From: an uncultured Coriobacteriia bacterium | GTDB taxonomy: Bacteria; Actinomycetota; Coriobacteriia; Coriobacteriales; QAMH01 | Length of the DNA stretch: 64,000 nucleotides | Direction of reading: 5' to 3' | Assembly (NCBI GenBank): GCA_902475535.1 | Contig: CABRZR010000001.1 | Span: 15,995-79,994 of the forward strand | Part shown: in pieces, positions 1 to 64,000 of the stretch | How the letters are laid out: the number at the start of each line of letters is the position of its first letter | Position numbering within the stretch: the first letter of the stretch is position 1 | Made by a program: the position numbers and the translations under genes | Notes under the pieces: model-generated | The model's database searches: none | What the model saw: the letters and a program-made list of their open reading frames with translations, nothing else | Told to the model about the DNA's origin: nothing

Positions 1-3000
1 TAGTAACGGTAGAGGATGAGGCCCTCGTGGACGTTGCCCTTGATGTGCGAGGTGTAGGACACGCCGTTGATGACGATTTCCTCCGTGTACTCATAGCCCT
101 CGAAGCGACTATCGTTGAGACCGTTCCTGTCGAGATTATCGGCGACCACCTCGGCATTATTCTTGCGCATGAACTCCTGGTAGATGAGGTTCTTCACCGT
201 GCCGTCACCTGTGACGCGTACGTGGTAGACCTGATATTCGATATTGTCCTTGGAGTTGTAGTACAGCGTGAGGAGCATCTTGCCGTCAGCCGTGATGACC
301 GCGCGGGCAACCGTGTCGACGCCGCCGCCGATGGAGTCGAACGCCGGATCGCCCGGAACGAGGTAACGGTAGCCGGGAATCTCGATGTTGTCGCCGTTGC
401 GGTAGCTGACGCCGGAGACGTCGAGATCGGCCCAGGCAACCTCGTCGGTGATGCCGTAGTGGACGACGTAGTTGTCGCGAATCCACTGCGGGTCATCCTT
501 GTGGTTGATCGTCGCATCGCCAACCATGTCGACGGTGCCATCCTGCTTGAACGGGAAGAAGTCGCCATCGCCGTCGACACCCCAACGCGTCACGTAGTAC
601 GGCGTGTTGTCGTTGGCGCGCCACACCGCGCGCAGCATGACCTTGGCGTTGGTGGGCATGATGTAGATGACCTTATCGGCATCGATGAAGGTGAACGTGA
701 AGCTCGCCGGGTCGTAGGCGGAAATCACGGCAGTCCACTCGGCGCCGCCATTGGCGATGTAGCCGGTCTTGCCGGCAGCCAGCGTGCGGCACGAGTCCTG
801 CGAGGCCGCGCCCTTGGCGGTGTCCTTGCCGGCGGCCATGAGGCCGTTCTTGTCGATGGCCCAGCCCACGAGCGTGTAGCCCGGACGTTTCACGTCGGCG
901 TTGGTGGGCAGCGTGAAGCTGGACTCGGTGGAGTGCTGCTTGCCGGAGTACTGCGACTCCTTGCCCGGCTCCCAGGTGCCGTCGCCGACGTTGAGGTCGA
1001 GCACGCGATCCTTGAGCGGGAAGTAGTAGACGACGAGGTGCATGCTGCCGTCGCCCGCGATGCGCCACTCGCTCTTGACCGTTGCGCCGGTCACGCCGGA
1101 GCCGTCCTTCTTGGGAACGCTGTCGCTCTTGCCGTTGGCGATGGTGTAGTAGCCGGCCAGAGCACCGTAGGCGTTGGTGTTCCAGGGCTTGGGGCCAGCC
1201 GTGGCACCGGCAGTCGCGAGCTCGTCGGTGACGCCGGTGAAGCGCAGCGGATCGACAGCGGCGAGGTCATTGCCGGCAGCGTCGATCGGCACGAGGTCGC
1301 CGTCGCCGGTGATCTTGTAGCGGTCGACGTAGAAGACGGTATCGGACTTGGCGCGCCAGGTGGCGTAGAGCGTGATGCTCGCATCGGTCGGGGCGAGATA
1401 GAGGGTCTGTCCCCCTATCACCACCGCGGTGAATGCGGCGCCCTTGTCGGAGGTGCGCTTGGTGTTTGCCTTGGCCGCGTCAGCCGCCGCCTGCGAGGCG
1501 AGACCCGTGGAGGTGCCGACGTTGACGGTGGTGGCCGTGGCGGCGCCATCGACCTTCACGTTGTAAGTCGGGACATTGGACCAGCCGGCCAGGTCGTAGC
1601 CCGTGCGATCGGCGGCGGAGGAGATCTCGACGGTCTCGTCGGTGTAGACCTGCATCGTGGGGTCAGCACCCGTGCTCACGCCACTACCGAAGTTGAAGGT
1701 GATGGTGTTGAGCAGCGGCTTGAAGTACAGCACGAGCACCGTCTTGCCGTCGCCGGTGATGATGGCGCGGGCATCGGTGGTGAACGCGGTGGCAACGCCG
1801 TGGAGCGTGACCGTTTCACCGTCGGCGGCGAAGGCGTAACCGGCGAAGCTGAACGCGGAGTCATCGTTGCGGTAGGAGACGCCGGCCTCGGCGGCATCGG
1901 CCCAGGCCTCCTCGTCGGTGATGCCGACGTGCTTCACGACATGACCCGCGTCGGCGGTCGCACTCGTCACGAGCTTGCCGTTGGCATCGCGCACGAGCTT
2001 GCCGTCGGAGGTGACCGCGTAGCGCGTGCCATCGCCGGAAACGACCCAGCGCTCGACAAGGTACTCGGTGTTGTCATTTGCGCGCCAGGTGGCGAACAGC
2101 GTCACGTCACCCGTCGGCATGATGTAAAGGGTCTGTCCCCCATTTACCACGGCGGTGAAGACCTTGCCGGTGATGGCGTTGCGGGTCGTGTCGGCACTGA
2201 TGCTCGTGAAGGCGTTCTGCGACTTGATGCCCTTGAGGTTCGAGATGATCGTGGCGGCATCGACGCTGGTCACGTACTGGCTGTTCGTCCAGCCCTTGAG
2301 CGTGTAGCCGCTACGCGTGACCTCCGTGGTGGGCAGCGTGTAGCTCTGGTCGGCATAGAGCGTGACCTGCGCGGGCGTGGCGCTCAAGTTGGGGATGCTC
2401 GCGTCGCCGATGTAGTACGTGATGGTGTACTGCTTGGGCGCGAAGTAGAGCACGAGCTTGGTGGAGCCGTCGCCGGCAATCTGGAGCGTGGCGATGGTCT
2501 TGAACGTGGTCTGGCCGTTCTTCGCGGTGACGAAGTTGCCCTCGCCCGTGTAGGTGTAGCCGGTGATGCTGAGATTCTGATCGGCGTGATGATACGCGAT
2601 GCTGGCGTCGAAGCCTGCTAGGGCGCTATCGGCAAAAGCAAACTCGTCGGTCGTGCCGATATACTCGATGCGATGGGCGGCATCGGCAGTCGTGCTGCTG
2701 ACGAGCATGCCGTTGGCATCGCGCTCGAGCGTGCCGTCGGCCTTGAGGGCGTAGCGCGTGCCATCGCCGGAGACGGCCCAGCGCTCGACCGTGTACCTCG
2801 TGTCGTTATTCGCATACCAGACGGCATAGAGGGTCTGTCCCCTTGTTGGCATCTTGTAGCCCGGGGTGACGAAGACGTAGGTCTTGCCGTCGGCGGTCGT
2901 GGCGACGGTGATCCAGTTGGCGCCACCATTGGCCGTGTCGTTGCCGGTGATGGCGGCCAGCTGTCCTGCCTTCACCTGCGAGGCGAGGCCCTTGATGTGG

Positions 3001-6000
3001 TCACCCAGACCGGCGTCGGGATTGGTGGTCGACCAGCCCACGAGCGTGTAGCCCGGGCGGCTGATGTTGGCGTTGGTCGGCAGGTCGAAGTTCGACTCGG
3101 TGAGATGCTCGGGGTTCCAGGTGAAGCCGGAGTTCCAGGTACCGCCACTCGTCTCGAGCTGCAGCTGGAGCTTCTGCGCGAAGTAGTTAAGCGTGATGCG
3201 CATGGTGCCGTCAGGCGCGATGGCCTTCGTGGCGGTGCTGGGCTTTGGCGTCGTGCCATCGTAGCCGTAACCGGTGAAGTCGCCGTTGTAGCGCGCGTCA
3301 CCCGCCGTCGTGTTGAACGGTGCGGCCGTGTACTCCTTGTCGGTCATGCCGCGGAAGGTCTCGGTGATGGTGGTCTTGGCGGTGGTGTTGCCCTCCCAGC
3401 GCACGTGATCGACGTAGTAGACCGTGTCGTCGTTGGCGCGCCAGATGGCGTAAAGGGTCTGTCCCCCACTTCCCATCGTGAAGATCTTGAGGAGGTCTTC
3501 GAAGGTGTTCTCGACGTAAGCGTAGGTGTAACCCGCAAGCGAGGTGCCCGTCTTGTCGGCCCTGATGAGCGTCGTGACGCGGATCCAGCTCGGGTCGGCG
3601 CCAGAACCGATGAGCATATCCCAAAAGTCCTGCGAGGCCTGGCCCTTGGCAGTCGCCGTGTCCGGGTTGGTCGACCAGCCCATGAGCGTGTAGCCCGGTC
3701 GGCTCGCAGCCAGGTAACCGAACATCACGTGCTGCGACTCGGTGTCATAGCTGATGGTCTTGACACTGCCGCTGTTGGTGCCGCTCGTATTGATCCAGGT
3801 GCCCATGTTGCCGAGGTCAAGCTTGAGGTCGAAGCTCTTCGGGAGATACCAGAGCGTGAACCTCGCCGTGCCATCGGGGCTGATGTTGCCGTACGCACTG
3901 GTCGAAACCGTCTGGGCGATGTTGCTGGTGCCGATGTAGGTCTCGCTCGCGCCGGCAGCCAGGAAGCGGTAACCCTCGGGAACGGCGATGTTGAGATAGG
4001 TGATGCCGTCCTTGTACTCGGTCTTGTCGGCGTCGAAGCGCACCTCGGTGTCGGCATAACCCTGGTAGGTCACCGTATCGAGCTCGACCTTGTCGCCATG
4101 GCCGGTGAGCTTCCAGCGGTTGACCGTGTAGTCGATGAGTTTGGGCGTCCACACGGCGCGCAGGGTGATATCGCCAGTCGGCGTGAGATAGGTGAAGTTG
4201 GTGCCATCCTTGAAGAAGAGCTTGAGGTAGGTGCCCTTACCGGTGTTCTGACCCTCGAGCCAGGTGACGATCTGCTGGGCCGTGTAACCCATCGCGTCAT
4301 TTACAGGGTCTGTCCCCTTCTTGTCGGAGATGGTCCAACCGAGGAAGTCATAGCCCGGGCGCGTGGGCGCGGGAACGGTCGACAGGTCGAAGCTGTCATC
4401 GGTGTAGTGCTTCTGCGTGATGAAGTTGGTGTTCTCGGTCGCGTCGAGCGTGCCGCCGGTGATGGTGCCGAGCGAGCCGGTCTCGAAGCGAATGGTGTTC
4501 TCGTTGGCGCGGTAGAACAGATAGAAGACCGTCTTGCCGTCAGCGCTGATGGTCTTCACGGCGTAGGTCGTGCCCGTGGCGCTTTCGATCGTGAAGCTCG
4601 CGTTGTTGAGCAGGTAGGTGTAGCCGGCAATGGTGCGCATGTAGCCGCCGATGGTGTCGAGGTCGAAGACGACGTCGGACTTGCCGTTGTTGTAGGTGAC
4701 GCGCCAGGCGGCGTTGGTGGTATCGGAGGCATCGGCGCTCGTGTTGGGCGTGCCGGTGATGAGGGCACCGTTGCTATCGCGACGCACGGTGCCGTCGGGA
4801 TTGAGCGGCGAGAAGGTGCCATCACCGGTGATGAGCCAGTGCTCGACGTAGTAGACGATGTCGCTGCGCGGCGTCCAGACCGCGTAGAGCGTCTTGTCGG
4901 TAACGGGCATGAGGTAGGTCGCGCCATTGAGATAGTAGAGCGGGCGACCGGAGGGGTCTGTCCCCAACGTGCCAAGCCAGGCGATGACGGCTTCGGCCTC
5001 GGCGCCCAGGGCATCGGCGATGTTCTTGACCGTGACGGCCGTGGAATCATCCGCCGAGACGATCTTGCCAGCAGCATCAACGCCGTAGCTGGCGATGGTC
5101 GTCCAACCCTTGAGCACGTAGCCCGGGCGGCTCACGGTGAGCTTCTCGCCATCGGCGGCCGCAGGCAGCTTGAACGTATGATCGGCACGATGCGTGACGT
5201 CGGCTGAAATTCCGGGGTCTGTCCCCCCATTGCCACCAGCGGAGATGGTGCCGTGGGAGCCCGGATCGTAGGTAAGGGTCAGATTCTTGGCGACGTAGTA
5301 GAGCTTGAGGACGAGCGTGCCGTCGGGTGCGACGTAGATACCGCTGGCGAGCATGCCGTCCGTCCACGGGCCCTTGCCGTTGATGGCGGAGATGCTGCCC
5401 AGCGCGTACTCGTAACCCGCGATGGTCCAGGGGTTGTAGGTCGTGTACGTACCCACAACCGCGTCGGTGGGGACAGACCCCATGACGTAGATGTGCGAGT
5501 CGGAGAGCACCGTGCCGTCGGTGTACTCGACACGGATGCCGGTCGGGCTGCTCACGAGCACGCCATCGGCGCCGCGCACGAGGTTGCCGCTCGCGTCGAT
5601 CGCGTAGAGCGTGCCGTCGCCGGAAATGGCCCAGTGCTCGACCGTGTACTTCACGACGAGCGGCTTGTAGTAGATGTAGATGGCCGTCTTGCCCTTGTTG
5701 GTGCCGTCGAAGGCGCCGCCCCACTCGATGAGCACGTTGGCGGCCGTCGTGACCGTCTTGATCGTGCCGTCGGCGGCGGTGTAGGTGTAGGACTGCAGGT
5801 CGGCGATGGCCTCGTAGCCAACATAGCTATTGGCGGTAATCTGGGCGGTCAGGCCCGTCGTGCCGCGGACGATCTCGCCCACGCCATCGGCAACCTTGGT
5901 GGAGCCGATGTAGTACTCGAGCGTGCCGTCGCCGCGCACCTTCACGTGATAGACGACGTAGGCGGTCTCGAGGCCCTGCCAGAGCGGCCTGAGAACAACC

Positions 6001-9000
6001 TCGCCGATGGGCATGGTGTAGGTGAGCTCGGTAACCGTATCCGAGTACATCATCGCATGCTCGACGTCATTGCCGACCATCCAACCCACGAGCTTGTAGC
6101 CCTCACGCGTCAGCTCGTTGGGCTTGGGAAGCGTGATCGTGGCGTCGGCGCCGAAGTGGCGATACCAGGTGTCGGTCTTGCTGGCGAGCGTGCCCTCCTG
6201 CGTCTGCGCGTTGTTGAAGAGGGTGTCGGACCAAGTGCCCTGCGAAGGCTCGAGCGCGAGCGTGAAGTTGCCCGGCGTGTAGAAGAGCTTGAGCACGAGG
6301 CTACCATTACCGGAGATGACGCCGGTGGTGATGGTGCCGGCGTAGGTGCCGTCATAGGTGTAGGCGAAGATCGTGGAGCCATCGAGCGCGGTGGTCGGGT
6401 ACACGTTATCGACGTTGTCGATGGTGTAGTACCAGCCGTTCTTGAAGTACTGGCCCGTGTGGCCGTCCATGTCGCTCTCGGATGCGGTGACGTTGACGTT
6501 GGCATCGGTGAGGCCCTTGTACGGGATGCGCGCGGCAGCCTCGGCTGCGGCGATCTGCTCCGGCGTCAGGTTGCTGCCGTTGATGATGACGAGCTGGTCG
6601 CCAACCTTGACGTCGTTACCGTTTGCATCGACGAGGATGATGTTGCCGTCACCGTCGACACGGTAGCGATTCACGCCGTAATCGACCTCGACGGCCCTGA
6701 AGATGAACACGAGCTTGGTGGTGCCGTCCGCGTTGACGATGGCGTGCGCGATCGTGTTGGTGGGCATGCCGCTGAAGCTCAGGGCCTCCTCGGTGGAAAC
6801 GACCCAGCGATAGCCGGCAAGGCCGAACTCGGTGGTGAGCGAGCCGTCGTAGTTCTCGCCGCTCGTGCCGCTCTGGGCCGGACGCTGTGCGAGCGTATCG
6901 GTGTCCTCGTCGGCCACGCCGTTGTTGTAGATCTTGGTGCCGACGAGCTCCATGGTGCCGTCGCCCTTGACCTTGTAGATGTCGGCCGTATACGTGGTGG
7001 AGCCCGTGGGAGTCCAGACGGCGTACAGCGTCATCGACAGAACGCCGATCTTGAAGGACGCGCCCTGGCCGTAGAAGGTCTTGCCCATGTGGTTGGCGAT
7101 GTCGGCATTGAGGGTCTGTCCCCAATGCGCCGCAAAATCAGGGTCTGTCCCCAACGTGCCAAGCCAGGCGGCGAGGCGCTGGGCCTCGTAGCCCTTGGCG
7201 TCGCTGATGGCCTTGGCACCGGCGGCGTCGGCACCCACGAGGGCGAAGCTGGCGGCATCGGTACCCGTGTAGTGGCTTGCCACGGTCCAACCAACGAGCG
7301 TGTAGCCGTCGCGCTCCACGATCGGGCCCTCGGTGGCCTCAATCGGCAGCGTGAACGTGGACTCGGAGCTGTGGTTCTTCTGGAAGGTGACCGTCGTGGC
7401 CTCGCTACCGGTGTTGTAGACGAGGTTGAGCGTATCGGCCACGTAGAAGAGCTTGAGGAGCAGGGTACCGTCGGCAAGGATGGTGCCCTGGGCGATGGTC
7501 TTGTAGGTCACGCCGTTGATGACCTGCTCGAAGGTCTCGTCATAGGTGTAGCCGATGAAGTTGGGATTCTCGGCAGCCGAGAGGTTGAGATGCGCGTAGG
7601 TGAAGCCGGCCGACGCGCTGATGCCAGCGGGACGATCGACGGAAAGCGTCGAGGAGGTCTTGCCCCAACCCTTCACCTTGTTGGTGGCGGCACCGGTACT
7701 CGTGCCGTCAATCCAGACGGGGACGCTGCTTCCGGCGATGAACTCGGCGTAATCCTTGCCGGCAGCGGCTTCGAAGCCGTTGAAGGGCAGGACCTTGCCA
7801 TCACCAGTGTAGCGATAGAACTCGACGGTGTAGAGCACGTCGATGGGGATGTAGAACTGGATGATCTTCGTCGAGCCATCGCCCGCGATAACGGCGGTCG
7901 GGATGGCGGCATTGGGCCAATCTCCCGCACCCGAGATCGTCGAGGGAACGAACGAGTTGTCGAGCGTGTAGCCCAGCGGGTTGGAGGAGGCGGGCGTGAC
8001 GGAGGTGTCGGTCGTGCCCGTCAGGGTCTTCACGTCAACCTTGGTGAGCAGCTTGCCGTCGGCACTGGCAATCCAGCGCTCGACCGTGTACGTGGTGTTG
8101 GTGTTGGCCGTGTAGTAGAGCTTGAGCACGAGGCTGCCGTTGCCGGCGATGACACCCTGGGCGATGGTCACGTAGGACTGGCCGGGATAGGCGGTCTGGC
8201 CGTTTGCCACGAAGGTGTAGCCGGGATAGGTCTGCGCGATGCCCGTGACCGTCTCGCCGGTGATGCCGGTGAGGTTCTCGGTGAGCTCGACCTTCTCGGT
8301 GATGGTCGTGCCGTCGTTCACGAGCTTGATGTGCTCGACCGTGTAGGCCGTGTTGGTGTTGGCCTGCCACACGGCGATGAGCACGGCGCCGTTAGGCGGC
8401 AGCACGAAGGAGGTACCGCAGGCGAAGTACTGCCTGCCGCCATTGGGATCGGTGCCACCCACGATGGGATTGGCGGCAAGTGCCGCGTTGAGGCTCTCGA
8501 GCCAGGCAACGATGTCGCGCGAGCGCTGGCCCGTCGCATCGGCGATGTTGTAGCGGCTACCGGCGGTGATCTGACCGTTCACGATGTCATAGGTCGTGAT
8601 GGTCGTCCAACCGGCAAGCGTGTAGCCGTCGCGCGTCGCGGAATTGCGACTCGGCACGGTGAGCGTCTTCTCGGTGGGGATGGTGCTATCGACACCCTGC
8701 GTCTTGTCGGCATTCCAGGTGGCGTTGTAGAAGGCCTCGCTGTCGTTCCACTTACCGGCACCGGTGTTGAGCGTGATGCTCTGGGCCGTGGGCTCGTAGT
8801 AGAGCTTCAGGACGAGAGTGCCGTCGGCAAGGACGGTGCCGGTAAGGATCTCGGAAAGGGTCTGTCCCCCAATTGTCGCGCTGAAGCCGGCTTTGTAGGC
8901 GTAGCCGGTGAAGGCGCCATTGGCCGCAGCGTCGAGGGCGACGGCCGTTGCCGGGTCATCGGTGATGCCGTGGAATGTCTCGGTGATGACCTCCTTGAGG

Positions 9001-12000
9001 GTATTGTCGCCGGTGACACGATAATGCTCGACGGTGTAGACGCTGTCGTTGCGCGCCTTCCAGACCGCGTAGAGCGTGACGTTGACAGCGCCGATGGTGT
9101 AGTTGCAGTCGCCGCTCGCGAGGATGAGCGTGATGTCACTGCCGTTGTAGCTGAAGAGCAGGTTGCCGTTGGCGTCGACATGGGTCAGGTCGGCACCGGC
9201 CAGGGCGGCCAGCAGCGCATCGGCAAGCGTGATCGAGGCGGTACCTTTCGTGTTCTTGCCGTCGGGGATGGAGGCCCAGCCGACGAAGTCGTAACCCGGA
9301 CGCTCGACGAGCGTGGAAAGCTTGACCGTGCGGTCGGCCTTGTACTTATCGGCATTGTGCTCCTGGCCAGACCAGGCACCAAAGCTGCCGAGGTCGAGGT
9401 TGAGCGTGACGTCCTGCGCCTCGTAGAAGATCTTGAGGATCGTGGAGCCGTCGGAGGCGATGTCGGTCTTGTAGAGCGACCTCTGGCCCCTCAGGTTGAA
9501 GTCGTCCTTGCGCAGGTAGCCATCGAAGGTGGCGGCAAGGTCAGCGGCGCTTACCTCGACCGGACCGTCGACCAGGCCCTGATGCGTCTCCTCCTTGGCA
9601 AGTACGAAGGTCTCGTTGCCCGTGAACTTGAACCACTGGACCTTGTAGTCGATCATCTGCGCCTCGTAGTAGAGCTTGAGGACCGTGGTGCCGTCGGCGT
9701 TGATGTTGAGGGAGGCGATGGCGTTGTAGACCTTGCCGTCCTTATCGGTGACCGTGTCGGCAAGCTGGTAGAACGTGGTGCCGAAGCGGTTCACGTCATC
9801 GGCCGGGACACCGTCGATGATGCCCGTGGAGACCAGGCCCGCCTTGGCAAGCGTGTCGGTCATGCCCACATACTCGACGGTGCTGTCGAGAACCACGGTG
9901 CCGTCGCCACGATGCTTGTAGTACTCGACCGTGTACTTGGTGTCATTGCGGGGCAGCCACACCGGATAGAGCGTGGTGGCGCCGCGCGGCATCGTGAAGG
10001 TCGTGGTGAAGAACTTGCCACCCAGCGACGCAAGCCACGTCTGCAGGTCGATGGCCGTCTGGCCACCGGCAACGCCGATGCGGCTATCGCCGTCGCTGCC
10101 CTCGGCAAAGGAACCGGCATCGGTGCCCGTGTAGAAGCCAACCGTGGTCCAACCGGCCAGGGTGTAGCCGGGACGACGCAGGTTGGTGCCCGTGGGAAGT
10201 GTCACGGTCTCGTTGGGCATGTACATGGCAGACGGATCGACGTCGTTGTACCAGCTGCCCACGGTGCTGCCATCGGCACCCGTACCGGGGTCGAAGGTGA
10301 GCTGCGAGCGAACCGCGTAGTAGTAGAGCGTGAGCACGAGGCTGTTGTCGGCGGCAATGGAGCCCTGGGCCACGGTCGTGACCTTGGTCTCGGCGGCATC
10401 ACCCAGGCGGGTCATGTTGCCATGGGGCAGGAACTCGAAGCCGGGGATGGCGACGTTGTCGTTGGCATTGGTGTTGGGGCTGGACGCGACCTCCTCGGGG
10501 GTAGCGGCAGCATTTGCCATGGCATCGGCCTTGCCGTTGGTGTGCACGATGAAGTGCGGCGTGGCAAAGGCCGGCAGGTGGTAGGTGACCCCATCCACGG
10601 TGGAGACGATGCAGCCATTGCCGTCGATGGAGTTGATGCCGAAGGTCGTGTCAATGGCACCAGCCGCATCAATGGGCAGAACCGCGCCGTTGGCGGCGAT
10701 GGACCAGTAACGGTACTGGACCGTATGGATGGTCACGTCCTCGTAGACGTCCTCCATCACCATCTGGCCATCCTTGTAGATGATATTGCCGTTCTCATCG
10801 CGAGCGGGCTGCTGGACGGCATCGCCATTCTCGTCGAGAACCTGACGATGCTCGACGGTCGTGATGATGTACTCGTTGCCATCCGGGTCGAGCCACGCAA
10901 CCGGGTTGCCGTCGGCATCGCGCTGGACGAGCCTCCCGTCTTCGGTGGGCTCGAGCGCGATGGCGAAGTTGAGGTTGCCATTCTCGTCAACGGCGACGAG
11001 CTTGCCGTCACCAGTGGCAGCCCAGCGGACGACACGGTACTCGGTGCTGTTGGTGGGCTCGTAGTAGAGCTTGAGGTGCAGTGCACCGGTGGTGTCTCCC
11101 GCCCTGTTGCCGGACCAACCCGTGACGACACCGGAAGTGTCGCTCGTGTAGGGAGTGCCACCGACCTCGATCGAGGCAACGTAGCGATAGCCCGTCGGGA
11201 CGTTGTATTCCCTCTGGTCATCGGTCACCATGACGGTTTCGCCGGTGGTAGCCGTGAAGATCGTGGAATCGTAGAACTCGATGGTGCCATCACCGCGCAC
11301 CTTGTAGTAGTCGATGAAGTAATCGGCATCGCCCGGTGTCCAGACGGCGTAGAGCGTCTGGGCTGCGTTGCCGGTGACGAAGCTGGCGCCAGGAGCGTAC
11401 GTGGTGCCAAGACCGTCGGCCTGGGTGTTCCATCCGCCAAAGACATAGCCAAAGCGGTAGAGCGTGGTCGCATCAGGCAGCGTCACCGTCGTGCCGGTGC
11501 GCGGCGCGGGCTTGGGCGACTGGTCGGCAATGACCCAGCCGGCGTTGCCCTTGGCCTCGTCGCCGGCGGCGTTAACGTCGTAGATGAGGTCGTTTTGCTG
11601 CGCATCGAAGACGAGCGTGAGCTTGAGTGCGCCGCCCGCACCGATGATGCCGGTCGGCGTCGAGGTATACGTCTTGCCGTCGATGACGACACTGAAGGTG
11701 GCGTTATAGGCATAACCGGTGATGGCGTCGGCCGCGATCTTGGCAAGGCAGTTGTTGTAGTAGACGAGCGCCGTGTCGGTGCCAGCCTGGTCGACGTAGA
11801 TACGCGTGTTGGCATAACCCTTGAACAGCAGCACGTTGGTGGCAGCGCCATCCGGATCGGCCGGCAGAGACTCGTCGTAGACGGCTACGCCGGTGACGCT
11901 CGTCGCGTTGGCCTTGAAGGCGTTGATGGGCTCGATGAGGCCGGTGCCCGTGTAGCGCAGGAACTCGACCGTGTACTCGGTGTCGGCGGTGACGTCGAAG

Positions 12001-15000
12001 TAGAGCTGGATGGTGGCAAGGCCATCGGGCGTGACGAGGGCCGACTCGATGCTGGCGGGAGCCGTGCTACCCGGGGCGCGGTAGAACTGACCGGTGATGA
12101 CCTTGTCGGCATCGGTGGCCTCGGCCATGGTATGCGTAGGCGCGGTACGGTTCTCCGAATCGATGAGGGTAACCGAACCATCGCGGGCCACACTGTAGCG
12201 GTTGACGAAGTAGTTGGTGAGCGTCGGCGTCCAGACGGCGTAGAGGTTCACGTCACGGGCCGGCATCTTGAAGAGGTCGCCTGCGGCGTAGTAGTTGCCG
12301 GCAGCCAGCGCGCCGAGCCAGGTAATGACATCGAGGGCCTCCTGGCCACGGGCGTTCACGATTTCCTTGACGTCGAGGCCGTCGATGCCTGCCGTGACGA
12401 TGGTGCCATCGGCACGCACGGAGTACGTCTCGACGGTGGTCCAGCCCAGCAGCTCGTAGCCGGTGCGCGTGACGACGGCGAGCGTCTCGTTCTTGGGCAG
12501 GTTGAGCTCGTAGCCAAACTGCGTGGCCGGCGAGGAGTCGCCCGCGCCAACCCACTTGCCCGCATCCGGGTCAGTGGGATCGCCGGTGACGTAGGTGAGC
12601 TCGTAGGTATTAGGCTCGAAGTAGATGACGAGCTCGAGGGTCTGGTTGCCGATCATGCCGGAAGCGACGGTCAGGTAGGTCTGGCCGTTGACGGTGAAGC
12701 TCACGCCATCGCCCAGGTAGCTATAACCGGCAGGCGGGTTGGAAGCGTAGGCATGGTAGATGTAGCCGGCGGTGGCACTGGCACCCGTGGCATCGACGAT
12801 GACGTTGGAGCCGACGGCACCGATATGCTTGTAGCCCTCGAGCAGCGCGTCGCCGGCGGCAAGCTCGTTGCCGTACTCGTCGACCTGGATGGCGTTGCCC
12901 ATGCCGTCGACCTTGAAGATCTTCACGACGTAGTCGCCGGACACGGGAACGAACACGTGCACGAGCCTGAGCTTTCCATCACCGCTAATGATGCCAGTGA
13001 GAACCTCGTCGATCTTGAAGTTGGGATCGCCATCCCACAGGCCGATGATGTAGTCGGCGGTGGGAACCTGATAGCCCTCGGGAGCAACCGGGACGGTCGT
13101 GACGGACTCGCCGGTGGTACCCGTGCCCGTGAGGTTGGGCAGCTTGGTGATGGTGCCATCGGCATTGAGCTGGTAGCGCTCGATGGTGTAGGGCGTGTCC
13201 GTGTTGGCAACCCAGACGGCATAGAGCGTGATGTCATCGGTGCCGATGGCGATGGTAGCGCCAGGAGCATGGACGACCGCGCCACCGTTTTCGGTAGCCC
13301 AACCCATGAAGGTGTAGCCGGGGTTGCGCAGGTGGTTGGTAGTGGGCAGCGTGGTCTCGGTCTCGCTGCGCAGCAGCGTCGAGCCAAACGCCGAGTAGCC
13401 CGGTGCCCAGTTGCCCGCGCCGGCTCCCGTATCGGGAACGAGTGTGAGCGTGTGGTAGTCGGCCTCGTAGTAGAGGTTGAGGACGAGCGTGCCATTGCCA
13501 AGCACCACGCCGGTGTCGACGCTGGGATACATCTCGCGATGGGCGCTCGGCAGGATGTACGTGTAGCCGGGGATGGAAGGCGCCACGGCCGTGACCCTCA
13601 CACCCGTGAAGTCATAGAAGGTCTGGCTCGGTGCCGCGGGAGCCTTGTATGCCAAGGGATCGCTCTGGCCGAGGGCGGAACCCGGAATCTTCCAGTAGTT
13701 GACGACGTACTGAACCTGGATGGCCTGGAAGACGTGGACGAGAACCAGCTTGCCGTCACCGGTGACGATGCCGGAGAGCTTGGTGGTGAACGTCGTCGGC
13801 AGGCCGGCCATGGTGCCGGAAGCGCCGGTGCCATCGGGGACAAGCTGGTAGCCGGCGGGCACGTTGGGCGTCGTGCTGACCAGGTCATCGGTGTAGCCAG
13901 TATAGCTCTCGCCGGTGAGCTGGGTGAACACGCCGTTGCCGTCAAGCTGGTAGCGATAGACGACGTAGGGCGTGTCGGAGTTGGCGGTGTAGTAGAGCTT
14001 GAGGACGAGTGCCGGATTGACCATGACGACGCCGGTGGAAACCTCGCCGCTATGACCCGGTGCGTAGGTGTAGCCAGCCCACAGCGCATTGGTGGCCGTG
14101 TCGATGGGCACGGCGTTGACGATGGTGCCCGCGTAGTCCGAATCGGTATCGGTCTTGACGAGGGTCACGTTCCCGTAGCGATCGACCTTGTAATGCTGAA
14201 TCGTGTAGTCGATGGGCAGCGCGACGAAGATTGCCTTGTAGGTGGTCGCGACAAAGACGCCGTCAGCGTTGCGCGGCGGGACGAGGTGCGCGGGCGCCTT
14301 GTTGGTCGCATCGTACATGACGACGTTGCCGTCGGCGTCTTCCCAATGGTCAAAGGCGTAGCCAGGGTTGGCGGTGGCAAGCGAACCCGCCGGCGTGCCC
14401 GTGGCAGGCAGCACATCTTCGCTTCCGAGCGAGACGCTACCACCGGTGCCGGCGACATAGCTGATGGTGACCTTGGGGAGCTCGATGAAGATCGCCGTGA
14501 AGGCGTAGACGGTCTTCTCGACCCAGCCCCCATCGGGCACGGACGGGATGAAGAGCGAGGAAATCCCAATGTTGGTCTGGTCATCGGGGTTGTCGCCAAC
14601 CTGCCAATGGCTGAACTGGTACCCAGGTGCCGCGATGGGCGTGGAGCCAAGCGGATCGGGAATCGGGCTCACCGTGATGTCGATCTGCTCGCTGCCGAGC
14701 GTGACGGAGCCACCGGTACCCGCGTTGTAGATGATGGTCGGGTTGGTGAGCGCGTTATTGGTGTAGAAGAGCTTGAGCGCGAGGCTGCCGTCGGCGGCGA
14801 TGATGCCCGTGAGCGTGGAGGCCGAAGCGCTGAAGCTATGGCCGGCAAAGACGGGGATGATCGTGATGCCGCCAGGCAGCGTGATGACGCCATCAGCGGG
14901 AACGCCGGAGATGGCACCGCCGTCGCTCGTGTCACCGGTGATCGTGAGCACGAGGTCGGTGGAACCGGTCGCATTGATGGTAGCGCTCGCATCCTTGCTG

Positions 15001-15060
15001 AAGACGCCGTTGGCATCCTGCAGCCAGTACTCGATGACGAACGGCGTGTCGGTCTTGGGG
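1..15060 (-). repeat. MucBP-like/Ig-like repeats (YxVx(H/R)(Y/W)...GDG...LKLYY) interleaved with Flg_new-type repeats. The array continues past the left edge.
   Basis: Examples are TPYTIERYQLNADGTITKLPNLTGTGTTGESVTTVPVAPEGYQV...GDGKLRLVHVF and TKYTVEYYKHRGDGTVVLDSTVEYVGMTDT...ADGTTVLKLYYE. Family assignment is by pattern only. Confidence 0.5.
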
Positions 15061-18000
15061 ATGACGCGCACGGTGTAGGTAGCGGCGGTGTACATGCCGT
15101 CGGCACCGCGGCTCGGCGTGAAGCTGTCACCACTTGCCACCTTGTTGCCAGCCGCGTCGTACCAGCCCTCGATCACGTAGCCAGCGGAGACGTGGGCGAC
15201 GTTGGTCTTGGGATTGCCGGAAACGGGCGGTACGGCCTCGGTCGCGAAATCGACCCAGACGACGTTGCTGTTGGAGACGGTGTAGTCGATGGTGACGCTC
15301 TCGAGCTCGGCAAAGACCGCATAGTAGGTATGGGCCTCGTAGCGACCACTTACAAGGTCACGACCGACGAGCAGCGAGGCGTTGGTGGAAACCTCGTTGC
15401 CATTCTCGTCCACCCAGCGCACGAAGCGATAGCCATCAAAGGCGTTGGCGGTAAGGGTGAACGGGCCGGCGTAGAGCATGTTGGAGAGGTTGGCCGGATC
15501 GAGCGCGTCGCCGGTAACGGCGGAAAGCGACTGGGTGCCCTTAATGTTGACGAGCTTGTCGTAGGCAGGGTCGGCAAAGGCCGGCACGTAGGTGCCGCGC
15601 GGATCATGAACCGTCTGCTCGACCCACACGATGCCGTTGCCAGCGCCGGCAGGGCCGGTGATGTGGCCAAAGTAGTTGGTGCCATCCGTCTTGACCTCGT
15701 AGGAGACCTCGACGTAGTCCTGCTTCCAGTGCGCGAACAGGGTCGTCGGAGCCGTGGGCATCTTGATGGTGGCACCCGGCGCGTAGAGAATCGAGCCACC
15801 GGCCGACAGCGACCAGCCGTCGAGGATCCAACCGATGAGCTCGATGTCAGTCGTGCCGGGCAGGACGACATCGGTCTTGGCGATCTGCGTGATGGTGCCG
15901 GACGTGCCGTTGGTGAAGGCGCCGCCATTGGGATTGAGCGTGAGCGTCTGGTCCTTGCCAACCCACAGGGCGGTGAAGGTCACGCCGCCGGCGGTGACGA
16001 GCACCTCGCTGGGAATGACGTAATCGGGATAGACCTTGCCATCGCTTCCGCGCCAGCCGTTGAACAGCCAGTTGGAGTCGTCATCGGCACCGGGCTGCTT
16101 GCCCAGGCCGGGAACATCGACGAGCAGGCCGTCATTGCCGGTGGCAAAGGTGGGCACCGAGCTTCCGATCCTGATGTCATCGAAGAAGGCGCCCGTATCG
16201 CCCGTGGTGGTCGCGGCCGTCCAGTTGCCATGGTCGCCAGGCAGGTAGCTCACGAAGGAGAGCTGCTCGAAGACGGCATACGCGGTGACGGTACCCGCCA
16301 CGATGAGCTTGGACAGGCCAAAGTTGGCATCGCCATCATCCACAGTGACGCTGCCGCTGACCGTGGTGCCATCATCCTTGACGGCAGTCCAATCCCAGCC
16401 AGCCAGGCGATAGCCCTTGTTGACGACGAGCCCGATGGCCGAGGCGACGCCCTGGCCGTAGGTCTCGGTCGCGGTGTAGACCACGTGGGTCATGGTGCCG
16501 GAGGTGATCGTCTGGGCGACGAAGTCCTTGTCACCGGTCGTGCCAGCAGAGAGCGTGCCGGGAGCGCCATCGCGCAGATCGACGGTGACCGTGTAGGTCT
16601 TGGGTGCCCACTGGGCAAAGAGCTCGAGGGTCGGCTTGGGATCGGTGGTAATCCAGGAAGCGCCGTTGATATCGGCGATACCGGTAACCGCACCATCGGC
16701 ATAGGAAATGCCCGAACCATCGGCCTTGGTGTTCCATCCGGTAAAGGTGTAGCCGTTCACCACGTAGGCGTTATCAGTAAGCGCGATCTGCGAGTTGAAC
16801 AGGAAGCCCTGCTTGGGAGGCATGGTACCCGTGGCCGGATCGTTGGGATCGGGCTCGTTGGCGTTGAAGGTGACGTAGTAGTCGGCCTCGGCCCACAGGG
16901 CCACGACGTTGATATCGTAGACCTTGGGATCGTCCGGATCGCGACCGGGCAGCTCGACGGTCAGGTCAGCGACCTTGGAGAGGTCAACCTGGAGGACGTC
17001 GCGCGTCTGGAGGATGACGCCGCTTGCCCCACGCTCGAACCACTGGATGCGCCAGCCGGCAAAGTACCAGCTCGTGCCACTATCCTCCACGTCGCCTTCG
17101 GGCAGGGCGCCGATGCTATTGGCGTAGGCGGGGAACTTGCCCAGGGGCGCGACGTGGGTAAAGATCGTCTCGTTCTCGACCGCCGGGTCGGGGAAGGCAC
17201 CATCTGCCGCGTGCTCACCGGGCAGGTAGTTGACGATGATGGCTTCCTTCCAACGGGCAAGGAAGGTGGTGGGACCGAGAATCTGGAAGGTGGCCGGGGC
17301 GTTGACGTCAAGACCGGTCTGGGTGATGGTCTCGTTGTTGCCGGTCACGTAGGTGACATCCCAGCCGACCAGGTACCAACCCCTACCAGGAGTCGTAATG
17401 ACCTTATCGTATTCGGCATACTTGCCGTACCAGACCGCCTGGCTGTCCTCGCCGTCAACGACACCCCTCGTGCCGTTCTCGCTCGCGAAGACGACGTTGA
17501 CGCGCTCTTCCTCCCACTGGGCGTAGAAGTGAACGACGGCGCCCTCGAGGGTGGCGAGGTTGGAGATGTAGCCCTGGGAGCTCGTCTGGGTGAAGAGGTT
17601 GGTTCCCTCGACGGTCCAACCGATCCAGTGGTTACCGGCGCGGGTGAAGCGATTGGCCAGCGAGACCTGCTCGCCGTACTTCACGGTTACGGTCTGCGGA
17701 GTGGAGTCGTCACCCGTGTAGTAGGCATCCCACACGTTGCCGTGGAACGAGACGGTGTAGGTGATGGGCGTCCAATGCGCGTAGAGGATGAAGTCGCGCG
17801 GCTCCTCGTCACCGCAGAGCTGCTCGAGGGTGACCTCGGTGCCAAAGGCGTACTGCACCGCTGCGTCATCGCGATGGGCGGCGTCGCACCAGCCATCGAA
17901 GACGTAGCCAAGGCGCCACATCTCGACGGTGTCGGCCGCGGTGGCCAGCATGAAGGGCTCGTCGACCTTGTGCAGCGCCCCGTTGGGCGGCGAGGTGATC

Positions 18001-21000
18001 GTACCGCGCACGTCGTTGTTGCGGTCGTAGGTGATGGTGTAGCCCACGACGCGCCACTGCGCGTAGAGCCTGACGACGGCGTCCTGGACGGTGGCAAGGT
18101 TCACGACCGTGGCACCATCGGCATAGGCCGTGCCCGTGCCATCGGCCGCAGTGTTCCATCCGTCAAAGACGTAGGCTTCCCTCGTGAACTTCACGCCGAC
18201 GATGGCAAGCGCCGCGGGAACCTCGTAGGAAGCGGTCATGTCCTGCATGCCCGGCGAGGAGGGATCGGCACCGTTGCCCTCGAAGGCGATGGTGTAGGTG
18301 ATGGGCGCAAAGCGCGCATACCAAGTGGTACCCGTGAACCAGACGTCGTCGGCATCCTTGATGGGCGCGAAGGCGGCATCGCGGCCATGGGGCGCGAGAT
18401 TGCCGCGGGCGTCATACCAGCCCTCGAAGACGTAGCCGGGAGCAGCCGTCGCGGTCGAGCCCATGGGCTTGCCGTCACCAGCGTTGACGACCTCGAAGTC
18501 ACGGCTGACCGAGCCGCTGCCGGTGCCCACCGCATAGTGGAGCTCGGCACGCTCGGGAGTGAACCAGGCATAGAGTGTCACGCGCGTGATGGTGTCGTCG
18601 GCGCCAAGAAGCTTGGCGATGGCCGCAAAGGCAAGGCCTCGACCGAGCTGATCCTCGCGCCAGTTCTCCTCGTCGATGGTGGCATCCGTATGCCAACCGA
18701 GGAAGACGTAGCCGACGCGGGTGGCCGGTGCCGGAACGACGTCAGTGGAATCCCAGGTCACGTCCGTGCGCGTACGGATGTAGGTACCGTCGCCGGTCTC
18801 GTAGGCAACGGTGTAGAGACGCGCGGTCCAACGCGCGTGGAGCGTCATGTTGACATCCGGAGCCGTGATGGTGGCTCCCGGAGCGTAGAGCACCGTGCCA
18901 CCCGGAGTGAGCGCCCAGCCGTCAAAGCGCCAGCCGTCGCGCGTGACGTCTGCCAGGCCCGGCAGGGTGATGTGCTCGACATCCTCCAGCGGCGAGGTGT
19001 TCTTGGTGACCGTGTAGCTGGTGACCGGCGTTTCGCTCGTCCACAGACCACCCTCGAGCTGAAGGTCGACCGTGGCGCTGCGCTTCCAATGCGCGGTGAA
19101 CGAGAACGGACCGGTGATGGTCACGGGACGTCCGCTCTCGTAGCTCACGACCATGTCGGCGACGATCTTGTACCTGTTGCCATCGGGGCCGATCCAGTAG
19201 GCGAACTCCCAGGTGACGCCATCGGCGGCCGTCTCGCCCAGCGGACTGCCGTCGGCGGCGAAGAGCGACGGGATCTTGTTGCCACCGACAGCGGCGGTAA
19301 AGCCAAAGTGCGGTGCCTGATCGCCGTGGTTGAGGCCCTCGTAGAGGGTGCCCTCGGCACCGTAATCCCAGGAGCCGTGCTCGCCGGGCAGATAGGAGAC
19401 GGCGATGATGCTTGCCCACTGAGCCGTGAAGACCGTGGTACCACGGATGGGAATCTGCGCGGGGTCAGGAGTCTCGCCGGTGATGAAGGTGGTGTCGTCG
19501 AAGGTCATGGTGTAGGTCCACACGCGCAGCTGCCAGCCACCGGCCGTGTTGGGCTTGGTGTGCACGAGCTTCATGTCGACGGTGCCGCCCGTGGCAACCT
19601 GGCGCGGCGTGTAGGTGACGGTGCCGCGGTTGGGCTCGGAGGAGACGAAGCTCACCGCATAGACGCGCGGTGCCCAGGTGGCGTAGAGCACGAAGTCGCT
19701 ACCGGCCTGCGAAGAGAGGTTCACGATGGTGGCCATGTCGGCGTACTTGTTGCCCGAGGCATCGCGCCAACCGTCAAAGACGTAGCCGTTGAGGGCAAAG
19801 GCGTTCTTGGGCAGCGCGCGCGGCACGTCGTAGGTGAACACGGAGGCAGGCATCGTGCCCATGGCATCGGAGGCGCCGGGGGCAAAGCTCACCGTATAGG
19901 TGATGGGCGTCCAATGCGCGTAGAGCGTGGTGTCGCCCGTGGGCATCGTGAAGGTCGCCGACGGGTTCCAGCGCACCACGCCGCCTGCGGTCTCGGCCCA
20001 ACCGTCAAGCACGTAGCCGGGACGGACGAAAGCGTTGGCGGCGGCGAGATGCTGGGTGGAGCCGGCATAGAGGCTGTAGATGATGGTGTTGCCGTCATAG
20101 TCGTAAGTGCCATCGGCAACGGCGGCGTTGGCCGTTCCGCCATTGGCCGAGAGCGTGAGCTTGAAGGCGTGGACGGTCCAGTAGGCGTAGAGGATGACCG
20201 TGCCGCCCTCGGCACCGGCAAGGTTCTTGACCGTGGCGCCGTCGGCGATGAGCTGACCGGAGCCATCGGCACCAGTGGTCCAACCGGCAAAGTCATAACC
20301 GACGCGCGTGATGCCACCCTGCTCTGCGGTGGGCAGCGTGCGGGAGGTGTCGTAGGTGAAGACCATGTCGTCGAGCGAGCCCGTACCACCGTTGACGTCG
20401 AAGACGACGGTGAAGTCCTGAGCGGTGAACACCGCATAGTACTTGGTGGGAGTCTCCCAGATGGCGTAGATGCCCTTGGTGGGATCGTAGATGCCCTTGG
20501 TGGGAACGAAGGTCGCGTCCCAGCTAACCGTATTGCCCCACTCGTCGATCCAGCGCACGAAGGTGTAGCCGGTGAGCACATAGGCAGACGACCCGACGGG
20601 GGTGCCGCTCACGGCCGGCAGGTGCTCCTCGCGCACGCTCACGTAACCGCCCTTTGTCGGCGTGCGCTCGCCCGTCGTGGCGTCGACGGTGACGGCCGTG
20701 TAGGTAATCGAACCGGGCACTTCCTCCCAGCGAGCGTAGATGGTGCCGACGCTGCCGGCAGCCGAAGAGCTCACGAGCGAGGCGAAGATGGTGTTCTCGT
20801 CAATCTCGGTATCGGCCTCGGAGGTGCCGTTGTACCAGCCGCGGAAGCGATAGCCCGGCTTGGTCGGGTCGGCGATGCCGTCAAGCAGGTTGGTGTCGGT
20901 GAAGTGCACGCCGGTGAGCGCCGCGATGGCCGAGCCGCCCTGGGTATCGAAGGCCAGCGTGTAGGTGTTGGCCTCCCAGATCGCGTATAACGTGGTGTTC

Positions 21001-24000
21001 TCGATGAACATCTGGATGACCTGACCCGGCGCGTAGATGGCGGCGCCGTCCTTGGTCATGCCCCAACCGGTGAAGACGTAACCATCGCGCACGACCGCGT
21101 CGGCCTCGGGGAGCTTGGCATCGGCACCGGTGAGGTAGCGCGTGGCGCTCATGGAGGTGGCACCTGCCGCGGTGACGGTACCGCCGTTGGCGTCGAAGGA
21201 GAGCACCTGACCCGAGAGCCTGAAGATGGCCGTGAGGCTCATGGTGCAGGTCACGGTGGTGGGCAGCTCGTCCTTGCCGTCGACGGTGGTGTAGGTGACG
21301 CCATCGATGGTCCACTCCCAGCCGACGAACTTCCAACCGGGGCTCGTCTTGGGAAGGCCGAAGTTACGGGCGTTGGAGTTGATGTCATCGAGAAGGTCGG
21401 CATCGACTTCGGCGCCGTTGGCAAACAGCGGGAAGGGCGAATCCTTGGCCACGCCAATCCAGTAGGTCTTACCGGAGATATCAGGGAAGACGCCGTGATC
21501 GCCCTGGTAGTAGCGGATGTTGAAGACCTGGTCATCTTTCCACTGGGCCGTGAAGGTGGTGATGCCCAGGATGGTGACCTCGGTGGGGCTCTTGGCGATA
21601 CCGGTAATGGTGCCACCGCCGGGCAGCTGAATCACGTAGGTCCAGTGCGAGAACTCGTAGGGAGCGGTGGGCGTGACGGCGGGAACCTGCGCGCTGGTCA
21701 GATGCTGCCCGTAGTAGACCTGAACGGGAGCGCCGGAGGAGACGTTGCCATGAGAGGCATCCGAGGTGTTGAAGTTCACGTTGTAGAGGCGAGCCGACCA
21801 TACCGCGAACAGCGTGAAGGTGCGACCGTCATCGACGAGGTTGAAGACCGTCGCCTCATCGGCGTATTCGGCCGTCGCGGCATTGGGCGTGGTGGCCCAT
21901 CCCTTGAAGTCATAGCCGGGGCGCGCGAGGACGTTGGCGGGGAGCTTGCCCGAGACGCCGTAGGTGAGCTGCAGGTCATCCATCGACCCGGTGGCGTCAT
22001 CGGCGCCGGGGCGGAAGCTCACCAGATACTTGAGCGGCTCCCACTGCGCAAACAGGGTGACCGTCGCGTCCTGGATCGGATTAACGCCATCGACGAGCTT
22101 GTTGATGGCAACGTCCAGCAGGAGCTCGGCATCCAGGAACGTGTCGCCCGAGCCATCGGCCGCGGTGTTCCATCCCACGAACTTGTAACCGGGACGCGTC
22201 ATGGCGGGCGTGCCCGTCTGCGAGTTGCCGGCGACGGTGGGCAGGCGCAGCTGCGTGCCATAAGTCGCCGTTATGGAACCGGGCGCGTCCTTGCCCGTAT
22301 CCGCGTTGACGTCAAAGGCGATGTTGAAGGTGTTGGGCCTGAAGGTCGCGATGAAGGAGAGCGTAGCGGGCCAGCAGGTCACGCCATCGGCACGCGTCGG
22401 GGTGAAGCGGGCGTCGGTGGAAACGGCCTTGCCCGTCGAGGCATCGATCCACTCGACGAACTGGTACCCGCGCAGGGCTGCGGCTGCGGCAGTGGCGGCA
22501 CCGCTCACGCGCATGATCGAGAGCGTCCATCCAAGCTGCGTGCGCGTCCAGCTGGCAACCACCTTGCCCTGACTGTCGACGAGCTCGATGAGATCATCGG
22601 TCGCGACGTCGCCACGCCAGGACACGTCGGTCATGCCATCGGGAATGGTGTCGGTAACGGGCTCGACGCCACCGGCCACGGGCGCGGCGGTGAAGACGAT
22701 GGTCGTCTGGAGCTCGGCCCACTGGGCGTAGAGCGTGATGATGCTTCCGTTGCTGCCCTCGAAGTCGTTGACGCGCGCGCCGGGCCCATACTGGGTGCCG
22801 GTGCCATCGGCCTTGGTGTTCCAGCCGGTAAAGCGATAGCCGTCGCGGAAGATGCCATCGAGGGTGCCGCCAACGGCAAGCTGCAGGTAGACGCCATAGG
22901 TGGCGCGGTCATCGGCAAGGGCGCCAAAGCCGCCGTTTTCGTAGTACTTGACCGTGTAGGTGTTGGGGGCAAAGTGCGCGGTGAAGGTGGCCGGATGGAA
23001 GGTGCCGTTATCGTTGATGACGCCGAAGATAGTGTCGGCATCGAGAACATCGCGACGAGCCAGGGAGCTATCGATGGAATTGGTCCAGCGGTCAAAGTGA
23101 TAGCCAGGAGCAGGCGTGGCGATGGCGCCCTTGATGTCGAGGCGACCGGTCGCGTCGATGTCGAGGTCGACGATTTCGGATGCGGTCTTGCCATCATCGG
23201 AGGTGGTGGTCGAGGAAACGGTACCGTTGCCGTCGGCCTCGTAGATGATCTCGATCTTGCCGGGCTTCCACATCGCGTAGAGCGTGGGAACGACCGTGTT
23301 GTCATCGATGTCGCGGGCAATGGTGTGGAACGGCGTCTCGGACGTGGCCTCGGCACGGTCACCCGCATCGTTGAAGACGTAGTACCAGCCGAGGAACTCA
23401 TAGCCGTCGCGAACGGGGGTGATGGCCGGAAGCAGGTCCGTGTCGGTCCACAGGATATCGGTCCTGTCCTCGACGGCAGGCGTGCCACCACCGAGGTTGT
23501 AGTTCAGGACGAAGCCACCATGAGGCTCCCAGATGGCGTAGAGCGTCTGGAAGGCACGGTAGGTGATCTTGCCGTAATCGTCCACGACCTCCCTGATATC
23601 GACATCGATGCCCATGTCGGGGACGTCATCCCAGCGCAGGCGATAGATATCGCCGGCATTGTAGCGGGTGCCCGGCAAGTCGAGACTGGGCTGCGTGTAC
23701 CAGCCCGCGATGTCATAGCCGAGCATGTAGTAGTGGTCGGTGTCACTCAGACCCTCGTTGTAATCGGGGATCACGACATCGTCACCGGCGTCACCGTTGA
23801 TATCGGCAGCGCCGCCGTGAGCGTCATTGGCCACGAACTGAAGGGTGCTGTAACGGATGGGTGCCCACTGGGCGTAGAGGTCGGTGTACTCATGGCCGAA
23901 GACCGGGTGGGTCGCGGTGGGCATGATCTTCTCGCCCGCCTTGAACTCATGGCCGGGGTTGTTCTTGGTGGGAGATGCCAGCGTGTTCCACCAGATGAGG

Positions 24001-27000
24001 CGGTAGTTCTCGAGCTGGAAGCCATCCGTAGTGGACCCGTCACCGCTCTGGTCGGACGGATTGGGAATCGCCCACTCGAAGTCATAGGGCACGAAGGCGT
24101 CCGCCATGTTACCCGTGATGTTCAAGCCATTGGGCAGCGACTCCTTGTTGTTATGGAAGCGGACGATGGTGCCCGGATACCAGTGCCAACGGATGACACC
24201 CCAAGTGTTGGAGTTGCCTTCGAAGGACGTGCCGTTCTTGCCGTACAGCGTGACGATACCCGGATCGTTGTCATTGCCAAGGGTCACATAGTAGTCGCCG
24301 ATCTTGAAGTCACGGAAGGCGTGGTGGCCGTCAAGCTCCTCGATGCGCCAGCGGGCGGCCACGTTGTCGACATCGGTGGCGTTCATCCGCTGCTTGATGA
24401 TTGCCTCGATACCCGTGTTGGTGATGATGTTGCCCATGCCAAGGGTGAGTTCCACGAGGCTGTTCGCCTCGCCGAACATGTTGGTGCGATTTGCCGACTC
24501 GCTCATCTGCCAGGGAGATGCAGTCTGGACATTGGCAACCGACCCACCGGAGATGTTCACGGAGGTGACGGGCGACTTGTAGAAGAGCTTCTCGAAGCTC
24601 GTCGTGTTGGAGTCAACGAGCAGGTTGCTCAGGTCAACATCGACAAGGCCGGCGTAGTAACCATCGGAGTTTTCGAACCAGGATGCCAGCGACGTCGGAT
24701 GCAGGCGCGATCCGGTTTGCATGCTCGTGGCCACGTGAACGATGGAGCCAGCACCAAGCACTTCCTTCCAGGGCATGTAGGGGCCGGTCTCGGTCACGTC
24801 GATGCTCTTGGTGGTGGAGGTCTCGACGTTATCGACGCCAAGCAAGAGCGTGCCAGCCGGGTAGGTGGTGCCCTTGTACTCGGTCTCGTCGACGAAGTAG
24901 CGCCACCAGGCGGCGTCGTTGCTGGGGAAGCGGCCACCGACGTGCTCGGTCTGCCAGACATAGGTCTGCTTGCCGATGTTGTTATTCGGGTCATTGCCAA
25001 CGCCACCGAAACCGGCTGGATAGCGGTTTACGAGGTTGGAGGTGGTGCCCCACCAGTCGGGGTCGTCGGCGGTGACGTTGATCCAGGCACCAAGGACGCC
25101 CTGGTGCGCCTTGAGGCCGGAGTTGGTGAGGTAGTTATATTGGTTGAGGGTGAGCTTCTCGAGGGTCGTATTCTGCGCGAACATGTTGTTCGTACTCTGG
25201 CAATCCCTGAAGTCAAGACCGGTGGCGTCAAACTCCTTGAGGGATTGGAAATTGCCGGAGACGAGCTCAAGAGCCCAAGCGTAGGCGTTGGACTGGCCGT
25301 TGCTTACATAGCTTTCCCATTCGTTGGCGGTATACCAACCCCATTTGTCTTGAGCATCGTTTCTGTGCCACTGGGAAAGGCCGCGTGATTGATCGCCATA
25401 CCAAAGATCAAGAGCAAGTGCGGCATTGGCATACGGCATGATAACGACGCGGTTGAAGCCAGAGGTCGAGAAATTGCGGAGGTAGAAGAAGCGATTGATA
25501 TTCGCATCGGTTCCATAGGTTATGTAAGCGCCACTGCCCACGTTTCGCAACGTGTAGTACTTGGTACCATTGCTGGTGGTTCCTGCATGCCTGATATCCC
25601 AAAGAGTGTTGGTGTCGTTTCTGTCGGTGGTTAGGCTTCCGTCACCAATATATTTCAGCAGCGATGCGGTGCTATGGTTGAAATAGTGGATGTAGTAACG
25701 GCCGTCGATGAAATCATAGGAATAAGGATTTGCCGCAAACCAGCCGGTCATATCAGTGGGAGCAAGCTCGCCACAGGTAATGACCGTCTCGACCTTGGTC
25801 GTGTCGATGACATCCTTCCACGGCAGGTTGTTGGCCGTGCACGTAACCTCCTGCTTGCCATTGACGCTACCTAGGTAAAGCGTATTTGCCTCGGAATCGT
25901 AGGCCCACCAGGCATCGGCATTGCCAACGAAGTGACCGCCCTTGCCCGGCGTCCAGATGAACTCGACACGCGTGCCGTAGATGCTGCCATGACCAGCAGT
26001 ATCGAAACGCGTCGCAAGACCGGCACTCGTCTCGAACCAGGTGTGGTCAAAGAGCGTGTTGCCCTCGGAAGCGTCAGTGCGCCACATGCCGGAGTTCGGG
26101 TCACGACCGGTGATGCTGTCAAATCCCGTGCCCTGGAGCGCAGAGTTTGCACCCACGACGATCTTCTTGAGGGAGGTGCAACCCTTGAACATGTTTGCAT
26201 ATCCGGTGAGGATGGGGATGTCATTGCCCTCGTCGTCCGTTCCGGAGGAGCCAAAGGTCGTCTCGCGCATATCCCAACCGGCGATGTCAACTTCCTCGAG
26301 CTTGGAGTCGCCCTCGAAGAGACTCTCGAAGCTCAGGGTGTTCTTGGTGTCCATACCGGTGCCATCAAAGGTGACGAGGCTCGTATAGCCGGCAAACCAG
26401 CTCGCGAGGTTGACGGGGTTGATCTTGGTGCCAGTGGCATCGTCGATAACCGTGACGACGTGGAGCACCGAGCTACGGGCGACGGAAGGCAGCCACGGCA
26501 GCCAGGGTTCCTGGCCGGGTGTGATGGTGACGCGGTTGCTGACGGTGCCATCGTTGTTGAGGTCTGCAACGCCCATGATGAGCGTGCCGGGCTGGTAGGT
26601 CACGCCGTTGTAGACGGTTTCCTCGGCAAAGTAGCGCCACCAGAAATCGGGGTTCTGGTCTGCGCTGTTATGGAGTTCCCAGGTGTAGGTGATGATACCG
26701 GCTGGTTTGCTGCCATTCTTCATGTACTTGGCCAGCAGGTCGGCGTTGGTGCCGCGGAAGTTCGCATCGGCGGAGCTCAGCCACTGACCGGCGAAGTCCA
26801 CGTGGGACGCAATGCCCTCGAAGCCCGTGCCTTCGAGAATGGTGGTGGGGCCCAGGATGAGCTCGTTGAGGGCGATGTCGCCGCGCTCGTGGTCGGTAAC
26901 CGACGGGAGCGGATTGACATCGAGGAGGTCCTGGATGTTGAGACCCGGCTTGGTGAGGTCCCACTTGGAGAGATTGAGCGACTGGAGCTTGTAGTCGCCC

Positions 27001-30000
27001 TGGAACATCCCGGAGATGTCGGTGGCACCCGAGATGTCAAGTTGTTCGGCCTCGATGTTGGTCAGAGCAACGTAGTTCTGGAACCACTTCGAGGGGTTCA
27101 TGATCCTGATGACGGTGTCGTCACCATCGACGAACACCTTCTCGATCATGGAGGTGATGTCTTTGCCCTTGGGCATGTCTGGCGGTGCGAGGCTACCCCA
27201 CGGAAGCTGGTTGTAAAGCTCCTGGACCTCGTTGGACTCGTTCGGCTTCTCAAGGCCGAGCGTCAGGGTGTGCTCGGACATGTCGTAGCGCCACCAGACG
27301 TTGTTGTTGCTGTCGAAGCGGCCCTGGATGATGGCATAGAAGTAATAGTCGTCGTTGGCGTACATGTTGCCGCTGGCTGGATAATGCGCGGCAAGGATGG
27401 CGGAGCCATCGTACCAGGTCCTGTCCTCGTTGAACCAGGTGCCCTTCTCCTGGCCATGGTCGACCAAGTTGGCAAGTCCGGTGCCCTCGAGAACGGTGGT
27501 GGGGCCCGTCTTGATGTGGTAGAGCGAGCGGCAGCCGGCGAGCATGTCGGTCACGTTCTTGCCAACCATCTGCCACGTGGAAAGGTCGAGGTCCTTCAGG
27601 GATGTGCAGTTACGGAACATCTCGGCAAAGGTGGTGACGGAGCTCGTGTCCCACTTCCCTATCGGCATCTGGTCAACGATGCTCGATGCACCCTTGAACA
27701 TGGCCGAAAGGTCGGTGACCTTGGAGACGTCCCAGTCAGCCAGCGGCGTGAGATCGGTGATGGAGGCGCAGCCCTCGAACATGGAGGCCATGGTCGTTGC
27801 CTGGGAAACGTTCCAGGCGGCAAGACGGTCCAGGCTCTCCTGATTGAGGGCGGCATTGCCCGAGAACATGCCCGAGAAATCCGTGACCTTATCGGTATGC
27901 CAGCTGTCGGTACCGACGAGGTTGGCCAGCAATGCGTCGCCCTTGAACATGTCCTTGAGCGACGTGGCGTTGTTGACATCCATGTTGGTAGCGTCGAAGT
28001 CGGTGAGCTTGACGTAGTCAGCAAACCACGCCTCGGGGAAGGTGACGTTGAGGCCACCCAAGCTGGATGCCGTCACCGTGTTGACGGTGGTCAGCTCGGA
28101 TTTGACCGTGGGACGCGCCGCAAGCCAGGGAAGGTCGGCCGCGACGAAGTTCACCGAGTTGGAGCGGTCGGTACCCAAGGTGAGCGTCTCGAAGCTGCCG
28201 TTACCGTCCTCGTCGGTGAGCTTCCACCAGCTCACGTCGTTAGGCTCGAAGCGGCCGCCAAGAACATCGCCATTCCAGATGTACGTGAGCGTATCGTCAA
28301 AGACCTCGTCAGACGCCGAGCGCGGCCAGAGCGGATAGCGCATGCTCAGGCGCTCGGAGCAATCGAACCAGGTTCCATCGGCAAGCTCCCACATGCCCTG
28401 GGTGCGGGCGCGACTTGCAAGCGTATCGTCAAGACCGCTTCCGACGAGCGCGACATCGCCAGCCACGGTGAGCGAGGCAATGGAGCTGCAGCCGGAGAGC
28501 ATGTTCTTGAGCGCGTCGGTCGACTGGGCCGAAATCATGTGCCAACCGGAGATGTCGAGAGCGGCGAGGCTCGAGCAGTTCTCGAACATGGAAGCGAAGT
28601 TGGTTACCTGGACGACACTCCACTTCTGCATGCCACTGATATTCGCGAGGCTGGTGCAGCCCTTGAACATCTTGCTCAGGTCGGTAGCCGAGCCGACGTC
28701 CATGCCACTGGCCTCGATATCGTGCAGCGCGGTGTAGCCCTCGAACCAGGAGCTGGGATTCTGCACGACCAACGGGCGGTTGACGTCAAAGGTCCAGGTC
28801 TTGAGCGAGGTTATGGTGGTCTTTGCGCGGGCGGCGGAGACCGCGGGGTCGGAATTGTAGACCAGCAGCCAGGGAAGCTCTGCGGCAAGCGTCTCTACGT
28901 TGGGGTTCCTCAGGGACTCGTCGGACTCGTTGATGCCGATGGTCAGGGTCTCGAAGCTGCCGTTGCCGTCCTCGTCGGTGAGCCTCCACCACTTGGGGCC
29001 GTCGGGCGTGAAACGACCACCCCGGACGCTGGAGTTCCAACGGTAGGTGATCTTGTCGGTGAACGAGCTGCGGCGCGGGTAGCGTCCCGCCAGACGATCC
29101 GAGCAATCGTACCAGGAGCCATCGGGGATCTCCCAGACGCCGTCCCAGCGGGCGCGACCGGCAAGGGTATCGTCCAATCCGCTGCCCATGAGCACCGAAT
29201 TGCCCGAAGCGATGATGGTGTTGATGGCCGTGCATCCGGCAATCATGTCCTTCATGCCGAGATACTCGCCGTCGGAAACGGTGGCGAGCTGCATGTTCCA
29301 TCCGGAAACGTCAAGCGTGGTGAGAGCCGTGCAACCCTTGAACATCGAGGTGAAGTCGGTGACGTGGCCCGTGTTCCAGCTCGTGAGGGCGCTGTTGTCC
29401 TGGAGGGCGATGCAGTTTTGGAACATACCGGTCATGAACTTCGCGTTCGAGGTATTCCAGGTGCCGATGCGAGCCAGGTTGGAGAGGCTCTTGCAATCCT
29501 TGAACATGTAGGCGAAGTTCTCGACCTTGGCGGTGTTCCAAGCGGCGGTACCCTGTACCGTGGAGAGCCTAACGTCACCCTCGAAGAAGCCTTCGAAGCT
29601 CTTGGTGTTGGAAGGGTCGAGGCCCGTGCCGTCGAAAGAGGTAACGAGCCAGTAGGCAGGATTCTTGCAAACCATGAAATCATTGATGGTGAGCGTTGCG
29701 GTGTTGCCATCGCTTACCGTATCGATGTAGAGCACGAGATATACCGTACGGGCAGACGGGACGGTAAACTCAACGATCTTCTCCACAGGAGTGCTCGTCG
29801 CGCTGAGCCACGTGTAGGCATTTGGAGAGACGAGGTTTGCCGTGTGGATAGCATGCGCATGCGCAAGATCCAGATTGTTCGTAACTTCGAAGAAGGTGCC
29901 ATATGTGGGCATCGTGTAGTTGAAATAGGTGTAGTAGGTGCCTGCATCCAGACTCACCGGCACATACATGAAAGACCATCCGCTGATGCCATGGATAGTA

Positions 30001-33000
30001 ATGGCGTTGCCGTTCACGCTAAAGCTGCTTGCAGAGCCGCTCCAGCTTCCGAAACCGGGGACGGAAGCATTGCTATGGTCGATTTTGGAACTAGCAAACC
30101 AATAGGAAGCATCCTCGGGGAGCTGCAGCTGGCCGTGGGACGTGATGTTTGTGACAAAGCCCACGGTCTCAATATCGAGCCAGGGCAGTTCATCGTAATG
30201 CTCGGTCACGGCAACCGCGCCGATGCCATCGGTGCCCAGGTCGAGCGTGCGCGTGGCCTTGATGTACTTCCACCAGGCTTGCTCGTTGCTTGGGAAACGC
30301 CCACCCAGGAAGCTGCCATCCCAGGTGTAGATGCGGTCGGCGCCGCGCGTGTTGCCGCCAAACGGATACAGGGCGGTCAAGTGCGCGGAGCGATCGAACC
30401 ACAGACCATCGGCGCGTACCCAGGTGCCATCGTACTTGGTACGGCCTGCAAGCGTGTCGTCGAGACCGGCGCCTTCGAGCACGCTCGTATTGCTGAGCAT
30501 GAGCTGGTTGATGGCGGTGCAGCCAGAGAGCATGCCGGCAGCCGTGGTTGCCTTGGTCATGTCCCATCCGGCAAGGTTGAGCGAGACGAGCGCCGTGTCC
30601 CCGGCAAACACCCTGGAGAAGTCGGTGACGGAGCTCGTGTTCCAATATGCCACCGCATCATTGTTCTTCAGGTTCGTGCAACCTGCGAACATGTTTGCAA
30701 GCGTGGTCGCCGACGAGGTGTTCCACTCATCGACACCCGTAATCGTGGTGAGCGCCCGGTCATTCTGGAACATGCCCGAAAGGTCGGTCGCGCCCGTCAC
30801 GTTCATATCCGTACCATCGAAGCTCGTAAGGCCCGTATGGTTGGCAAACCAATTGGCGGGGTTTTGCAGAATGGTAGAGCCGTTGGTATTGACGGACAGC
30901 ACGTTTGCCAGGCCGGGGATGTCCTTCCAGGGAAGCTGATCGGCAGTCTCGGTAATGGTCTTGTTTGAACCACTGTCAGAGCCAATGGTCAAAAGCTTGC
31001 TTGCCTTGACGTAGGTCCACCAGGTGTTCTGGTTGGCAAAGCGACCACCAAGCGTCGTGCCGTCCCAGGTGTAGACAAGTGCATTTCCGAGGGTGTTTCC
31101 GCTCGCGCCATAGCGGGCCTTCATATCCGTGCAATCGCCAAACCATGTGTAGTTGGGCAGGTACCAGCGGCCATCGGAATCCGTACGGGTGCTGATGGCA
31201 TCGAGCCCGGCACCAGCCAGCACGGACTTGGGACCAAGCGTCATCTTGGAAAGCGCGGTGGCACCGGCAAGCATGTTGGCAAGGCTGGGGGCGCCGCTCA
31301 CGACATCCCATCCGGAGAAATCAACGGTTGTGAGATGGTTATCGTTTTGGAACATCGATGCCAGCGTCGTGGCAGAGGCAAAATCCCAGCCCTTGATTGC
31401 CGATGCGTCGACAAGACCCGTTCCCACGACCTGACCCTTGTCGTTAAGGGCCTGGGCGAACATGTACGAGAAATCCTGCACATTTGAGACGTTCCAACGT
31501 GCGATGCCAGCCAAGGAAGCAAGCGAATCGCAATCGTAGAACATCCGCGAAAGCGTTGTCGCGTTTGCGAGGTTCCAGTTGGTGATGCCGACGAGATCGG
31601 TCAGCGCCGTGCAGCCCGCAAACATCTTGGAGAAGTCAGTGGCCAGACCGGGGTTCATGGAACCGCCCTCGAAGCGCTGGATGAAGTTGTAGTTCTCGAA
31701 CCACGAGGCGGGATTGAGCGGTGCGGCGTCGTTACGGAACACGACGGCCTTCATGTTGTCATGGAACAGCTTGTATTGATAGAGGCGCCAGGGAAGCTCG
31801 GTTGCCAGCTCGGGAATCGTAAGGTCCGTGGCACCGGCATCGATACCGATGGTGAGCGTGCCCGTGGGCTTGTCGAAGGTCCACCAGGCGCTCGGGTTCT
31901 TGATGAAGTGGCCGCCGGGGCTATCCTCCTGCCAATCATAGGTGAGGGTACCGGCAAGCTGGCTTCCCAAGGTGTAGCGCTCGGCCAGGCGCTGGGTGCC
32001 GTCATACCACACGCCGCCGCGCAGCTGCCAACGTCCGTCGTAGGCATTGCGGTCGGTAAGGGTGTCATCGAAGCCCGTGTAGGTGGTCGTGCTGCCGTTG
32101 GTCACGGCAAGAACGTTGTGCTCGCCAAAGACAACCGTCACGAGGTTCTTGCAACCCGTGAACATGTTTGCAAGGTTGGTGGCAGCTTCCATGTTCCACG
32201 TGGAAATATTGAGCGTCTGCATATCCGCGCAATTCTGGAACATACCCGAGAAGTTCTGGACGGTGCTGACGTTCCAAGGCGTGAGCTCGACGTCCGTGAG
32301 CTTGGTGTTGGCGAACATGCCCGAGACGTTGATGGCGCTCGAAGTGTCCCAAACGCGAATGTCATTCAAGGACGTAAGGCCAACGGCACCATTGAACATG
32401 TTGGAGAAGTCAGTGACGTTGCTGACGTTCCAGTTGCGCAGGAACGAAAGCTCGGTTAGCGAAGAGGTGTTCCAGAAAGCACCGGACATGTCCGTGATAT
32501 TGGTGGTGTTGAGCCAGTACTCGATGCCGGAAAGCGTCGTGAGCTTGACGTCGCCACGGAAGAGGTCCTTGATGGAGTGCAGCGTATCGCCCCAGGCGTC
32601 GATACCGGCGACCGTCTCGAGCGACGTGCAACCCATGAACAGGCCCTCGATCGAATGGTCGGTCGCCATGGAAAGATCCAGGCCGGCACCGTCAAAGTCG
32701 ATGAGAGCGGTGTAGTCCTTGAACCACTTGGAGGGATTGATGAGCTTGATGCCACCAGTGATGACGATGCTCTGGATGTCCTCGCCGGTGAAGATCGAAG
32801 CCCACGGCAGCTCGTCCCACCTGTCCTCAATCTCGTAGTTATAGGAGCCGTCCTCCTCGGCCTCGATATCCGAGGTGCCGATGAGCAGGGTGTGCGAGGT
32901 CTTGTCGTAGCGCCACCAGGCGTTCTCGATGCCAGCGCCGTACTGGAAGCGGCCGCCAGGCATGGTATCCCACGTGTACAGGTAGATTTGCTGATACTTG

Positions 33001-36000
33001 GGGCCTTCGGGGGCAAACGGGTAGATGGCCGCAAGGTTGCTGGAACTATCATACCAGCGACCATCCTCACGTAGCCACTTACCATCAGCCACGCCATGAT
33101 CGGCAAGGCTGTTGGTGATGCCCGTGCCGGTGAGTGCGGACTTGAGGCCAAGGCGCAGCTTGGCGATGCTCTTGTTGTTGAGGAACATGCCCGTGATCGA
33201 AGGCGCGGTGAGCATGTCCCACCCGGAGACATCGACGGCGAGCAGTGCCGTGTCACCATTGAACATGTTTTCAAGCGTTGCACCTGCAACTACCCAAGTG
33301 GCAATACCCTCGGCATTCACCAGGTCGAGGCAGGAAGCGAACATCGAGGAGAAGTCCGTGACCTTGGAGACGTTCCAGCAATCGCGCTCCACTCCGTCAA
33401 TGGTGGCCGTATGCGGCTTGAGACGGTCGAGGGAAACAATCTTGGTATTGTAGAACATGCGGACCATGCTCGTAGCAGCAGAGGTATCCCAATCCATGAC
33501 CTGCGTGAGATTGGCGAGCGCCTGGTTATGAGCGAAGGCACCCGAGAAGTTTGTCACGGAGGAGGTGTTCCAACCCGAAATGCCGCTGAGAGGCAGTGCG
33601 GTGTTGCCCTCGAAAATCGATGCGATGGACGTGATGGCCGAAACGTCCCAATTTTCAAGACCGGTGAGCGTAGTAAGCTTGGCGCTTGCAGTCGTCTTGA
33701 AGAACATCTTCTCGAGACTCGTGGCCGTGGACGAGATCCTCAGCTCGCTCGCGTCGATATTGGCAAGCTCGAGGTAGTCGGCAAACCAGCTCGCGGGGTT
33801 TTGCAGGGTGAGGCCATCGCTCGTCGTGACCTGGGTGCATATGGCCCTGATGTCGAGGTTAGGCCAGGTGAGCCAAGGCTGTTGAGCGGCGGTTTCGGTA
33901 ACGATTTTGTCCTTGTAGTTGTCGCGCGGGCCATGCAGGTCGAGCACCTTGGTGTCGCGATGGTATTCCCACCACGCCTTGAGGTTGGAGTCGAAGCGAC
34001 CGCCCACCTCGTTGAGCTTCCACTGATAAGTGCCTGCCATCTCTGCAGGGCCGATACCCGGACGCTCTCGATTTGATTTGTTGATCTCATCCCAGCTGCC
34101 GATCCAGTAGGGATCAGGCGCGGAGTTCTTCCAGATGCCGGTCATGGTGAGCACGACGGTGGCGTTCCAACCGGAGCTCGTATAGCTACCATCCGTGTGG
34201 AAACGCACGTACATGTATTGCGCGGTGGTTGTATAGCTTGGAGCCCCTCCGGTGCTGCCAGACCAACGGTTGAGATAATAATTGCCGTTGGAATCCCATA
34301 CGGAGACCCAGTCATAACCACGCTCGGTATAAATACCGTTATTAAAGGTCACGGAAATGGAGCTCGTCTTGCCGTTGCCATAGGTCCAGGTATGGTCGTA
34401 GCCATTATAGTAGCCGGGGTTGCCAAACTTCTGGTCGCCTTCGCGTTGCTGGCCGTTCGAAGCGAGCTGGTAGGTCAGGGTGCGGGTGGGTTGGTCGATG
34501 CCCTTACCATCGTTGCAATAGGCATCGTAGCCAGGGCCAAAGGTGACCTCGTCCAGATACTCGTCACGATAGAACATCTGGACGACGGTATCCGTGGCGT
34601 CGATGGTCCAGTTGCCCATGTCAACCTTGAGCAGCTTGCGCATGCCGCGGAACATGTAGTTGAAGTTGGTGGCAGAGCTCGTGTCCCAACTGCCCGTACC
34701 GGTGACGTACTGCAGTTGATTGACTCCGTCGAACATGCATTCAAAAGTGGTGACCTTGGAGACATCCCAGTTTGCCATGGAGGGCAGGGTGACAAGCTTG
34801 CTGCAGCCCTGGAACATGCTTGACACGTTCGTGAGAACGGGAGTGTTCCAAGTGGCGGTTCCAGCAATGGTGGTGAGCGCGGTGTTGTTTCGGAATGTCG
34901 AGGCGAAGCTCGTAACATCTTTGGTGTCGAGTCCGGCGCCGTCAAAGTTGGTGAGGCCTGTATGGCCATCAAACCAGCCGCCGAGAGACTTGGGGGCAAG
35001 ACCGCCCGTGGTGTGAACCGTCAAGATGGAGGTGGTGTAGTTGGCAACGACCCTCCTCCAGGGCAAGTTTGCTGCAGTCGAGTCCGTCTCGTCGATGGAC
35101 TTATCTGCATCCGCGCCGCCGTCTGCTCCCATGTGCAGTGCCTTCGTGGCCTTGACGTAATACCACCAGGCATTTTGGTTGCTCATGAAACGGCCGCCCA
35201 GGCGCGTGTCATCCCAAATATACGTGATCGTGCCCGCTGGTGGTGCGCGGCCTTGGTCATTTCCGGAATAGCGATCCGCGAGTCGCGAGGTGCAATCGAA
35301 CCAGATCTCGTCGCCCTCGTCATTGGTGTAGAGCCACATGCCAGTCGTGGCCTCGAGGCCCGGCAGGCTGTTGGAAAGGCCGGAATCACCCAGGCGCACA
35401 CCCTGGCCCAGGATGAGCTTGCGCAGGCCCTTGCAGTTTTGCAGCAGGTTGGCATGGGTGCCGTTTTCCATCACCCAGCTGTGGATGTCGAGCTCGGTGA
35501 TCTTGGCAAGGCCGGCAAAGGCATTGTCGAAGCTGGTCACGTTGATGGTGTTCCACTCCCCCATGCCAGTGACGCTCGTCATGTTGATTGCGCCGTTATA
35601 GAGGTTGCGCAGCGAGATGAGCTTCTCGGTCGTGGCAGAGTCGGTGGGCCAGGTGACCGAGACAAGGGCGGTGCAGCCGTCGAAGGTGCTTTCCATGGAC
35701 GTGACCAGCGAAAGGTCCAGACCACGGCCATCGAATTTGGTGAGCTGCGTGTAGCCTTTGAACCAGCTCTCCAGTGTGTGCGGCGAGATGGTGCCGAGCT
35801 CCGGCGAGGAGACAAAGGAGGTCACGCGCGTATCAGGATCGTTGTTCGGGTCTTCGATGAGCGAGCGCCAGGGCATGGTCACGGAACCATCGGCAGCCTC
35901 GAACTCGGTGACCTCGACGGAAAGCGTGGGGTCATCAACGCCAACGGAAAGCTGGCCCTTGTTGTACTCCCACCAGACGTTCGTGTTCTCGAAACGGCCG

Positions 36001-39000
36001 CGCATGTAGCCTTCGAGGAACTTGTAGGTGACGGTGTAGTAGTTGTTGTGGGTCTCGGGATAACGTGCTGCGAGGTCTCCCGTGTTACCGATGAGTGAAT
36101 CGGCGAGGTTCTCGTACTCGTGCTCCTCGTCAACGAGCTCGGCCCAGGTGCCGTTCTTGGGAAGGTGATCGGCGAGGGTGTTGTCGAAGCCCGAGTCCTT
36201 GGCCGGGCCATTGAGCACGACGCCGTTGGAAACCTTGAGGTAGATGAGGTCTCGAAGGTTCTTGAACATGTCGGTAAAGATCGCATCGGACGGCATGTAC
36301 CAGTGCGAATCGTCAACCGCGAGGTGCAGGCGGGAGAGCCTGACGTCGTTTGCGAACATGCCCTCGAAGGTGCGAGCCGCATTGACCGTCCACCCGGCAA
36401 TTGCCGTAAGGGTGGTGAGGGAGCGGAGCTCGGAGAAGGAATAGGCGAAGTCCGTGACCCTGCTCACGCCCCAGTCGGTGATGTTGTTGATGGTCGTGAG
36501 GTTAACGTCGTTGTAGAAGAGCTTGTGCAAGCTCGTGCAATAGGCGGGGTTGAGGCCCGTGCCATCAAAGGTCTTGAGGTTTGAGAGCTCCGCAAACCAT
36601 CCGGTCATGTTGAGCGGAGCAATGCTGTTTTGGGTGGCGACGGAGGTGATCTTGGTCTTGCCGTTGATGGGCGCGAGCCATGGCAAGGTCAAACTGCTCG
36701 TCGGGGCAAGGGTGCCATCTGCCAGCGTGTACTGCATCGTGCCATCATATTCGGAGACGGTCTTATCGGGAGCGTTTTGCTCGACGCCAATGGTAAGCAC
36801 GCCGTTGACGAAGGTCCACCAGGCGTAGAGGTTGCTCGGGAAGCGCCCACGTACCCCAGAGGCCCACGTATAGGTGTGGGTGGTAGAGATGATCTGTGTC
36901 AGAGTCTTGGTCACACCCGACTCGGCGCCAAAGTTGAAGGTTGCGCTCTTATCAGCGCCATAGCGGGCGATGAGCTGCTGGGTGCAATCAAACCAGGGGG
37001 TATCGGCGCTGTTGGAATCCATGGTCCAGTGGCCGGCAGTGGTCACGCGAGAAGAAAGCGGAGTGACACCGTCAGCTCCGTTGCCAAAGCCCGTCCCCTC
37101 GAGCACGGCAACCCTGTCGAGGGTAATCGAGCTGATGGAGGGCAGATTGGCGAGCATGAGGTCGTGAGGCGTGGAGGCGGTCCAGTTCCAGCCGGTGAGG
37201 TTGAGCGTGGCAAGGGCCGTGTCCCCGGCAAAGGTGCTGGAAAGCGTGCCGGTGGGTGACAGCAGAACTTGCGAGATGTCCATGCCGGAAGCATTGATGT
37301 TGGTGACATCGGTATAACCGGCAAACCAGAACGCAAGATTCATGGGCGCGAGCCTGCCGTTAATGATGATGGAGGTGACGTAGCGGCCGGTCCACGTGTT
37401 ATTGCTGCCGGTGGTATGAGCGCGAATGATACCCGCCTTGTGCCAGGGCAGCACGCGCGAAGTGGCCGAAGTCTCGAACTCCGTCACGATCTTGTTGCTG
37501 CCGCTATCGGTGCCAAGCGTGAGGGTGTGGCTGTTTGCATCGTAACTCCACCAGGCATTGTCGTTGCTGGGGAAGCGGCCGCGCAGGGCGCTCGACCAGG
37601 TATAGGTGATGTCATCGGTTATCGCGTTGCCGACGCCATCCTTGGCAGCGGGATAGCGGCGGGCGACGTCACCCGTGGAACCGAACCAGGGGGAGCCGGC
37701 GGAAGTGTAGGCCCAAGAGCCGTTGGTCGGCAGGTGGGCAGCGAGCGTATCGTCAAAGCCAGTGCCTTCGAAGATGATCTGCGGGCCAACCGTAATCGAC
37801 GTAAGCGCGTTGAGGCCAACGAGCATTTCGGTGCGCGTGGCCGTGTCCTTCATGTTCCAACCGGAGATATCAAGCGAGGTAAGGGCGCTGTTGTTCTTGA
37901 ACGCCGTGTCGTACTTGGTGATGTTGGTGGTATCCCACTCATCGATGCCCGTAATGGTCCTGAGTTTGGCATCGCCTTCGAAGAGTCCTTCGATGCTTAT
38001 AGTATTAGTGGTGATGAAGCCAACGCCGTTGAAATCCACGAGATTGGGGTAGTTGGCAAACCAGAAATTAAGGTTGGCCGGCGCGACCCTCTTATCGGTG
38101 CTGGTCACGACGCGCGTAACCACGTCTTTGGAACCAATGGCCGCAAGCCAGGGCAACACCTTGGAAGCAGCACCGGTCTCGGTCTCGGTGACGACGAGAT
38201 TGCCGGCCTGGTTGTCCGATCCGATGGTGAGCACGCCATCCGCAAAGGTCCACCACGTGTTGTCGTTGTCGAAACGACCTGCCATGACACCCGCTTTCCA
38301 GATGTAGGCCATCTTTCCAGCGGCAGCGCCCTCGGCGTTCTTTCCGGCGGGATAGCGCTTTGCGAAGTTCGAGGTCGAGCCGAACCAGGTCGAGCTGCTG
38401 GCACCGTTAGGAGTTCCTTCCCAAGATCCCTGGGTAACCTTAAGACCCTGCAGGTCGCTGTTGAAACTCGTCCCCTCGAGGATGACTCCTGCACCCACCG
38501 TAAAGACACCTTGTCCAAAAGCGGCAACGGTGCCGAGCTTGCCGCAAGAAGCGAACATGTCGGTTCTGGTGGAAGACGCATCCATGGACCAGCCGGAGAT
38601 ATCGAGCGTCACCAGGTTGGCGCACCCGGCAAACATGTTGGCGAAATCGGTGACTCCCGTGACGTTCCAGGAGGCGCCGTCGACGAACATGAGCAGGGAG
38701 CTTGCGTTCCTGAACATCCCATTAGTATTAGTGAGCGCCGCGGTGTTCCATCCGGAAACACCGGAAAGCTGCGTAAGGCTGGCAGCGCCTTCGAACATGG
38801 AGACGAAGTTCTCGATATGGGAGACGTCCCAATTCTCGAGACCCGTCACCGTGCTGAGACGCTCGGTGCTGTAGAAGAGCTGGTACAGCGAAGTGTTGCC
38901 GGCAAGATCAAGACCGGCACCATCGAAGCTCGTCAGGCGATGGTAGTTCTTGAACCAGGCCGCGAAGTCGACGGGGTTGAAGTTCTTGCCGGGGTTACCA

Positions 39001-42000
39001 TCAGCCTCGACGGTGACCATGTTGATGAGAACGGCGTAGTTCTCGCCAATGGCCTTGAGCCAGGGAACGCTTGCCGCGTTCTCGGTCACGCTGCGATTGA
39101 TGACCGCCGAGTTGGGATTGGGGCCCGTCCCCCTGTACTCGTCGGTACCCAAGGTGAGTGCTCCGGCGGTGCGGTCGAACTTCCACCAGGCGTTGTCGTT
39201 ACTGTCGAAGCGACCGCGCAGGTTGTTGCTCGACCAGGTGTAGGTCATTGCGCCGGGAACGATGGAGTTACCAGCGTAGCGGTTCTTGAGGTTTTCGGTC
39301 GTGCCAAACCAAATGCCATCGGAGCAATCCCAGCTACCGGCAGAGGCGATGCGGGTCTTCATGAGCTCGGCATCGTCAAGACCGGTACCCTCGAGAATCA
39401 CGGTCTGGCAGATCTTGAAGGTCGCGATAGCTTCGAGGTAGGCAAACATATTAGTGCGAACCGCGCTCTGCGGCATGTTCCATCCGGAGATGTCGAGAGT
39501 AACGACGAAGTTGTCGCCCTCAAACATGCCCTCGAAGGTCTGGGCAGCCGTGACGTTCCAACGAGCCAGGGCGTCGATGGTGACGAGGTCCTTCGTGTTG
39601 CGGAACATGTGCGCGAAGTTCGTAACGTGGGAGGTGTCCCAGTCACCGATGGTGGGCTGCACAGTCATGAGGTTGCAGCCATCGAAGAGGCCCTCGAGCG
39701 AGGTGATCGTGCTGGTGTTCCATGCGGCAACGCCCGAGAGCGAGTTGAGTGCGTTGCAGTCCTTGAAGAGGTTGGCGAGCGAATGGGTTTCGGAAAGGTC
39801 GACGCCGGCACCGTTGAAGCTAACCAGCGATGCGTATCCGGCAAACCATCCATCGGTTACGGTGCCGTTGCCACCAAGGTTCTGCGGCTTGACCCGAGTG
39901 GGGTTGCTCGCATCTCCCGTGGCGCGGAAGACAACGTAGTTGACCTGATCCTTGCGGATGACCCCATTCCAGGGAAGGTTGGATGCATCCTGCGTCACTA
40001 TAGTATTAGTGGCCCCCGGATCCGCACCAATCGTGATGGTACCGTTAGTATAAATCCAGTAGACGCTGTCGTTTCCATCGAAGCGACCGGAGCGCATGGA
40101 CGGATCCCAGATATATGTGAAGGAACCTGTAGCATCTCCCTCAATCGAAGAGGAGACGGGATAGCGCGCGGCGAGGTTTTCACTGGAACCAAACCAAGCG
40201 CTGTCTTCGGTGGCCCAAGAACCATTTGCCGTTCCATGCTCGATGAGAGTTTCTATACCGGAACCTGTAAGAATCACGTCGCCACTCAAGAGGAGACGGC
40301 GGAGCGACGAGTTGCCGGAGAACATGTTGTCGCGGGGAGCGGTCGGCTGCATGACCCAACCCGTGAGGTTCATGCTCGTGACTCCAGCATCCATGAAGAG
40401 GAACGCGAAGCTCGTCGCAAACTCAACATTCATTCCCGTGCCATCGAAGTTGGTCATCGAAACGTAGCTCTTGAACCAGTTCTCGAAATTCACGGGAGCG
40501 ATTCCATTGCGCGTAACAACGGAACGAACGGCAAACGATCCGGTGGGGACCGCTCCCGTGGTAAGCCAGGGAACATTTGTCGCCGACTCGGTCACCTTCT
40601 TGTCGGCGGCTCCGATTGCGTTGCCGCGCGAGTCAACGGAGTCGGCACCAATGGTAAGAATGCCATCGGAAGTTCCGCTGAACATCCACCAAGCATTGTC
40701 ATTCTCGAAGCGGCCACCGATCTGATTCGGATGCCACGTATATATTAGTGCGCCCGAAGCACTCGAGGGGCGTTGGGCAGCTGTCTTGGTGGCGGAATAA
40801 CGAGTGGCAAGATTGCCCGTCGTGCCAAACCACACGCCATCCGAGCAGTCCCAGGTTCCAGCCCTTGGTTCGCGCTTCGAGAACGAATCGGTAAGTCCGG
40901 TACCTGTGAGAATTACGGTCTCCGTTACGGTGAGGGTAGTAAGCGTCGTGCAGTTCGTGAACATGTTGTCACGAGGAGCACTTGCGACCGCATCCATGTT
41001 CCAACCGGAGATGTCGATTGCGGAGAGGAAGGTGTCGCCGCGGAAAAGCGAATCGAACGAAGTGCAGTGGGAGACGTCGATTCCCGTACCGTCGAAGCTG
41101 ATGAGATTTGCGTAGTTTGCAAACCAGGATGCGAGAGTGGTCGGCGCGATGTTTCCGAAAGTCGTGATTGCCTTGATGGCGGCAGCCCCAACCGAAGGAA
41201 GTCAGGGAAGCTGCTCGGCCGTTTCGTCGACGGACTTATCAACGGCACCTGTTGCATCGATGGTCAGCGTGCTCGAGGTCTTGTCGAAGGACCAGAGCAC
41301 ATTCGCGTTGGATGCGAAGCCGGACTCATAGTAGAAATTGTAAGCATGAATTCCGGAAGGCGCGCCGGATCCAGAGTAGCGACTCACGAGATTGGCAGTC
41401 GTTCCGGACCATGCATCCGACTTCCACGTGCCGGCGTTGTCGCCACGGCTTGCCGTGTTACCCAAACCGGTACCATTAAGATTCACATTCGGATTGAGGG
41501 TTATCTTCTCAATCGCTCCCATGTTCGAAAGCATGTTGGTTTTGGTAGCCGATCCGACAGTCCAGTTCGTAAAATCGAGTTCCTTCAGATTTGAGCAACC
41601 TACAAACATATTCATGAAGGTTGTTGCCTTGGAAGTGTTCCACGATCCAATACCCTGAACAGTTTCAAGATTTGTGCAACCATTAAACATGTTTGCGAAG
41701 GTGGTCACATTTGACGTGTTCAATGAATCCGCTTGGAATGAGACGAGTGATGTGTATCCGCTAAACCAATTGGATAGGTTTGTGGGCGCAATGGGGCCCG
41801 TGATTATGACCTGGAATATGTCGGTCGTTGTAAACGAGCTCTTCCAGGGAAGCGAAGACCCGTACTCAGTGACAGCCATATCGCCGTTATCGAGCACGGG
41901 ATGGATGTTGAGCGTCATGGTTCGCGTATCGACGCTCCACGAAATATTCGAGTTGCTGGCAAAGAATCCGCTGTTGTCAGCCTGAGGGCTAATAGACGAA

Positions 42001-42554
42001 CTCGCCGCCAGAAGCGGTGAGTCCAAAGCGTCCTGCATGATCTGATCAACGCCGTCTAGGCCCGATGATGATTCGTCCGGCTTGAACAAATCGCGTACTG
42101 GGCCGTAGACCTCCCCTGACGTTTCCGTCGGCACCGCATTTTCTGCTGGTGCCGTTTGTTCAGGGGCAGATTCCGAGCGAGCACTCTCAGCGGGAAGGGC
42201 GACTGCCTCGGGGGCTGCCTTGGGGGCAGCTGCAGGAGTAGTCACCGCCGCGGATCCGGCCGAAGCCGGCATGGGGATTGCGGCTGCCGCGGATCGCGGA
42301 GCAGCCACGGGCTCTGCAGCGCTGGAAGAAGCCGCCACGGGCTGCGGTGCCGCAGCCGGAGCCATGACGACGACGGAGCCATTGGAGCCGGCACCCGCCG
42401 AAGCGATGTTCTCGGAGTTGTAGGAATTCTCGTCAGCGAGAGCAGGGGTGGCGAACGACGTAAGTACTAATATCGCGCCCGCGAAAAAAACAAGGCAAAG
42501 CGTGACGAGGGCGCGAAGAGCCCTTCGCTGCATGTCGCTGCGAGGCAGGTCCAT
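1..42554 (-). CDS. Giant secreted cell-surface adhesin-like protein. Contains DUF285/BspA-type LRR supermodules, Flg_new repeats and MucBP-like repeats. The 3' end lies beyond the window. One in-frame TGA at 41202..41204.
   Basis: The only minus ORF in the track whose low coordinate is 0 mod 3 is 41202..42839. So the minus frame in that phase has no stop from 41201 down to base 3 (13,733 codons). It is absent from the track only because it leaves the window without a stop. All large + ORFs from 27 to 41594 start at 0 mod 3 and are made of GNN/CNN codons, which marks them as antisense shadows. Hand translation is coherent along the whole length. The start is ATG at 42554 (MDLPRSDMQRR...) or 42533 (MQRRALRAL...). 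Confidence 0.85.
1403..8869. repeat. Eleven exact intragenic copies of the 12-mer GGGTCTGTCCCC. Ten are direct, with + strand starts at 1403, 2129, 2831, 3455, 4306, 4954, 5215, 7112, 7141 and 8858. One is inverted (GGGGACAGACCC at 5469..5480).
   Basis: Read directly from the sequence. The + strand shadow ORFs show the copies as GLSP or VCP. Confidence 0.9.
15060..24000 (-). repeat. Array of Listeria-Bacteroides repeat (Flg_new-type) domains
   Basis: Repeats of ~75-90 aa end in (T/V)LYAxW and have a GYxFxGW core. One example is YTVKYYENGGFGALADDRATYGVYLQLAVGGTLDGIFRDGYRFTGWNTKADGTGTQYGPGARVNDFEGSNGSIITLYAQW. Confidence 0.7.
25320..25716 (-). other. Ricin-type beta-trefoil lectin-like insert
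   Basis: Hand translation reads DFIDGRYYIHYFNHSTASLLKYIGDGSLTTDRNDTNTLWDIRHAGTTSNGTKYYTLRNVGSGAYITYG...ALALDLWYGDQSRGLSQWHRNDAQDKWGW. It contains QxW-like motifs and is a locally AT-richer segment. Confidence 0.4.
29661..30137 (-). other. Lower-GC insert resembling a carbohydrate-binding or jelly-roll module
   Basis: Hand translation reads ...SYWFASSKIDHSNASVPGFGSWSGSASSFSVNGNAITIHGISGWSFMYVPVSLDAGTYYTYFNYTMPTYGTFFEVTNNLD...VYLVLYIDTVSDGNTATLTINDFMVCKN. It interrupts the supermodule periodicity. The fold call is by pattern only. Confidence 0.3.
34131..34480 (-). other. CUB-like beta-sandwich insert inside one supermodule
   Basis: Hand translation reads FGNPGYYNGYDHTWTYGNGKTSSISVTFNNGIYTERGYDWVSVWDSNGNYYLNRWSGSTG...AQYMYVRFHTDGSYTSSGWNATVV. 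This resembles the CUB pattern (SPxYP..Y...W.I....I.L.F..F..E...DYV.V.DG.....F.SD....GF.A). No HMM was run. Confidence 0.4.
41202..41204 (-). other. In-frame TGA replacing a Trp codon that is conserved in the paralogous modules
   Basis: The minus strand reads gag cag ctt ccc TGA ctt cct tcg gtt. Paralogous modules have (L/V)PW at this point. Confidence 0.9.
41202..42554 (-). CDS. N-terminal ORF of the giant gene as literally terminated by TGA. It covers the signal peptide, the Ala/Pro/Ser-rich linker and the first LRR module.
   Basis: ORF track entry 41202..42839. The AT-rich upstream part of that entry is unlikely to be coding. A signal peptide-like segment MQRRALRALVTLCLVFFAGAILVLTSFATPALA is followed by DENSYNSEN and AAAPQPVAASSSAAEPVAAP low complexity. 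Then come DUF285-type repeats (NVTTFANMFNGCTNLETVQGIGSWNTSKATTFMNMFVGCSNLKELDFTNW). Confidence 0.7.
   Translation of the reverse strand: MDLPRSDMQRRALRALVTLCLVFFAGAILVLTSFATPALADENSYNSENIASAGAGSNGSVVVMAPAAAPQPVAASSSAAEPVAAPRSAAAAIPMPASAGSAAVTTPAAAPKAAPEAVALPAESARSESAPEQTAPAENAVPTETSGEVYGPVRDLFKPDESSSGLDGVDQIMQDALDSPLLAASSSISPQADNSGFFASNSNISWSVDTRTMTLNIHPVLDNGDMAVTEYGSSLPWKSSFTTTDIFQVIITGPIAPTNLSNWFSGYTSLVSFQADSLNTSNVTTFANMFNGCTNLETVQGIGSWNTSKATTFMNMFVGCSNLKELDFTNWTVGSATKTNMLSNMGAIEKITLNPNVNLNGTGLGNTASRGDNAGTWKSDAWSGTTANLVSRYSGSGAPSGIHAYNFYYESGFASNANVLWSFDKTSSTLTIDATGAVDKSVDETAEQLP
42435..42533 (-). other. Predicted Sec signal peptide of the giant protein
   Basis: It has a basic n-region (RRALR), a hydrophobic core (LVTLCLVFFAGAILVLTSF) and an A-L-A motif before DENSY. 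No predictor was run. Confidence 0.65.
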
Positions 42555-43433
42555 GTATGTCCGCTTTGTGCTCAATACAACTCCTGAACGGGGGTTATGA
42601 AAAACACATCGAGGTGGAACGGAAGGGAAACAAGGGGTAGAACGGCTAGGGACGTTTGAGAAGGATGATTTGGATTGAAAAAACGCGGTAGACGTGGTGT
42701 TTTGGGATTCGAATTGTACTTCCCTCAAGTAAAAAACGCCTGCGTAACCAGCCGTTTTGCCCAGTATCGTTTGCGAACGGTAGGTTATTTCGGGCGGATG
42801 ACAGTGATTTTCCCCATCGTGTCCATTTTTTCTCGACACGTCTCCACAATTTCTTGAGAAGTGAGTCTGCTAGGTGTCAAAGTCCATTATTTCCCGAAAT
42901 GATATTTGAGCGTTCGTTCGATGTATCGTTTCGAGGCGAATTTTCGACTCGGAGTCATTTTCATGAAATTATTCCGTATTACATATAAAGATTTATCATA
43001 AAACGTGATTAAGATTCCGACGACCGATCCCTGTGGAAAACTTCGCATCTCGACGCGGAATTTTTATCTAGGATTTGGATAAATCTTTATCGCGATTTAA
43101 GATAACTCAACAGGCACGTTCTGCGTGCGATTTTCTCCAGATTCTTTATCTGTTCTCGGTATAATTTTATAGGCTTCAATTTCTCGGACTGATATACAGA
43201 AAATGTCTCTGATTTCATACATTTTTGAGGCGTTTCTTGAGCAGCCTTTCGGCTTTCCCCTCCCCCGTGCTCTTTCTGCACTCGTACCCCCTTAATCGCT
43301 CCGCGCGATAATTCCGCGCCACCCTCCGCGCCCAGGCGCGGAACCCTCGATCGAGGTTTCTCGACTCCGGCGCTTCGCGCCTCCGCTCGAAACGAAAAGA
43401 GGGCGCACCCCCTTCGATCGAAATGACCCTCGA

Positions 43434-43467
43434 GGGTCTGTCCCCTTATTACTAGGGGTCTGTCCCC
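43434..43467. promoter_or_regulatory. Tandem pair of GGGTCTGTCCCCTTATT (43434 and 43456, 22-bp spacing) in the upstream region of the giant gene
   Basis: The sequence is gagGGTCTGTCCCCTTATTactagGGGTCTGTCCCCTTATTgcc. It is non-coding and lies 880 bp upstream of ATG 42554. Its function is unknown. Confidence 0.6.
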
Positions 43468-44196
43468 TTATTGCCATGAGATATCGTTGAACAGGTCATA
43501 TGCATATTTGTTCATATAACATTTGCTCATTTGTGATATGTGAATGAATAGGTTCTCCCATGCAACGAGGGCTTTTCCGAGAACCGCCGCATGCCTCCTC
43601 GGACCCCTGCTTGCGAGGTGCATCTTCAGGGTGATGATCGTGCGTCCCAGCGCTTCCCCACACCCCCTCATTCGCTCTCGAGCATGTTGCAAATCGAGGC
43701 GCGGACGCAACGCGGAAGTGTTCGTCTGGCGCCTCGATTTTTGGGGGTTCCGCGCTTTGTTCCGCGCCTCCGAAACGAGTCTTCCGAGCCTCACCTTGCG
43801 CCACGATTTTGAAGGCTCCGGATTGACTCCGTTCTTTGTCTGGTCACTCCTCCGGATTTGAGGATGTTAGCTCCGATTCGAGACCAGAATCGGTCCGATT
43901 TTGATCCAAAATCGCTCTTGTTTCGCTCGCCAAAGTGTCCTTCTTACTGGTACCTGCTCCTGCGTCAAATTGAGGCTGGATTTGCATGTGAAAAGAGAGT
44001 TTTCCACAACACCTTTTAGACGCAGATTTCTCCCCAAACAGAGCCTGGTTTCTCCTGTTTTTCACCCCTCTTTTTCCTCCTGGAACGACCCTCGAAATAT
44101 GCTCGGGTTCGTTCACATGAAGCCAAAACCACCCCTCGTAGGCCATGCAGCGGTATCATGTGGGCTGCACAGGCCCGTACCTTCCGGAGCATACGC

Positions 44197-45231
44197 ATGG
44201 CATATTTCGACAAAACCGCAGGTGAACAGCCTGTGACACAAGTCAGCGAGGCAGAGCGCATCGTCAGGCTCATGCTCTTCATACGCGAAAACGGTCCGAT
44301 TGACCTCGCTGGCATACGGCGCGCCCTTCCTTATGAATATGGCAAAGCCGCCGGTAGCGAGGATTCCACACGCCGTCGTTTCGAGCGTGACAAGAAGACG
44401 CTGCAGGACAGTGGTGTCTTCCTTACCGTTGACGACCGGCAGCGATACGCGCTTGACGCCGCCAGAACGCTTGCCGCACCCCTCGTCCTCACAAAACCGC
44501 AGGTCAGCCTTCTGCGTTTGCTTTGCGGGGCCTTGCTGGACGACGAGGACTACCCGTTCAAGGAGGAGCTGCGCATGGTGCTCGTCAAGCTTGGCGACGA
44601 GCTTGAGATTCCCGACATGCTTCCTCAACTCACCGATGGGAGCAGCAGCGCTCCATCACGCAACCCGCAGGGGTTTGCCAAGGTCAAGAAGGCCATCACG
44701 ACGCGCAAGCGTCTCAGTTTCGCGTACACGAACACTGCGGGAACACAATCGCAACGTACGGTCGAACCCCTGGGCTGCTTCTTTCTAAAAGGTTCCTGCT
44801 ACGTTGCCGCATATGACCCCGGCATTGACTCTGACCGGCTGTTTCGCCTCGATCGCATGAGCAAGTTGCGCGTCAACGGCACTAATCCCAAGTCCCCTGA
44901 CTTCGAGGAACGCCCCTTTGACGCCACCGACTTCTACGGCTTGCCCTTCCAGTTCGGGGACGATCGGTTTATGGCCCGCATTCGCGTCGAAGAGCCTGCA
45001 TTGCAGACGTTTTCCCAGCTCACAATGGGTATTGGCACGCTCGAGCAGGACAATGACGACCATGCCATGTGGACAGTGAACTGCCGCAACGCACACGCCC
45101 TGGCCCAGTGGTGCATCGAAAATGGCCCCGGTTTACATATCGAAGAGCCAGAATCCGCACGTCAGACGTATATCGACGGCCTCAAGGCCTACCTCAGCGC
45201 CGCCCGCGAGGAGGTGCACCATGAAGGATAA
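44197..45231 (+). CDS. WYL-domain transcriptional regulator (PafB/PafC-like, HTH-WYL-WCX)
   Basis: ORF track 44158..45231. ATG at 44197 follows a GGAG. Features include the N-terminal HTH-like RIVRLMLFIRENGPIDLAGIRRAL, the core RTVEPLGCFFLKGSCYVAAYDP...RLFRLDRM and the C-terminal extension. Confidence 0.75.
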   Translation: MAYFDKTAGEQPVTQVSEAERIVRLMLFIRENGPIDLAGIRRALPYEYGKAAGSEDSTRRRFERDKKTLQDSGVFLTVDDRQRYALDAARTLAAPLVLTKPQVSLLRLLCGALLDDEDYPFKEELRMVLVKLGDELEIPDMLPQLTDGSSSAPSRNPQGFAKVKKAITTRKRLSFAYTNTAGTQSQRTVEPLGCFFLKGSCYVAAYDPGIDSDRLFRLDRMSKLRVNGTNPKSPDFEERPFDATDFYGLPFQFGDDRFMARIRVEEPALQTFSQLTMGIGTLEQDNDDHAMWTVNCRNAHALAQWCIENGPGLHIEEPESARQTYIDGLKAYLSAAREEVHHEG

Positions 45232-46138
45232 GCAGCTGCTCCTTGCAATCATGGCCCAGCTCGAGCGCGAGAAAATCGTGTCGATTCCCCAGCTTGCGGT
45301 GCTTCTCGGCGTCGACGAGCAGAGCATTTATGATGCGCTCGAGACCCTCGTCTTCGCCTATGACGCAGCATCAATACGCCTTGACCTGCACGATTCGTAC
45401 GCGACGCTCCAAACCTACGGCACCGATCGCCTCCTGCGACTGACCGCGCCCGAGGCTGACGCCCTCGTCGATGCGCTCACGGCGGCGGGCTTTTCGCCCG
45501 ATGATGAGCTTGTGACCGCGCTCCTGCGCACCAAAACCGTGCTGGGAGGCCCTGAGAGCGCTTCTAAGCCCCGTTTGAGGGTCGTGACGGAGTCCGCATA
45601 CCCGGATGTTGCTCAAACGCTTGCAGCGGCCTGTGAGGACCTCGAACACCACATCCTTGAGATTAGCTACCGTGGCACGGATGACGAAACGCCGCTGACC
45701 AGGCACGTTGAACCCCTGCGCATCTTCTCGGAAGACAGCCATCGCTACCTGCAGGCATATTGCCGCACGTCAGAAGGCTGGCGCTCGTTCAGAATCGACC
45801 GCATCTCGCATGCGCAAGCGCTCGACGAGTGCTTTTCTCCCCGCTCAGACGCTCCTCGTCCCTCCATCGCCCTCGATGCGAACTCACGTGCGCAGCTGCT
45901 GCTCAGCGCGGATTGCCCGCTACCCGCTTGGCGCAACCTCAAGGTCACGGCCACGAACGCCGACGGTTCGTGCACGGTGAGCATTCCCTGGACAGGCAGC
46001 TCCTGGCTACCCAAACACGTCGTCGCGCTCATGGGCAAGGCGCTTGTGCTCAAGCCACAGTCACTTGTTGACGCCTGCAAGGAATACGCGGAAAAGCTCC
46101 TTCAAGCGGGAAGTATGCACGATCTCTCAGATGAGTAA
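45221..46138 (+). CDS. Second WYL-domain regulator (PafC/PafB-like partner), overlapping the first by 11 nt
   Basis: ATG at 45221 follows GAGGAGG. Sequence includes MKDKQLLLAIMAQLEREKIVSIPQLAVLLGVDEQSIYDALE... and RHVEPLRIFSEDSHRYLQAYCRTSEGWRSFRIDRI. Confidence 0.75.
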   Translation: MKDKQLLLAIMAQLEREKIVSIPQLAVLLGVDEQSIYDALETLVFAYDAASIRLDLHDSYATLQTYGTDRLLRLTAPEADALVDALTAAGFSPDDELVTALLRTKTVLGGPESASKPRLRVVTESAYPDVAQTLAAACEDLEHHILEISYRGTDDETPLTRHVEPLRIFSEDSHRYLQAYCRTSEGWRSFRIDRISHAQALDECFSPRSDAPRPSIALDANSRAQLLLSADCPLPAWRNLKVTATNADGSCTVSIPWTGSSWLPKHVVALMGKALVLKPQSLVDACKEYAEKLLQAGSMHDLSDE

Positions 46139-46142
46139 ACGC

Positions 46143-47462
46143 CTATTTGATGGGCACGCCGGCGCCGAAGAGCAGCTCGCGCTCCTCGCCCGGCAGGCAG
46201 GCGCGCGCATCATCGCGCACGCCGTTTACGCCGATGAAGAACTGCCTCATCATCGCAACCATCATGTAGCGGCCCTTCGGGGTCAGCGTGATCTGCTCGT
46301 CGTCATCGATATCGATGGCACCGCTCGCCTTGAAAAACGCGTATTCCGCAGGTAGACCAGCCGCAACGCTGCAACCGAAGTCCCGCTCCCACGCTTTCTT
46401 GTCGAGACGCAGGCCGAAGAGCTGCATCATGAAGCGGTAGCGCATGTGGTCGCGCTTGCTGAAGGTCGTCATGCGCGAAACGGACAGCCTACCGGCCTCG
46501 ATACGCTCGTCGTACTCCCTGATGCTGAACGTGTTCACGAACAACTTGCTGTCGAGGAAACTCATGCCACCACTGCCGAGAGCGGGGTATTCCTCGTAAT
46601 CGATGATGTACTCGTCAATCATGGAGCTTGCGGCGTCGTTGAAGGTCCAGGCGTCGCCAAAGGTGAAAGCAGGATTATCGCCCCCGGTCAGAGCCTCGCA
46701 AATGATGTCGTAAAACGCCTTTTCACGGGCGTAGTCCACTTTGCCCACGGTCGCTGCCAGCGACTTCTCGACAGCCGGAGAGGCCATCAGGGGGTAGAAC
46801 GTGGCCTGGTTTGTATGCGATTCGAGGATAGCTGCGACGTCATTGATGAGCATTTCCTCGTTCTGAGCCGGAAAATTGAAGATCATATCGACATTCAGCG
46901 ATTTGAACACATTTGCATCTGCAACATCGATGATTCTGTTGAGGATTTGCTCCGCACTTCCGTACTTGTCATACCTGTCCATTTGTTTAAGTAAACCATC
47001 GTCGAAACTTTGGACGCCTACGGACAGCCTCTGCACGACCCCGTCGAGTTTTTCAATGTACTCGGGAAGCAAATGATTGGGATTCGTCTCGCTCGACACG
47101 TCGGTAATCGAGAACATGTCGCGCGCCTTGTTGATGGTCGCAACGAGCTCGTCGATGAGAATCGTCGGCGTGCCACCACCTACATACAGCGAGTCGAAGT
47201 CGTACCCGAGGCGCGCGACCATGTCCATCTCGGTGCGCAGATTCTCGAAGTACTTGCGGGCCTTACCCTCTTCAAACGGGAACCTGTTAAAAGAGCAGTA
47301 GGGGCACAGGCGCTCGCAGAAGGGGATGTGCATGTACAGCATGTAGCGCTTGCCTGGCTTGGGCGCCGGCAGCGTCTGGTGTGCCTCGTCGAGCGGTTTG
47401 AGGTTCAGGTAATGGCCGTTCATCGTGCGTACGGCCTGTGAGAGCACGCGTTCGGTAAACAC
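46143..47462 (-). CDS. HemN-family (coproporphyrinogen III oxidase-like) radical SAM protein
   Basis: The 439-aa ORF carries the CxxxCxxC motif in YMHIPFCERLCPYCSFNRF and has HemN-like length. Confidence 0.8.
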   Translation of the reverse strand: MFTERVLSQAVRTMNGHYLNLKPLDEAHQTLPAPKPGKRYMLYMHIPFCERLCPYCSFNRFPFEEGKARKYFENLRTEMDMVARLGYDFDSLYVGGGTPTILIDELVATINKARDMFSITDVSSETNPNHLLPEYIEKLDGVVQRLSVGVQSFDDGLLKQMDRYDKYGSAEQILNRIIDVADANVFKSLNVDMIFNFPAQNEEMLINDVAAILESHTNQATFYPLMASPAVEKSLAATVGKVDYAREKAFYDIICEALTGGDNPAFTFGDAWTFNDAASSMIDEYIIDYEEYPALGSGGMSFLDSKLFVNTFSIREYDERIEAGRLSVSRMTTFSKRDHMRYRFMMQLFGLRLDKKAWERDFGCSVAAGLPAEYAFFKASGAIDIDDDEQITLTPKGRYMMVAMMRQFFIGVNGVRDDARACLPGEERELLFGAGVPIK

Positions 47463-47474
47463 GGGTCACCTCGC

Positions 47475-48119
47475 CTAACGTAAAAAGATAAAGCTGACAA
47501 TCGAGAAGATGACAAGGAAGACGACGATGAAGAGCCCGACATAACAGCCCTTGTTGCCTTCGGCGGCAGCATAGGCCATGTTCTCGGTCATCGTACGCCT
47601 GGTCTTGTAATATGCCCTCCCCTTCTCGAGCTTGGGCAGTTTCTGCAGCTTGATTTCGTCGCTTTGCCCGGCGTTTTCGATGAGGTGATCGACCTCCTTG
47701 GGCGAAAGGTCGATGACAGGGCGCTCGCCTTTGGCCATATGCTTGACGAGCATGCCGATAAATGGATCGATAGCGGTGGCGACATCGGGTTGGTAGCAAA
47801 TGACCGCAACCTCAACTTGGGTAACGTCACTGATCTTGTCGATGATGACCGCACTCGCAAAGGACCGGCAAATCCAGCCCTCGTCGAGAAGCTTGCTTAC
47901 CCTGTTGAAGACCTTGTCCGGCAGAAAACCCATCGCCACGTCACCACGGCTCAACAGGATGCGCGGTACTTCCTTGCCCTTCTCGGTAACATGAATCTCC
48001 TTGGTCACCGTGAGCTCGGCAGCAATGACAACGGCGTTTGGGTTTACGATAACGCACGAATCACCACTTGCCTCGTCAAGGCGACAGTATGTTGCGTAGT
48101 AGATTTCGGGTTCAGACAT
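47475..48119 (-). CDS. Hypothetical tail-anchored membrane protein
   Basis: ATG at 48119 follows GGAGGA (MSEPEIYYATYCRLDEASG...). A C-terminal TM segment reads CYVGLFIVVFLVIFSIVSFIFL. The longer 454-aa track ORF is an upstream extension antisense to dinG. Confidence 0.6.
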   Translation of the reverse strand: MSEPEIYYATYCRLDEASGDSCVIVNPNAVVIAAELTVTKEIHVTEKGKEVPRILLSRGDVAMGFLPDKVFNRVSKLLDEGWICRSFASAVIIDKISDVTQVEVAVICYQPDVATAIDPFIGMLVKHMAKGERPVIDLSPKEVDHLIENAGQSDEIKLQKLPKLEKGRAYYKTRRTMTENMAYAAAEGNKGCYVGLFIVVFLVIFSIVSFIFLR

Positions 48120-48198
48120 GCTCGTCCTCCAGTCGACTGCTGGCAAGTATACCGATTTGACCGCGTGTTTTGTCTCTACAACATGATAGGCTTTGAAC

Positions 48199-51108
48199 AT
48201 GGTTGTTTCACGTGAAATACGACTAAACGAATTCCTCATTGCGGGTACGGATGACGATATCTCCAACATGTACCGGCAGCTCCCCGAGCGCGCTCGTGAG
48301 CTACAGTTCGGCCTCATCGAGGACGAGGTCGTCGTGGTCGACACCGAGACCACGGGGCTCAATCCCTCCAGCTGCTCGTTGCTCGAAATCGCCGCCATCC
48401 GCATGCGCGGGTGCGAGACCGTCGGCACGTTCCAGACCTTCGTAGACCCGGGACGCGCCATTCCAGCCGAAATCACCGAGCTCACGGGCATCACCCAGGC
48501 AGACATCGCCGGTGCTCCTACCCCGCGCGAAGCCGTCGAGGCGCTCGCCGAGTTTGCGGGCAACTGCAACCTCGTCGCGCACAATGCGAGCTTCGACCAG
48601 CAGTTCATCATGCGCCAGGCCAATCCTGGCGAGCTTCCCGGGCAATGGATCGACACGCTCTCGCTGTCGCAAATCGTCTTGCCACGCCTCAAATCGCATC
48701 GGCTTCTCGATCTTGCTGCCGCATTCGGCCTGTCAACGCCCACCCACCGCGCGATGGACGACACCGTTGCGCTCGGCGCCCTGTGGCGCATACTCCTCGC
48801 AGGCATCCAGGCGATGACCCCTGGTCTTGCGGCCCGCATCGCGGAGCTTTCGCCACAGACCGACTGGCCGTTGCGCCCCTACTTCGTGCAGGCCGCCCTT
48901 GAGCATCCTGGCGTCGACTTCTCGCTACGACGCAACCGTACCGAACGCACGCAGGGCACGTCGCTACCCCCACGTCCCGATGCCGACGACATCCCGCTCT
49001 CGTTCTGTGACGAGAATCGTATCGATGAGGCCTTCTCCCCCACCGGCGCTCTGGGGTCGATGTACCCCGACTACGAGGAGCGCCAAGAGCAGCTCGGCAT
49101 GGCACATGAGGTCGCCGCGTGCCTGCGCGAGGGCGACATTCGCGTCATCGAGGCAGGTACGGGCGTTGGAAAGTCAATGGCCTACCTGGTACCTGTCGCT
49201 TTTGGTGCTCGCGAGAACAAGGTCACCATGGGGGTCGCGACAAAGACCAACGCCCTCATGGACCAGCTCGTCTACCACGAGCTGCCGCGCCTCAACAGCG
49301 TGCTCGGACAAGACCTCTCCTATATCGCGCTCAAGGGCTACGACCACTACCTCTGCCTGCGCAAGCTCGAGCACATGGCACGCGCAGACCAAGGCGACAA
49401 CTGCGACGTCATCAGCATGATCGCCACACTCCTCGACTTCACGGCGCAAACGAGCCACGGTGATCTCGACGCGCTAAATATTAGTTGGGTGCGCTTACCA
49501 CGCGGCGATATCCAGGCAAACGCCAACGACTGCCTCAAGAAGCGCTGCCCGTACTTCCCGCGACGTTGCTTCCTGCACGGGGCGCGTCGCGCTGCCACCA
49601 GCGCCGATATCGTCGTCACCAACCACGCGCTGCTATTCCGCGACATGCAGGCCGACAACGGCATCCTGCCCCCCATCAGGCACTGGATCATCGACGAGGC
49701 ACATGGTGTCGAGGGCGAGGCGCGTCGCCAGCTCTCAAGCTCGATTACCTCGCGCGAGCTCGAGACCACGCTGGGCCATCTCTCAAACCCGAAGAGCGGC
49801 ATCATGGCGCGCGTGCGCAAGCGTGCCGACAAGCTCGAGGGCGGCGATATGCTCTACGGCGTAACGGCCGACATCGAAAACCGTATCGGCCAGATTCAAC
49901 TGGTGGCTGCAGAGTTCTTCACGGCACTTACCGAGCTCCCCTCCCCCAACGCGCGTGACAGGGGCAGCTACAACATTGTCACCGTTTGGATTAGCGACGA
50001 GATGCGGCAAGGGCACACCTGGTGCGAGCTTTGCGTGCCGGGCACCAAGCTCGCCGATTTGCTCTGGGGTCTCAACGGACGTCTTGCCGACCTCATCTCC
50101 ATGCTCGAGCAGTTCGAGGGTGAGTTCGTCAACCAGCTCGCCGAGCTCTCGGGCATCACGGCCAACGTCAAAGGCGCCGTCGATGCCCTGCGCCTCATCC
50201 TCGACGGCACGGACGAGCGCTACGTCACATCGCTGCAGATCGACCGTAACCCGCGCTACCCCATGCAGGCCCTCGAGGCCATGCGCCTCGACATCGGCGA
50301 GTCCCTGGCCACCGACCTCTACCCGCAAACCCGCAGCCTCGTCTTCACCTCGGCCACCCTCGCCACCGCCGAGCGCGAGCCCTTCGCGCACTTCCTGCGT
50401 GCAACGGGGCTCGATCGCGTGACGGACAAGCCCGTCCACACGAGCATCTTCGCGTCAGGGTACGATTACGACCACAACATGTCCGTGCTGCTGCCAAGCG
50501 ACATGCCCGAGCCCAACGCGCCGGATTACCACGAGGCCTTCGCGCAACTGCTCTATGAGGTCCATGTTGCAATGGGCGGCTCGGTGCTCACGCTCTTCAC
50601 CAACCGCCGCGAGATGGAGAGCTTCTATCGTGAACTCAAGCCGCGGCTCGCCAACGAGGGCATCGATCTCATCGCGCAGACGCGTGGCACGAGTACGAAG
50701 TCGTTGCGTGACAGGTTCCTGTCAGACAGGAGCCTGTCTATGTTCGCGCTCAAATCCTTCTGGGAGGGCTTCGACGCTCCGGGTGACACCCTGCGTTGCG
50801 TCATCATCGCGCGCCTTCCCTTCAGCCGTCCCGACGACCCCATCGCCCGTGAGCGCGAGGCGCGTGATGGCCGCGCGGCCTGGGGACGCTATTCACTGCC
50901 CGAGGCCGTAATGGACCTCAAGCAGGCAGCTGGCCGTCTCATCCGCAACTCGACAGACAGCGGCTGGCTTGTGCTCGCAGACGCGCGCCTGCAGACCAAG
51001 AACTACGCGAAGTCCTTCCTGCGTGCCATGCCGACGCAGGATATCCGAACCCTTACTATTAGTGAGATTGCGCGTCTCATGGAGACGCAGGAACCAGGCA
51101 GCGTCTAA
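48199..51108 (+). CDS. dinG: DinG-family ATP-dependent helicase with an N-terminal DnaQ-like 3'-5' exonuclease domain
   Basis: Exo motif VVVVDTETTGLNPSSCSLLEIAA...AHNASFDQQF. Helicase motif I IEAGTGVGKSMAYL. A DEAH-like IIDEAHGVEG is present. Length ~970 aa. Confidence 0.85.
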   Translation: MVVSREIRLNEFLIAGTDDDISNMYRQLPERARELQFGLIEDEVVVVDTETTGLNPSSCSLLEIAAIRMRGCETVGTFQTFVDPGRAIPAEITELTGITQADIAGAPTPREAVEALAEFAGNCNLVAHNASFDQQFIMRQANPGELPGQWIDTLSLSQIVLPRLKSHRLLDLAAAFGLSTPTHRAMDDTVALGALWRILLAGIQAMTPGLAARIAELSPQTDWPLRPYFVQAALEHPGVDFSLRRNRTERTQGTSLPPRPDADDIPLSFCDENRIDEAFSPTGALGSMYPDYEERQEQLGMAHEVAACLREGDIRVIEAGTGVGKSMAYLVPVAFGARENKVTMGVATKTNALMDQLVYHELPRLNSVLGQDLSYIALKGYDHYLCLRKLEHMARADQGDNCDVISMIATLLDFTAQTSHGDLDALNISWVRLPRGDIQANANDCLKKRCPYFPRRCFLHGARRAATSADIVVTNHALLFRDMQADNGILPPIRHWIIDEAHGVEGEARRQLSSSITSRELETTLGHLSNPKSGIMARVRKRADKLEGGDMLYGVTADIENRIGQIQLVAAEFFTALTELPSPNARDRGSYNIVTVWISDEMRQGHTWCELCVPGTKLADLLWGLNGRLADLISMLEQFEGEFVNQLAELSGITANVKGAVDALRLILDGTDERYVTSLQIDRNPRYPMQALEAMRLDIGESLATDLYPQTRSLVFTSATLATAEREPFAHFLRATGLDRVTDKPVHTSIFASGYDYDHNMSVLLPSDMPEPNAPDYHEAFAQLLYEVHVAMGGSVLTLFTNRREMESFYRELKPRLANEGIDLIAQTRGTSTKSLRDRFLSDRSLSMFALKSFWEGFDAPGDTLRCVIIARLPFSRPDDPIAREREARDGRAAWGRYSLPEAVMDLKQAAGRLIRNSTDSGWLVLADARLQTKNYAKSFLRAMPTQDIRTLTISEIARLMETQEPGSV
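48204..48219. promoter_or_regulatory. parS-like site TGTTTCACGTGAAATA (15/16 match to the perfect sites at 63.4 kb), inside the first codons of dinG
   Basis: Direct sequence comparison with 63421..63436. Confidence 0.5.
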
Positions 51109-51123
51109 AACCGCTGGTAGGAG

Positions 51124-51648
51124 CTAGTCCTTGCCGCCGCTGTGCGTGACGAAGTCCTCGGGGTTGATGTGCTCGATGAACTTGTCGAATTCCTCGAGCT
51201 CGATTTGCTCGTCCTGACCAGGCGTAAGCGCGCGCGGGCAAGCGGCAGATCGCATGACGTCTTCCTCGACGAACAGCGGCGCATTTGCGCGAGCGGCCAG
51301 GGCGATTGCATCGCTCGGACGTGCATCGACGCGCGTAAACATCCCGTTTGCACAACGCAAATATATGGTGGCGTAGAAGGTCGTCCCCTCGACGCGGTCG
51401 ATGACGACGCGGCTGATGTTGCCGCCGAGCGAGCCGACCAAATCGATGGTGAGCGCGTGCGTGATGGGTCTCTCCGTCGCATTGCCCTCAAGAGCTGCGG
51501 CGATGGCCGTTGCCTCCATGGTGCCAATCCAGATGGGAAGCACAAGATCCTCGGGGATGTCTTCGCGATGCTCCGCAACACGCAGCGTGATGATGGAGGG
51601 CATGGGAAGGAGGCCGATTACCAGCGATTCGACATTTACGAGTACCAT
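51124..51648 (-). CDS. Bifunctional nuclease family protein (BFN/DUF151)
   Basis: ATG at 51648 follows GGGAGG. Sequence includes MVLVNVESLVIGLLPMPSIITLRVAEH...LPIWIGTMEATAIAAAL...RPITHALTIDL...ARPSDAIALA. Confidence 0.75.
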   Translation of the reverse strand: MVLVNVESLVIGLLPMPSIITLRVAEHREDIPEDLVLPIWIGTMEATAIAAALEGNATERPITHALTIDLVGSLGGNISRVVIDRVEGTTFYATIYLRCANGMFTRVDARPSDAIALAARANAPLFVEEDVMRSAACPRALTPGQDEQIELEEFDKFIEHINPEDFVTHSGGKD

Positions 51649-51735
51649 TGCGCACCTCCCTTCGGGCATAACCTCATTATAGACAACTTACCGCAGTAAC
51701 CATAACCGTTCGCCCGACCCTCCACAAGAAACTTG

Positions 51736-51770
51736 GACGGCGCGTGGTCGTTTCGTTTCCACGCCGTCAT
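51736..51770 (-). terminator. Possible terminator hairpin downstream of the PNP gene
   Basis: The stem is GACGGCGCGTGG...CCACGCCGTC, and on the minus strand it is followed by caagtttctt. The stem is imperfect and the U tract is weak. Confidence 0.35.
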
Positions 51771-51780
51771 CTCGACAAAT

Positions 51781-51854
51781 GTGCCTGGCACGTTGTCTCA
51801 AAAGCTCGCCACATCTCGTCACTTGACTCATTTATGAGACAGCGTGCCAGGCAC
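51781..51854. repeat. 74-bp palindromic intergenic element, copy A (20-bp arms GTGCCTGGCACGTTGTCTCA / TGAGACAGCGTGCCAGGCAC)
   Basis: Read directly. It is homologous to 58315..58388. Confidence 0.8.
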
Positions 51855-51870
51855 GCTGCCCTACGCTGCC

Positions 51871-52695
51871 CTACCCTGCGTATGCAATAAGGAGTCGCGA
51901 GAGCTTCTCGACCGCTGCCTCGGCCGCAACGTACACGTCATCGATGCTCACCGGCTCGTCGAGCACGCCCGCGGCGGCGTTCGAGATCATCGAGATGCCA
52001 AGCACCTCCATGCCGCACGCACGTGCGGCAATTACCTCGAACACCGTCGACATGCCCACGGCGTCGGCTCCCAAGTTGCGAAACGCCCGGATCTCGGCTG
52101 GCGTCTCGAAAGACGGCCCCAAGGTCGCGATGTACACGCCGCTCTTCAGCTCAATTTCACAGGATGCTGCAGCTTTTTGCGCACGCTCGCGCAAGGCGGG
52201 TGAATACGCCTGAGTCATATCGTAGAAGCGGGGGAAGAGCTCCGGCTCATCCGGTGCGGCAAGGGGATTGGCCCCCAAAAGGTTGATGTGATCCTCGATA
52301 AGCATGAGATCGCCCACGTCAAAGCTGGTGTTAATGCCACCGGCGGCGTTCGTCACCACAAGCTCCGTGACACCCAGCCCATGCATGAGGCAGATGGGAA
52401 ACGCGATCTGCTGGGGCGAGTTTCCCTCGTAGGCATGCAACCTTCCCTGCATGCAGATGACCGGGCGACCAGCGATCGTGCCGATGACGAAGCGACCCGC
52501 ATGCGACGGCGCCGTTGACGACACCATGTGCGGAATCTCGGCATAATCAACGTATGCGGCATCCTCGATGGCGTCGACCAGCTCGCCCAGGCCGCTCCCG
52601 AGAACAAGGCCAAGGGCCCCATCCTTGACAGGCGCGTGTGCGCGAACGAACGCGACGGCCTCGTCCACGTTGGCCTTCGTGATGATGTGCTCCAT
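51871..52695 (-). CDS. punA: Purine nucleoside phosphorylase (trimeric PNP/MTAP family)
   Basis: ATG at 52695 follows GAGGAGGAG. Sequence includes GLVLGSGLG...SHAGRFVIGTIAGRPVICMQGRLHAYEG...VTNAAGGIN...GPSFETPAE...GADAVGMSTVFE. Confidence 0.85.
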   Translation of the reverse strand: MEHIITKANVDEAVAFVRAHAPVKDGALGLVLGSGLGELVDAIEDAAYVDYAEIPHMVSSTAPSHAGRFVIGTIAGRPVICMQGRLHAYEGNSPQQIAFPICLMHGLGVTELVVTNAAGGINTSFDVGDLMLIEDHINLLGANPLAAPDEPELFPRFYDMTQAYSPALRERAQKAAASCEIELKSGVYIATLGPSFETPAEIRAFRNLGADAVGMSTVFEVIAARACGMEVLGISMISNAAAGVLDEPVSIDDVYVAAEAAVEKLSRLLIAYAG

Positions 52696-52761
52696 GACGT
52701 CTCCTCCTCGTTTCAAAAACAAAAGGGCCCGCTCAGCAACGTGGCGGACCCGTACATGTGA

Positions 52762-52837
52762 TGGCGCCCCCAGCGGGATTCGAACCCGCGATCTTCGGCT
52801 TGAAGGGCCGACGTCCTAACCGCTAGACGATGGGGAC
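52762..52837 (-). tRNA. tRNA-Glu (anticodon TTC as read) with encoded CCA
   Basis: The reverse complement is GTCCCCATCGTCTAGCGGTTAGGACGTCGGCCCTTCAAGCCGAAGATCGCGGGTTCGAATCCCGCTGGGGGCGCCA. It folds as a cloverleaf by eye. The anticodon loop reads CCTTCAA, so position 33 is C, which is unusual. Confidence 0.7.
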
Positions 52838-52951
52838 AGAACAGTTCGGTCATTATGCCATAAAACCGCCGATTGGCAAGCGGGATTGGCGTGCCAGACC
52901 CCTGACCTGCGCAATGAGACAGAAGCCGCCGGGGCAGAACTGTCTGGTCCG

Positions 52952-53770
52952 CTACTTATCCCACACGAGAAACGCCCACGAGGTCACGCGCTGGTGGTCG
53001 TACTCCCAGCACGTCTCGCCATCGGGCGTACGCTGCTCGTGCAGATGTTGCCTCGAATAAGTGACCAGGCGCTCACGCTCCTCATCCGTCAACTTCATGA
53101 GCGCGGCGTTCTTCTCGATGGCCGCATCAAAGCTCTCGAAGCGGTCTGTGCGCGCACTATCTATATATGACAGGTCCGGGCGTATGCCCATGCCCCAGAG
53201 TATGTTGAAGGCAAAGACGCAGTCGGGGTAGCGCGGCAGCTCGCGTCCCGCCGCCTCGAGCAACACGTGGTCGACACGCGGCGAAAGCCCCGTCGTAAGC
53301 GTGACGCACACGCGTCTGCGAGCCCGGGCATCGAGCTTGGCGAGCGATGCTTGCATGTCGGCCGTTGCAATCGAACGCGACGCGAGCGCGACATCGCAAA
53401 CGGGAAGCCCGGCACTATTCCAATCGTCATCCCAGGCCAACAGCATGGGGTGTATGTGCTCGGCTATACCTTCCGCAAACGCCGCCTCCATGAGGGCGTC
53501 GAGCATACCCTGCGAGAAATCGCAGGCGTAGACCTCGTGCCCCGCGCGTGCGAGCGGCAGCGCAAGCGTTCCCGATCCGCAACCCATATCGAGCACGGTC
53601 TCGCCGTCCCTGATGGCAGCACGCTCGAGGAAGGCCGTCGCATAGGGGCTCGTATTGCAGGTTTTGGCAAAATCCTTCGCCCGCTCGTTCCACATGTCCG
53701 CGTTATCGGGGTTGTTCCGGCGCAGCTGCTCTTCCTTCCAAGCAGCAGCCCAGTCAATGTCGATCGTCAT
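52952..53770 (-). CDS. Class I SAM-dependent methyltransferase
   Basis: Motif I VLDMGCGSGTLALPLA. The ORF is 272 aa and overlaps the upstream gene by 4 nt. Confidence 0.8.
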   Translation of the reverse strand: MTIDIDWAAAWKEEQLRRNNPDNADMWNERAKDFAKTCNTSPYATAFLERAAIRDGETVLDMGCGSGTLALPLARAGHEVYACDFSQGMLDALMEAAFAEGIAEHIHPMLLAWDDDWNSAGLPVCDVALASRSIATADMQASLAKLDARARRRVCVTLTTGLSPRVDHVLLEAAGRELPRYPDCVFAFNILWGMGIRPDLSYIDSARTDRFESFDAAIEKNAALMKLTDEERERLVTYSRQHLHEQRTPDGETCWEYDHQRVTSWAFLVWDK

Positions 53771-54753
53771 GCCCGCTCCTGGTTCTCTGCCGCATCGTCC
53801 ACGGCTCCATCATCCGTGTTCGCGCCCTCGACACGCTCGGCCACCTCGGCCTCCGTCTCCGCATTTTGAGCAGCAGCGTCCTCGGGGGCCTCGTCAGCCG
53901 GGGGCTCGGGCTTCTCCTTGCGCTTCTTCTTCGCCGCGGCCTTCGCTTCGCGCTTGGCCTGCTTCTCGGCAGCCATATCAACCTCGAAGGACATGGGTGC
54001 CGAAGGTGAGCGCCAGGTCTCCGGCTTGAATTGCTCCATCCAGTAACCGAGGGAGCGCATGTAGAGCGCCGAGATGAACGCGCTCACGAGCGCGCCGGCA
54101 ACCCACACGATGAGCGCCACCACGATCGTGACCACACCGAGCAGCGCGAGCGGAACGAGGTCGGTGCCGAGTACCGTCGTCGTGGCCACCGAAGCGATGA
54201 CGTTGATGAAGGGGATGGTCGGCAGCAGCACGATGAAGAGCGCTGCGGCGAGCAGCGGGATCACCAGCAGGATGACGCAAAATGCCTGACCAAATCCTCC
54301 TGGGTCCCGTTGAAACATTCTGAAGACTCGCTTGATTTGCAAACCGGGAAGCACACGCTCGTAGATGACGCTGCGAAAGGCACCCGCTGCGGCAAGGGCC
54401 GCAACAAACACCGCGAAGACCTCCACGAGAAACTGCAGGATGGTGCCGACGGCCGGAATGAAGCCCAACAGGAACCCGGCAATCACGACAGGCGCGACCC
54501 AAATGAACATAACCCAAAGCGCGAGAAATCCGTATCGCGCGCAGCGACCCAAATCTCCCAGCTTTCGAGACAGAGGCGTGTGCATACCCCAGGCGGCTTC
54601 CTTCGCCCAATCAAACAGGTACCCGAACATGATGATCTGTCCGATGATGGGCACGCAATTCATGAGGCCGAGCACGAGCGTTGCCTTCCACCAATCATCG
54701 TCGGCGGCCAAATCGCCCCACGCTCGGTCCATGTATGTGTTGATCGTCTTCAT
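53767..54753 (-). CDS. Multi-pass membrane protein (DUF4013-like) with a Lys/Glu/Ala-rich C-terminal tail
   Basis: The 328-aa ORF has several hydrophobic segments. The tail is KQAKREAKAAAKKKRKEKPEPPADEAPEDAAAQ. Confidence 0.6.
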   Translation of the reverse strand: MKTINTYMDRAWGDLAADDDWWKATLVLGLMNCVPIIGQIIMFGYLFDWAKEAAWGMHTPLSRKLGDLGRCARYGFLALWVMFIWVAPVVIAGFLLGFIPAVGTILQFLVEVFAVFVAALAAAGAFRSVIYERVLPGLQIKRVFRMFQRDPGGFGQAFCVILLVIPLLAAALFIVLLPTIPFINVIASVATTTVLGTDLVPLALLGVVTIVVALIVWVAGALVSAFISALYMRSLGYWMEQFKPETWRSPSAPMSFEVDMAAEKQAKREAKAAAKKKRKEKPEPPADEAPEDAAAQNAETEAEVAERVEGANTDDGAVDDAAENQERA

Positions 54754-54780
54754 CGATACGCCCGCTGCCCGTCGCGACGG

Positions 54781-55314
54781 CTACTCCTTGGAGCCGCCGC
54801 CACCCAGCAGGGTCTGGATGCGCTGCTGAATCTCTTCCATCTCGTCGCCCTCCTTGGCGAGCACCTCGGCGCGGGCCTTGGCCGCGCGCACGGCGGCGAG
54901 GTCATAGAAGGTGTCGACATCATCGACATAAGCGGGCGTTTCCTCGAAGACGAGGGCATCGCCCTCCTGCTTGTACAGGCGTGCGATGACGTAGGCCTTC
55001 TCCATCTCGGTCGTGGCGCACTCGACGATGATGGCGTCAAGCTGCCCGTCATCGGTCATGAGGAACCCGTCGTAGCAGAAGGCGTAATGCGTCGAGAAGG
55101 CGCTCGACGACTTGACGTTGGCCTCCGCGGCGTCGCGGCAACTCGTCACGTCGTCACCGGGAAAGTTCTCCTCGAACATCTGGTCCCCGTCAACGATAAC
55201 CGTGAACGGGGTGAGCTCCTCGCCCTCCTCGAGCTTTGCCTGCGCGGTATCGAGGCAATAGAACGTGATGCGCTCGAGAATGTCGTCCATCTCGAGGTTT
55301 TCTTGATCTGACAT
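54781..55314 (-). CDS. Hypothetical acidic cytoplasmic protein
   Basis: The 177-aa ORF has sense-like codon usage. I recognise no family for it. Confidence 0.5.
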   Translation of the reverse strand: MSDQENLEMDDILERITFYCLDTAQAKLEEGEELTPFTVIVDGDQMFEENFPGDDVTSCRDAAEANVKSSSAFSTHYAFCYDGFLMTDDGQLDAIIVECATTEMEKAYVIARLYKQEGDALVFEETPAYVDDVDTFYDLAAVRAAKARAEVLAKEGDEMEEIQQRIQTLLGGGGSKE

Positions 55315-55471
55315 CGTTTCTCCTTGTGTGAGCGCCCCAGACAGGCACCTCGGTCGTTTCCATTCATCGAAAGTATACTTTTTGGTGCGATGCGAGCCAA
55401 CCTCGCAAATTTCGGACAGCCGCGGGTGTCTTGCGCTATAATCACCCCCGCACCCACACGGGGCCCCATGC

Positions 55472-55564
55472 GGAGGGGTGGCAGAGTGGTTGAATGCGGC
55501 GGTCTCGAAAACCGTTTACCCGGTAACCCCGGGTACGAGGGTTCGAATCCCTCCTCCTCCGCCA
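55472..55564 (+). tRNA. tRNA-Ser (anticodon CGA), long variable arm, encoded CCA
   Basis: GGAGGGGTGGCAGAGTGGTTGAATGCGGCGGTCTCGAAAACCGTTTACCCGGTAACCCCGGGTACGAGGGTTCGAATCCCTCCTCCTCCGCCA. Confidence 0.85.
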
Positions 55565-55590
55565 GATATTTCTCGCAGATAGAAGCCGCC

Positions 55591-56841
55591 ATGAACAACC
55601 CGATGGACACCGAACCAAATGAGACCGTCGAGGCGAGATGGCGTCTACGGGCGTTTCGGGCCTGGGCCATCGTCGGCATCTGTATCATCATCGGCATTCT
55701 GCTCTACATCGCCGGCATCATCTGGCAAGCCGTGGCCGTCATCATCGTGACGGCGTTGCTCGTCTTTCTGCTGCACGGCTTCGTCAACAGGCTCCAGAGA
55801 CACGGCATCCCCCGTTGGGGCGGCACGACCATCGCGTTCCTGCTCATCATCGCCATCATCGTGGCCTGCTTCATGGTGCTCATCCCCGCCATCGTCCAAC
55901 AGCTCACCTCGTTCACCCAGCAGCTCCCCGGGTATCTCTCGCAAATCCAGGACTTCGTCACCAAGGCAAGTTCCTCGACGCAGTTCTTCGACGGCGAGAG
56001 CATCAACTCGCTGCTCACGCAGGCGGCATCCTTCATCCGCCAGCAGGCGGGCGCGCTGGCGAGCGGCCTGGCAAACGGCGTCATGGGCGGCATCGTGAGC
56101 GTCGGTAACGTCATCCTCATCACCTTCATCTCGTTCATCTGCTCGTTCTGGATTCTGCTCGACCTCCCCGTGCTCACGCGTGAGGTGCGCGGCCTCGTGG
56201 ACGAGAAATACCAGGACGACATTGACGTCGTGACCCACGCCTTTGGCACCGCCGTCTATGGATGGGCCAAGTCGACCTTGCTCTGCGCGCTCATCACGGG
56301 TGTCGCGAGCTGGCTCTGCTTCCTCATTCTCGGCATCCCCTACTCCGTGGTTCTGGGCTTCCTGTGCGGCATCCTGTATTTCGTGCCCTACATCGGCCCC
56401 ATGGTCTCGTGCGCGATCGTCGCGATCATCGCGCTCTTCGTCTCGCCGCTTGTGTGCCTCATCTCGATCGTGGTCAACATGGTCATCAACAACGTCATCG
56501 GCAACATCATCTCGCCCAAGCTCATGAAGAGCTCGGTCAACGTCTATCCCGCGCTCATTCTCGTGGCGATCCTCGTGGGCAGCGCCCTGGGCGGCATCCC
56601 CGGCATGTTGCTCTCGATTCCCGTCATCGGCGCCCTGCAGGGCATCTTCATCGCGTATTACGAGCTCATCACCGGCAAGAAGATCGCGACGGAGGACGGC
56701 GTGCTCTTCCAGCTGCCCAAGCCCAAGAAGAACCGCAAGACCCCCAAGCTCATCAAGGACATCAAGAACGATCTGCAGCGCGAGAAGAAGCAGAGTGCTG
56801 ATGAAAGCGCCCCCAAGCAGGAAGACGAGGAGCAGAAGTAA
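55591..56841 (+). CDS. AI-2E family transporter (PerM/YhhT-like permease)
   Basis: It is multi-pass, with a typical C-terminal core reading VVLGFLCGILYFVPYIGPMV...NVIGNIISPKLMKSSVNVYPALILVAILVGSALGGIPGMLLSIPV. The start is taken after the tRNA, so the track start at 55324 is rejected. Confidence 0.8.
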   Translation: MNNPMDTEPNETVEARWRLRAFRAWAIVGICIIIGILLYIAGIIWQAVAVIIVTALLVFLLHGFVNRLQRHGIPRWGGTTIAFLLIIAIIVACFMVLIPAIVQQLTSFTQQLPGYLSQIQDFVTKASSSTQFFDGESINSLLTQAASFIRQQAGALASGLANGVMGGIVSVGNVILITFISFICSFWILLDLPVLTREVRGLVDEKYQDDIDVVTHAFGTAVYGWAKSTLLCALITGVASWLCFLILGIPYSVVLGFLCGILYFVPYIGPMVSCAIVAIIALFVSPLVCLISIVVNMVINNVIGNIISPKLMKSSVNVYPALILVAILVGSALGGIPGMLLSIPVIGALQGIFIAYYELITGKKIATEDGVLFQLPKPKKNRKTPKLIKDIKNDLQREKKQSADESAPKQEDEEQK

Positions 56842-56918
56842 CCCCTCGTCCACGGTCTGCTGCGCCTCCCCTATCCGCGTGCTAGGATAATCACATCGAC
56901 ACGCGCGAGGAGGTTCCC

Positions 56919-58307
56919 ATGGCACTCCAGGCAGCATTCATCGTCCCGCATCCCCCGCTCATCATCCCCGCTGTTGGGCGCGGCAAGGAGACGGACATCC
57001 AGGCAACCATCGATGCATACGACGAGGTGGCGCAACAGATAGCCGCGCTCAAGCCGCAAACCATCGTTGTGACTTCGCCGCATGCGACGGCATACCGTGA
57101 TTATTTCCACATCTCACCCGGCAACAGCGCCCAAGGTGACATGCGCCGTTTCGATGCCCGTGATACGGAGCTTTCCTGCAGGTACGACACCGAGCTCGCA
57201 AATCGTATCTCGACGCTTGCCGCCGCCGAGGACTTCCCCGCCGGCACCGAGGGCGAACGAGACCCTTCCATCGATCACGCGACCTACATCCCCCTCTACT
57301 TCGTCGACAAGTTCTACCAGGATTACGAGGTGGTGCGCATTGGCCTGTCGGGTTACGGACCGATGGAGCACTACCACCTCGGCCAGCTCATCACGCAGGC
57401 AGCAGACCAGCTCGATTGTCGCGTGGTGCTCGTCGCGAGTGGCGACCTCTCGCACAAGCTCACCTACGACGGCCCCTATGGCTTCGCGCCCGAAGGCCCC
57501 GTCTTCGACGAGCAGATCACCGAGGCGATGGCCCAGGGCGATTTCATGCGCATCCTGAGCTTCGATGAAGGCTTCTGCGACAAGGCTGCCGAGTGCGGTC
57601 TGCGCTCGTTCCAAATCATGGCGGGCGCCCTCGACGGCAAGAGCGTCGATGCGCACTTGCTCTCCTACGAAGGTCCTTTCGGCGTGGGCTATGCCGTTGC
57701 GTCCTTCATCGTGACGGGAGACGACGATACGCGCCGTTTTGGCACGCGTTACGAGGACGAACAGCGCATGAAGGTGCAGCAGGCACGTGCGCACGAGGAC
57801 CCGTACGTCACGCTGGCCCGCGCGAGCATCGAGCATTTCGTGCGCGAGCACACGCCCCTTCCACGGCCCGACGATTTGCCCGAGGAGATGCTCACGCGGC
57901 GTGCGGGTGTCTTCGTGTCGCTACACGAGCACGGCCGCCTGCGCGGATGCATCGGCACCATCGGCCCCGTAACGCCGTGCATCGCCGACGAGATCATCCG
58001 CAACGGTATCTCGGCGTGCAGCGAGGATCCGCGCTTCGACCCGGTACGCCCCAATGAACTCGACCAGCTCGAGATCAGCGTCGACGTGCTTGGCGAGCCG
58101 CAGGACATTGCGTCAACCGACGAGCTCGATCCGCAACGCTACGGCGTCATCGTAAGCAACGGTGGTCGTCGTGGCCTGCTGCTTCCCATGCTCGACGGCG
58201 TGGATACGGTCGCCGAGCAAGTCGAAATCGCCATGCGCAAGGGCGGTATCGGCCCACACGAACCCGGCACGACGCTCCAACGCTTCGAGGTCATCCGCCA
58301 CGAATGA
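56919..58307 (+). CDS. AmmeMemoRadiSam system fusion protein: protein B (MEMO1-like) N-terminal half plus protein A (AMMECR1) C-terminal half
   Basis: ATG follows GAGGAGG. The N-terminal half includes MALQAAFIVPHPPLIIP...LVASGDLSHKL. The C-terminal half has the AMMECR1 signature GVFVSLHEHGRLRGCIGTIGP...EDPRFDPV. Confidence 0.8.
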   Translation: MALQAAFIVPHPPLIIPAVGRGKETDIQATIDAYDEVAQQIAALKPQTIVVTSPHATAYRDYFHISPGNSAQGDMRRFDARDTELSCRYDTELANRISTLAAAEDFPAGTEGERDPSIDHATYIPLYFVDKFYQDYEVVRIGLSGYGPMEHYHLGQLITQAADQLDCRVVLVASGDLSHKLTYDGPYGFAPEGPVFDEQITEAMAQGDFMRILSFDEGFCDKAAECGLRSFQIMAGALDGKSVDAHLLSYEGPFGVGYAVASFIVTGDDDTRRFGTRYEDEQRMKVQQARAHEDPYVTLARASIEHFVREHTPLPRPDDLPEEMLTRRAGVFVSLHEHGRLRGCIGTIGPVTPCIADEIIRNGISACSEDPRFDPVRPNELDQLEISVDVLGEPQDIASTDELDPQRYGVIVSNGGRRGLLLPMLDGVDTVAEQVEIAMRKGGIGPHEPGTTLQRFEVIRHE

Positions 58308-58314
58308 GGCAGTT

Positions 58315-58388
58315 GTGCTTGGCACGCTGTCTCATAGCATTGGCGTTCTCTCAGTTTTGACCAACTTTTGAGACAGCGTGCCAGGCAC
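58315..58388. repeat. 74-bp palindromic intergenic element, copy B (arms GTGCTTGGCACGCTGTCTCA / TGAGACAGCGTGCCAGGCAC)
   Basis: Read directly. It sits between the two AmmeMemoRadiSam genes. Confidence 0.8.
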
Positions 58389-58417
58389 ATTCCGGCAAGC
58401 GAAAGCATAGGAGCGTC

Positions 58418-59137
58418 ATGAAGGTCACATCACTCGCTCTCGACCCTATCGAGAAGAAACCGCTGGCCCGATATAAACCCGGTTCGATGATCCTGTCCGT
58501 GGGCAGCGTAGGCTGCACGATGCATTGCCCTTGGTGTCAGAATCACCAGATTGCCCAGCCGCAGGACCCACAGCTCGTTCCCACGCGTGAGATGAGCAGC
58601 GAGGAGCTCGTGGCGCAAGCACGGGCACTTGTGGACGAGGGAAACATCGGTCTGGCCTACACCTATAACGAGCCGCTCATGCGCTGGCGCGAGGTGCTTG
58701 CATGCGCCCAGGCCATGCACGAGGCCAGGCTCGACAACGTTGTGGTCACGAACGGCCTCATCGCACCCGACAAGCTCGCGCAGCTTCTACCCTACATCGA
58801 TGCCTTCAACATTGACCTCAAGGGCTTCGACCAATCTGTTTACGACATCACGGGAGGCAAGCTCGATACGGTCAAGAACACGATCGAGCAGGCGCATGAG
58901 GGCGCACATGTTGAGGTGACGACACTCGTCATTCCCGGTGTCAACGATGACATGGAGCTTCTGGACAAGGAGGCGGCCTGGCTTGCAAGCATCGACAAGG
59001 ACATGCCGCTGCACCTCACGCGCTTCTTTCCTCAGTATCGCTATGCAGACCGCCCTGCAACGCCCCTGGAGACGCTCTACAGGGCCCAGGAGGTTGCCAG
59101 CAGGCATCTGGACGACGTGCTGCTGGGAAATGTTTAG
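58418..59137 (+). CDS. AmmeMemoRadiSam system radical SAM enzyme (PflA-like activase family)
   Basis: The Cx3Cx2C motif appears in GSVGCTMHCPWCQNHQI. The ORF is 239 aa and lies next to the B/A fusion. Confidence 0.8.
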   Translation: MKVTSLALDPIEKKPLARYKPGSMILSVGSVGCTMHCPWCQNHQIAQPQDPQLVPTREMSSEELVAQARALVDEGNIGLAYTYNEPLMRWREVLACAQAMHEARLDNVVVTNGLIAPDKLAQLLPYIDAFNIDLKGFDQSVYDITGGKLDTVKNTIEQAHEGAHVEVTTLVIPGVNDDMELLDKEAAWLASIDKDMPLHLTRFFPQYRYADRPATPLETLYRAQEVASRHLDDVLLGNV

Positions 59138-59152
59138 AAGGCGCGTTTAGAG

Positions 59153-59351
59153 GCAGCTGACGCGTGTATCGGGCGATGCCCCGATTGCAGAAGCGGAGAA
59201 AACGCGAAGCGGTCTTGCGAGGACTGTCTGAGCGCGCCGCCTTTGCGCGCAAGTTTCCCTAAAGGGACTAGCTTCGCGTCACCGCACGCAGCTGAGCGTT
59301 TTCTAGCTTCGGGTGCAATCGACTGGCGAGCCCAATACACGCGTCAGCTGC
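59153..59351. ncRNA. 199-bp long imperfect hairpin: candidate structured ncRNA (6S-like architecture) or MITE
   Basis: The outer arms GCAGCTGACGCGTGTAT (59153..59169) and ATACACGCGTCAGCTGC (59335..59351) are perfect complements. Nested complementary blocks include GAAAACGC/GCGTTTTC and ACGCGAAGC/GCTTCGCGT. Central small hairpins are also present. No covariance model was run and the strand is unknown. Confidence 0.3.
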
Positions 59352-59360
59352 TCCTTTCAT

Positions 59361-59392
59361 GTGAACACAAAAGGGGTCGCGATTGCGACCCC
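59361..59392 (-). terminator. Rho-independent terminator downstream of tRNA-Ser(GGA)
   Basis: The stem is GGGGTCGC-aatc-GCGACCCC, followed by TTTTGTGTT on the minus strand. Confidence 0.7.
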
Positions 59393-59406
59393 TTGTCGAT
59401 TCGTGC

Positions 59407-59499
59407 TGGCGGAGGGATAGGGATTTGAACCCTAGGTACCGCTCTAAACGGCACACACGATTTCCAATCGTGCTCCTTAAGCCACTCGGACATCCCTCC
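59407..59499 (-). tRNA. tRNA-Ser (anticodon GGA), long variable arm, encoded CCA
   Basis: The reverse complement is GGAGGGATGTCCGAGTGGCTTAAGGAGCACGATTGGAAATCGTGTGTGCCGTTTAGAGCGGTACCTAGGGTTCAAATCCCTATCCCTCCGCCA. Confidence 0.85.
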
Positions 59500-59549
59500 G
59501 TGCTGTAGCTCATGCGTCAGTGACGACGCGGTTTGCTAGTATAGCAAAC

Positions 59550-60512
59550 TCATGCGTGCTCTTCGAGGGCAAGTTCGATAAGTATGCGGCATAGCGCCCC
59601 GAAGGAGATTCCCACCGTACCCGCCGTGTCGGGCAACAGCGAGGTCGACGTCATGCCTGGCAGCGTGTTGGTCTCGATGACCCAGCACTCTCCCGCCTCG
59701 TCCACCATGATGTCCGTACGCGAAACGCCCTTGCAGCCCAACACCTCATGAGCGCGCAGGGCGGCAGCCTGACAAGCCGCCGTCGTACGGTCATCGAGGC
59801 GTGCGGGGATGATGTGCTTAGAACCGCCTGCGGCATACTTCGCCGTGAAGTCGTAGGAGGTGCTATCGCCCTGGGGGACGATCTCGATGACGGGGAGTGC
59901 CTCGGGCTGCGCGTTGCCAAGCACCGCCACCGTGGTTTCGGTACCGGGAATAAAGCTTTCGACGACTACCTCGTCATCGAATTCGAGGGCATTTTGGATG
60001 GCTTCCGCAAGCTCTATCTTTCCCTCGACGATATAGGTGCCGATAGACGAACCGCCGTGCGCGGCCTTCACCACGACCTTTTCCCCGAGCTTCTCGATGA
60101 TTTTCTCAGCATCAGGAGTATCACCAGAGCGAACGATGACCCACGGAGCCGTCTTCAGGCCTACAGAGTCGTACATGATCTTGGAGCGTCCCTTGTCCAT
60201 GGCCAGGGCGCTTGCGAGAACGCCCGAACCCGTGTAAGGCACCTCCAGGAGCTCACAGACGCCCTGGATACAACCGTCTTCGCCGCCCTTCCCGTGTAGC
60301 GCCAAAAAGACCACGGTCGGCTGCGCGTCAATGATTTGCTGAAGGGCATCGCTCTGTGCAGGATCAATCTCTACGACATCGAAGCCCTCTTCTCGCAGGG
60401 CTGCAGCACATGCGGCTCCCGACTTGAGAGATATCTCACGCTCGTCGCTCTTCCCTCCCTTGAGTAGAACGACCTTCGTCACTGCGGGATCACACGGCTT
60501 GATGGTAATCAT
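59550..60512 (-). CDS. ddl: D-alanine--D-alanine ligase
   Basis: The 320-aa ORF shows the ATP-grasp Ddl pattern: VLLKGGKSDEREISLKSG...VFLALHGKGGEDGCIQG...KAAHGGSSIG...VIETNTLPGMT. Confidence 0.9.
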   Translation of the reverse strand: MITIKPCDPAVTKVVLLKGGKSDEREISLKSGAACAAALREEGFDVVEIDPAQSDALQQIIDAQPTVVFLALHGKGGEDGCIQGVCELLEVPYTGSGVLASALAMDKGRSKIMYDSVGLKTAPWVIVRSGDTPDAEKIIEKLGEKVVVKAAHGGSSIGTYIVEGKIELAEAIQNALEFDDEVVVESFIPGTETTVAVLGNAQPEALPVIEIVPQGDSTSYDFTAKYAAGGSKHIIPARLDDRTTAACQAAALRAHEVLGCKGVSRTDIMVDEAGECWVIETNTLPGMTSTSLLPDTAGTVGISFGALCRILIELALEEHA

Positions 60513-60596
60513 GCTGGGCCTCTCATGGTGCGTCGAAGCGATATGGTGAGCAAAATGGTATCGTAATGCCTGTCACTGCGTCTAGACGGGGTTTTC

Positions 60597-61643
60597 ATGG
60601 AAGCAAAACGCGACATCAAATCACTCAGCCACCACGAACTCGAAGAGCTCATGGAAGAGCTCGGTCAGCCCCGCTATCGCGTCAAGCAGCTCGAAGAGTG
60701 GTTGTACGTGCGAGGCTGCTCATTTATCTCTGACATGGATAATATACCCAAGAGTCTTCGCACACAGCTTGATGAACGCTTCTTTATCGGATCCCTCAAG
60801 CTCGTTACGCGCCAGATCTCCCAAGACGGTACAAGGAAGTATCTCTTCGAGATTCCCAACGGTGCACGGGTGGAGACCGTGGGGATTCCCTCTTCCGATG
60901 GCGAGCGGCTCACGGTCTGCTTTTCATCGCAGGCTGGTTGTCCCATGGGGTGCAGCTTCTGCGCGACAGGACGTTCTGGTTTTACCTGCAACCTCACGAG
61001 TGGCGAGATGTACGACCAGGTCATGTATGTCGCCAAGGACTTTGGCATGCGCGTGACCAACGTAGTCTGCATGGGCCAGGGCGAGCCCTTCCTTAACTAC
61101 GATGCCGTTCTTGAAGCCCTGCGCCACATGAACGCAAAAGTTGGTTTGGGTATCGGAGCGCGTCATATCACAGTATCAACCTGCGGCCTGCTTGATGGCA
61201 TACAGCGCTTCTCGCAAGAGCCCGAGCAGTTCACCCTTGCTATTTCCCTACACGCAGCAACTCAGGAAACACGCGATGCCCTTATGCCCGGTGTTGCAAA
61301 TGTCTCTCTTGAGGAGCTTCATCAGGCAATCAAGGACTACGGAGAAATCACCAAGCGTCGTCCTTCGCTCGAGTACGCTCCTATCGAAGGTGTAAACGAC
61401 AGTGATGAACATATCGCTGCTCTCGTAGACTTTTGCAAGGGCATGCTATGCCACGTTAACGTTATTCCATTGAACCCGATAACCCCAGGTCAGGAGCTTG
61501 ACGGTATGCTTATGCCGTCAAAACGAACCAAGCATATTGCGCATGAGTTAAGTGCTCATGGCATCGAGAATTCCATGAGAAAATCCCGCGGAAAAGACAT
61601 TGACGGAGCCTGTGGTCAGCTCCGTCAACGTGTTGAAGAATGA
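60597..61643 (+). CDS. rlmN: 23S rRNA/tRNA (adenine-C2)-methyltransferase RlmN (radical SAM)
   Basis: Sequence includes QPRYRVKQLEEWLY, the CSSQAGCPMGCSFCATG cluster, and GEPFLNYD...NVIPLNP. Confidence 0.9.
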   Translation: MEAKRDIKSLSHHELEELMEELGQPRYRVKQLEEWLYVRGCSFISDMDNIPKSLRTQLDERFFIGSLKLVTRQISQDGTRKYLFEIPNGARVETVGIPSSDGERLTVCFSSQAGCPMGCSFCATGRSGFTCNLTSGEMYDQVMYVAKDFGMRVTNVVCMGQGEPFLNYDAVLEALRHMNAKVGLGIGARHITVSTCGLLDGIQRFSQEPEQFTLAISLHAATQETRDALMPGVANVSLEELHQAIKDYGEITKRRPSLEYAPIEGVNDSDEHIAALVDFCKGMLCHVNVIPLNPITPGQELDGMLMPSKRTKHIAHELSAHGIENSMRKSRGKDIDGACGQLRQRVEE

Positions 61644-61657
61644 CATGTCTTCGGTAT

Positions 61658-62512
61658 TTACCGAATCAGGTTAAAGATCCTCTGCAAATCGTCTTCGTCT
61701 TTAAACTCAATCTCAATCTTATTCTTGCCTCGTGAGGACTTAATGCGCACCTGCGTATCGAGCTCGTGGCGTAATTCCTTCGCAACAAGCTTATATGTGC
61801 GCGGTAACGGAGCACGTTTTGCGCGCTCACTTGTACCAGAAGCAACGAGACGAGCAATGTTCTCGGCATCTCGCACCGTCAAATGCTCGGCGATGATCTT
61901 ATCTGCAAGGTTCGTGCGCTTTTCCTCCTCGGGAATGGAGAGAATGGCGCGCGCATGCCCGGCAGTAAGAGCACCATCATATACGTAATCCTGGATTTGC
62001 TGCGGCAAATCGAGAAGTCGGAGCGAGTTTGCAACGGCGGAGCGCGATTTTGATACCGCAGCGGCAAGTTCTGCTTGCGTCAGACCGCCTCGTGCCATCA
62101 AATCCTTATATCCACGTGCTTCTTCTATTGCGTTCAAGTCAGAACGCTGGAGATTCTCGACAAGGGCAATTCTAAGCGCCTGCTCATCGTCCATTTCGAT
62201 GATACGTACGGGAACAGACTCAAGACCGGCTATTTTACTTGCCTGCCAACGCCTTTCACCTGCAACAATCTGATACATACCGTCTTTGGGACGTACGATA
62301 ATTGCCTGCAAAAGACCCTCTTTGCGAATAGAATCCGCAAGATTTGCAAGCTCCTCTTCGTCAAAAACCTTACGAGGCTGATCAGGATTCGGTTGAATCT
62401 GCGTTATCAGAAGCTCTTCCTGTGTACTTTCGCTTCCACTTCCAGACTCTATTGACGCATCTGCAATGAGCGCGCTTAGACCCTTGCCAAGTCCACCTTT
62501 TTTCGTAGCCAT
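61658..62512 (-). CDS. parB: Chromosome partitioning protein ParB
   Basis: Sequence includes GGLGKGLSALI, QPRKVFDEEEL..LADSIRKEGLLQAIIVRP...YQIVAGERRWQAS, and an HTH region. Confidence 0.9.
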   Translation of the reverse strand: MATKKGGLGKGLSALIADASIESGSGSESTQEELLITQIQPNPDQPRKVFDEEELANLADSIRKEGLLQAIIVRPKDGMYQIVAGERRWQASKIAGLESVPVRIIEMDDEQALRIALVENLQRSDLNAIEEARGYKDLMARGGLTQAELAAAVSKSRSAVANSLRLLDLPQQIQDYVYDGALTAGHARAILSIPEEEKRTNLADKIIAEHLTVRDAENIARLVASGTSERAKRAPLPRTYKLVAKELRHELDTQVRIKSSRGKNKIEIEFKDEDDLQRIFNLIR

Positions 62513-62526
62513 GAGCGTCCTCCGTT

Positions 62527-63342
62527 TCAGCTGAGTTTCTTGTAACGCTTTATAACTTCTTTTGCCAGATCTCTGTACGCCTCGGCACCTTTACCGCTCG
62601 AGTCATATTCGGTAATGGGCTCACCGTAACTTGGTGCCTCCGAAATGCGAACCGTACGCGGAATACGTGTCTTAAAGACTTTATCCCCAAACACGTTTTC
62701 GACTTCGCTTGCAACATCCTTGGAAAGCGTCGTCCTCTTGTCGTACATCGTGATAACAACACCAAAGACATCAAGCTTCGGATTAATGCGTTTTTTGACC
62801 ATATTCATTGAATCAATGATTTTTGACAAACCTTCAAGTGCATAGAACTCGCACTGAATGGGAATAATAAGTTGGTTTGCAGCTGCAAGCGCATTTATCG
62901 TTAACAATCCCAAAGACGGGGGACAATCAACAAGAATGAAGTCAAAGTCATCTTTAATCTCTTTAAGTGCATCATTTAAACGGAACTCACGTGCAATCTC
63001 GTCGACGAGCTTCGTTTCTGCACCGGCAAGATCAATCGTCGCAGGGAGCAGCCACGTGTTTTTGGTGTCAATTTCACTAACTGCATCTTCAGTTGAAACA
63101 TTATCATCCACAAGGCAGTTATATGTACTCAGCTCACACTGAGTCTTATCGTAACCAACGCCTGTTGTGGCATTACCCTGTGCATCAAGATCAACAAGAA
63201 GCACCTTATAGTTCTTCTCTCCCAATGCTGCACCAAGGTTTACTGCAGTTGTTGATTTACCAACGCCGCCCTTTTGGTTGATGACAGCTAGAATCAATGG
63301 TTCCCTTGATTCATCTTTTCTTTTTGCTTCTTTGAAATTCAC
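62527..63342 (-). CDS. parA: Chromosome partitioning ATPase ParA/Soj
   Basis: It has the deviant Walker A motif VINQKGGVGKSTTAVNL, plus LVDLDAQGNAT and DFILVDCPPSLG. Confidence 0.9.
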   Translation of the reverse strand: MNFKEAKRKDESREPLILAVINQKGGVGKSTTAVNLGAALGEKNYKVLLVDLDAQGNATTGVGYDKTQCELSTYNCLVDDNVSTEDAVSEIDTKNTWLLPATIDLAGAETKLVDEIAREFRLNDALKEIKDDFDFILVDCPPSLGLLTINALAAANQLIIPIQCEFYALEGLSKIIDSMNMVKKRINPKLDVFGVVITMYDKRTTLSKDVASEVENVFGDKVFKTRIPRTVRISEAPSYGEPITEYDSSGKGAEAYRDLAKEVIKRYKKLS

Positions 63343-63420
63343 GTCGTCCCTCTCTGTAGATCTTCAATCAATGTTTGAAGGAAACTGACCTTGCATCTAA
63401 TATACACTACTTCCTTCCCA

Positions 63421-63436
63421 TGTTTCACGTGAAACA
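63421..63436. promoter_or_regulatory. parS site, perfect 16-bp palindrome TGTTTCACGTGAAACA
   Basis: It matches the canonical parS consensus TGTTNCACGTGAAACA and lies upstream of parA. Confidence 0.85.
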
Positions 63437-63457
63437 GATTGAATCACATCACGTTCA

Positions 63458-63473
63458 TGTTTCACGTGAAACA
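63458..63473. promoter_or_regulatory. Second identical parS site TGTTTCACGTGAAACA
   Basis: It is identical to the first site and starts 37 bp away from it. Confidence 0.85.
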
Positions 63474-63489
63474 TGGGATGAGTTCTAGT

Positions 63490-64000
63490 TTAGCCAAGAG
63501 GCTTCTTTTGAGCTATGCCATTCCTTCGAGGCAACTTGATAGAAGCTGGTCCTGTTTTCCTATATACATATATGTTTCTCTCATATACCTCACTAATATA
63601 TATATGTCTCTTCGAAACAAGTTCAAGTCCAAGCTTATCTGCAACTTCTTCGATTTGCTCAGGAGTTTGTTCCTCTTCCTTTCCACGAAGAGCTATAAGC
63701 TCTCCTCCTGGAACTAGGAGAGGTGTTGCAAGCTCCATTACAACGGGAAGAGAAGATACAGCACGTGCAATCACTGTTGTAAAGTGCTCCCCTACCTCAC
63801 GAGCTAAGTCCTCACTCCTTAATCCCCGTGCTTTGATTTGATCACTTAAGGCAAGCTCTTCAATCATCTCCTGCACGGCTCTTGCTTTTTTTTGCACTGA
63901 ATCGATAAGAACACCTGTTCGCCCTGATGCAATTGCCAGGGGAACACCGGGAAATCCTCCTCCTGTACCGATATCGAGGAAATCTCCCTCCTGTCGAGAA
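63490..64000 (-). CDS. rsmG: 16S rRNA (guanine527-N7)-methyltransferase RsmG, 5' end outside the window
   Basis: The frame continues upstream of the track start. Hand translation of 63898..64000 gives FLDIGTGGGFPGVPLAIASGRTGVLIDSVQKKA, the SAM motif. The stop is at 63490. Confidence 0.85.
   Translation of the reverse strand, partial: SRQEGDFLDIGTGGGFPGVPLAIASGRTGVLIDSVQKKARAVQEMIEELALSDQIKARGLRSEDLAREVGEHFTTVIARAVSSLPVVMELATPLLVPGGELIALRGKEEEQTPEQIEEVADKLGLELVSKRHIYISEVYERNIYVYRKTGPASIKLPRRNGIAQKKPLG

Follow-up and report, generated by a model that had tools for sequence, protein, structure and literature searches.

A 45-kb gene predicted to encode a sortase-anchored giant fibrillar adhesin in an uncultured gut Coriobacteriaceae species, interrupted by a TGA in one strain

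A giant frame on the minus strand

We analyzed a 64,000-nucleotide stretch of DNA (hereafter, the window) from an uncultured human-gut Coriobacteriaceae species. Its minus strand carries a 450-codon ORF (42,554-41,205), a stop codon, and then at least 13,733 open codons that run off the window's left end (Table 1). Translating the frame whose codons occupy positions 3k to 3k+2 showed it to be free of stops between 41,201 and base 3, in agreement with the first-pass annotation of this DNA. From position-specific base composition, about 202 stops would be expected among the 14,184 codons of this frame, where one was observed, and the probability that 13,733 codons contain none is about 3e-86; the other two minus frames hold 228 and 336 stops. 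That annotation had, however, described a single frame of more than 42.5 kb beginning at 42,554, and the in-frame TGA breaks it. It had itself recorded an ORF end at 41,202, yet counted some 14,180 "codon positions" as one frame.

Table 1. Features of the locus and their coordinates in the window.
Feature	Coordinates	Strand	Basis or remark
Upstream non-coding region, 1.6 kb	42555..44157	.	between the giant gene and a divergent WYL-domain gene pair
Translation start region	42552..42586	-	ATG 42554-42552, start in public gene calls
Putative Sec-type signal peptide, residues 1-40: MDLPRSDMQRRALRALVTLCLVFFAGAILVLTSFATPALA/DENS	42435..42554	-	read from translation
Ala/Pro/Ser-rich low-complexity linker, residues ~41-200	41955..42434	-	translation
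Upstream ORF, 450 codons + TGA	41202..42554	-	putative signal peptide, linker, first PARCEL/DUF285 module
Premature stop TGA, codon 451	41202..41204	-	CCC TGG CTT to CCC TGA CTT, Trp of LPW motif lost
Open continuation of giant frame	1..41201	-	13,733 codons, leaves window; 809 further codons past base 1 in conspecific contigs
Head, 21 divergent supermodules, residues ~200-6090	24285..41954	-	Pfam, NCBIfam, motif map, alignment, AF2
CUB-like insert, head module 10, residues ~2700-2860	33975..34457	-	Pfam CUB
Insert of ~150 residues, head module 13, residues ~4150-4320	29595..30107	-	insertion in module alignment
Possible ricin-B-like insert, residues ~5615-5800	25155..25712	-	Pfam RicinB_lectin_2, suggestive
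~25 Flg_new / Flg_new_2 (InlB B-repeat type) domains, residues ~6356-9163	15066..23489	-	Pfam, TIGR02543, in-house HMM map
Stalk, residues ~9144-14184, continues beyond window	3..15125	-	in-house HMMs
Antisense shadow ORFs, not genes	27..41594	+	codon-aligned reverse frame

The long plus-strand ORFs had been interpreted as the codon-aligned antisense of this frame, and the count of antisense stops confirms it. These stops come from just 28 sense codons (TTA 2, CTA 8, TCA 18), so few because TTA, CTA and TCA are rare at a GC3 of 0.82, and the shadow ORFs reach 15.8 kb. It is the minus frame, not the plus strand, that holds the domain matches and the excess of synonymous changes.

At least five assemblies (contigs L003, L032, L034, L035 and L045) contain an intact gene of 14,986-14,997 codons. 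The intact allele encodes 14,993 aa, bearing out the giant size first proposed, and the gene (45 kb) takes up about 2% of a ~2.2-Mb genome, some 30 kb from dnaA. At its 5' end, an alternative in-frame TTG (42575-42573) lies six nucleotides after AGGAG (42586-42582); the 450-aa product of the ATG is on record on seven contigs, and no TTG-start product is on record. The upstream non-coding region contains a 35-nt imperfect inverted repeat (42985-43090) and is collinear, with no inversion, in all 24 contigs compared; neither an Rfam family nor a sigma-70 consensus was matched in it.

Architecture of the predicted protein

The N-terminus read from the translation has the makings of a signal peptide: a basic n-region, a hydrophobic core and an A-L-A site (ALA/D), as judged by eye. 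This segment and the linker after it had both been proposed at the outset and can be read straight from the sequence. The rest of the upstream ORF belongs to the head, with a Pfam DUF285 match at E=6.5e-11.

Each supermodule of the head follows one plan: a beta cap (GRF..NAWW..LTIG..LPW), a variable number of PARCEL/DUF285 LRR turns of about 25 residues each, and a C-cap (G.W...WFG.T..L..RY...Y.W). Matches to PF03382 reached 2.3e-81 per 1000-aa segment (42-270 bits; cut-off 25), and those to TIGR02167 of NCBIfam reached 5.5e-38 (up to 128 bits; cut-off 30). With 21 LPW-bearing modules matched by these two families, the original estimate of about 20 DUF285 supermodules holds. An AF2 model of one head module was confident (pLDDT 92, pTM 0.89), and its best Foldseek matches were LRR proteins (4h09, 4oju, TLR8), all non-significant at E>=0.08. 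We also ran the CUB and ricin searches that had been suggested, with divided results. CUB (PF00431) passes its cut-off of 21.4 solely on the isolated insert (23.0 bits, E=1.1e-4), scoring 19.0 within the 1000-aa segment, and RicinB_lectin_2 (PF14200) stays below threshold (20.2 bits against 25.6, E=0.001). The module 13 insert gave no Pfam match better than E=0.18.

Beyond the head, the Flg_new repeats noted earlier were recovered by three models, all above their cut-offs: PF09479 (up to 2.1e-48 and 162.7 bits; cut-off 27), PF18998 (up to 1.6e-14 and 54 bits; cut-off 23.6) and TIGR02543 (3e-25, 88 bits; cut-off 20.95). In the stalk that follows, about 29 copies of an unclassified ~105-aa beta domain, set singly or in runs of two or three, alternate with Flg_new domains, and the distal Flg_new domains bear a helix-containing insert of about 40 aa. 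A Pfam search of the stalk found Flg_new alone. One stalk unit was modeled by AF2 with a pLDDT of 86.7 and a pTM of 0.82; a fold search with it gave no PDB match at E<=1e-3, and only 98 relatives were found among 1.84e9 representatives. Its weak fold matches include MUB (3i57), YwfG (7yl4) and an InlB B-repeat structure, those to MUB and YwfG being non-significant (E>=0.025, TM<=0.25). MucBP-like repeats, which the first-pass annotation had proposed here, were not recovered: no segment matched PF06458 at E<=0.01, nor did the isolated stalk unit at E<=1, leaving just the weak MUB/YwfG fold resemblance.

The search for a stop and an LPXTG-type anchor to the left of the window, also suggested earlier, was rewarded. 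The 809 residues that the window lacks are found on the conspecific contigs L027, L028 and L029 (94-99% aa identity), where the gene ends in ...YGVPRTGDDAASGM, followed by about 20 hydrophobic residues and ARRRKSANEK before the stop. The anchor features, VPRTG, a hydrophobic stretch and RRRK, thus lie outside the window. The motif VPRTG is a variant that none of the NCBIfam anchor models matched; two homologues (P0212 and P0211) end in LPQTG or IPQTA. No sortase gene was found within 7.5 kb downstream or 21 kb upstream of the locus. The original description of a giant modular surface protein is supported.

A premature TGA and other probable independent knock-outs

The TGA interrupts a structural module midway, at an invariant residue: all 17 of the 17 head modules aligned keep the P-W column unchanged, and the LPW motif recurs 21 times. 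Contig L003, which differs from the window at 3 positions in 21,074 nt (99.986% identical), has TGG at codon 451 and a gene call of one 14,993-aa protein; contig L001 has TGG there too. The TGA allele, with exactly the 450-aa upstream product on record, is carried by seven contigs, which share at least 99.87% identity and come from several runs of a single FMT data set. A G-to-A transition would account for the change of the invariant Trp-451 codon to TGA.

Public gene calls list 450 aa and 14,474 aa separately, as though a small secreted LRR protein preceded a separate giant one. Such a pair of genuine genes is highly improbable and is contradicted by the mid-module position of the stop at an invariant residue, by the TGG that leaves both near-identical and diverged strains without a break, and by the downstream part, which lacks its own signal peptide and start (callers choose an internal Met 68 codons on). 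Reassignment of TGA to tryptophan, as in a code 4-like genome, would explain a TGA at a Trp position, but we give it almost no credence: TGA closes 5 of 16 neighboring genes, and the Pfam matches of these five extend to the C-terminus; all 407 Trp codons of the giant frame are TGG, set against this single TGA; and GC is about 60%.

Lesions of the same kind recur across the species. We verified at the DNA level seven single nonsense alleles in different strain lineages, six of the seven at Trp codons. Besides the present one they are W568 TGA, W1296 TAG, W1668 TAG, W2569 TAG, W3797 TAG and Q14789 TAG, one per lineage, in lineages 1.4-5% diverged. Each of these alleles leaves the frame otherwise open, and the products downstream of the lesion measure 14,361 aa, 13,297 aa and at least 10,698 aa. 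Codon differences in the head comprise 100 synonymous and 23 non-synonymous changes (pN/pS ~0.07), and pN/pS in the stalk is 0.13-0.15; purifying selection has therefore acted on both sides of the stop (pN/pS 0.07-0.15).

An in-frame stop here and lesions in many other assemblies might suggest an old, decaying pseudogene with no function in the species. We consider this very unlikely, since it is contradicted by the intact alleles in at least five assemblies, by the low pN/pS, and by the finding of exactly one lesion per full-length contig in some 15,000 codons; neutral decay at the synonymous divergence observed, 5-17%, would give many stops and frameshifts. Equally slim is the chance that faulty sequencing or assembly created the stop, or even the giant frame as a whole. 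The assemblies are short-read metagenomes of a repetitive gene, a related contig (L026) is demonstrably chimeric, and N gaps break the MAG of a related species; however, the identical TGA appears on seven contigs from several runs, independent assemblies of different projects agree on a length of 14,986-14,997 codons, and the internal repeats, only 25-45% identical at the amino-acid level, are too divergent to collapse. In our reading the lesion is recent and belongs to a set of many independent single-hit knock-outs that segregate in this species, while its long-term lineages retain an intact gene.

In the sequenced strain, ribosomes would release an unanchored N-terminal fragment of 450 residues, and the remaining 14,542 codons would go untranslated or be read at most at a low level through UGA. 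The allele is thus probably null or strongly hypomorphic. The word "null" may be too strong because the Pro-UGA-C context is weak and read-through by tRNA-Trp would restore the native Trp. Stops in this context terminate poorly in E. coli. A leaky TGA, acting as a dimmer rather than an off switch, with near-cognate tRNA-Trp yielding reduced amounts of full-length protein, is an unlikely alternative. The stop sits exactly at a Trp position, with Pro before it and C after it (CCC TGA C), and the 41-kb downstream frame is untouched, though a recent mutation predicts the latter equally well. In other lineages, however, TAG stops replace different Trp codons and, once, a Gln codon, so that the stop sites are not conserved and nothing looks programmed. 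Neither a read-through signal nor, within the window, a suppressor tRNA was found.

A more speculative thought, which we regard as rather improbable, is that the locus behaves as a mutation-driven contingency locus. Deamination would strike its TGG codons often, above all those in a CCTGG context, and so frequently turn the adhesin off under selection by host IgA, phage or cost, and UGA alleles would stay partly on through tRNA-Trp read-through in the weak Pro-UGA-C context, with the native sequence restored. A CCTGG (Dcm-type CCWGG) context surrounds 81 of the 407 TGG codons. If this were true, the dosage of a gut surface fiber would be tuned by ordinary point mutation, with no dedicated phase-variation device.

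Our preferred reading, to which we assign a probability of about 0.75, takes the locus as a single gene that encodes a sortase-anchored giant fibrillar adhesin, kept intact in the long-term lineages of the species and null or strongly reduced here through the recent TGA. The adhesin function is predicted from domain types and architecture, and anchoring by a sortase is putative. In an intact strain, the Sec signal peptide would export the chain, and sortase would link it to peptidoglycan via VPRTG, the hydrophobic stretch and the RRRK tail. About 70 small beta domains (Flg_new and the unclassified domain) would build a long stalk, projecting a head of ~6,000 residues with its 21 PARCEL/DUF285 LRR modules and lectin-like inserts, and the ligands of the head may be glycans or proteins of mucus, host cells or other microbes.

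Comparison with known systems

By its predicted type, the product is a giant fibrillar adhesin not known before. LPXTG-anchored head-plus-stalk fibrillar adhesins of Gram-positive bacteria have been surveyed (PMC8286594), and like them the protein has a putative signal peptide at its N-terminus, a putative binding region placed distally, a long stalk of small domains in tandem and a C-terminal sorting signal; its head, however, consists of 21 PARCEL-LRR modules, whereas theirs is a single binding domain. A parallel for a gene broken in some strains and intact in others is ebh of S. aureus, which a frameshift splits into ebhA and ebhB in Mu50 and N315 and which is truncated in some CC30 genomes (PMC3868527). 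The giant gene is about 1.4 times longer than ebh (33 kb), its stalk is made of Flg_new and the unclassified beta domain where that of Ebh has helical repeats, and its anchor is VPRTG.

The head resembles the PARCEL/DUF285/TIGR02167 proteins, or "BspA family leucine-rich repeat surface proteins" (Roske et al. 2010, PMC2996958), in its ~25-residue repeat, which scores above the family cut-offs, and in being surface-targeted. Among the matches listed, these relatives have at most ~1,750 aa and are at most ~25% identical over long stretches. Here, in contrast, the repeats are arranged in 21 capped supermodules with an invariant GRF..WW..LPW cap and are fused to a stalk of ~9,000 residues. The protein, with ~43 Flg_new-type domains, recalls Listeria InlB B-repeat/Flg_new proteins (PF09479, TIGR02543), but the Flg_new domains of its distal stalk carry the ~40-residue helix-containing insert and alternate with a domain that lacks a Pfam family. 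Long arrays of small beta domains in an LPXTG protein of a gut bacterium are also a trait of the Mub/MucBP proteins of lactobacilli; here PF06458 has no match at the thresholds given above, and the fold matches are weak and non-significant.

The first-pass annotation had ranked the protein among the largest in bacteria. It is indeed very large, but it sets no size record, as proteins of more than 30,000 aa are predicted elsewhere, the giants of Omnitrophota reaching 85,804 aa (bioRxiv 10.1101/2023.11.21.568195). As with the giant genes of Omnitrophota and other phyla described in that study, and with Giant1-5 of Apilactobacillus kunkeei (PMC12863079), a gene for a very large extracellular protein lies near the replication origin, with a proposed role in cell-surface contact. 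The Omnitrophota giants have many transmembrane regions and SecA-like and enzymatic domains, whereas the protein described here is purely repetitive and adhesin-type, with one putative signal peptide and one predicted anchor.

An open minus-strand frame and its antisense shadows

On the minus strand of the window (GC ~60%), the frame whose codons occupy positions 3k..3k+2 contains no stop between bases 41,201 and 3, a run of 13,733 codons that leaves the window still open, as the first-pass annotation had deduced. The 14,184 codons running from 42,554 to 3 would be expected, under the position-specific base composition, to contain ~202 stops, and the probability of finding none in 13,733 codons is ~3e-86; the remaining two minus frames contain 228 and 336 stops. 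The fourteen large plus-strand ORFs were correctly read in that annotation as codon-aligned antisense shadows of a minus-strand gene. Indeed, the minus frame, and not the plus strand, carries the domain matches and the synonymous-substitution excess, and antisense stops are few (28 sense codons TTA, CTA or TCA) because GC3 is 0.82. The claim of a single frame exceeding 42.5 kb did not survive for the window's strain, where an in-frame TGA at 41,202-41,204 separates a 450-codon ORF (ATG 42,554 to 41,205) from the 13,733-codon open frame.

These results carry two lessons for annotation: giant genes of high GC3 cast long antisense shadow ORFs, and a single stop breaks such a gene into misleading "genes". 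A related metagenome-assembled genome (GCA_002350085.1, contig DEDS01000003.1; locus L019) is a case of shadow ORFs misleading annotation. A homologue of the giant gene, at least 4,980 codons long, runs along the plus strand at positions 1-9745 of this contig, and the public gene calls are minus-strand shadow ORFs (1,717 aa, 967 aa and others) with zero Pfam matches. The true frame of L019 is shifted by three N gaps; we rejected this locus as a further in-frame stop, since the break sits among these gaps.

The premature TGA and the full-length gene

The peptide around the stop reads ...DETAEQLP*LPSVG..., and every other head module has Trp at the equivalent position (NVPWL, NLPWN, SVPWL etc.; 21 occurrences), the P-W pair being among just eight invariant columns of a 17-module alignment. 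TGA acts as a normal terminator in this organism: 5 of 16 neighbouring genes end in it, and within the giant frame it occurs a single time against 407 TGG codons. A suppressor tRNA within the window was rejected, as the only tRNAs present are Glu-TTC, Ser-CGA and Ser-GGA.

Allelic contigs from human-gut metagenomes were retrieved by exact-protein look-up of the neighbouring WYL gene. One (L002) matches the window at every one of 21,074 nt and is called as two genes of 450 aa and 14,474 aa. Another (L003) differs from the window at three nucleotides, one of them at codon 451, which is TGG in L003, and is called as a single gene of 14,993 aa. A third (L001), 1.4% diverged from the window, has TGG at codon 451 and a TGG-to-TAG change at codon 1,296. 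Comparing these three contigs led us to reject the stop as a gene boundary, a recoding event or a one-off error; it is a G-to-A nonsense mutation within one gene.

The 450-aa product is on record in 7 contigs, each at least 99.87% identical to the window and all from the faecal-transplant data set of Li et al. (PRJEB12357), a time series of three donors and five recipients. The TGG-bearing L003 comes from PRJEB12357 as well, and near-identical TGG and TGA alleles thus share one faecal-transplant data set. The recorded product is the one starting at ATG 42,554; exact look-up of the product starting at TTG 42,575 found none on record. A 25-mer spanning the TGA/TGG site had zero exact matches in JGI metagenomes, and window bases 1-40 had zero exact DNA matches in GTDB genomes.

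Scanning metagenome contigs with the window's last 400 residues recovered three conspecific contigs (94-99% amino acid identity to the window protein) that extend past window base 1 by 809 residues (L027 and L029) or 798 residues (L028). Adding 809 to the 14,184 codons in the window gives 14,993, in agreement with the L003 call. Independent assemblies from other projects yielded 14,986, 14,989, 14,996 and 14,997 codons, and these closely similar lengths make a mis-assembled concatenation, which the first-pass annotation had raised, less likely. Small in-frame length polymorphisms exist among alleles (L014, L028, L032, L034, L035 and L045; totals 14,986-14,997 codons): the downstream part of L014 is 7 residues shorter, and L028 is missing 11 residues within a duplicated EGTDP... 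segment close to the C-terminus.

The leftward extension, proposed earlier as a way to find a stop and a wall anchor, reached both. The C-terminus in the conspecific contigs runs ...YGVPRTGDDAASGM, ~20 hydrophobic residues and ARRRKSANEK, a variant LPXTG-type sorting signal. By sequence, the nearest homologues appear to be a JGI metagenome protein (P0212) and a protein of Olsenella sp. RUG161 (P0211), which end in LPQTG and IPQTA, respectively, each followed by a membrane segment. A GTDB scan with their conserved C-terminal domain did not reach the window's species; apart from weak, unrelated matches it recovered only the locus of Olsenella sp. RUG161.

The gene makes up ~2% of the genome and lies ~30 kb from dnaA. 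In L027, an IS200-like Y1 transposase gene (14845-15642; PF01797, E=1.1e-5) lies ~1.2 kb past the stop codon of the giant gene, followed by moeA and a trigger-factor gene; no sortase gene adjoining the giant gene was seen downstream in this contig.

Architecture, neighbourhood and proposed function

Domains of the giant protein (residues counted from ATG 42,554), DNA-confirmed nonsense changes and upstream features of the window.
Feature	Position	Change, family or composition	Basis or where found
Signal peptide	residues 1-40		read from sequence
Ala/Pro-rich linker	residues ~41-200		read from sequence
Head: 21 supermodules of PARCEL/DUF285 LRR turns	residues ~200-6,090	PF03382, TIGR02167	
~25 Flg_new / Flg_new_2 domains	residues ~6,356-9,163	Flg_new / Flg_new_2	family-model matches
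Stalk: ~29 beta-domain copies of ~105 residues, alternating with Flg_new	residues ~9,144 to end	no Pfam family	
Nonsense change	W451	CCC TGG to TGA	window
Nonsense change	W568	ACC TGG to TGA	L052, L053
Nonsense change	W1296	TCC TGG to TAG	L001
Nonsense change	W1668	GCC TGG to TAG	L051
Nonsense change	W2569	ACC TGG to TAG	L017, L018
Nonsense change	W3797	CGC TGG to TAG	L054
Nonsense change	Q14789	CAG to TAG	L026
Imperfect AT-rich inverted repeat	42985-43090	35 nt, 77% complementary, 36-nt spacer	window
Two tandem, slightly overlapping genes (+)	44158-46138	WYL + WCX domains; 357 and 338 aa	window
GC and GC3 drop	61600-64000	GC ~0.60 to 0.45	window

Most of the architecture put forward in the first-pass annotation was recovered; its MucBP repeats gained no support from sequence searches. 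Each head supermodule has a conserved beta cap (GRF..NAWW..LTIG..LPW) and a C-cap, and the head matches PF03382 with E-values down to 2.3e-81 per segment and TIGR02167 with E-values down to 5.5e-38. An AlphaFold model of one head module (pLDDT 92, pTM 0.89) had LRR proteins as its top PDB matches, all non-significant. Three inserts interrupt the head: one CUB-like (cut-off 21.4 bits; 23.0 when scanned alone, 19.0 within its surrounding sequence), one weakly ricin-like (20.2 bits, below the cut-off of 25.6) and one with no family match. In the stalk, the Flg_new domains bear a helix-containing insert of ~40 residues. The model of one stalk unit (pLDDT 86.7, pTM 0.82) found zero PDB matches at E<=1e-3, with MUB, YwfG, the InlB B-repeat and pilins as weak matches. 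This stalk type is rare: 1.84 billion representatives yielded 98 matches, 12 with E<=1e-30.

Giant proteins are effectively invisible to the homology searches used. No close relatives of the first or last 1,000 aa appeared among the matches listed in the homologous-protein search. Listed proteins were no longer than ~1,750 aa in that search and ~3,430 aa in the search of representatives, although the underlying collection contains near-identical proteins measuring 2,568 to 14,997 aa.

Upstream of the gene, an invertible promoter was rejected, the 1.9-kb region being collinear in 24 of 24 contigs compared. Rfam gave tRNAs only when the window was searched for a riboswitch or other RNA element, no sigma-70 consensus matches were found, and terminator-like matches occurred at chance level. 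The inverted repeat, ~430-535 nt upstream of the start and within a 1.6-kb non-coding region, could be an operator. Divergent from the giant gene stands the PafB/PafC-like WYL/WCX pair. Farther along, GC and GC3 drop sharply towards the origin-proximal end of the window, with GC3 of 0.46 in ParB, 0.41 in ParA and 0.31 in RsmG against 0.70-0.84 in other genes.

The domain families, the signal peptide and the sorting signal are seen in the sequence itself, and from this architecture we infer that the giant protein is a Sec-exported, sortase-anchored binding fibre. The chain would be fixed to the wall at its C-terminus by sortase, and ~70 small beta domains would act as the spacer that presents the distal LRR head and its lectin-like inserts for binding. 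With ~2% of the genome devoted to this single surface fibre, the cell probably makes most of its contacts through it. Its host is a common, uncultured human-gut actinobacterium, and the gene offers a concrete target for studying gut attachment in Coriobacteriaceae.

Recurrent knock-outs and comparison with known systems

In the window's strain, translation would end at codon 451 and free an unanchored 450-residue fragment. The sequence past the stop has no signal peptide or start of its own, and gene callers choose a Met 68 codons downstream. In E. coli studies, a Pro-UGA-C context is a poor terminator. Read-through of the UGA by tRNA-Trp would give back the native residue, and some full-length product may arise from the TGA allele in this way.

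At 90% identity, the 450-aa product falls in a cluster of 52 members, 15 of them listed. Eight of these 15 end exactly where the next codon of the window encodes Trp; Trp accounts for 2.9% of residues, and the binomial probability of 8/15 ends at Trp is 2.5e-9. Extra truncations, at 3,103 aa (L041) and 6,126 aa (L031), lie on contigs long enough for the whole gene. The nonsense events are independent, because the lesion-bearing strains are 1.4-5% diverged from the window. Gene-spanning contigs carry exactly one lesion each (450 + 14,474, 567 + 14,361 and 1,667 + 13,297 aa). We rejected L026 as a structural variant while keeping its CAG-to-TAG change. This contig (OIBI01000702.1) is chimeric: positions 1-4382 are unrelated to the window (thyX, tmk, an mltG-like gene and the start of a U32 peptidase gene), positions 4383-12907 are the giant gene's stalk, and the two are joined in frame at a short shared stretch, ...AAEAGV..., from which gene callers would yield a fake 1,330-aa fusion protein.

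Between strains, selection on the giant gene is purifying, as head codon differences comprise 100 synonymous versus 23 non-synonymous changes (pN/pS ~0.07) and the stalk has a pN/pS of 0.13-0.15. On the simplest reading, long-lived lineages need the gene, and so large a target frequently acquires single-hit loss-of-function alleles, which reach consensus frequency in individual gut populations and then fail to persist. In strain-resolved metagenomes, purifying selection over long periods combined with repeated, recent, single nonsense knock-outs in separate lineages is the signature expected of within-host selection against a costly or immunogenic surface structure.

We rejected a special mechanism for the Trp bias, since none is needed: of the 1,129 single transitions that would create a stop in the giant gene, 814 are G-to-A changes in TGG codons. 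The surrounding bases hint at a further preference. A CCTGG context is found in 5/6 verified Trp events compared with 81/407 (20%) of all TGG codons (P=0.0016; 5/8 and P=0.010 with two unverified events added), and these changes strike both G positions, giving TAG three times and TGA twice. This excess may reflect deamination hot spots at Dcm-type methylcytosines in CCWGG; no methyltransferase gene was seen within the window.

The giant protein shares the design of fibrillar adhesins (PMC8286594), its head falls in the PARCEL/DUF285 family (PMC2996958), and Flg_new forms part of its stalk. Strain-variable breakage also has a precedent in the giant adhesin gene ebh of S. aureus, which some strains keep whole and others carry in split or truncated form (PMC3868527). 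The suggestion that the product ranks among the largest bacterial proteins holds insofar as it is very large, but it sets no size record: over 41,000 UniProtKB entries exceed 5,000 aa, and the predicted proteins described so far surpass 30,000 aa in Firmicutes and Actinobacteria and reach 85,804 aa in Omnitrophota (bioRxiv 10.1101/2023.11.21.568195). What is new is the host clade, the pattern of recurrent knock-outs and the joining of 21 capped PARCEL supermodules to a rare stalk unit; the main interest lies in the parallel nonsense alleles and in the paired TGG and TGA alleles from one transplant time series.

Follow-up and report, generated by a model that had tools for sequence, protein, structure and literature searches.

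What is an exact 12-nucleotide word doing, far more often than chance would place it, in the coding sequence of a giant bacterial gene? In the window (the whole stretch of 64,000 nucleotides analysed here), GGGTCTGTCCCC occurs 13 times, versus 0.01 expected from dinucleotide-preserving shuffles, and 11 of these copies lie within the last 9 kb seen of one giant minus-strand ORF, in three reading frames. We found that the word is not special to the giant gene: a family of REP-like palindromic repeats has it as its invariant core, or apex, GGGG-ACAGA-CCC[C/T]. We consider it probable that this family is the cognate DNA of a TIRYT transposase and that it has spread into the tail of the giant gene.

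The 12-mer, its setting and its repeat family

The features that frame the word are as follows.

3..41201, minus strand: giant ORF with a length of 13,733 codons or more, cut off by the left window end
41205..42869, minus strand: 555-codon DUF285 ORF immediately upstream of the giant ORF, same strand; word-free
43434..43476, minus strand: intergenic tandem word pair, (TGGC)AATAA-GGGGACAGACCC twice, with a 22-nt period

The giant ORF has a DUF285/BspA-type LRR N-terminal part followed by Flg_new (InlB B-repeat) modules, and divergent GYxLxGW...TLYAVW modules make up its distal 4,400 codons; the orthologue in the related contig L141 is called as a protein of 15,059 aa. Long plus-strand ORFs were rejected as genes, being antisense shadows of this minus-strand ORF.

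On the plus strand, GGGTCTGTCCCC starts at 1403, 2129, 2831, 3455, 4306, 4954, 5215, 7112, 7141, 8858, 43434 and 43456, and its single minus-strand copy is at 5469. The 11 in-gene positions given in a preliminary description of this DNA are correct, and our scan of the window agrees that there is no copy from 8870 to 43433. Word-free sequence makes up about 55 kb of the window, including the right-hand 20 kb, and extends to the origin region. The scan detected no one-mismatch variant in the window and only 3 two-mismatch variants, versus 7.5 expected by chance, indicating that the word is all-or-none.

Genes rpmH-rnpA-yidC-jag-rsmG-parA-parB lie on the minus strand, and dnaA-dnaN is placed, via contig L001, approximately 3-5 kb past the right window end; this makes the minus strand the leading one, identical in sequence to the lagging-strand template. 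The strand bias of 12 of 13 copies, and the leading-strand argument built on it, both hold. The A/T-rich flanks that had been remarked upon are also real, with T-G-G-C-A-A at -9 to -4 in 8-12 of the 13 copies: these flanks are the arms of a longer repeat unit. About 570 nt separate the intergenic pair from the downstream DUF285 gene, which precedes the giant gene; such a pair is typical of the family's extragenic clusters. A terminator-like sequence follows this pair on the minus strand.

The hairpin of GGGGACAGACCC has a 4-bp GGGG/CCC[C/T] stem and an ACAGA loop. The complete repeat unit of this Coriobacteriia lineage reads GGCAATnn-GGGGACAGACCC[C/T]-nnATTGCC, often a 12-13 bp hairpin in related contigs; among 474 distinct units, 94% have C or T at base 13. 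Folding energies of intergenic units lie between -13 and -17 kcal/mol (z -5 to -8); the hairpins of the window copies are marginal (-2 to -5 kcal/mol, z near 0).

Contig L139 overlaps window positions 1392..1 at 95.8% identity and continues past the left window end, where a transposase-like gene is found about 3.6 kb further on. The order giant gene, 217-aa gene, Y1_Tnp gene (265 aa), moeA recurs in L134, L135-L139 and L141-L145. The TIRYT gene lies outside the window, and its presence in this genome is indicated by the 95.8%-identical contig together with the conserved synteny. Words are dense in these contigs (12 in 10 kb of L139, 19 in 9.6 kb of L135, 32 in 20.8 kb of L141, 40 in 20.8 kb of L143): in L139 and four related Coriobacteriia contigs, nearly all intergenic spacers beside the giant gene hold 2-5 of them. 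In the relatives, words are also found inside an MFS gene and at the end of a 276/286-aa gene, and inverted copies sit just upstream of the TIRYT gene. Across the window and five TIRYT-carrying related loci, exact copies number 132 and one-mismatch copies 2. In L133, the Y1 gene is absent between the 212-aa gene and moeA, and there is 1 word in 16 kb.

The word had been described as a feature of the giant gene, a view that fails because it fills nearly all adjoining intergenic spacers in the near-identical contig and in relatives. The contrary possibility raised at the time, that the word is simply abundant everywhere, holds in part: there are 12-40 copies per 10-21 kb near the gene, and the word is present in other genes and in more than 10 phyla.

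The 12 of 13 copies in sense orientation could also point to action at the level of RNA, either as an mRNA mini-hairpin or protein site (an antitermination element like nut, ops or boxB, or a stabiliser) or as the antisense target of a small RNA made from the intergenic pair. The C or T at base 13 would keep a G-C or G-U pair, and the terminator-like sequence after the pair fits as well. We regard this reading as quite improbable, since strand bias in relatives is approximately 63-83%, leaving 17-37% of copies on the other strand (including antisense copies in the MFS gene and copies in divergent promoter regions); moreover, the window hairpins are marginal, Rfam gave no match for the word, and the word is directly linked to a DNA enzyme.

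Copies within the giant gene

Site by site, the in-gene copies are the following.

8856..8879, minus strand: 24-nt in-frame unit GCGACAATTG-GGGGACAGACCC-TT, coding for A-T-I-G-G-Q-T-L; the word is 8858-8869
7102..7170, minus strand: lineage-specific 69-nt in-frame insertion with two words, 7141-7152 (read G-T-D-P) and 7112-7123 (read G-Q-T-L)
5469..5480, plus strand: inverted copy, read G-S-V-P, the only one in the gene
5215..5226, minus strand: word, read G-T-D-P, with a perfect TGGCAA 5' arm before it
4954..4965, minus strand: word, read G-T-D-P, in the context AWLGTLGTDP
4306..4317, minus strand: word, read G-T-D-P, with a GW motif immediately before it
3455..3466, minus strand: word, read G-Q-T-L, overlying the conserved module end xxTLYAIW with length unchanged
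2831..2842, minus strand: word, read G-Q-T-L, overlying MPTRGQTLYAVW
2129..2140, minus strand: word, read G-Q-T-L, in the context AVVNGGQTLYIMP
1403..1414, minus strand: word, read G-Q-T-L, in the context AVVIGGQTLYLAP

Comparison with orthologues and paralogues revealed that such copies arise in three ways. Some are unit-sized in-frame insertions: the 24-nt unit is present in the window and L134 and missing at the orthologous L133 site in a three-way alignment, and the 69-nt insertion, whose first part copies the paralogous AWLGTLGTDP context of 4954, is missing from both L134 and L133. Others are equal-length replacements of a patch of approximately 26-30 nt, as at L141:6364, where about 13 differences are packed into about 30 nt between flanks that are about 90% identical. 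Most word-bearing sites in the gene show no length change relative to their paralogues; at 2831, for example, the paralogues and L133 are equal in length with other bases (L133: CGACCCAGACTC), and the word at 3455 is common to the window and L134, with CGGG[C/T]GTGAAGT in L143 and L141. Finally, at one site, two synonymous changes suffice: at 5469, G-S-V-P is encoded by GGC/GGA TCC GTC CCC in L141 and L133 and by GGG TCT GTC CCC, the exact word, in the window.

We found that the 12-mer, once present, stays exact across TIRYT-carrying species. At 5215 each of the four TIRYT-carrying relatives that we compared has the exact word (GAAGACGGATCC in L133, 8/12), and the copy at 4954 is exact in L134, L143 and L141 despite differing bases just upstream (GGCCGTAGACTC in L133, 7/12). 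Site 4306 is exact in L143 and L141, and reads GGGGACGGACCT in L134 and CGGAACGGATCT in L133. The 1403 copy, the sole in-gene copy whose stem is extended (to a hairpin of 9 bp, GATAGGGGG...CCCTCTATC), corresponds to GAGGACAGACCC (11/12) in L133. In three comparisons with TIRYT-carrying relatives, core identity exceeded flank identity (0.96 vs 0.88, 0.94 vs 0.81 and 0.91 vs 0.81; p = 0.011, 0.0002 and 0.007, respectively). In L133, which has no Y1 gene at the syntenic site, the values were 0.67 vs 0.72 (p = 0.34): in this relative the 12-mer has decayed. The three readings previously assigned to the word were borne out at every site, and the use of three frames, the inverted copy and the recoding of G-S-V-P in L141 and L133 confirm that conservation acts on the DNA word rather than on a peptide. 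As had been argued, repeat homology can account for no more than part of what is seen.

Same-frame copies spaced by multiples of 3 (726, 702, 624 and 648 nt, as originally claimed) in a giant, repetitive surface-protein gene, with interspecies indels that coincide with the words at 8858 and 7141/7112, make the words resemble crossover sites for programmed in-frame domain deletion or duplication, and hence for surface-protein length or phase variation. We now find this proposal very doubtful. In our orthologue comparison no pair of words delimited a deletion or duplication, and only indels of one or two repeat units (24 and 69 nt) at single words were seen; the one large difference, a stretch of approximately 965 nt missing from L133, is not bounded by words either. 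Moreover, most sites have stable orthologues in four species, intergenic DNA and other genes are filled with the same word, and the window ORFs that we scanned yielded no site-specific recombinase. The suggestion that a recombinase might accompany the motif fared better in another form: no tyrosine or serine site-specific recombinase was detected among those ORFs, but a Y1 (HUH) tyrosine transposase-like gene does co-occur with the word.

The Y1 transposase-like gene

The same 12-mer is present in more than 10 phyla, as arrays and as REPIN-like doublets, which in metagenomes form long perfect palindromes. An all-against-all comparison of ORFs at 119 loci with word pairs yielded one specific conserved neighbour family, present at 10 of them, from Planctomycetes, Kiritimatiellia, Treponema, Gammaproteobacteria, a CPR bacterium and other sources. 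Seven of its 10 members match Pfam PF01797 Y1_Tnp (best E 1.8e-17), and its profile matches E. coli TnpA-REP (PDB 4ER8, E 1.3e-7). The nearest word is within 500 nt of the Y1 gene or overlaps its ORF at nine of the loci and is 71 nt away at the tenth; several have words on both sides of the gene. The Coriobacteriia Y1 protein aligns with this cross-phylum set at 99.6% probability (hhalign) and has HFH at residues 60-62, with Y119, N123 and P124 invariant. The gene is classed as a RAYT-like HUH/Y1 transposase of the 'TIRYT' type (TnpA-Y1 subclass 2.1, RAYT group 1).

The word begins GGGGACAG, fitting GGGGWSAS. Four distant TIRYT homologues (33-38% identity), chosen regardless of motif, all lacked the exact 12-mer, indicating that the word marks a subset of the TIRYT family; the inverted repeats flanking the Desulfitobacterium homologue have only GGGGACAG in common with the word. 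Among 120 metagenome loci with inverted doublets, only 1 carries a Y1 gene.

A DNA uptake sequence (DUS/USS-like), built up through biased uptake and recombination, would likewise be an exact short word with A/T-rich flanks that is tolerated in several reading frames. It is an extremely unlikely identity for a word that is shared by more than 10 unrelated phyla, clusters tightly instead of occurring about once per kb, forms tandem arrays and palindromic doublets, and flanks a transposase-like gene.

Under the transposase explanation, the family would have colonised the 3' terminal part of the giant gene, approximately 12 kb, mostly as partial units (5' arm plus core); the in-gene partial units are in frame and stop-free. 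We infer that TIRYT recognises, and probably nicks, the hairpin on the single-stranded lagging-strand template, and it would bind or cleave single- or double-stranded DNA carrying GGGGACAGACCCC. Action on that template would explain why 12 of 13 copies lie on that strand. TIRYT activity, or selection tied to TIRYT, may keep the copies uniform, and a word-bearing patch could spread among paralogous modules by gene conversion. The distal clustering might reflect closeness to the transposase gene, loosely constrained paralogous modules, or both.

Simple genome-wide dispersal does not predict the word-free right-hand 20 kb and origin region. Classical REP mobilisation predicts insertions, yet most in-gene copies came without length change. 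Strict conservation in coding DNA could mean host function rather than element activity.

A host function is the substance of an overlapping explanation in which the beneficiary differs: the word would be a cis-acting site under host selection, bound by the HTH domain of TIRYT or by a different factor of the nucleoid, of replication or of transcription, and the giant-gene copies would be functional sites, not passengers, with a part in organising the chromosome, in processing the lagging strand, or in the transcription or mRNA stability of long operons. The higher conservation of the core relative to its coding flanks in four species, the sharp exact-or-absent pattern (132 vs 2), the strand bias in the window and its relatives, the identical core in more than 10 phyla and the two copies in an operon leader region all suit such a site. 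We nevertheless judge it unlikely: the spread is very uneven (0 words in approximately 55 kb of window plus the origin region), one relative has lost nearly all copies with its giant gene still intact, copies take both orientations relative to genes and occur inside unrelated genes, no Rfam family matches, and TIRYT is the only co-occurring factor found.

Comparison with known systems

Transposase-linked repeats are known as a kind of element; what is unusual is how well this one is preserved in coding DNA. TIRYT genes with GGGGWSAS terminal inverted repeats have been described as TIRtrons (Di Nocera et al. 2013, PMC3733652; also PMC6006769), and the TIRYT type corresponds to TnpA-Y1 subclass 2.1 (Quentin et al. 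2018, PMC6006769) and RAYT group 1 (Bertels et al. 2017, PMC5581495). The present system shares with TIRtrons a Y1/HUH protein (about 265 aa) that carries H-u-H and Y---NP motifs and ends in an HTH-like C-terminal tail, and a gene flanked by repeats beginning GGGGACAG, with dimers and clusters elsewhere in the genome. Unlike the published motif, a degenerate 8-mer, the core here is 12-13 nt and exact in 132 of the 134 copies within one mismatch; it recurs in many phyla with clade-specific arms, and forms a dense family (1.2-2 copies per kb locally) that is present in coding DNA. Subclass 2.1 homologues do not all carry the word. For this subclass, Quentin et al. did not find REP-like sequences (PMC6006769), and Bertels et al. 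reported flanking 16-mers in only about 12 copies (PMC5581495).

REP/REPIN-RAYT systems of Escherichia and Pseudomonas (REPtrons) are similar in their short palindromic repeats, intergenic clusters and inverted doublets, in the domesticated Y1 transposase, present in single copy with its own repeats on its flanks (the profile match to 4ER8), and in vertical inheritance, with repeats and gene lost together. They differ in that here there is no 5' GT[AG]G tag, the loop and upper stem are conserved rather than the hairpin foot, tandem direct arrays are many and there is almost no variant-core spread. Intragenic REPs and Rickettsia palindromic elements (RPEs) are in-frame gene insertions (PMC3733652), and REPs occur inside tnpA-REP genes (PMC6006769). 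Like these, the units here keep the frame within ORFs, mainly of tolerant or modular proteins, and the 24-nt and 69-nt insertions are of this sort; unlike them, most copies add no length, being patch replacements or synonymous changes over homologous codons, and are kept exact across species.

Chi, KOPS and DUS/USS resemble the word in being exact, short, strand-biased and tolerated in coding DNA, but they are lineage-specific and genome-wide with no tie to a transposase gene, whereas this word is cross-phylum and locally clustered. Hairpin origins of HUH Rep proteins in geminiviruses and circoviruses carry an invariant loop nonanucleotide. By analogy, the invariant loop and upper stem, the variable lower stems and an HUH enzyme that would act on single-stranded DNA make these origins comparable to the repeat described here, although here there is no replicon.

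The exact 12-nt word and its repeat unit

We found 13 copies of the 12-mer GGGTCTGTCCCC (the word) in the window, 12 on the + strand and one (at 5469) on the - strand, where dinucleotide-preserving shuffles of the window predict 0.01. Copies with one mismatch were absent from the window, and copies with two mismatches numbered three, against 7.5 expected; the word is therefore either exact or absent. These counts bear out the over-representation described in the preliminary description. The giant surface-protein gene that holds most copies is an ORF of 13,733 codons on the minus strand, open from 41201 to beyond position 3, and the long + strand ORFs opposite it are antisense shadows. Its product has DUF285/BspA-type LRR and Flg_new (InlB B-repeat) domains in Pfam, and its distal ~4,400 codons encode GYxLxGW...TLYAVW modules whose mutual identity is only 30-45%. 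On the coding strand of this gene the word is GGGGACAGACCC, and there we obtained the same three readings as described before: six sites read G-Q-T-L, four read G-T-D-P and the inverted copy reads G-S-V-P.

The copies are unevenly spread, with none in ~55 kb of the window and 11 in 7.5 kb. The ~20 kb to the right of the giant-gene operon (44000-64000) contain no word, nor do the ~10 kb beyond the window's right end up to dnaA and dnaN in the origin region, as seen in L001, a contig that carries the window's RlmN. The asymmetry is sharp: the word is absent right of the operon, and on the giant gene's other side close relatives have two to five copies in nearly every spacer. Two features at the operon's upstream edge lie near intergenic words:

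43395-43435, - strand: immediately past the second intergenic word, a palindrome of 14 nt (GACCCTCGAGGGTC), perfect and overlapping the word's end, and a stem rich in G+C with a T-rich run behind it, terminator-like
44158-45231 and 45122-46138, + strand: adjacent WYL/WCX-domain genes, a PafB/PafC-like pair, divergent from the giant-gene operon across a 1.3-kb intergenic region with a tandem word pair

The palindrome and terminator-like stem could mark where a short transcript ends at its 3' side. The PafBC-like WYL pair was considered as encoding a word-binding factor and dropped, adjacency being the sole evidence.

The conserved unit is longer than 12 nt. Alignment of the 13 window copies revealed T-G-G-C-A-A at -9 to -4 in 8-12 of them and, in every copy, a T or C at +13. 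The A/T-rich flanks noticed earlier are real in this alignment and correspond to the arms of the repeat. In related contigs the full unit is a palindrome, GGCAATnn-GGGGACAGACCC[C/T]-nnATTGCC (also given as GGCAATnn-GGGGACAGACCCY-nnATTGCC), and intergenic units of the relatives fold as single-stranded DNA at -13 to -17 kcal/mol. Most window copies have the 5' arm and core only, giving a mini-hairpin of only 3-5 bp. C occupies base 13 in 73% of 474 distinct units, and T does so in 21%. A universal extended hairpin was rejected: complementarity of the lower stem across phyla is modest (33-46% versus 24-28% in the control), and long stems are confined to certain clades. In many intergenic units, the word's 3' part plus ~8-10 nt is repeated at once in tandem, as in GGGGACA[GACCCCATATGCC][GACCCCATATGCC] and GGGGACA[GACCCCCTCTTC][GACCCCCTCTTC]; such sites lie at 3452-3490, 4418-4450 and 9199-9235 of L135 and at 8255-8290 of L139 (both related contigs), with similar ones elsewhere. 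This arrangement looks like a slipped or duplicated 3' flank.

Occurrence beyond the giant gene

Searching at the protein level with the distal 2,600 codons, we recovered two orthologues of the giant gene. One of the contigs, L134, aligns collinearly with the window (76-87% identity at the nucleotide level, with window position 1 falling at L134 18188), and its giant gene ends 2.4 kb past the window-equivalent end. Beyond it come a gene for a 217-aa protein, three words in inverted orientation, a Y1_Tnp gene (a RAYT-like HUH/Y1 transposase, or TIRYT, gene) and moeA. Both the giant gene and the Y1 gene of L134 are split into several called ORFs, the Y1 protein being called at 187 aa and its HTH tail lying in a different frame; its homologues have 265 aa. 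The broken ORFs look like assembly frameshift errors, and a few words may be hidden there. L139, a contig that encodes one of these Y1 homologues, overlaps window positions 1392..1 at 95.8% identity and has an L134-like gene order, which places the Y1 gene ~3.6 kb to the left of the window.

Word copies are numerous in these loci: 16 in 24 kb of L134, 12 in 10 kb of L139, 19 in 9.6 kb of L135, 32 in 20.8 kb of L141 (from a 1.19 Mb contig with a 15,059-aa giant gene) and 40 in 20.8 kb of L143, which NCBI labels as an uncultured Coriobacteriia bacterium. In L135, L139, L141 and L143, nearly every intergenic spacer holds two to five. Intragenic words of the relatives lie in the distal giant gene, in an MFS transporter gene (inverted) and at the end of a 276/286-aa gene. 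The MFS transporter gene is a second case of words kept inside a gene, with two or three copies running against the gene, at positions that three relatives share:

L141 17267-17315: words in the MFS transporter gene
L143 16738-17449: words in the MFS transporter gene
L135 8489-8546: words in the MFS transporter gene

The word is likewise found far from this lineage. Taking one genome per species, we scanned for two same-strand copies 5-35 nt apart and found at least 119 such stretches, against ~0.1 expected by chance; the 119 listed do not include the window's own genome. They came from Planctomycetes; Kiritimatiellia, Verrucomicrobia and Lentisphaerae; Treponema; Coriobacteriia and other Actinobacteria; Burkholderiales and Gammaproteobacteria; Bacillaceae and Clostridia; Muribaculaceae; Acidobacteriota; and a CPR bacterium, so that the word is present in more than 10 phyla. 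The 12-mer is identical throughout and its spacers are clade-specific, often in tandem arrays with a period of 20-48 nt. In metagenomes, a scan for inverted word pairs yielded at least 120 loci; these pairs are long perfect palindromes resembling REPIN doublets, most commonly with a gap of 22-25 nt. The word is thus specific neither to the giant gene nor to the organism: the tie to the giant gene that had been proposed does not hold for a sequence that fills the relatives' spacers, enters other genes and spans more than 10 phyla. A DNA uptake sequence (DUS/USS) was rejected both on this phylum range and on the uneven density, 0 copies in ~55 kb versus 11 in 7.5 kb.

When 18 loci with arrays were scanned against Rfam, no family matched the arrays themselves, the only match being 16S rRNA nearby in two Stieleria loci, and a literature search for the exact word returned primers only. 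The Stieleria loci (L021 1-839 and L103 1-73) hold large tandem word arrays, of 10 to at least 17 copies with a 21-nt period, at distances of a few hundred nt to 3 kb from 16S rRNA genes. Among viral contigs the sole pair match was L007 (IMGVR_UViG_3300037851_000465, positions 8700-8870), in which the word forms part of origin-like iterons, GTCCCCAGGGACAGGACGGGTCTGTCCCC, inside a gene for a phage replication protein; the gene cluster also includes phage exonuclease, helicase, endonuclease/Holliday-junction-resolvase and DnaC-like loader families. We judged the overlap probably coincidental, though the shared GGGACAG/CTGTCCC half-sites deserve mention.

A Y1 transposase-like gene and conservation of the word

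The preliminary description had proposed looking for a recombinase-like factor that co-occurs with the word, and this proved the right check. Comparing all ORFs of the 119 word-pair loci listed with one another, we identified one specific neighbour family, in 10 loci: Pfam PF01797, the IS200-like Y1 transposases, with NH[FV]H and Y..NP motifs. In all 10 of these cross-phylum loci a word overlaps the Y1 ORF or is no more than 500 nt away from the gene, and in several there are words on both sides. A Y1 transposase-like gene therefore specifically accompanies the word. ABC ATPases, response regulators, histidine kinases and AraC regulators were rejected as partners, being ubiquitous and non-specific families. 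Among the 120 metagenome doublet loci listed, only one has a Y1 gene.

The Y1 gene of the present lineage lies outside the window and was taken from L139, the 95.8%-identical contig. Residues 60-62 of its protein, P0093, read HFH, and alignment A2 shows no variation at Y119, N123 and P124. The P0093 family matches PF01797, and P0093 matches the cross-phylum Y1 set with an hhalign probability of 99.6%. Against the PDB, a search with a single Y1 protein gave no match, and the family profile was required to recover E. coli TnpA-REP (4ER8, E 1.3e-7). The C-terminal tail of ~110 aa, ending ...GMTITQLARILRIASTTMHRAF..., has no domain match in P0093 itself; some homologues have precomputed PF12802 or PF13384 (HTH) assignments. 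Words lie 180-280 nt upstream of the TIRYT gene in L139, L141 and L143, and the next ones lie beyond it, after the adjacent moeA. Viral relatives of the Y1 protein are distant and lack the word.

TIRYT genes were described as RAYT-like genes flanked by terminal inverted repeats that share GGGGWSAS, some of which form dispersed families (PMC3733652); the word's start, GGGGACAG, agrees with this consensus. A later study equated TIRYT with TnpA-Y1 subclass 2.1, whose proteins have an HTH domain at the C terminus, and reported no REP-like repeats for this subclass (PMC6006769); for RAYT group 1 only ~12 copies of the flanking 16-mers were counted (PMC5581495). An invariant core of 12-13 nt with variable arms would be missed by a 16-mer count. 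When four distant TIRYT homologues were picked blind to the motif, none (0/4) had the exact 12-mer, which therefore marks a subset of the TIRYT family. One of the four, in the Desulfitobacterium chlororespirans locus L146, is flanked by inverted GGGACAAGGGGACAGGTYTRCTGTCCC (3898-3925 and 4892-4919), which has only GGGGACAG in common with the word and forms a different hairpin (GGGACAG/CTGTCCC). From sequence comparison, recognition sequences appear to have diverged within the TIRYT family.

We compared core and flank identity at orthologous word sites between the window and each relative.

Core and flank identity at orthologous word sites, window versus each relative
Relative; Y1 gene at syntenic site; core; flank; p
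L134; yes; 0.96; 0.88; 0.011
L143; yes; 0.94; 0.81; 0.0002
L141; yes; 0.91; 0.81; 0.007
L133; no; 0.67; 0.72; 0.34

In the three Y1-carrying relatives each site matched at 12/12 or at no more than 10/12, with nothing between, and across the window and five TIRYT-carrying related loci we counted 132 exact copies versus two with one mismatch. L133 has no Y1 gene at the syntenic site, between a 212-aa gene and moeA, in an otherwise similar synteny; its spacers hold no words, and only one occurs in 16 kb. These data indicate that the words are maintained and that maintenance tracks the transposase-like gene. They also support the earlier proposal of constraint at the DNA level: there are three readings and an inverted copy, and the core is better conserved than its flanks where the Y1 gene is present. 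The orthologous sites of L133 include one exact word, 11/12 near-matches and a 10/12 site. Reading the exact and near-exact words as relics, we infer that this lineage probably lost the Y1 gene and that its words then decayed, rather than that the family was never present. The locus thereby offers a natural comparison, in which four lineages with the gene keep the words exact and one without it at the syntenic site has decayed words.

Origin of the coding copies and relation to known systems

Three modes of origin are visible for the intragenic words: in-frame insertion of unit size, replacement at equal length, and point changes. The first mode is seen at two sites, and the second at module ends:

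8856-8879: 24-nt in-frame insertion, GCGACAATTG-word-TT, absent from L133
7102-7170: 69-nt in-frame insertion with two words, absent from L134 and L133
module ends, xxTLYAxW: equal-length replacement, paralogues and L133 having the same codon number and other bases (for example ACG ACC CAG ACT CTC versus AGG GGA CAG ACC CTC)

Insertion of a mobile unit at every site was rejected for most sites, because paralogues and orthologues are of equal length there. At L141:6364, ~13 differences are packed into ~30 nt over the arm and core, with flanks ~90% identical to L143; this pattern points to templated patch conversion, possibly between paralogous modules. Point changes are seen at 5469, where the G-S-V-P codons are GGC or GGA TCC GTC CCC in L141 and L133 and GGG TCT GTC CCC in the window, L134 and L143, two synonymous changes apart. 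Gene-specific programmed recombination, as first suggested, finds no support in the orthologues, which differ by unit-sized indels and by a ~965-nt deletion that is not word-bounded. We found no tyrosine or serine recombinase among the window ORFs scanned, and shufflon-like phase or length variation is unlikely for want of a dedicated recombinase in those ORFs and of any word-bounded rearrangement between orthologues.

In contigs carrying the window's RlmN protein, dnaA and dnaN lie just past the window's right end; the minus strand is therefore the leading strand, with the same sequence as the lagging-strand template. The word has the same orientation in 12 of 13 window copies and in 63-83% of copies in the neighbouring loci of relatives, a bias seen in one region of one replichore and confounded with gene orientation. 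Action of IS200/IS605-type Y1 enzymes on hairpins in the lagging-strand template is established (background cited in PMC6006769), and the bias would fit such action, gene orientation being a confounder. Across the giant gene (1-42000) the GC skew of the + strand is positive, opposite to the leading-strand rule, and the coding strand is C-rich; the sign flip at ~43-44 kb is compositional and not a replication landmark. A role as an ops/nut-like antitermination signal or small-RNA target is unlikely given the orientation in relatives and the weak folding.

Judged by sequence comparison, the word is the local edge of a TIRYT-linked, REP-like repeat family that has entered the tail of a giant modular surface-protein gene. 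That the words stop ~12.5 kb from the TIRYT gene could reflect proximity to that gene, or the restriction to the distal part of the paralogous modules among which patches with a word can spread. A bolder proposal, which we put forward as improbable, is that the 13-nt hairpin GGGGACAGACCC[C/T] is a cross-phylum recognition element for one branch of group-1 RAYT/TIRYT enzymes, which would write and proofread the motif. Under this proposal the enzymes would not merely disperse repeats; they would act on the lagging-strand template, where short patches would be replaced from a template at equal length. Such activity would explain the exact coding copies, the ~30-nt patches, the scarcity of one-mismatch variants and the decay after gene loss. 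If true, the enzymes would be natural editors of single-strand DNA, and a domesticated transposase family would gain a function.

For the RAYT/TIRYT family, in which subclass 2.1 (group 1) had been reported with few or no cognate repeats, the locus supplies a candidate recognition sequence that is precise, very short and invariant. Coding DNA can take up such repeats and keep its length, which is relevant to the diversification of giant surface-protein genes, and a word that seems gene-specific and is the local edge of a repeat family carries a warning for annotation.

The locus resembles the TIRtron/TIRYT systems in its Y1/HUH gene with H-u-H and Y---NP motifs and in the repeats fitting GGGGWSAS that flank this gene at short distance. 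Like canonical REP/REPIN families, it has many dispersed, mostly extragenic palindromic copies, with at least 120 doublets in metagenomes; unlike them, it lacks the 5' GT[AG]G tag at the foot of the hairpin, and its flanks vary across phyla. A KOPS- or Chi-like polar motif would show a replichore skew over the whole chromosome; the strand bias here comes from one region of one replichore and is confounded with gene orientation. The unusually sharp features of this family of TIRtron/REP-RAYT type are its invariant core across phyla and its conserved, length-neutral coding copies, and these two properties make the function of group-1 RAYTs more testable.

Follow-up and report, generated by a model that had tools for sequence, protein, structure and literature searches.

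In work on E. coli, UGA-C is the weakest tetranucleotide stop signal, a C-terminal proline residue slows termination, and UGA is read by the near-cognate tRNA-Trp. A premature stop in the gene of a giant surface protein has been described in Apilactobacillus kunkeei, where a confirmed termination codon is present in giant5 of a single strain, while this giant extracellular protein is otherwise conserved (PMC12863079). In Staphylococcus aureus, poly-A tracts cause reversible loss of function, tracts of more than six units slip above the basal rate, and expansions are favoured (bioRxiv 10.1101/2025.07.08.663602). The gene described here, from an uncultured human-gut Coriobacteriia species, resembles each of these systems in part. 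It encodes a protein of about 15,000 amino acids and carries a TGA in place of Trp codon 451 in the strain analysed. We consider this TGA to be a recent, real G>A change at Trp451 that switches off the giant gene, is private to the strain and represents one of many independent OFF alleles (probability about 0.88).

The window, i.e. the whole stretch of 64,000 nucleotides that was analysed, contains the in-frame TGA on the minus strand (41204..41202; TGG>TGA). The letters around it read GAG CAG CTT CCC TGA CTT CCT TCG, with a Pro codon (CCC) before the stop and a C directly after it, as the first-pass annotation had seen in the sequence itself. By an ORF reading of the window, the frame of the giant gene contains exactly one stop in 14,279 codons. 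The rest of the gene, which is partial in the window (1..41201, minus strand), stays open from position 41201 as far as window position 1 and runs on past the window edge; our frame count reproduces the 13,733 open codons given earlier. Upstream of the stop lies an N-terminal ORF of 450 amino acids (41205..42554, minus strand), which starts with the ATG at 42554 and consists of a putative signal peptide, a linker rich in Ala, Pro and Ser, and the first of the DUF285/PARCEL LRR modules. The putative Sec signal peptide (residues 1-40; 42435..42554, minus strand) was judged by eye from the translation and features an Arg-rich n-region, a hydrophobic core and a cleavage-like site between ALA and DE (MDLPRSDMQRRALRALVTLCLVFFAGAILVLTSFATPALA followed by DENS). 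The N-terminal fragment had previously been described as secreted and about 445 amino acids long; the signal-peptide-like start agrees with the former, and the latter has to be corrected to 450. Gene callers let the downstream ORF (MDAVASAPRDNMF...) begin at an ATG on the minus strand (40995..40997), 205 nt past the stop. Mapped onto the window, the ORF from the ATG at 40997 extends to 14,474 amino acids in locus L001 and is without a signal peptide. The TGA falls exactly on the W of an (L/V)PW motif, which opens 18 DUF285 modules of the giant gene, and thus the paralogous modules indeed have Trp at the same place, as claimed before. The reading of the stop as a TGG>TGA change is correct for a stronger reason than the paralogues provide, since the orthologues carry TGG/W at this very position.

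Intact orthologues of the giant protein were found in 6 sample sets and measure 14,982-14,992 amino acids; the window allele would encode about 14,993 if the TGA were read through. The N-terminal ~5,700 residues are arranged in ~20 supermodules that match Pfam DUF285 and NCBIfam PARCEL, both over their cut-offs (PF03382, 42.5 and 139.5 bits, cut-off 25; TIGR02167 (PARCEL), 35 and 54.9 bits, cut-off 30), and the 450-residue fragment itself matches Pfam DUF285 at residues 258-341 (6.4e-11). The remaining ~9,000 residues consist of Listeria-Bacteroides repeats (Flg_new / List_Bact_rpt, over cut-offs) interleaved with Ig-like units. Judged by these matches, the gene product is a DUF285/PARCEL (BspA-like) LRR and Listeria-Bacteroides-repeat putative surface protein. 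Its family matches and its N-terminal signal peptide (putative here) are common to BspA-like/DUF285 (PARCEL) LRR proteins and Listeria-Bacteroides (InlB B-repeat-like) proteins, from which it differs by its extreme size, with ~20 LRR supermodules and, after them, ~9,000 residues of repeats. Protein homology searches with a query across the stop and with a 608-residue query free of low complexity, each limited to 8,000 candidates, gave distant DUF285 proteins and none of the giants among them. As to export and surface features, the signal-peptide-like N-terminus was recognised by eye, and the C-terminus lies beyond the window and beyond all loci.

The flanking genes are ordinary chromosomal ones and code for two WYL regulators, a radical-SAM enzyme, a DinG-like helicase-exonuclease, PNP and others. 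The GTDB representative of the host species is the MAG HGM04055 (locus L007), which shows 96% DNA identity to the window, and a sister species (locus L006) is 81-84% identical. The locus of the giant gene is also found on a contig of 2.14 Mb, and therefore the gene accounts for ~2% of the genome (~2.1 Mb). The most common alleles of the radical-SAM neighbour (P0023, P0024) match a different species at 78-79% identity, and they are unusable as alleles of the giant gene, which is absent at the syntenic site of that related, abundant species. The giant gene is thus lineage-specific.

A protein cluster built at 90% identity around the 450-residue fragment has 52 members, and the site-spanning members listed in it (12 of 12) read AEQLPWLPSVGAAAIK. 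The species representative has CCC TGG CTT at the site, and the sister species reads DQLPWLPS in a frame that is open for >4,400 codons. No TGA was found at the site in any other conspecific allele examined, in the species representative or in the sister species. By this sequence comparison, TGG is ancestral and TGA is derived. A strain from another sample (L005), 98% identical overall, shares with the window a near-identical haplotype of ~5 kb: in the first 1,793 nt of the coding sequence the A/G of the stop codon is the sole difference, and ~3.5 kb upstream of the coding sequence contain 2 differences. No second lesion is present in the >14,000 codons downstream of the TGA, and about 2.5-3% of random single-base changes in the giant gene would create a stop; given that no second stop has accumulated, the mutation can be no older than a very small divergence allows. 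A recent inactivating mutation, one of the options listed in the first-pass annotation, is borne out by the ancestral TGG, by the single coding change on the shared haplotype and by the lesion-free downstream frame. The comparison with related strains and MAGs, which had been put forward as a check, returned TGG/W everywhere else.

The exact 450-residue product is recorded on 7 contigs, four of which were retrieved (L001-L004). They derive from 3 BioSamples and run ERR1297838 of PRJEB12357, an FMT time series with five patients and three donors, and they are 99.9-100% identical to the window. The sightings of the TGA thus all come from one study and may trace to one donor or recipient strain; as far as the sequences go, only a single strain lineage carries the allele, and that lineage is known from this FMT study alone.

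Each of the other readings of the TGA itself has to be measured against these data. A true TGG, misread as TGA through an assembly, consensus or sequencing error, is conceivable for any single-base difference in metagenome-derived sequence, and nothing specific speaks in its favour. The same base was assembled by two pipelines in four PRJEB12357 assemblies of different samples or runs, with contigs that reach 97.8 kb and match the window at 100% identity, and since the identical allele recurs in this way, the error that had been considered earlier can be dismissed. The contig look-up for the 450-residue product further gave a contig of 0.2-1 Mb, and an NCBI record is among the sources. The first-pass annotation had also proposed a leaky stop, i.e. 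a selected regulatory device that yields mostly the 450-residue secreted fragment and a trickle of the full-length protein. By E. coli standards the CCC-TGA-C context is a poor terminator, insertion of Trp by tRNA-Trp would give back the wild-type residue, and the 14,474 codons downstream are still intact, but any young mutation would leave the downstream frame just as intact. The TGA is also missing from all other alleles and species examined, whereas a programmed readthrough site is expected to be conserved among orthologues. Other OFF alleles have TAG, TGA-G or TGA-T, or frameshifts, and therefore nothing marks the CCC-TGA-C context as special. The 120 nt from the stop codon onward contain no stimulatory 3' RNA structure (z = -0.79 versus shuffles), Rfam gave no match near its gathering score (its two sRNA matches are below threshold and lie elsewhere in the region), and the tRNAs present in the window, a tRNA-Glu and two tRNA-Ser, include no suppressor tRNA. 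In contrast to programmed or context-dependent UGA readthrough, the stop here is unconserved, has no stimulatory element and is private to one strain, and an evolved device of this kind is very unlikely, if somewhat less so than an error. Incidental UGA readthrough by tRNA-Trp at a low level is a different matter: as in the E. coli UGA-C case described above, Pro, UGA and C coincide and Trp would restore the native protein. With a context that is a poor terminator in E. coli and a tRNA-Trp that would put the native residue back, trace synthesis of the full-length product is plausible. Least probable by far is a non-standard decoding of UGA, either as Trp (as in codes 4/25) or as selenocysteine, to which we assign a negligible chance. 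The stop does occupy a Trp position, yet TGA terminates 5 of 15 well-supported neighbouring genes, and the genetic code is therefore standard; moreover, relatives have TGG here, other strains have TAG at other Trp codons, and Rfam yields no SECIS-like match. Taken by itself, the TGA is an ordinary nonsense allele confined to one strain; annotation should mark the gene as disrupted and should not list a recoding site here.

The window strain is not the only one to carry a stop in this gene. Truncated members of the protein cluster were followed back to DNA to locate their lesions, which revealed stops at W568 (TGG>TGA, L052), W1296 (TGG>TAG, L005), W1668 (TGG>TAG, L014), W2464 (TGG>TGA, L015) and W3797 (TGG>TAG, L016), each without a further stop in 3,900-7,100 visible codons. 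Two other members (P0007 and P0018) both end directly before a Trp. The frameshifted tails of six members (P0011, P0013, P0015, P0016, P0019 and P0020) are indistinguishable from assembly errors, and the window sequence has no homopolymer context at these frameshifts; the frameshift in L032 is apparent only and stems from a run of N introduced by scaffolding. Compared with giant5 of A. kunkeei, the window allele is alike in that a single premature stop affects one strain, while the giant gene is conserved and its frame otherwise intact. The locus differs in that many independent alleles are hit (6 DNA-confirmed Trp>stop changes and 4 tract frameshifts, see below), that the gene has twice the length (~15,000 amino acids) and that it belongs to an uncultured gut Coriobacteriia species.

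The preference for Trp codons follows from the composition of the gene. Its 407 TGG codons provide 814 of the 1,129 transition paths to a nonsense codon (72%), and 2,667 further paths lead over transversions. As the largest nonsense target, G:C>A:T transitions at the 407 TGG account for the dominance of Trp codons. A Trp-specific mutation mechanism was considered and dismissed: 8 of 9 nonsense events are at Trp, which is unlikely under uniform rates and unremarkable under a transition-dominated spectrum (P = 0.24 for transitions only), and therefore no special mechanism is needed. Among the DNA-confirmed mutated TGG codons, 4 of 6 are preceded by CC (CCTGG), where 20% would be expected (P = 0.017, post hoc). 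This hints weakly at a methylcytosine hotspot, and none of our conclusions depends on it. A Dcm-like CCWGG hotspot is no more than a weak lead, as the outer C is the position hit in two of the CCTGG cases and the gene shows no depletion of CCWGG.

A second route to the OFF state may lie at the 5' end of the gene. The codons V22-F23-F24 (GTT TTT TTC; 42484..42490, minus strand) form a T7 homopolymer, A7 on the plus strand, which is a candidate tract for slipped-strand ON/OFF switching and is in frame (ON) in the window. It is the only homopolymer of at least 7 units in the 45-kb gene, is built from rare codons (GTT, 16% of Val; TTT, 19% of Phe) and is kept in two other species (L006 and L044). 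In assembly-level data the tract is T6 in one locus (L037), T8 in three (L038, L040 and L043) and T7 in about 20 others, while control A6/T6 tracts nearby are invariant in 18-20 loci. A metagenome scan for the T-tract pattern returned one contig, with T7. The T6 and T8 alleles are otherwise open (14,831 amino acids in L043; 12,757 amino acids to the contig end in L037). Three of the four tract variants come from Logan short-read contigs, and a long-read assembly, with its error-prone homopolymer lengths, may underlie L034, which is nearly identical to L040 but ON. At assembly level the locus thus has two of the hallmarks of a contingency gene, namely an SSR in the 5' coding region and frame-toggling length variants in close relatives. 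Like the S. aureus poly-A contingency loci, this surface protein gene has a homopolymer in its 5' coding region, along with ±1 frame-shifting variants, and its 3 expansions and 1 contraction match the preference for expansions reported there. Unlike changes at SSR contingency loci, the TGA is a base substitution that leaves repeat length untouched and does not readily revert, and the tract here is only 7 units long.

The frequency of OFF alleles was estimated by sampling alleles via the neighbouring radical-SAM protein, in order to avoid ascertainment by truncation. In this small sample, ~6 alleles are ON and full-length (L034, L035, L036, L041, L046/L047 and L050/L051) and ~6 are OFF (the window strain, L037, L038, L039, L040 and L043); in L039 the protein stops after 6,126 amino acids from a cause that is not visible. 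The ON/OFF polymorphism that the first-pass annotation had listed for the TGA site thus appears across strains of the species, where about half of the sampled alleles are OFF by other lesions, including the T6/T7/T8 tract.

These frequencies have to be set against the constraint on the gene. Between the window and conspecific alleles, dN/dS amounts to 0.04-0.06, including pairs with a stop in both alleles, and to 0.16 between the window and the sister species. A decaying pseudogene is expected to carry multiple lesions and a dN/dS near 1; the window allele has one stop in 14,279 codons and the low values just given. The giant gene is under strong long-term purifying selection across strains and is not decaying. 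Strong constraint, together with one young lesion in about half of the alleles, argues for recurrent, short-lived OFF lineages. Other OFF alleles would arise by stops at other Trp codons and by ±1 slippage in T7 (codons 22-24), and over longer times OFF lineages would be purged. On this basis, conditions within hosts may time and again favour, or at least permit, the OFF state, whereas the intact gene would be needed in the long term, a proposal to which we give slightly less than even odds. The main alternative is plain neutral decay in a large target: the gene would be dispensable, and OFF alleles would be common only owing to the huge mutational target, with neither selection for OFF nor phase variation. 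This view draws on the 45-kb length, the 407 Trp codons and the 1,129 transition and 2,667 transversion paths, on the related abundant species that does without the gene at the syntenic site and on a T7 tract that is short for a classical contingency tract. It is at odds with the dN/dS of 0.04-0.06, the single lesion per OFF allele and the absence of lesions in the sister species, since a strain divergence of ~2-4% should have given many stops per allele; ~50% OFF also greatly exceeds what mutation-selection balance would allow in a constrained gene, and the T7 tract is built from rare codons and shared by three species. Neutral decay is thus possible but doubtful. No better placed is the tentative idea of a full contingency locus, in which OFF would be reversible via T7 and irreversible via G>A at the 407 Trp codons, and the intact gene would be kept by long-term selection, e.g. 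for transmission or colonisation. The window allele would then be 'dimmed' rather than null, because readthrough by tRNA-Trp restores the native residue.

If the TGA is a recent inactivating G>A change, as we favour, translation in the window strain would end after the 450-residue fragment with its putative signal peptide and one LRR module. As the ~14,500 codons past the TGA would have neither a start nor an export signal of their own, the giant protein is probably essentially switched off in this strain, where 'off' may stand for 'very low'. Premature Rho-type polarity would be expected on the 45-kb mRNA, and readthrough that restores Trp would contribute traces at most.

The gene is among the largest of a human-gut bacterium, and it combines strong purifying selection with an OFF state that is reached by different single lesions in about half of the hosts sampled. 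Constraint and recurrent loss together amount to a natural experiment on the costs and benefits of giant adhesins, and possible drivers of the OFF state include the burden of expression, pressure by IgA or phages and the conflicting demands of transmission and persistence. Two features deserve follow-up most: the repeated inactivation by single hits, and the T7 tract as a candidate switch of a gut adhesin of 15,000 amino acids. The FMT time series with the TGA allele could be used for a direct test of the cost/benefit question.

Besides the TGA at W451 in the window (minus strand, 41202-41204), five independent single nonsense mutations are found in giant-gene alleles from other strains and samples, and these affect differing Trp codons: W568 is TGA in L052 (nt 10763-10765), W1296 is TAG in L005 (nt 13886-13888), W1668 is TAG in L014 (nt 14268-14270), W2464 is TGA in L015 (nt 17390-17392) and W3797 is TAG in L016 (nt 11537-11539). 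The sequence context was compared for the six mutated TGG codons, that is, window 41202-41206 and the sites in L052, L005, L014, L015 and L016. Four of the six are preceded by CC and lie within CCTGG, a Dcm-type (CCWGG) site; among TGG codons in general the share is 20% (post hoc P = 0.017). Such a context could reflect a hotspot of 5-methylcytosine deamination. The window shows no depletion of CCWGG, with 230 sites observed and 207 expected.

The 5' end of the giant gene harbours variation of a different type. Codons 22-24, which belong to the signal-peptide codons, include a T7 tract (42484-42490, minus strand), the only homopolymer of at least seven nucleotides in the 45-kb gene. The tract is shortened to T6 in L037 and extended to T8 in L038, L040 and L043; each of these variants shifts the frame of a gene that is otherwise open. 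T7 is retained in the sister species locus L006 and in L044, an orthologue of 74% identity. The tract is a candidate for phase variation by slipped-strand mispairing. A further disruption at the 5' end is present in L044 itself, where a 20-bp tandem duplication (TTGTCACGCTGTGCCTAGTA/T; nt ~9770-9810) shortly before the conserved T7 shifts the frame in the signal-peptide region.

Between the window (28667-52554) and L005, sequence identity is a mosaic: some blocks differ at 0-1 positions per 500 nt, and the blocks between them at 15-30. This pattern suggests frequent homologous recombination in and around the giant gene. Within the gene, a non-LRR insert (SKIDHSNASVPGFGSWSGS...) separates modules at ~29,700-30,100 (minus strand; residues ~4,150-4,300 from the ATG), and in another strain its place is taken by the strongly divergent sequence TKIDSKNVDLPAFNNWSYNS... 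of the cluster member P0016. Against L016, dN/dS climbs to 0.14. The insert may represent a variable ligand-binding or antigenic cassette.

Very long, codon-aligned ORFs run antisense to the giant gene on the plus strand (5253-20990, 21495-25388, 25932-30968 and 37269-40748) and reach 5,245 aa. The near absence of the sense codons TTA (2), CTA (8) and TCA (18) among 14,184 codons accounts for these ORFs, which do not count as evidence for genes.

Upstream of the giant gene, an unusually long non-coding stretch of ~1.6 kb (42555-44157) extends to the WYL regulator gene. Small ORFs (100-253 aa) are called inconsistently across assemblies in this stretch, and an Rfam search of it yielded no significant match. 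The syntenic region of a related, far more abundant species (L017-L031; 78-79% DNA identity) does not contain the giant gene; there, a 211-aa gene, moeA and the trigger factor gene come directly after the two WYL genes. The 45-kb gene is therefore lineage-specific at this site.
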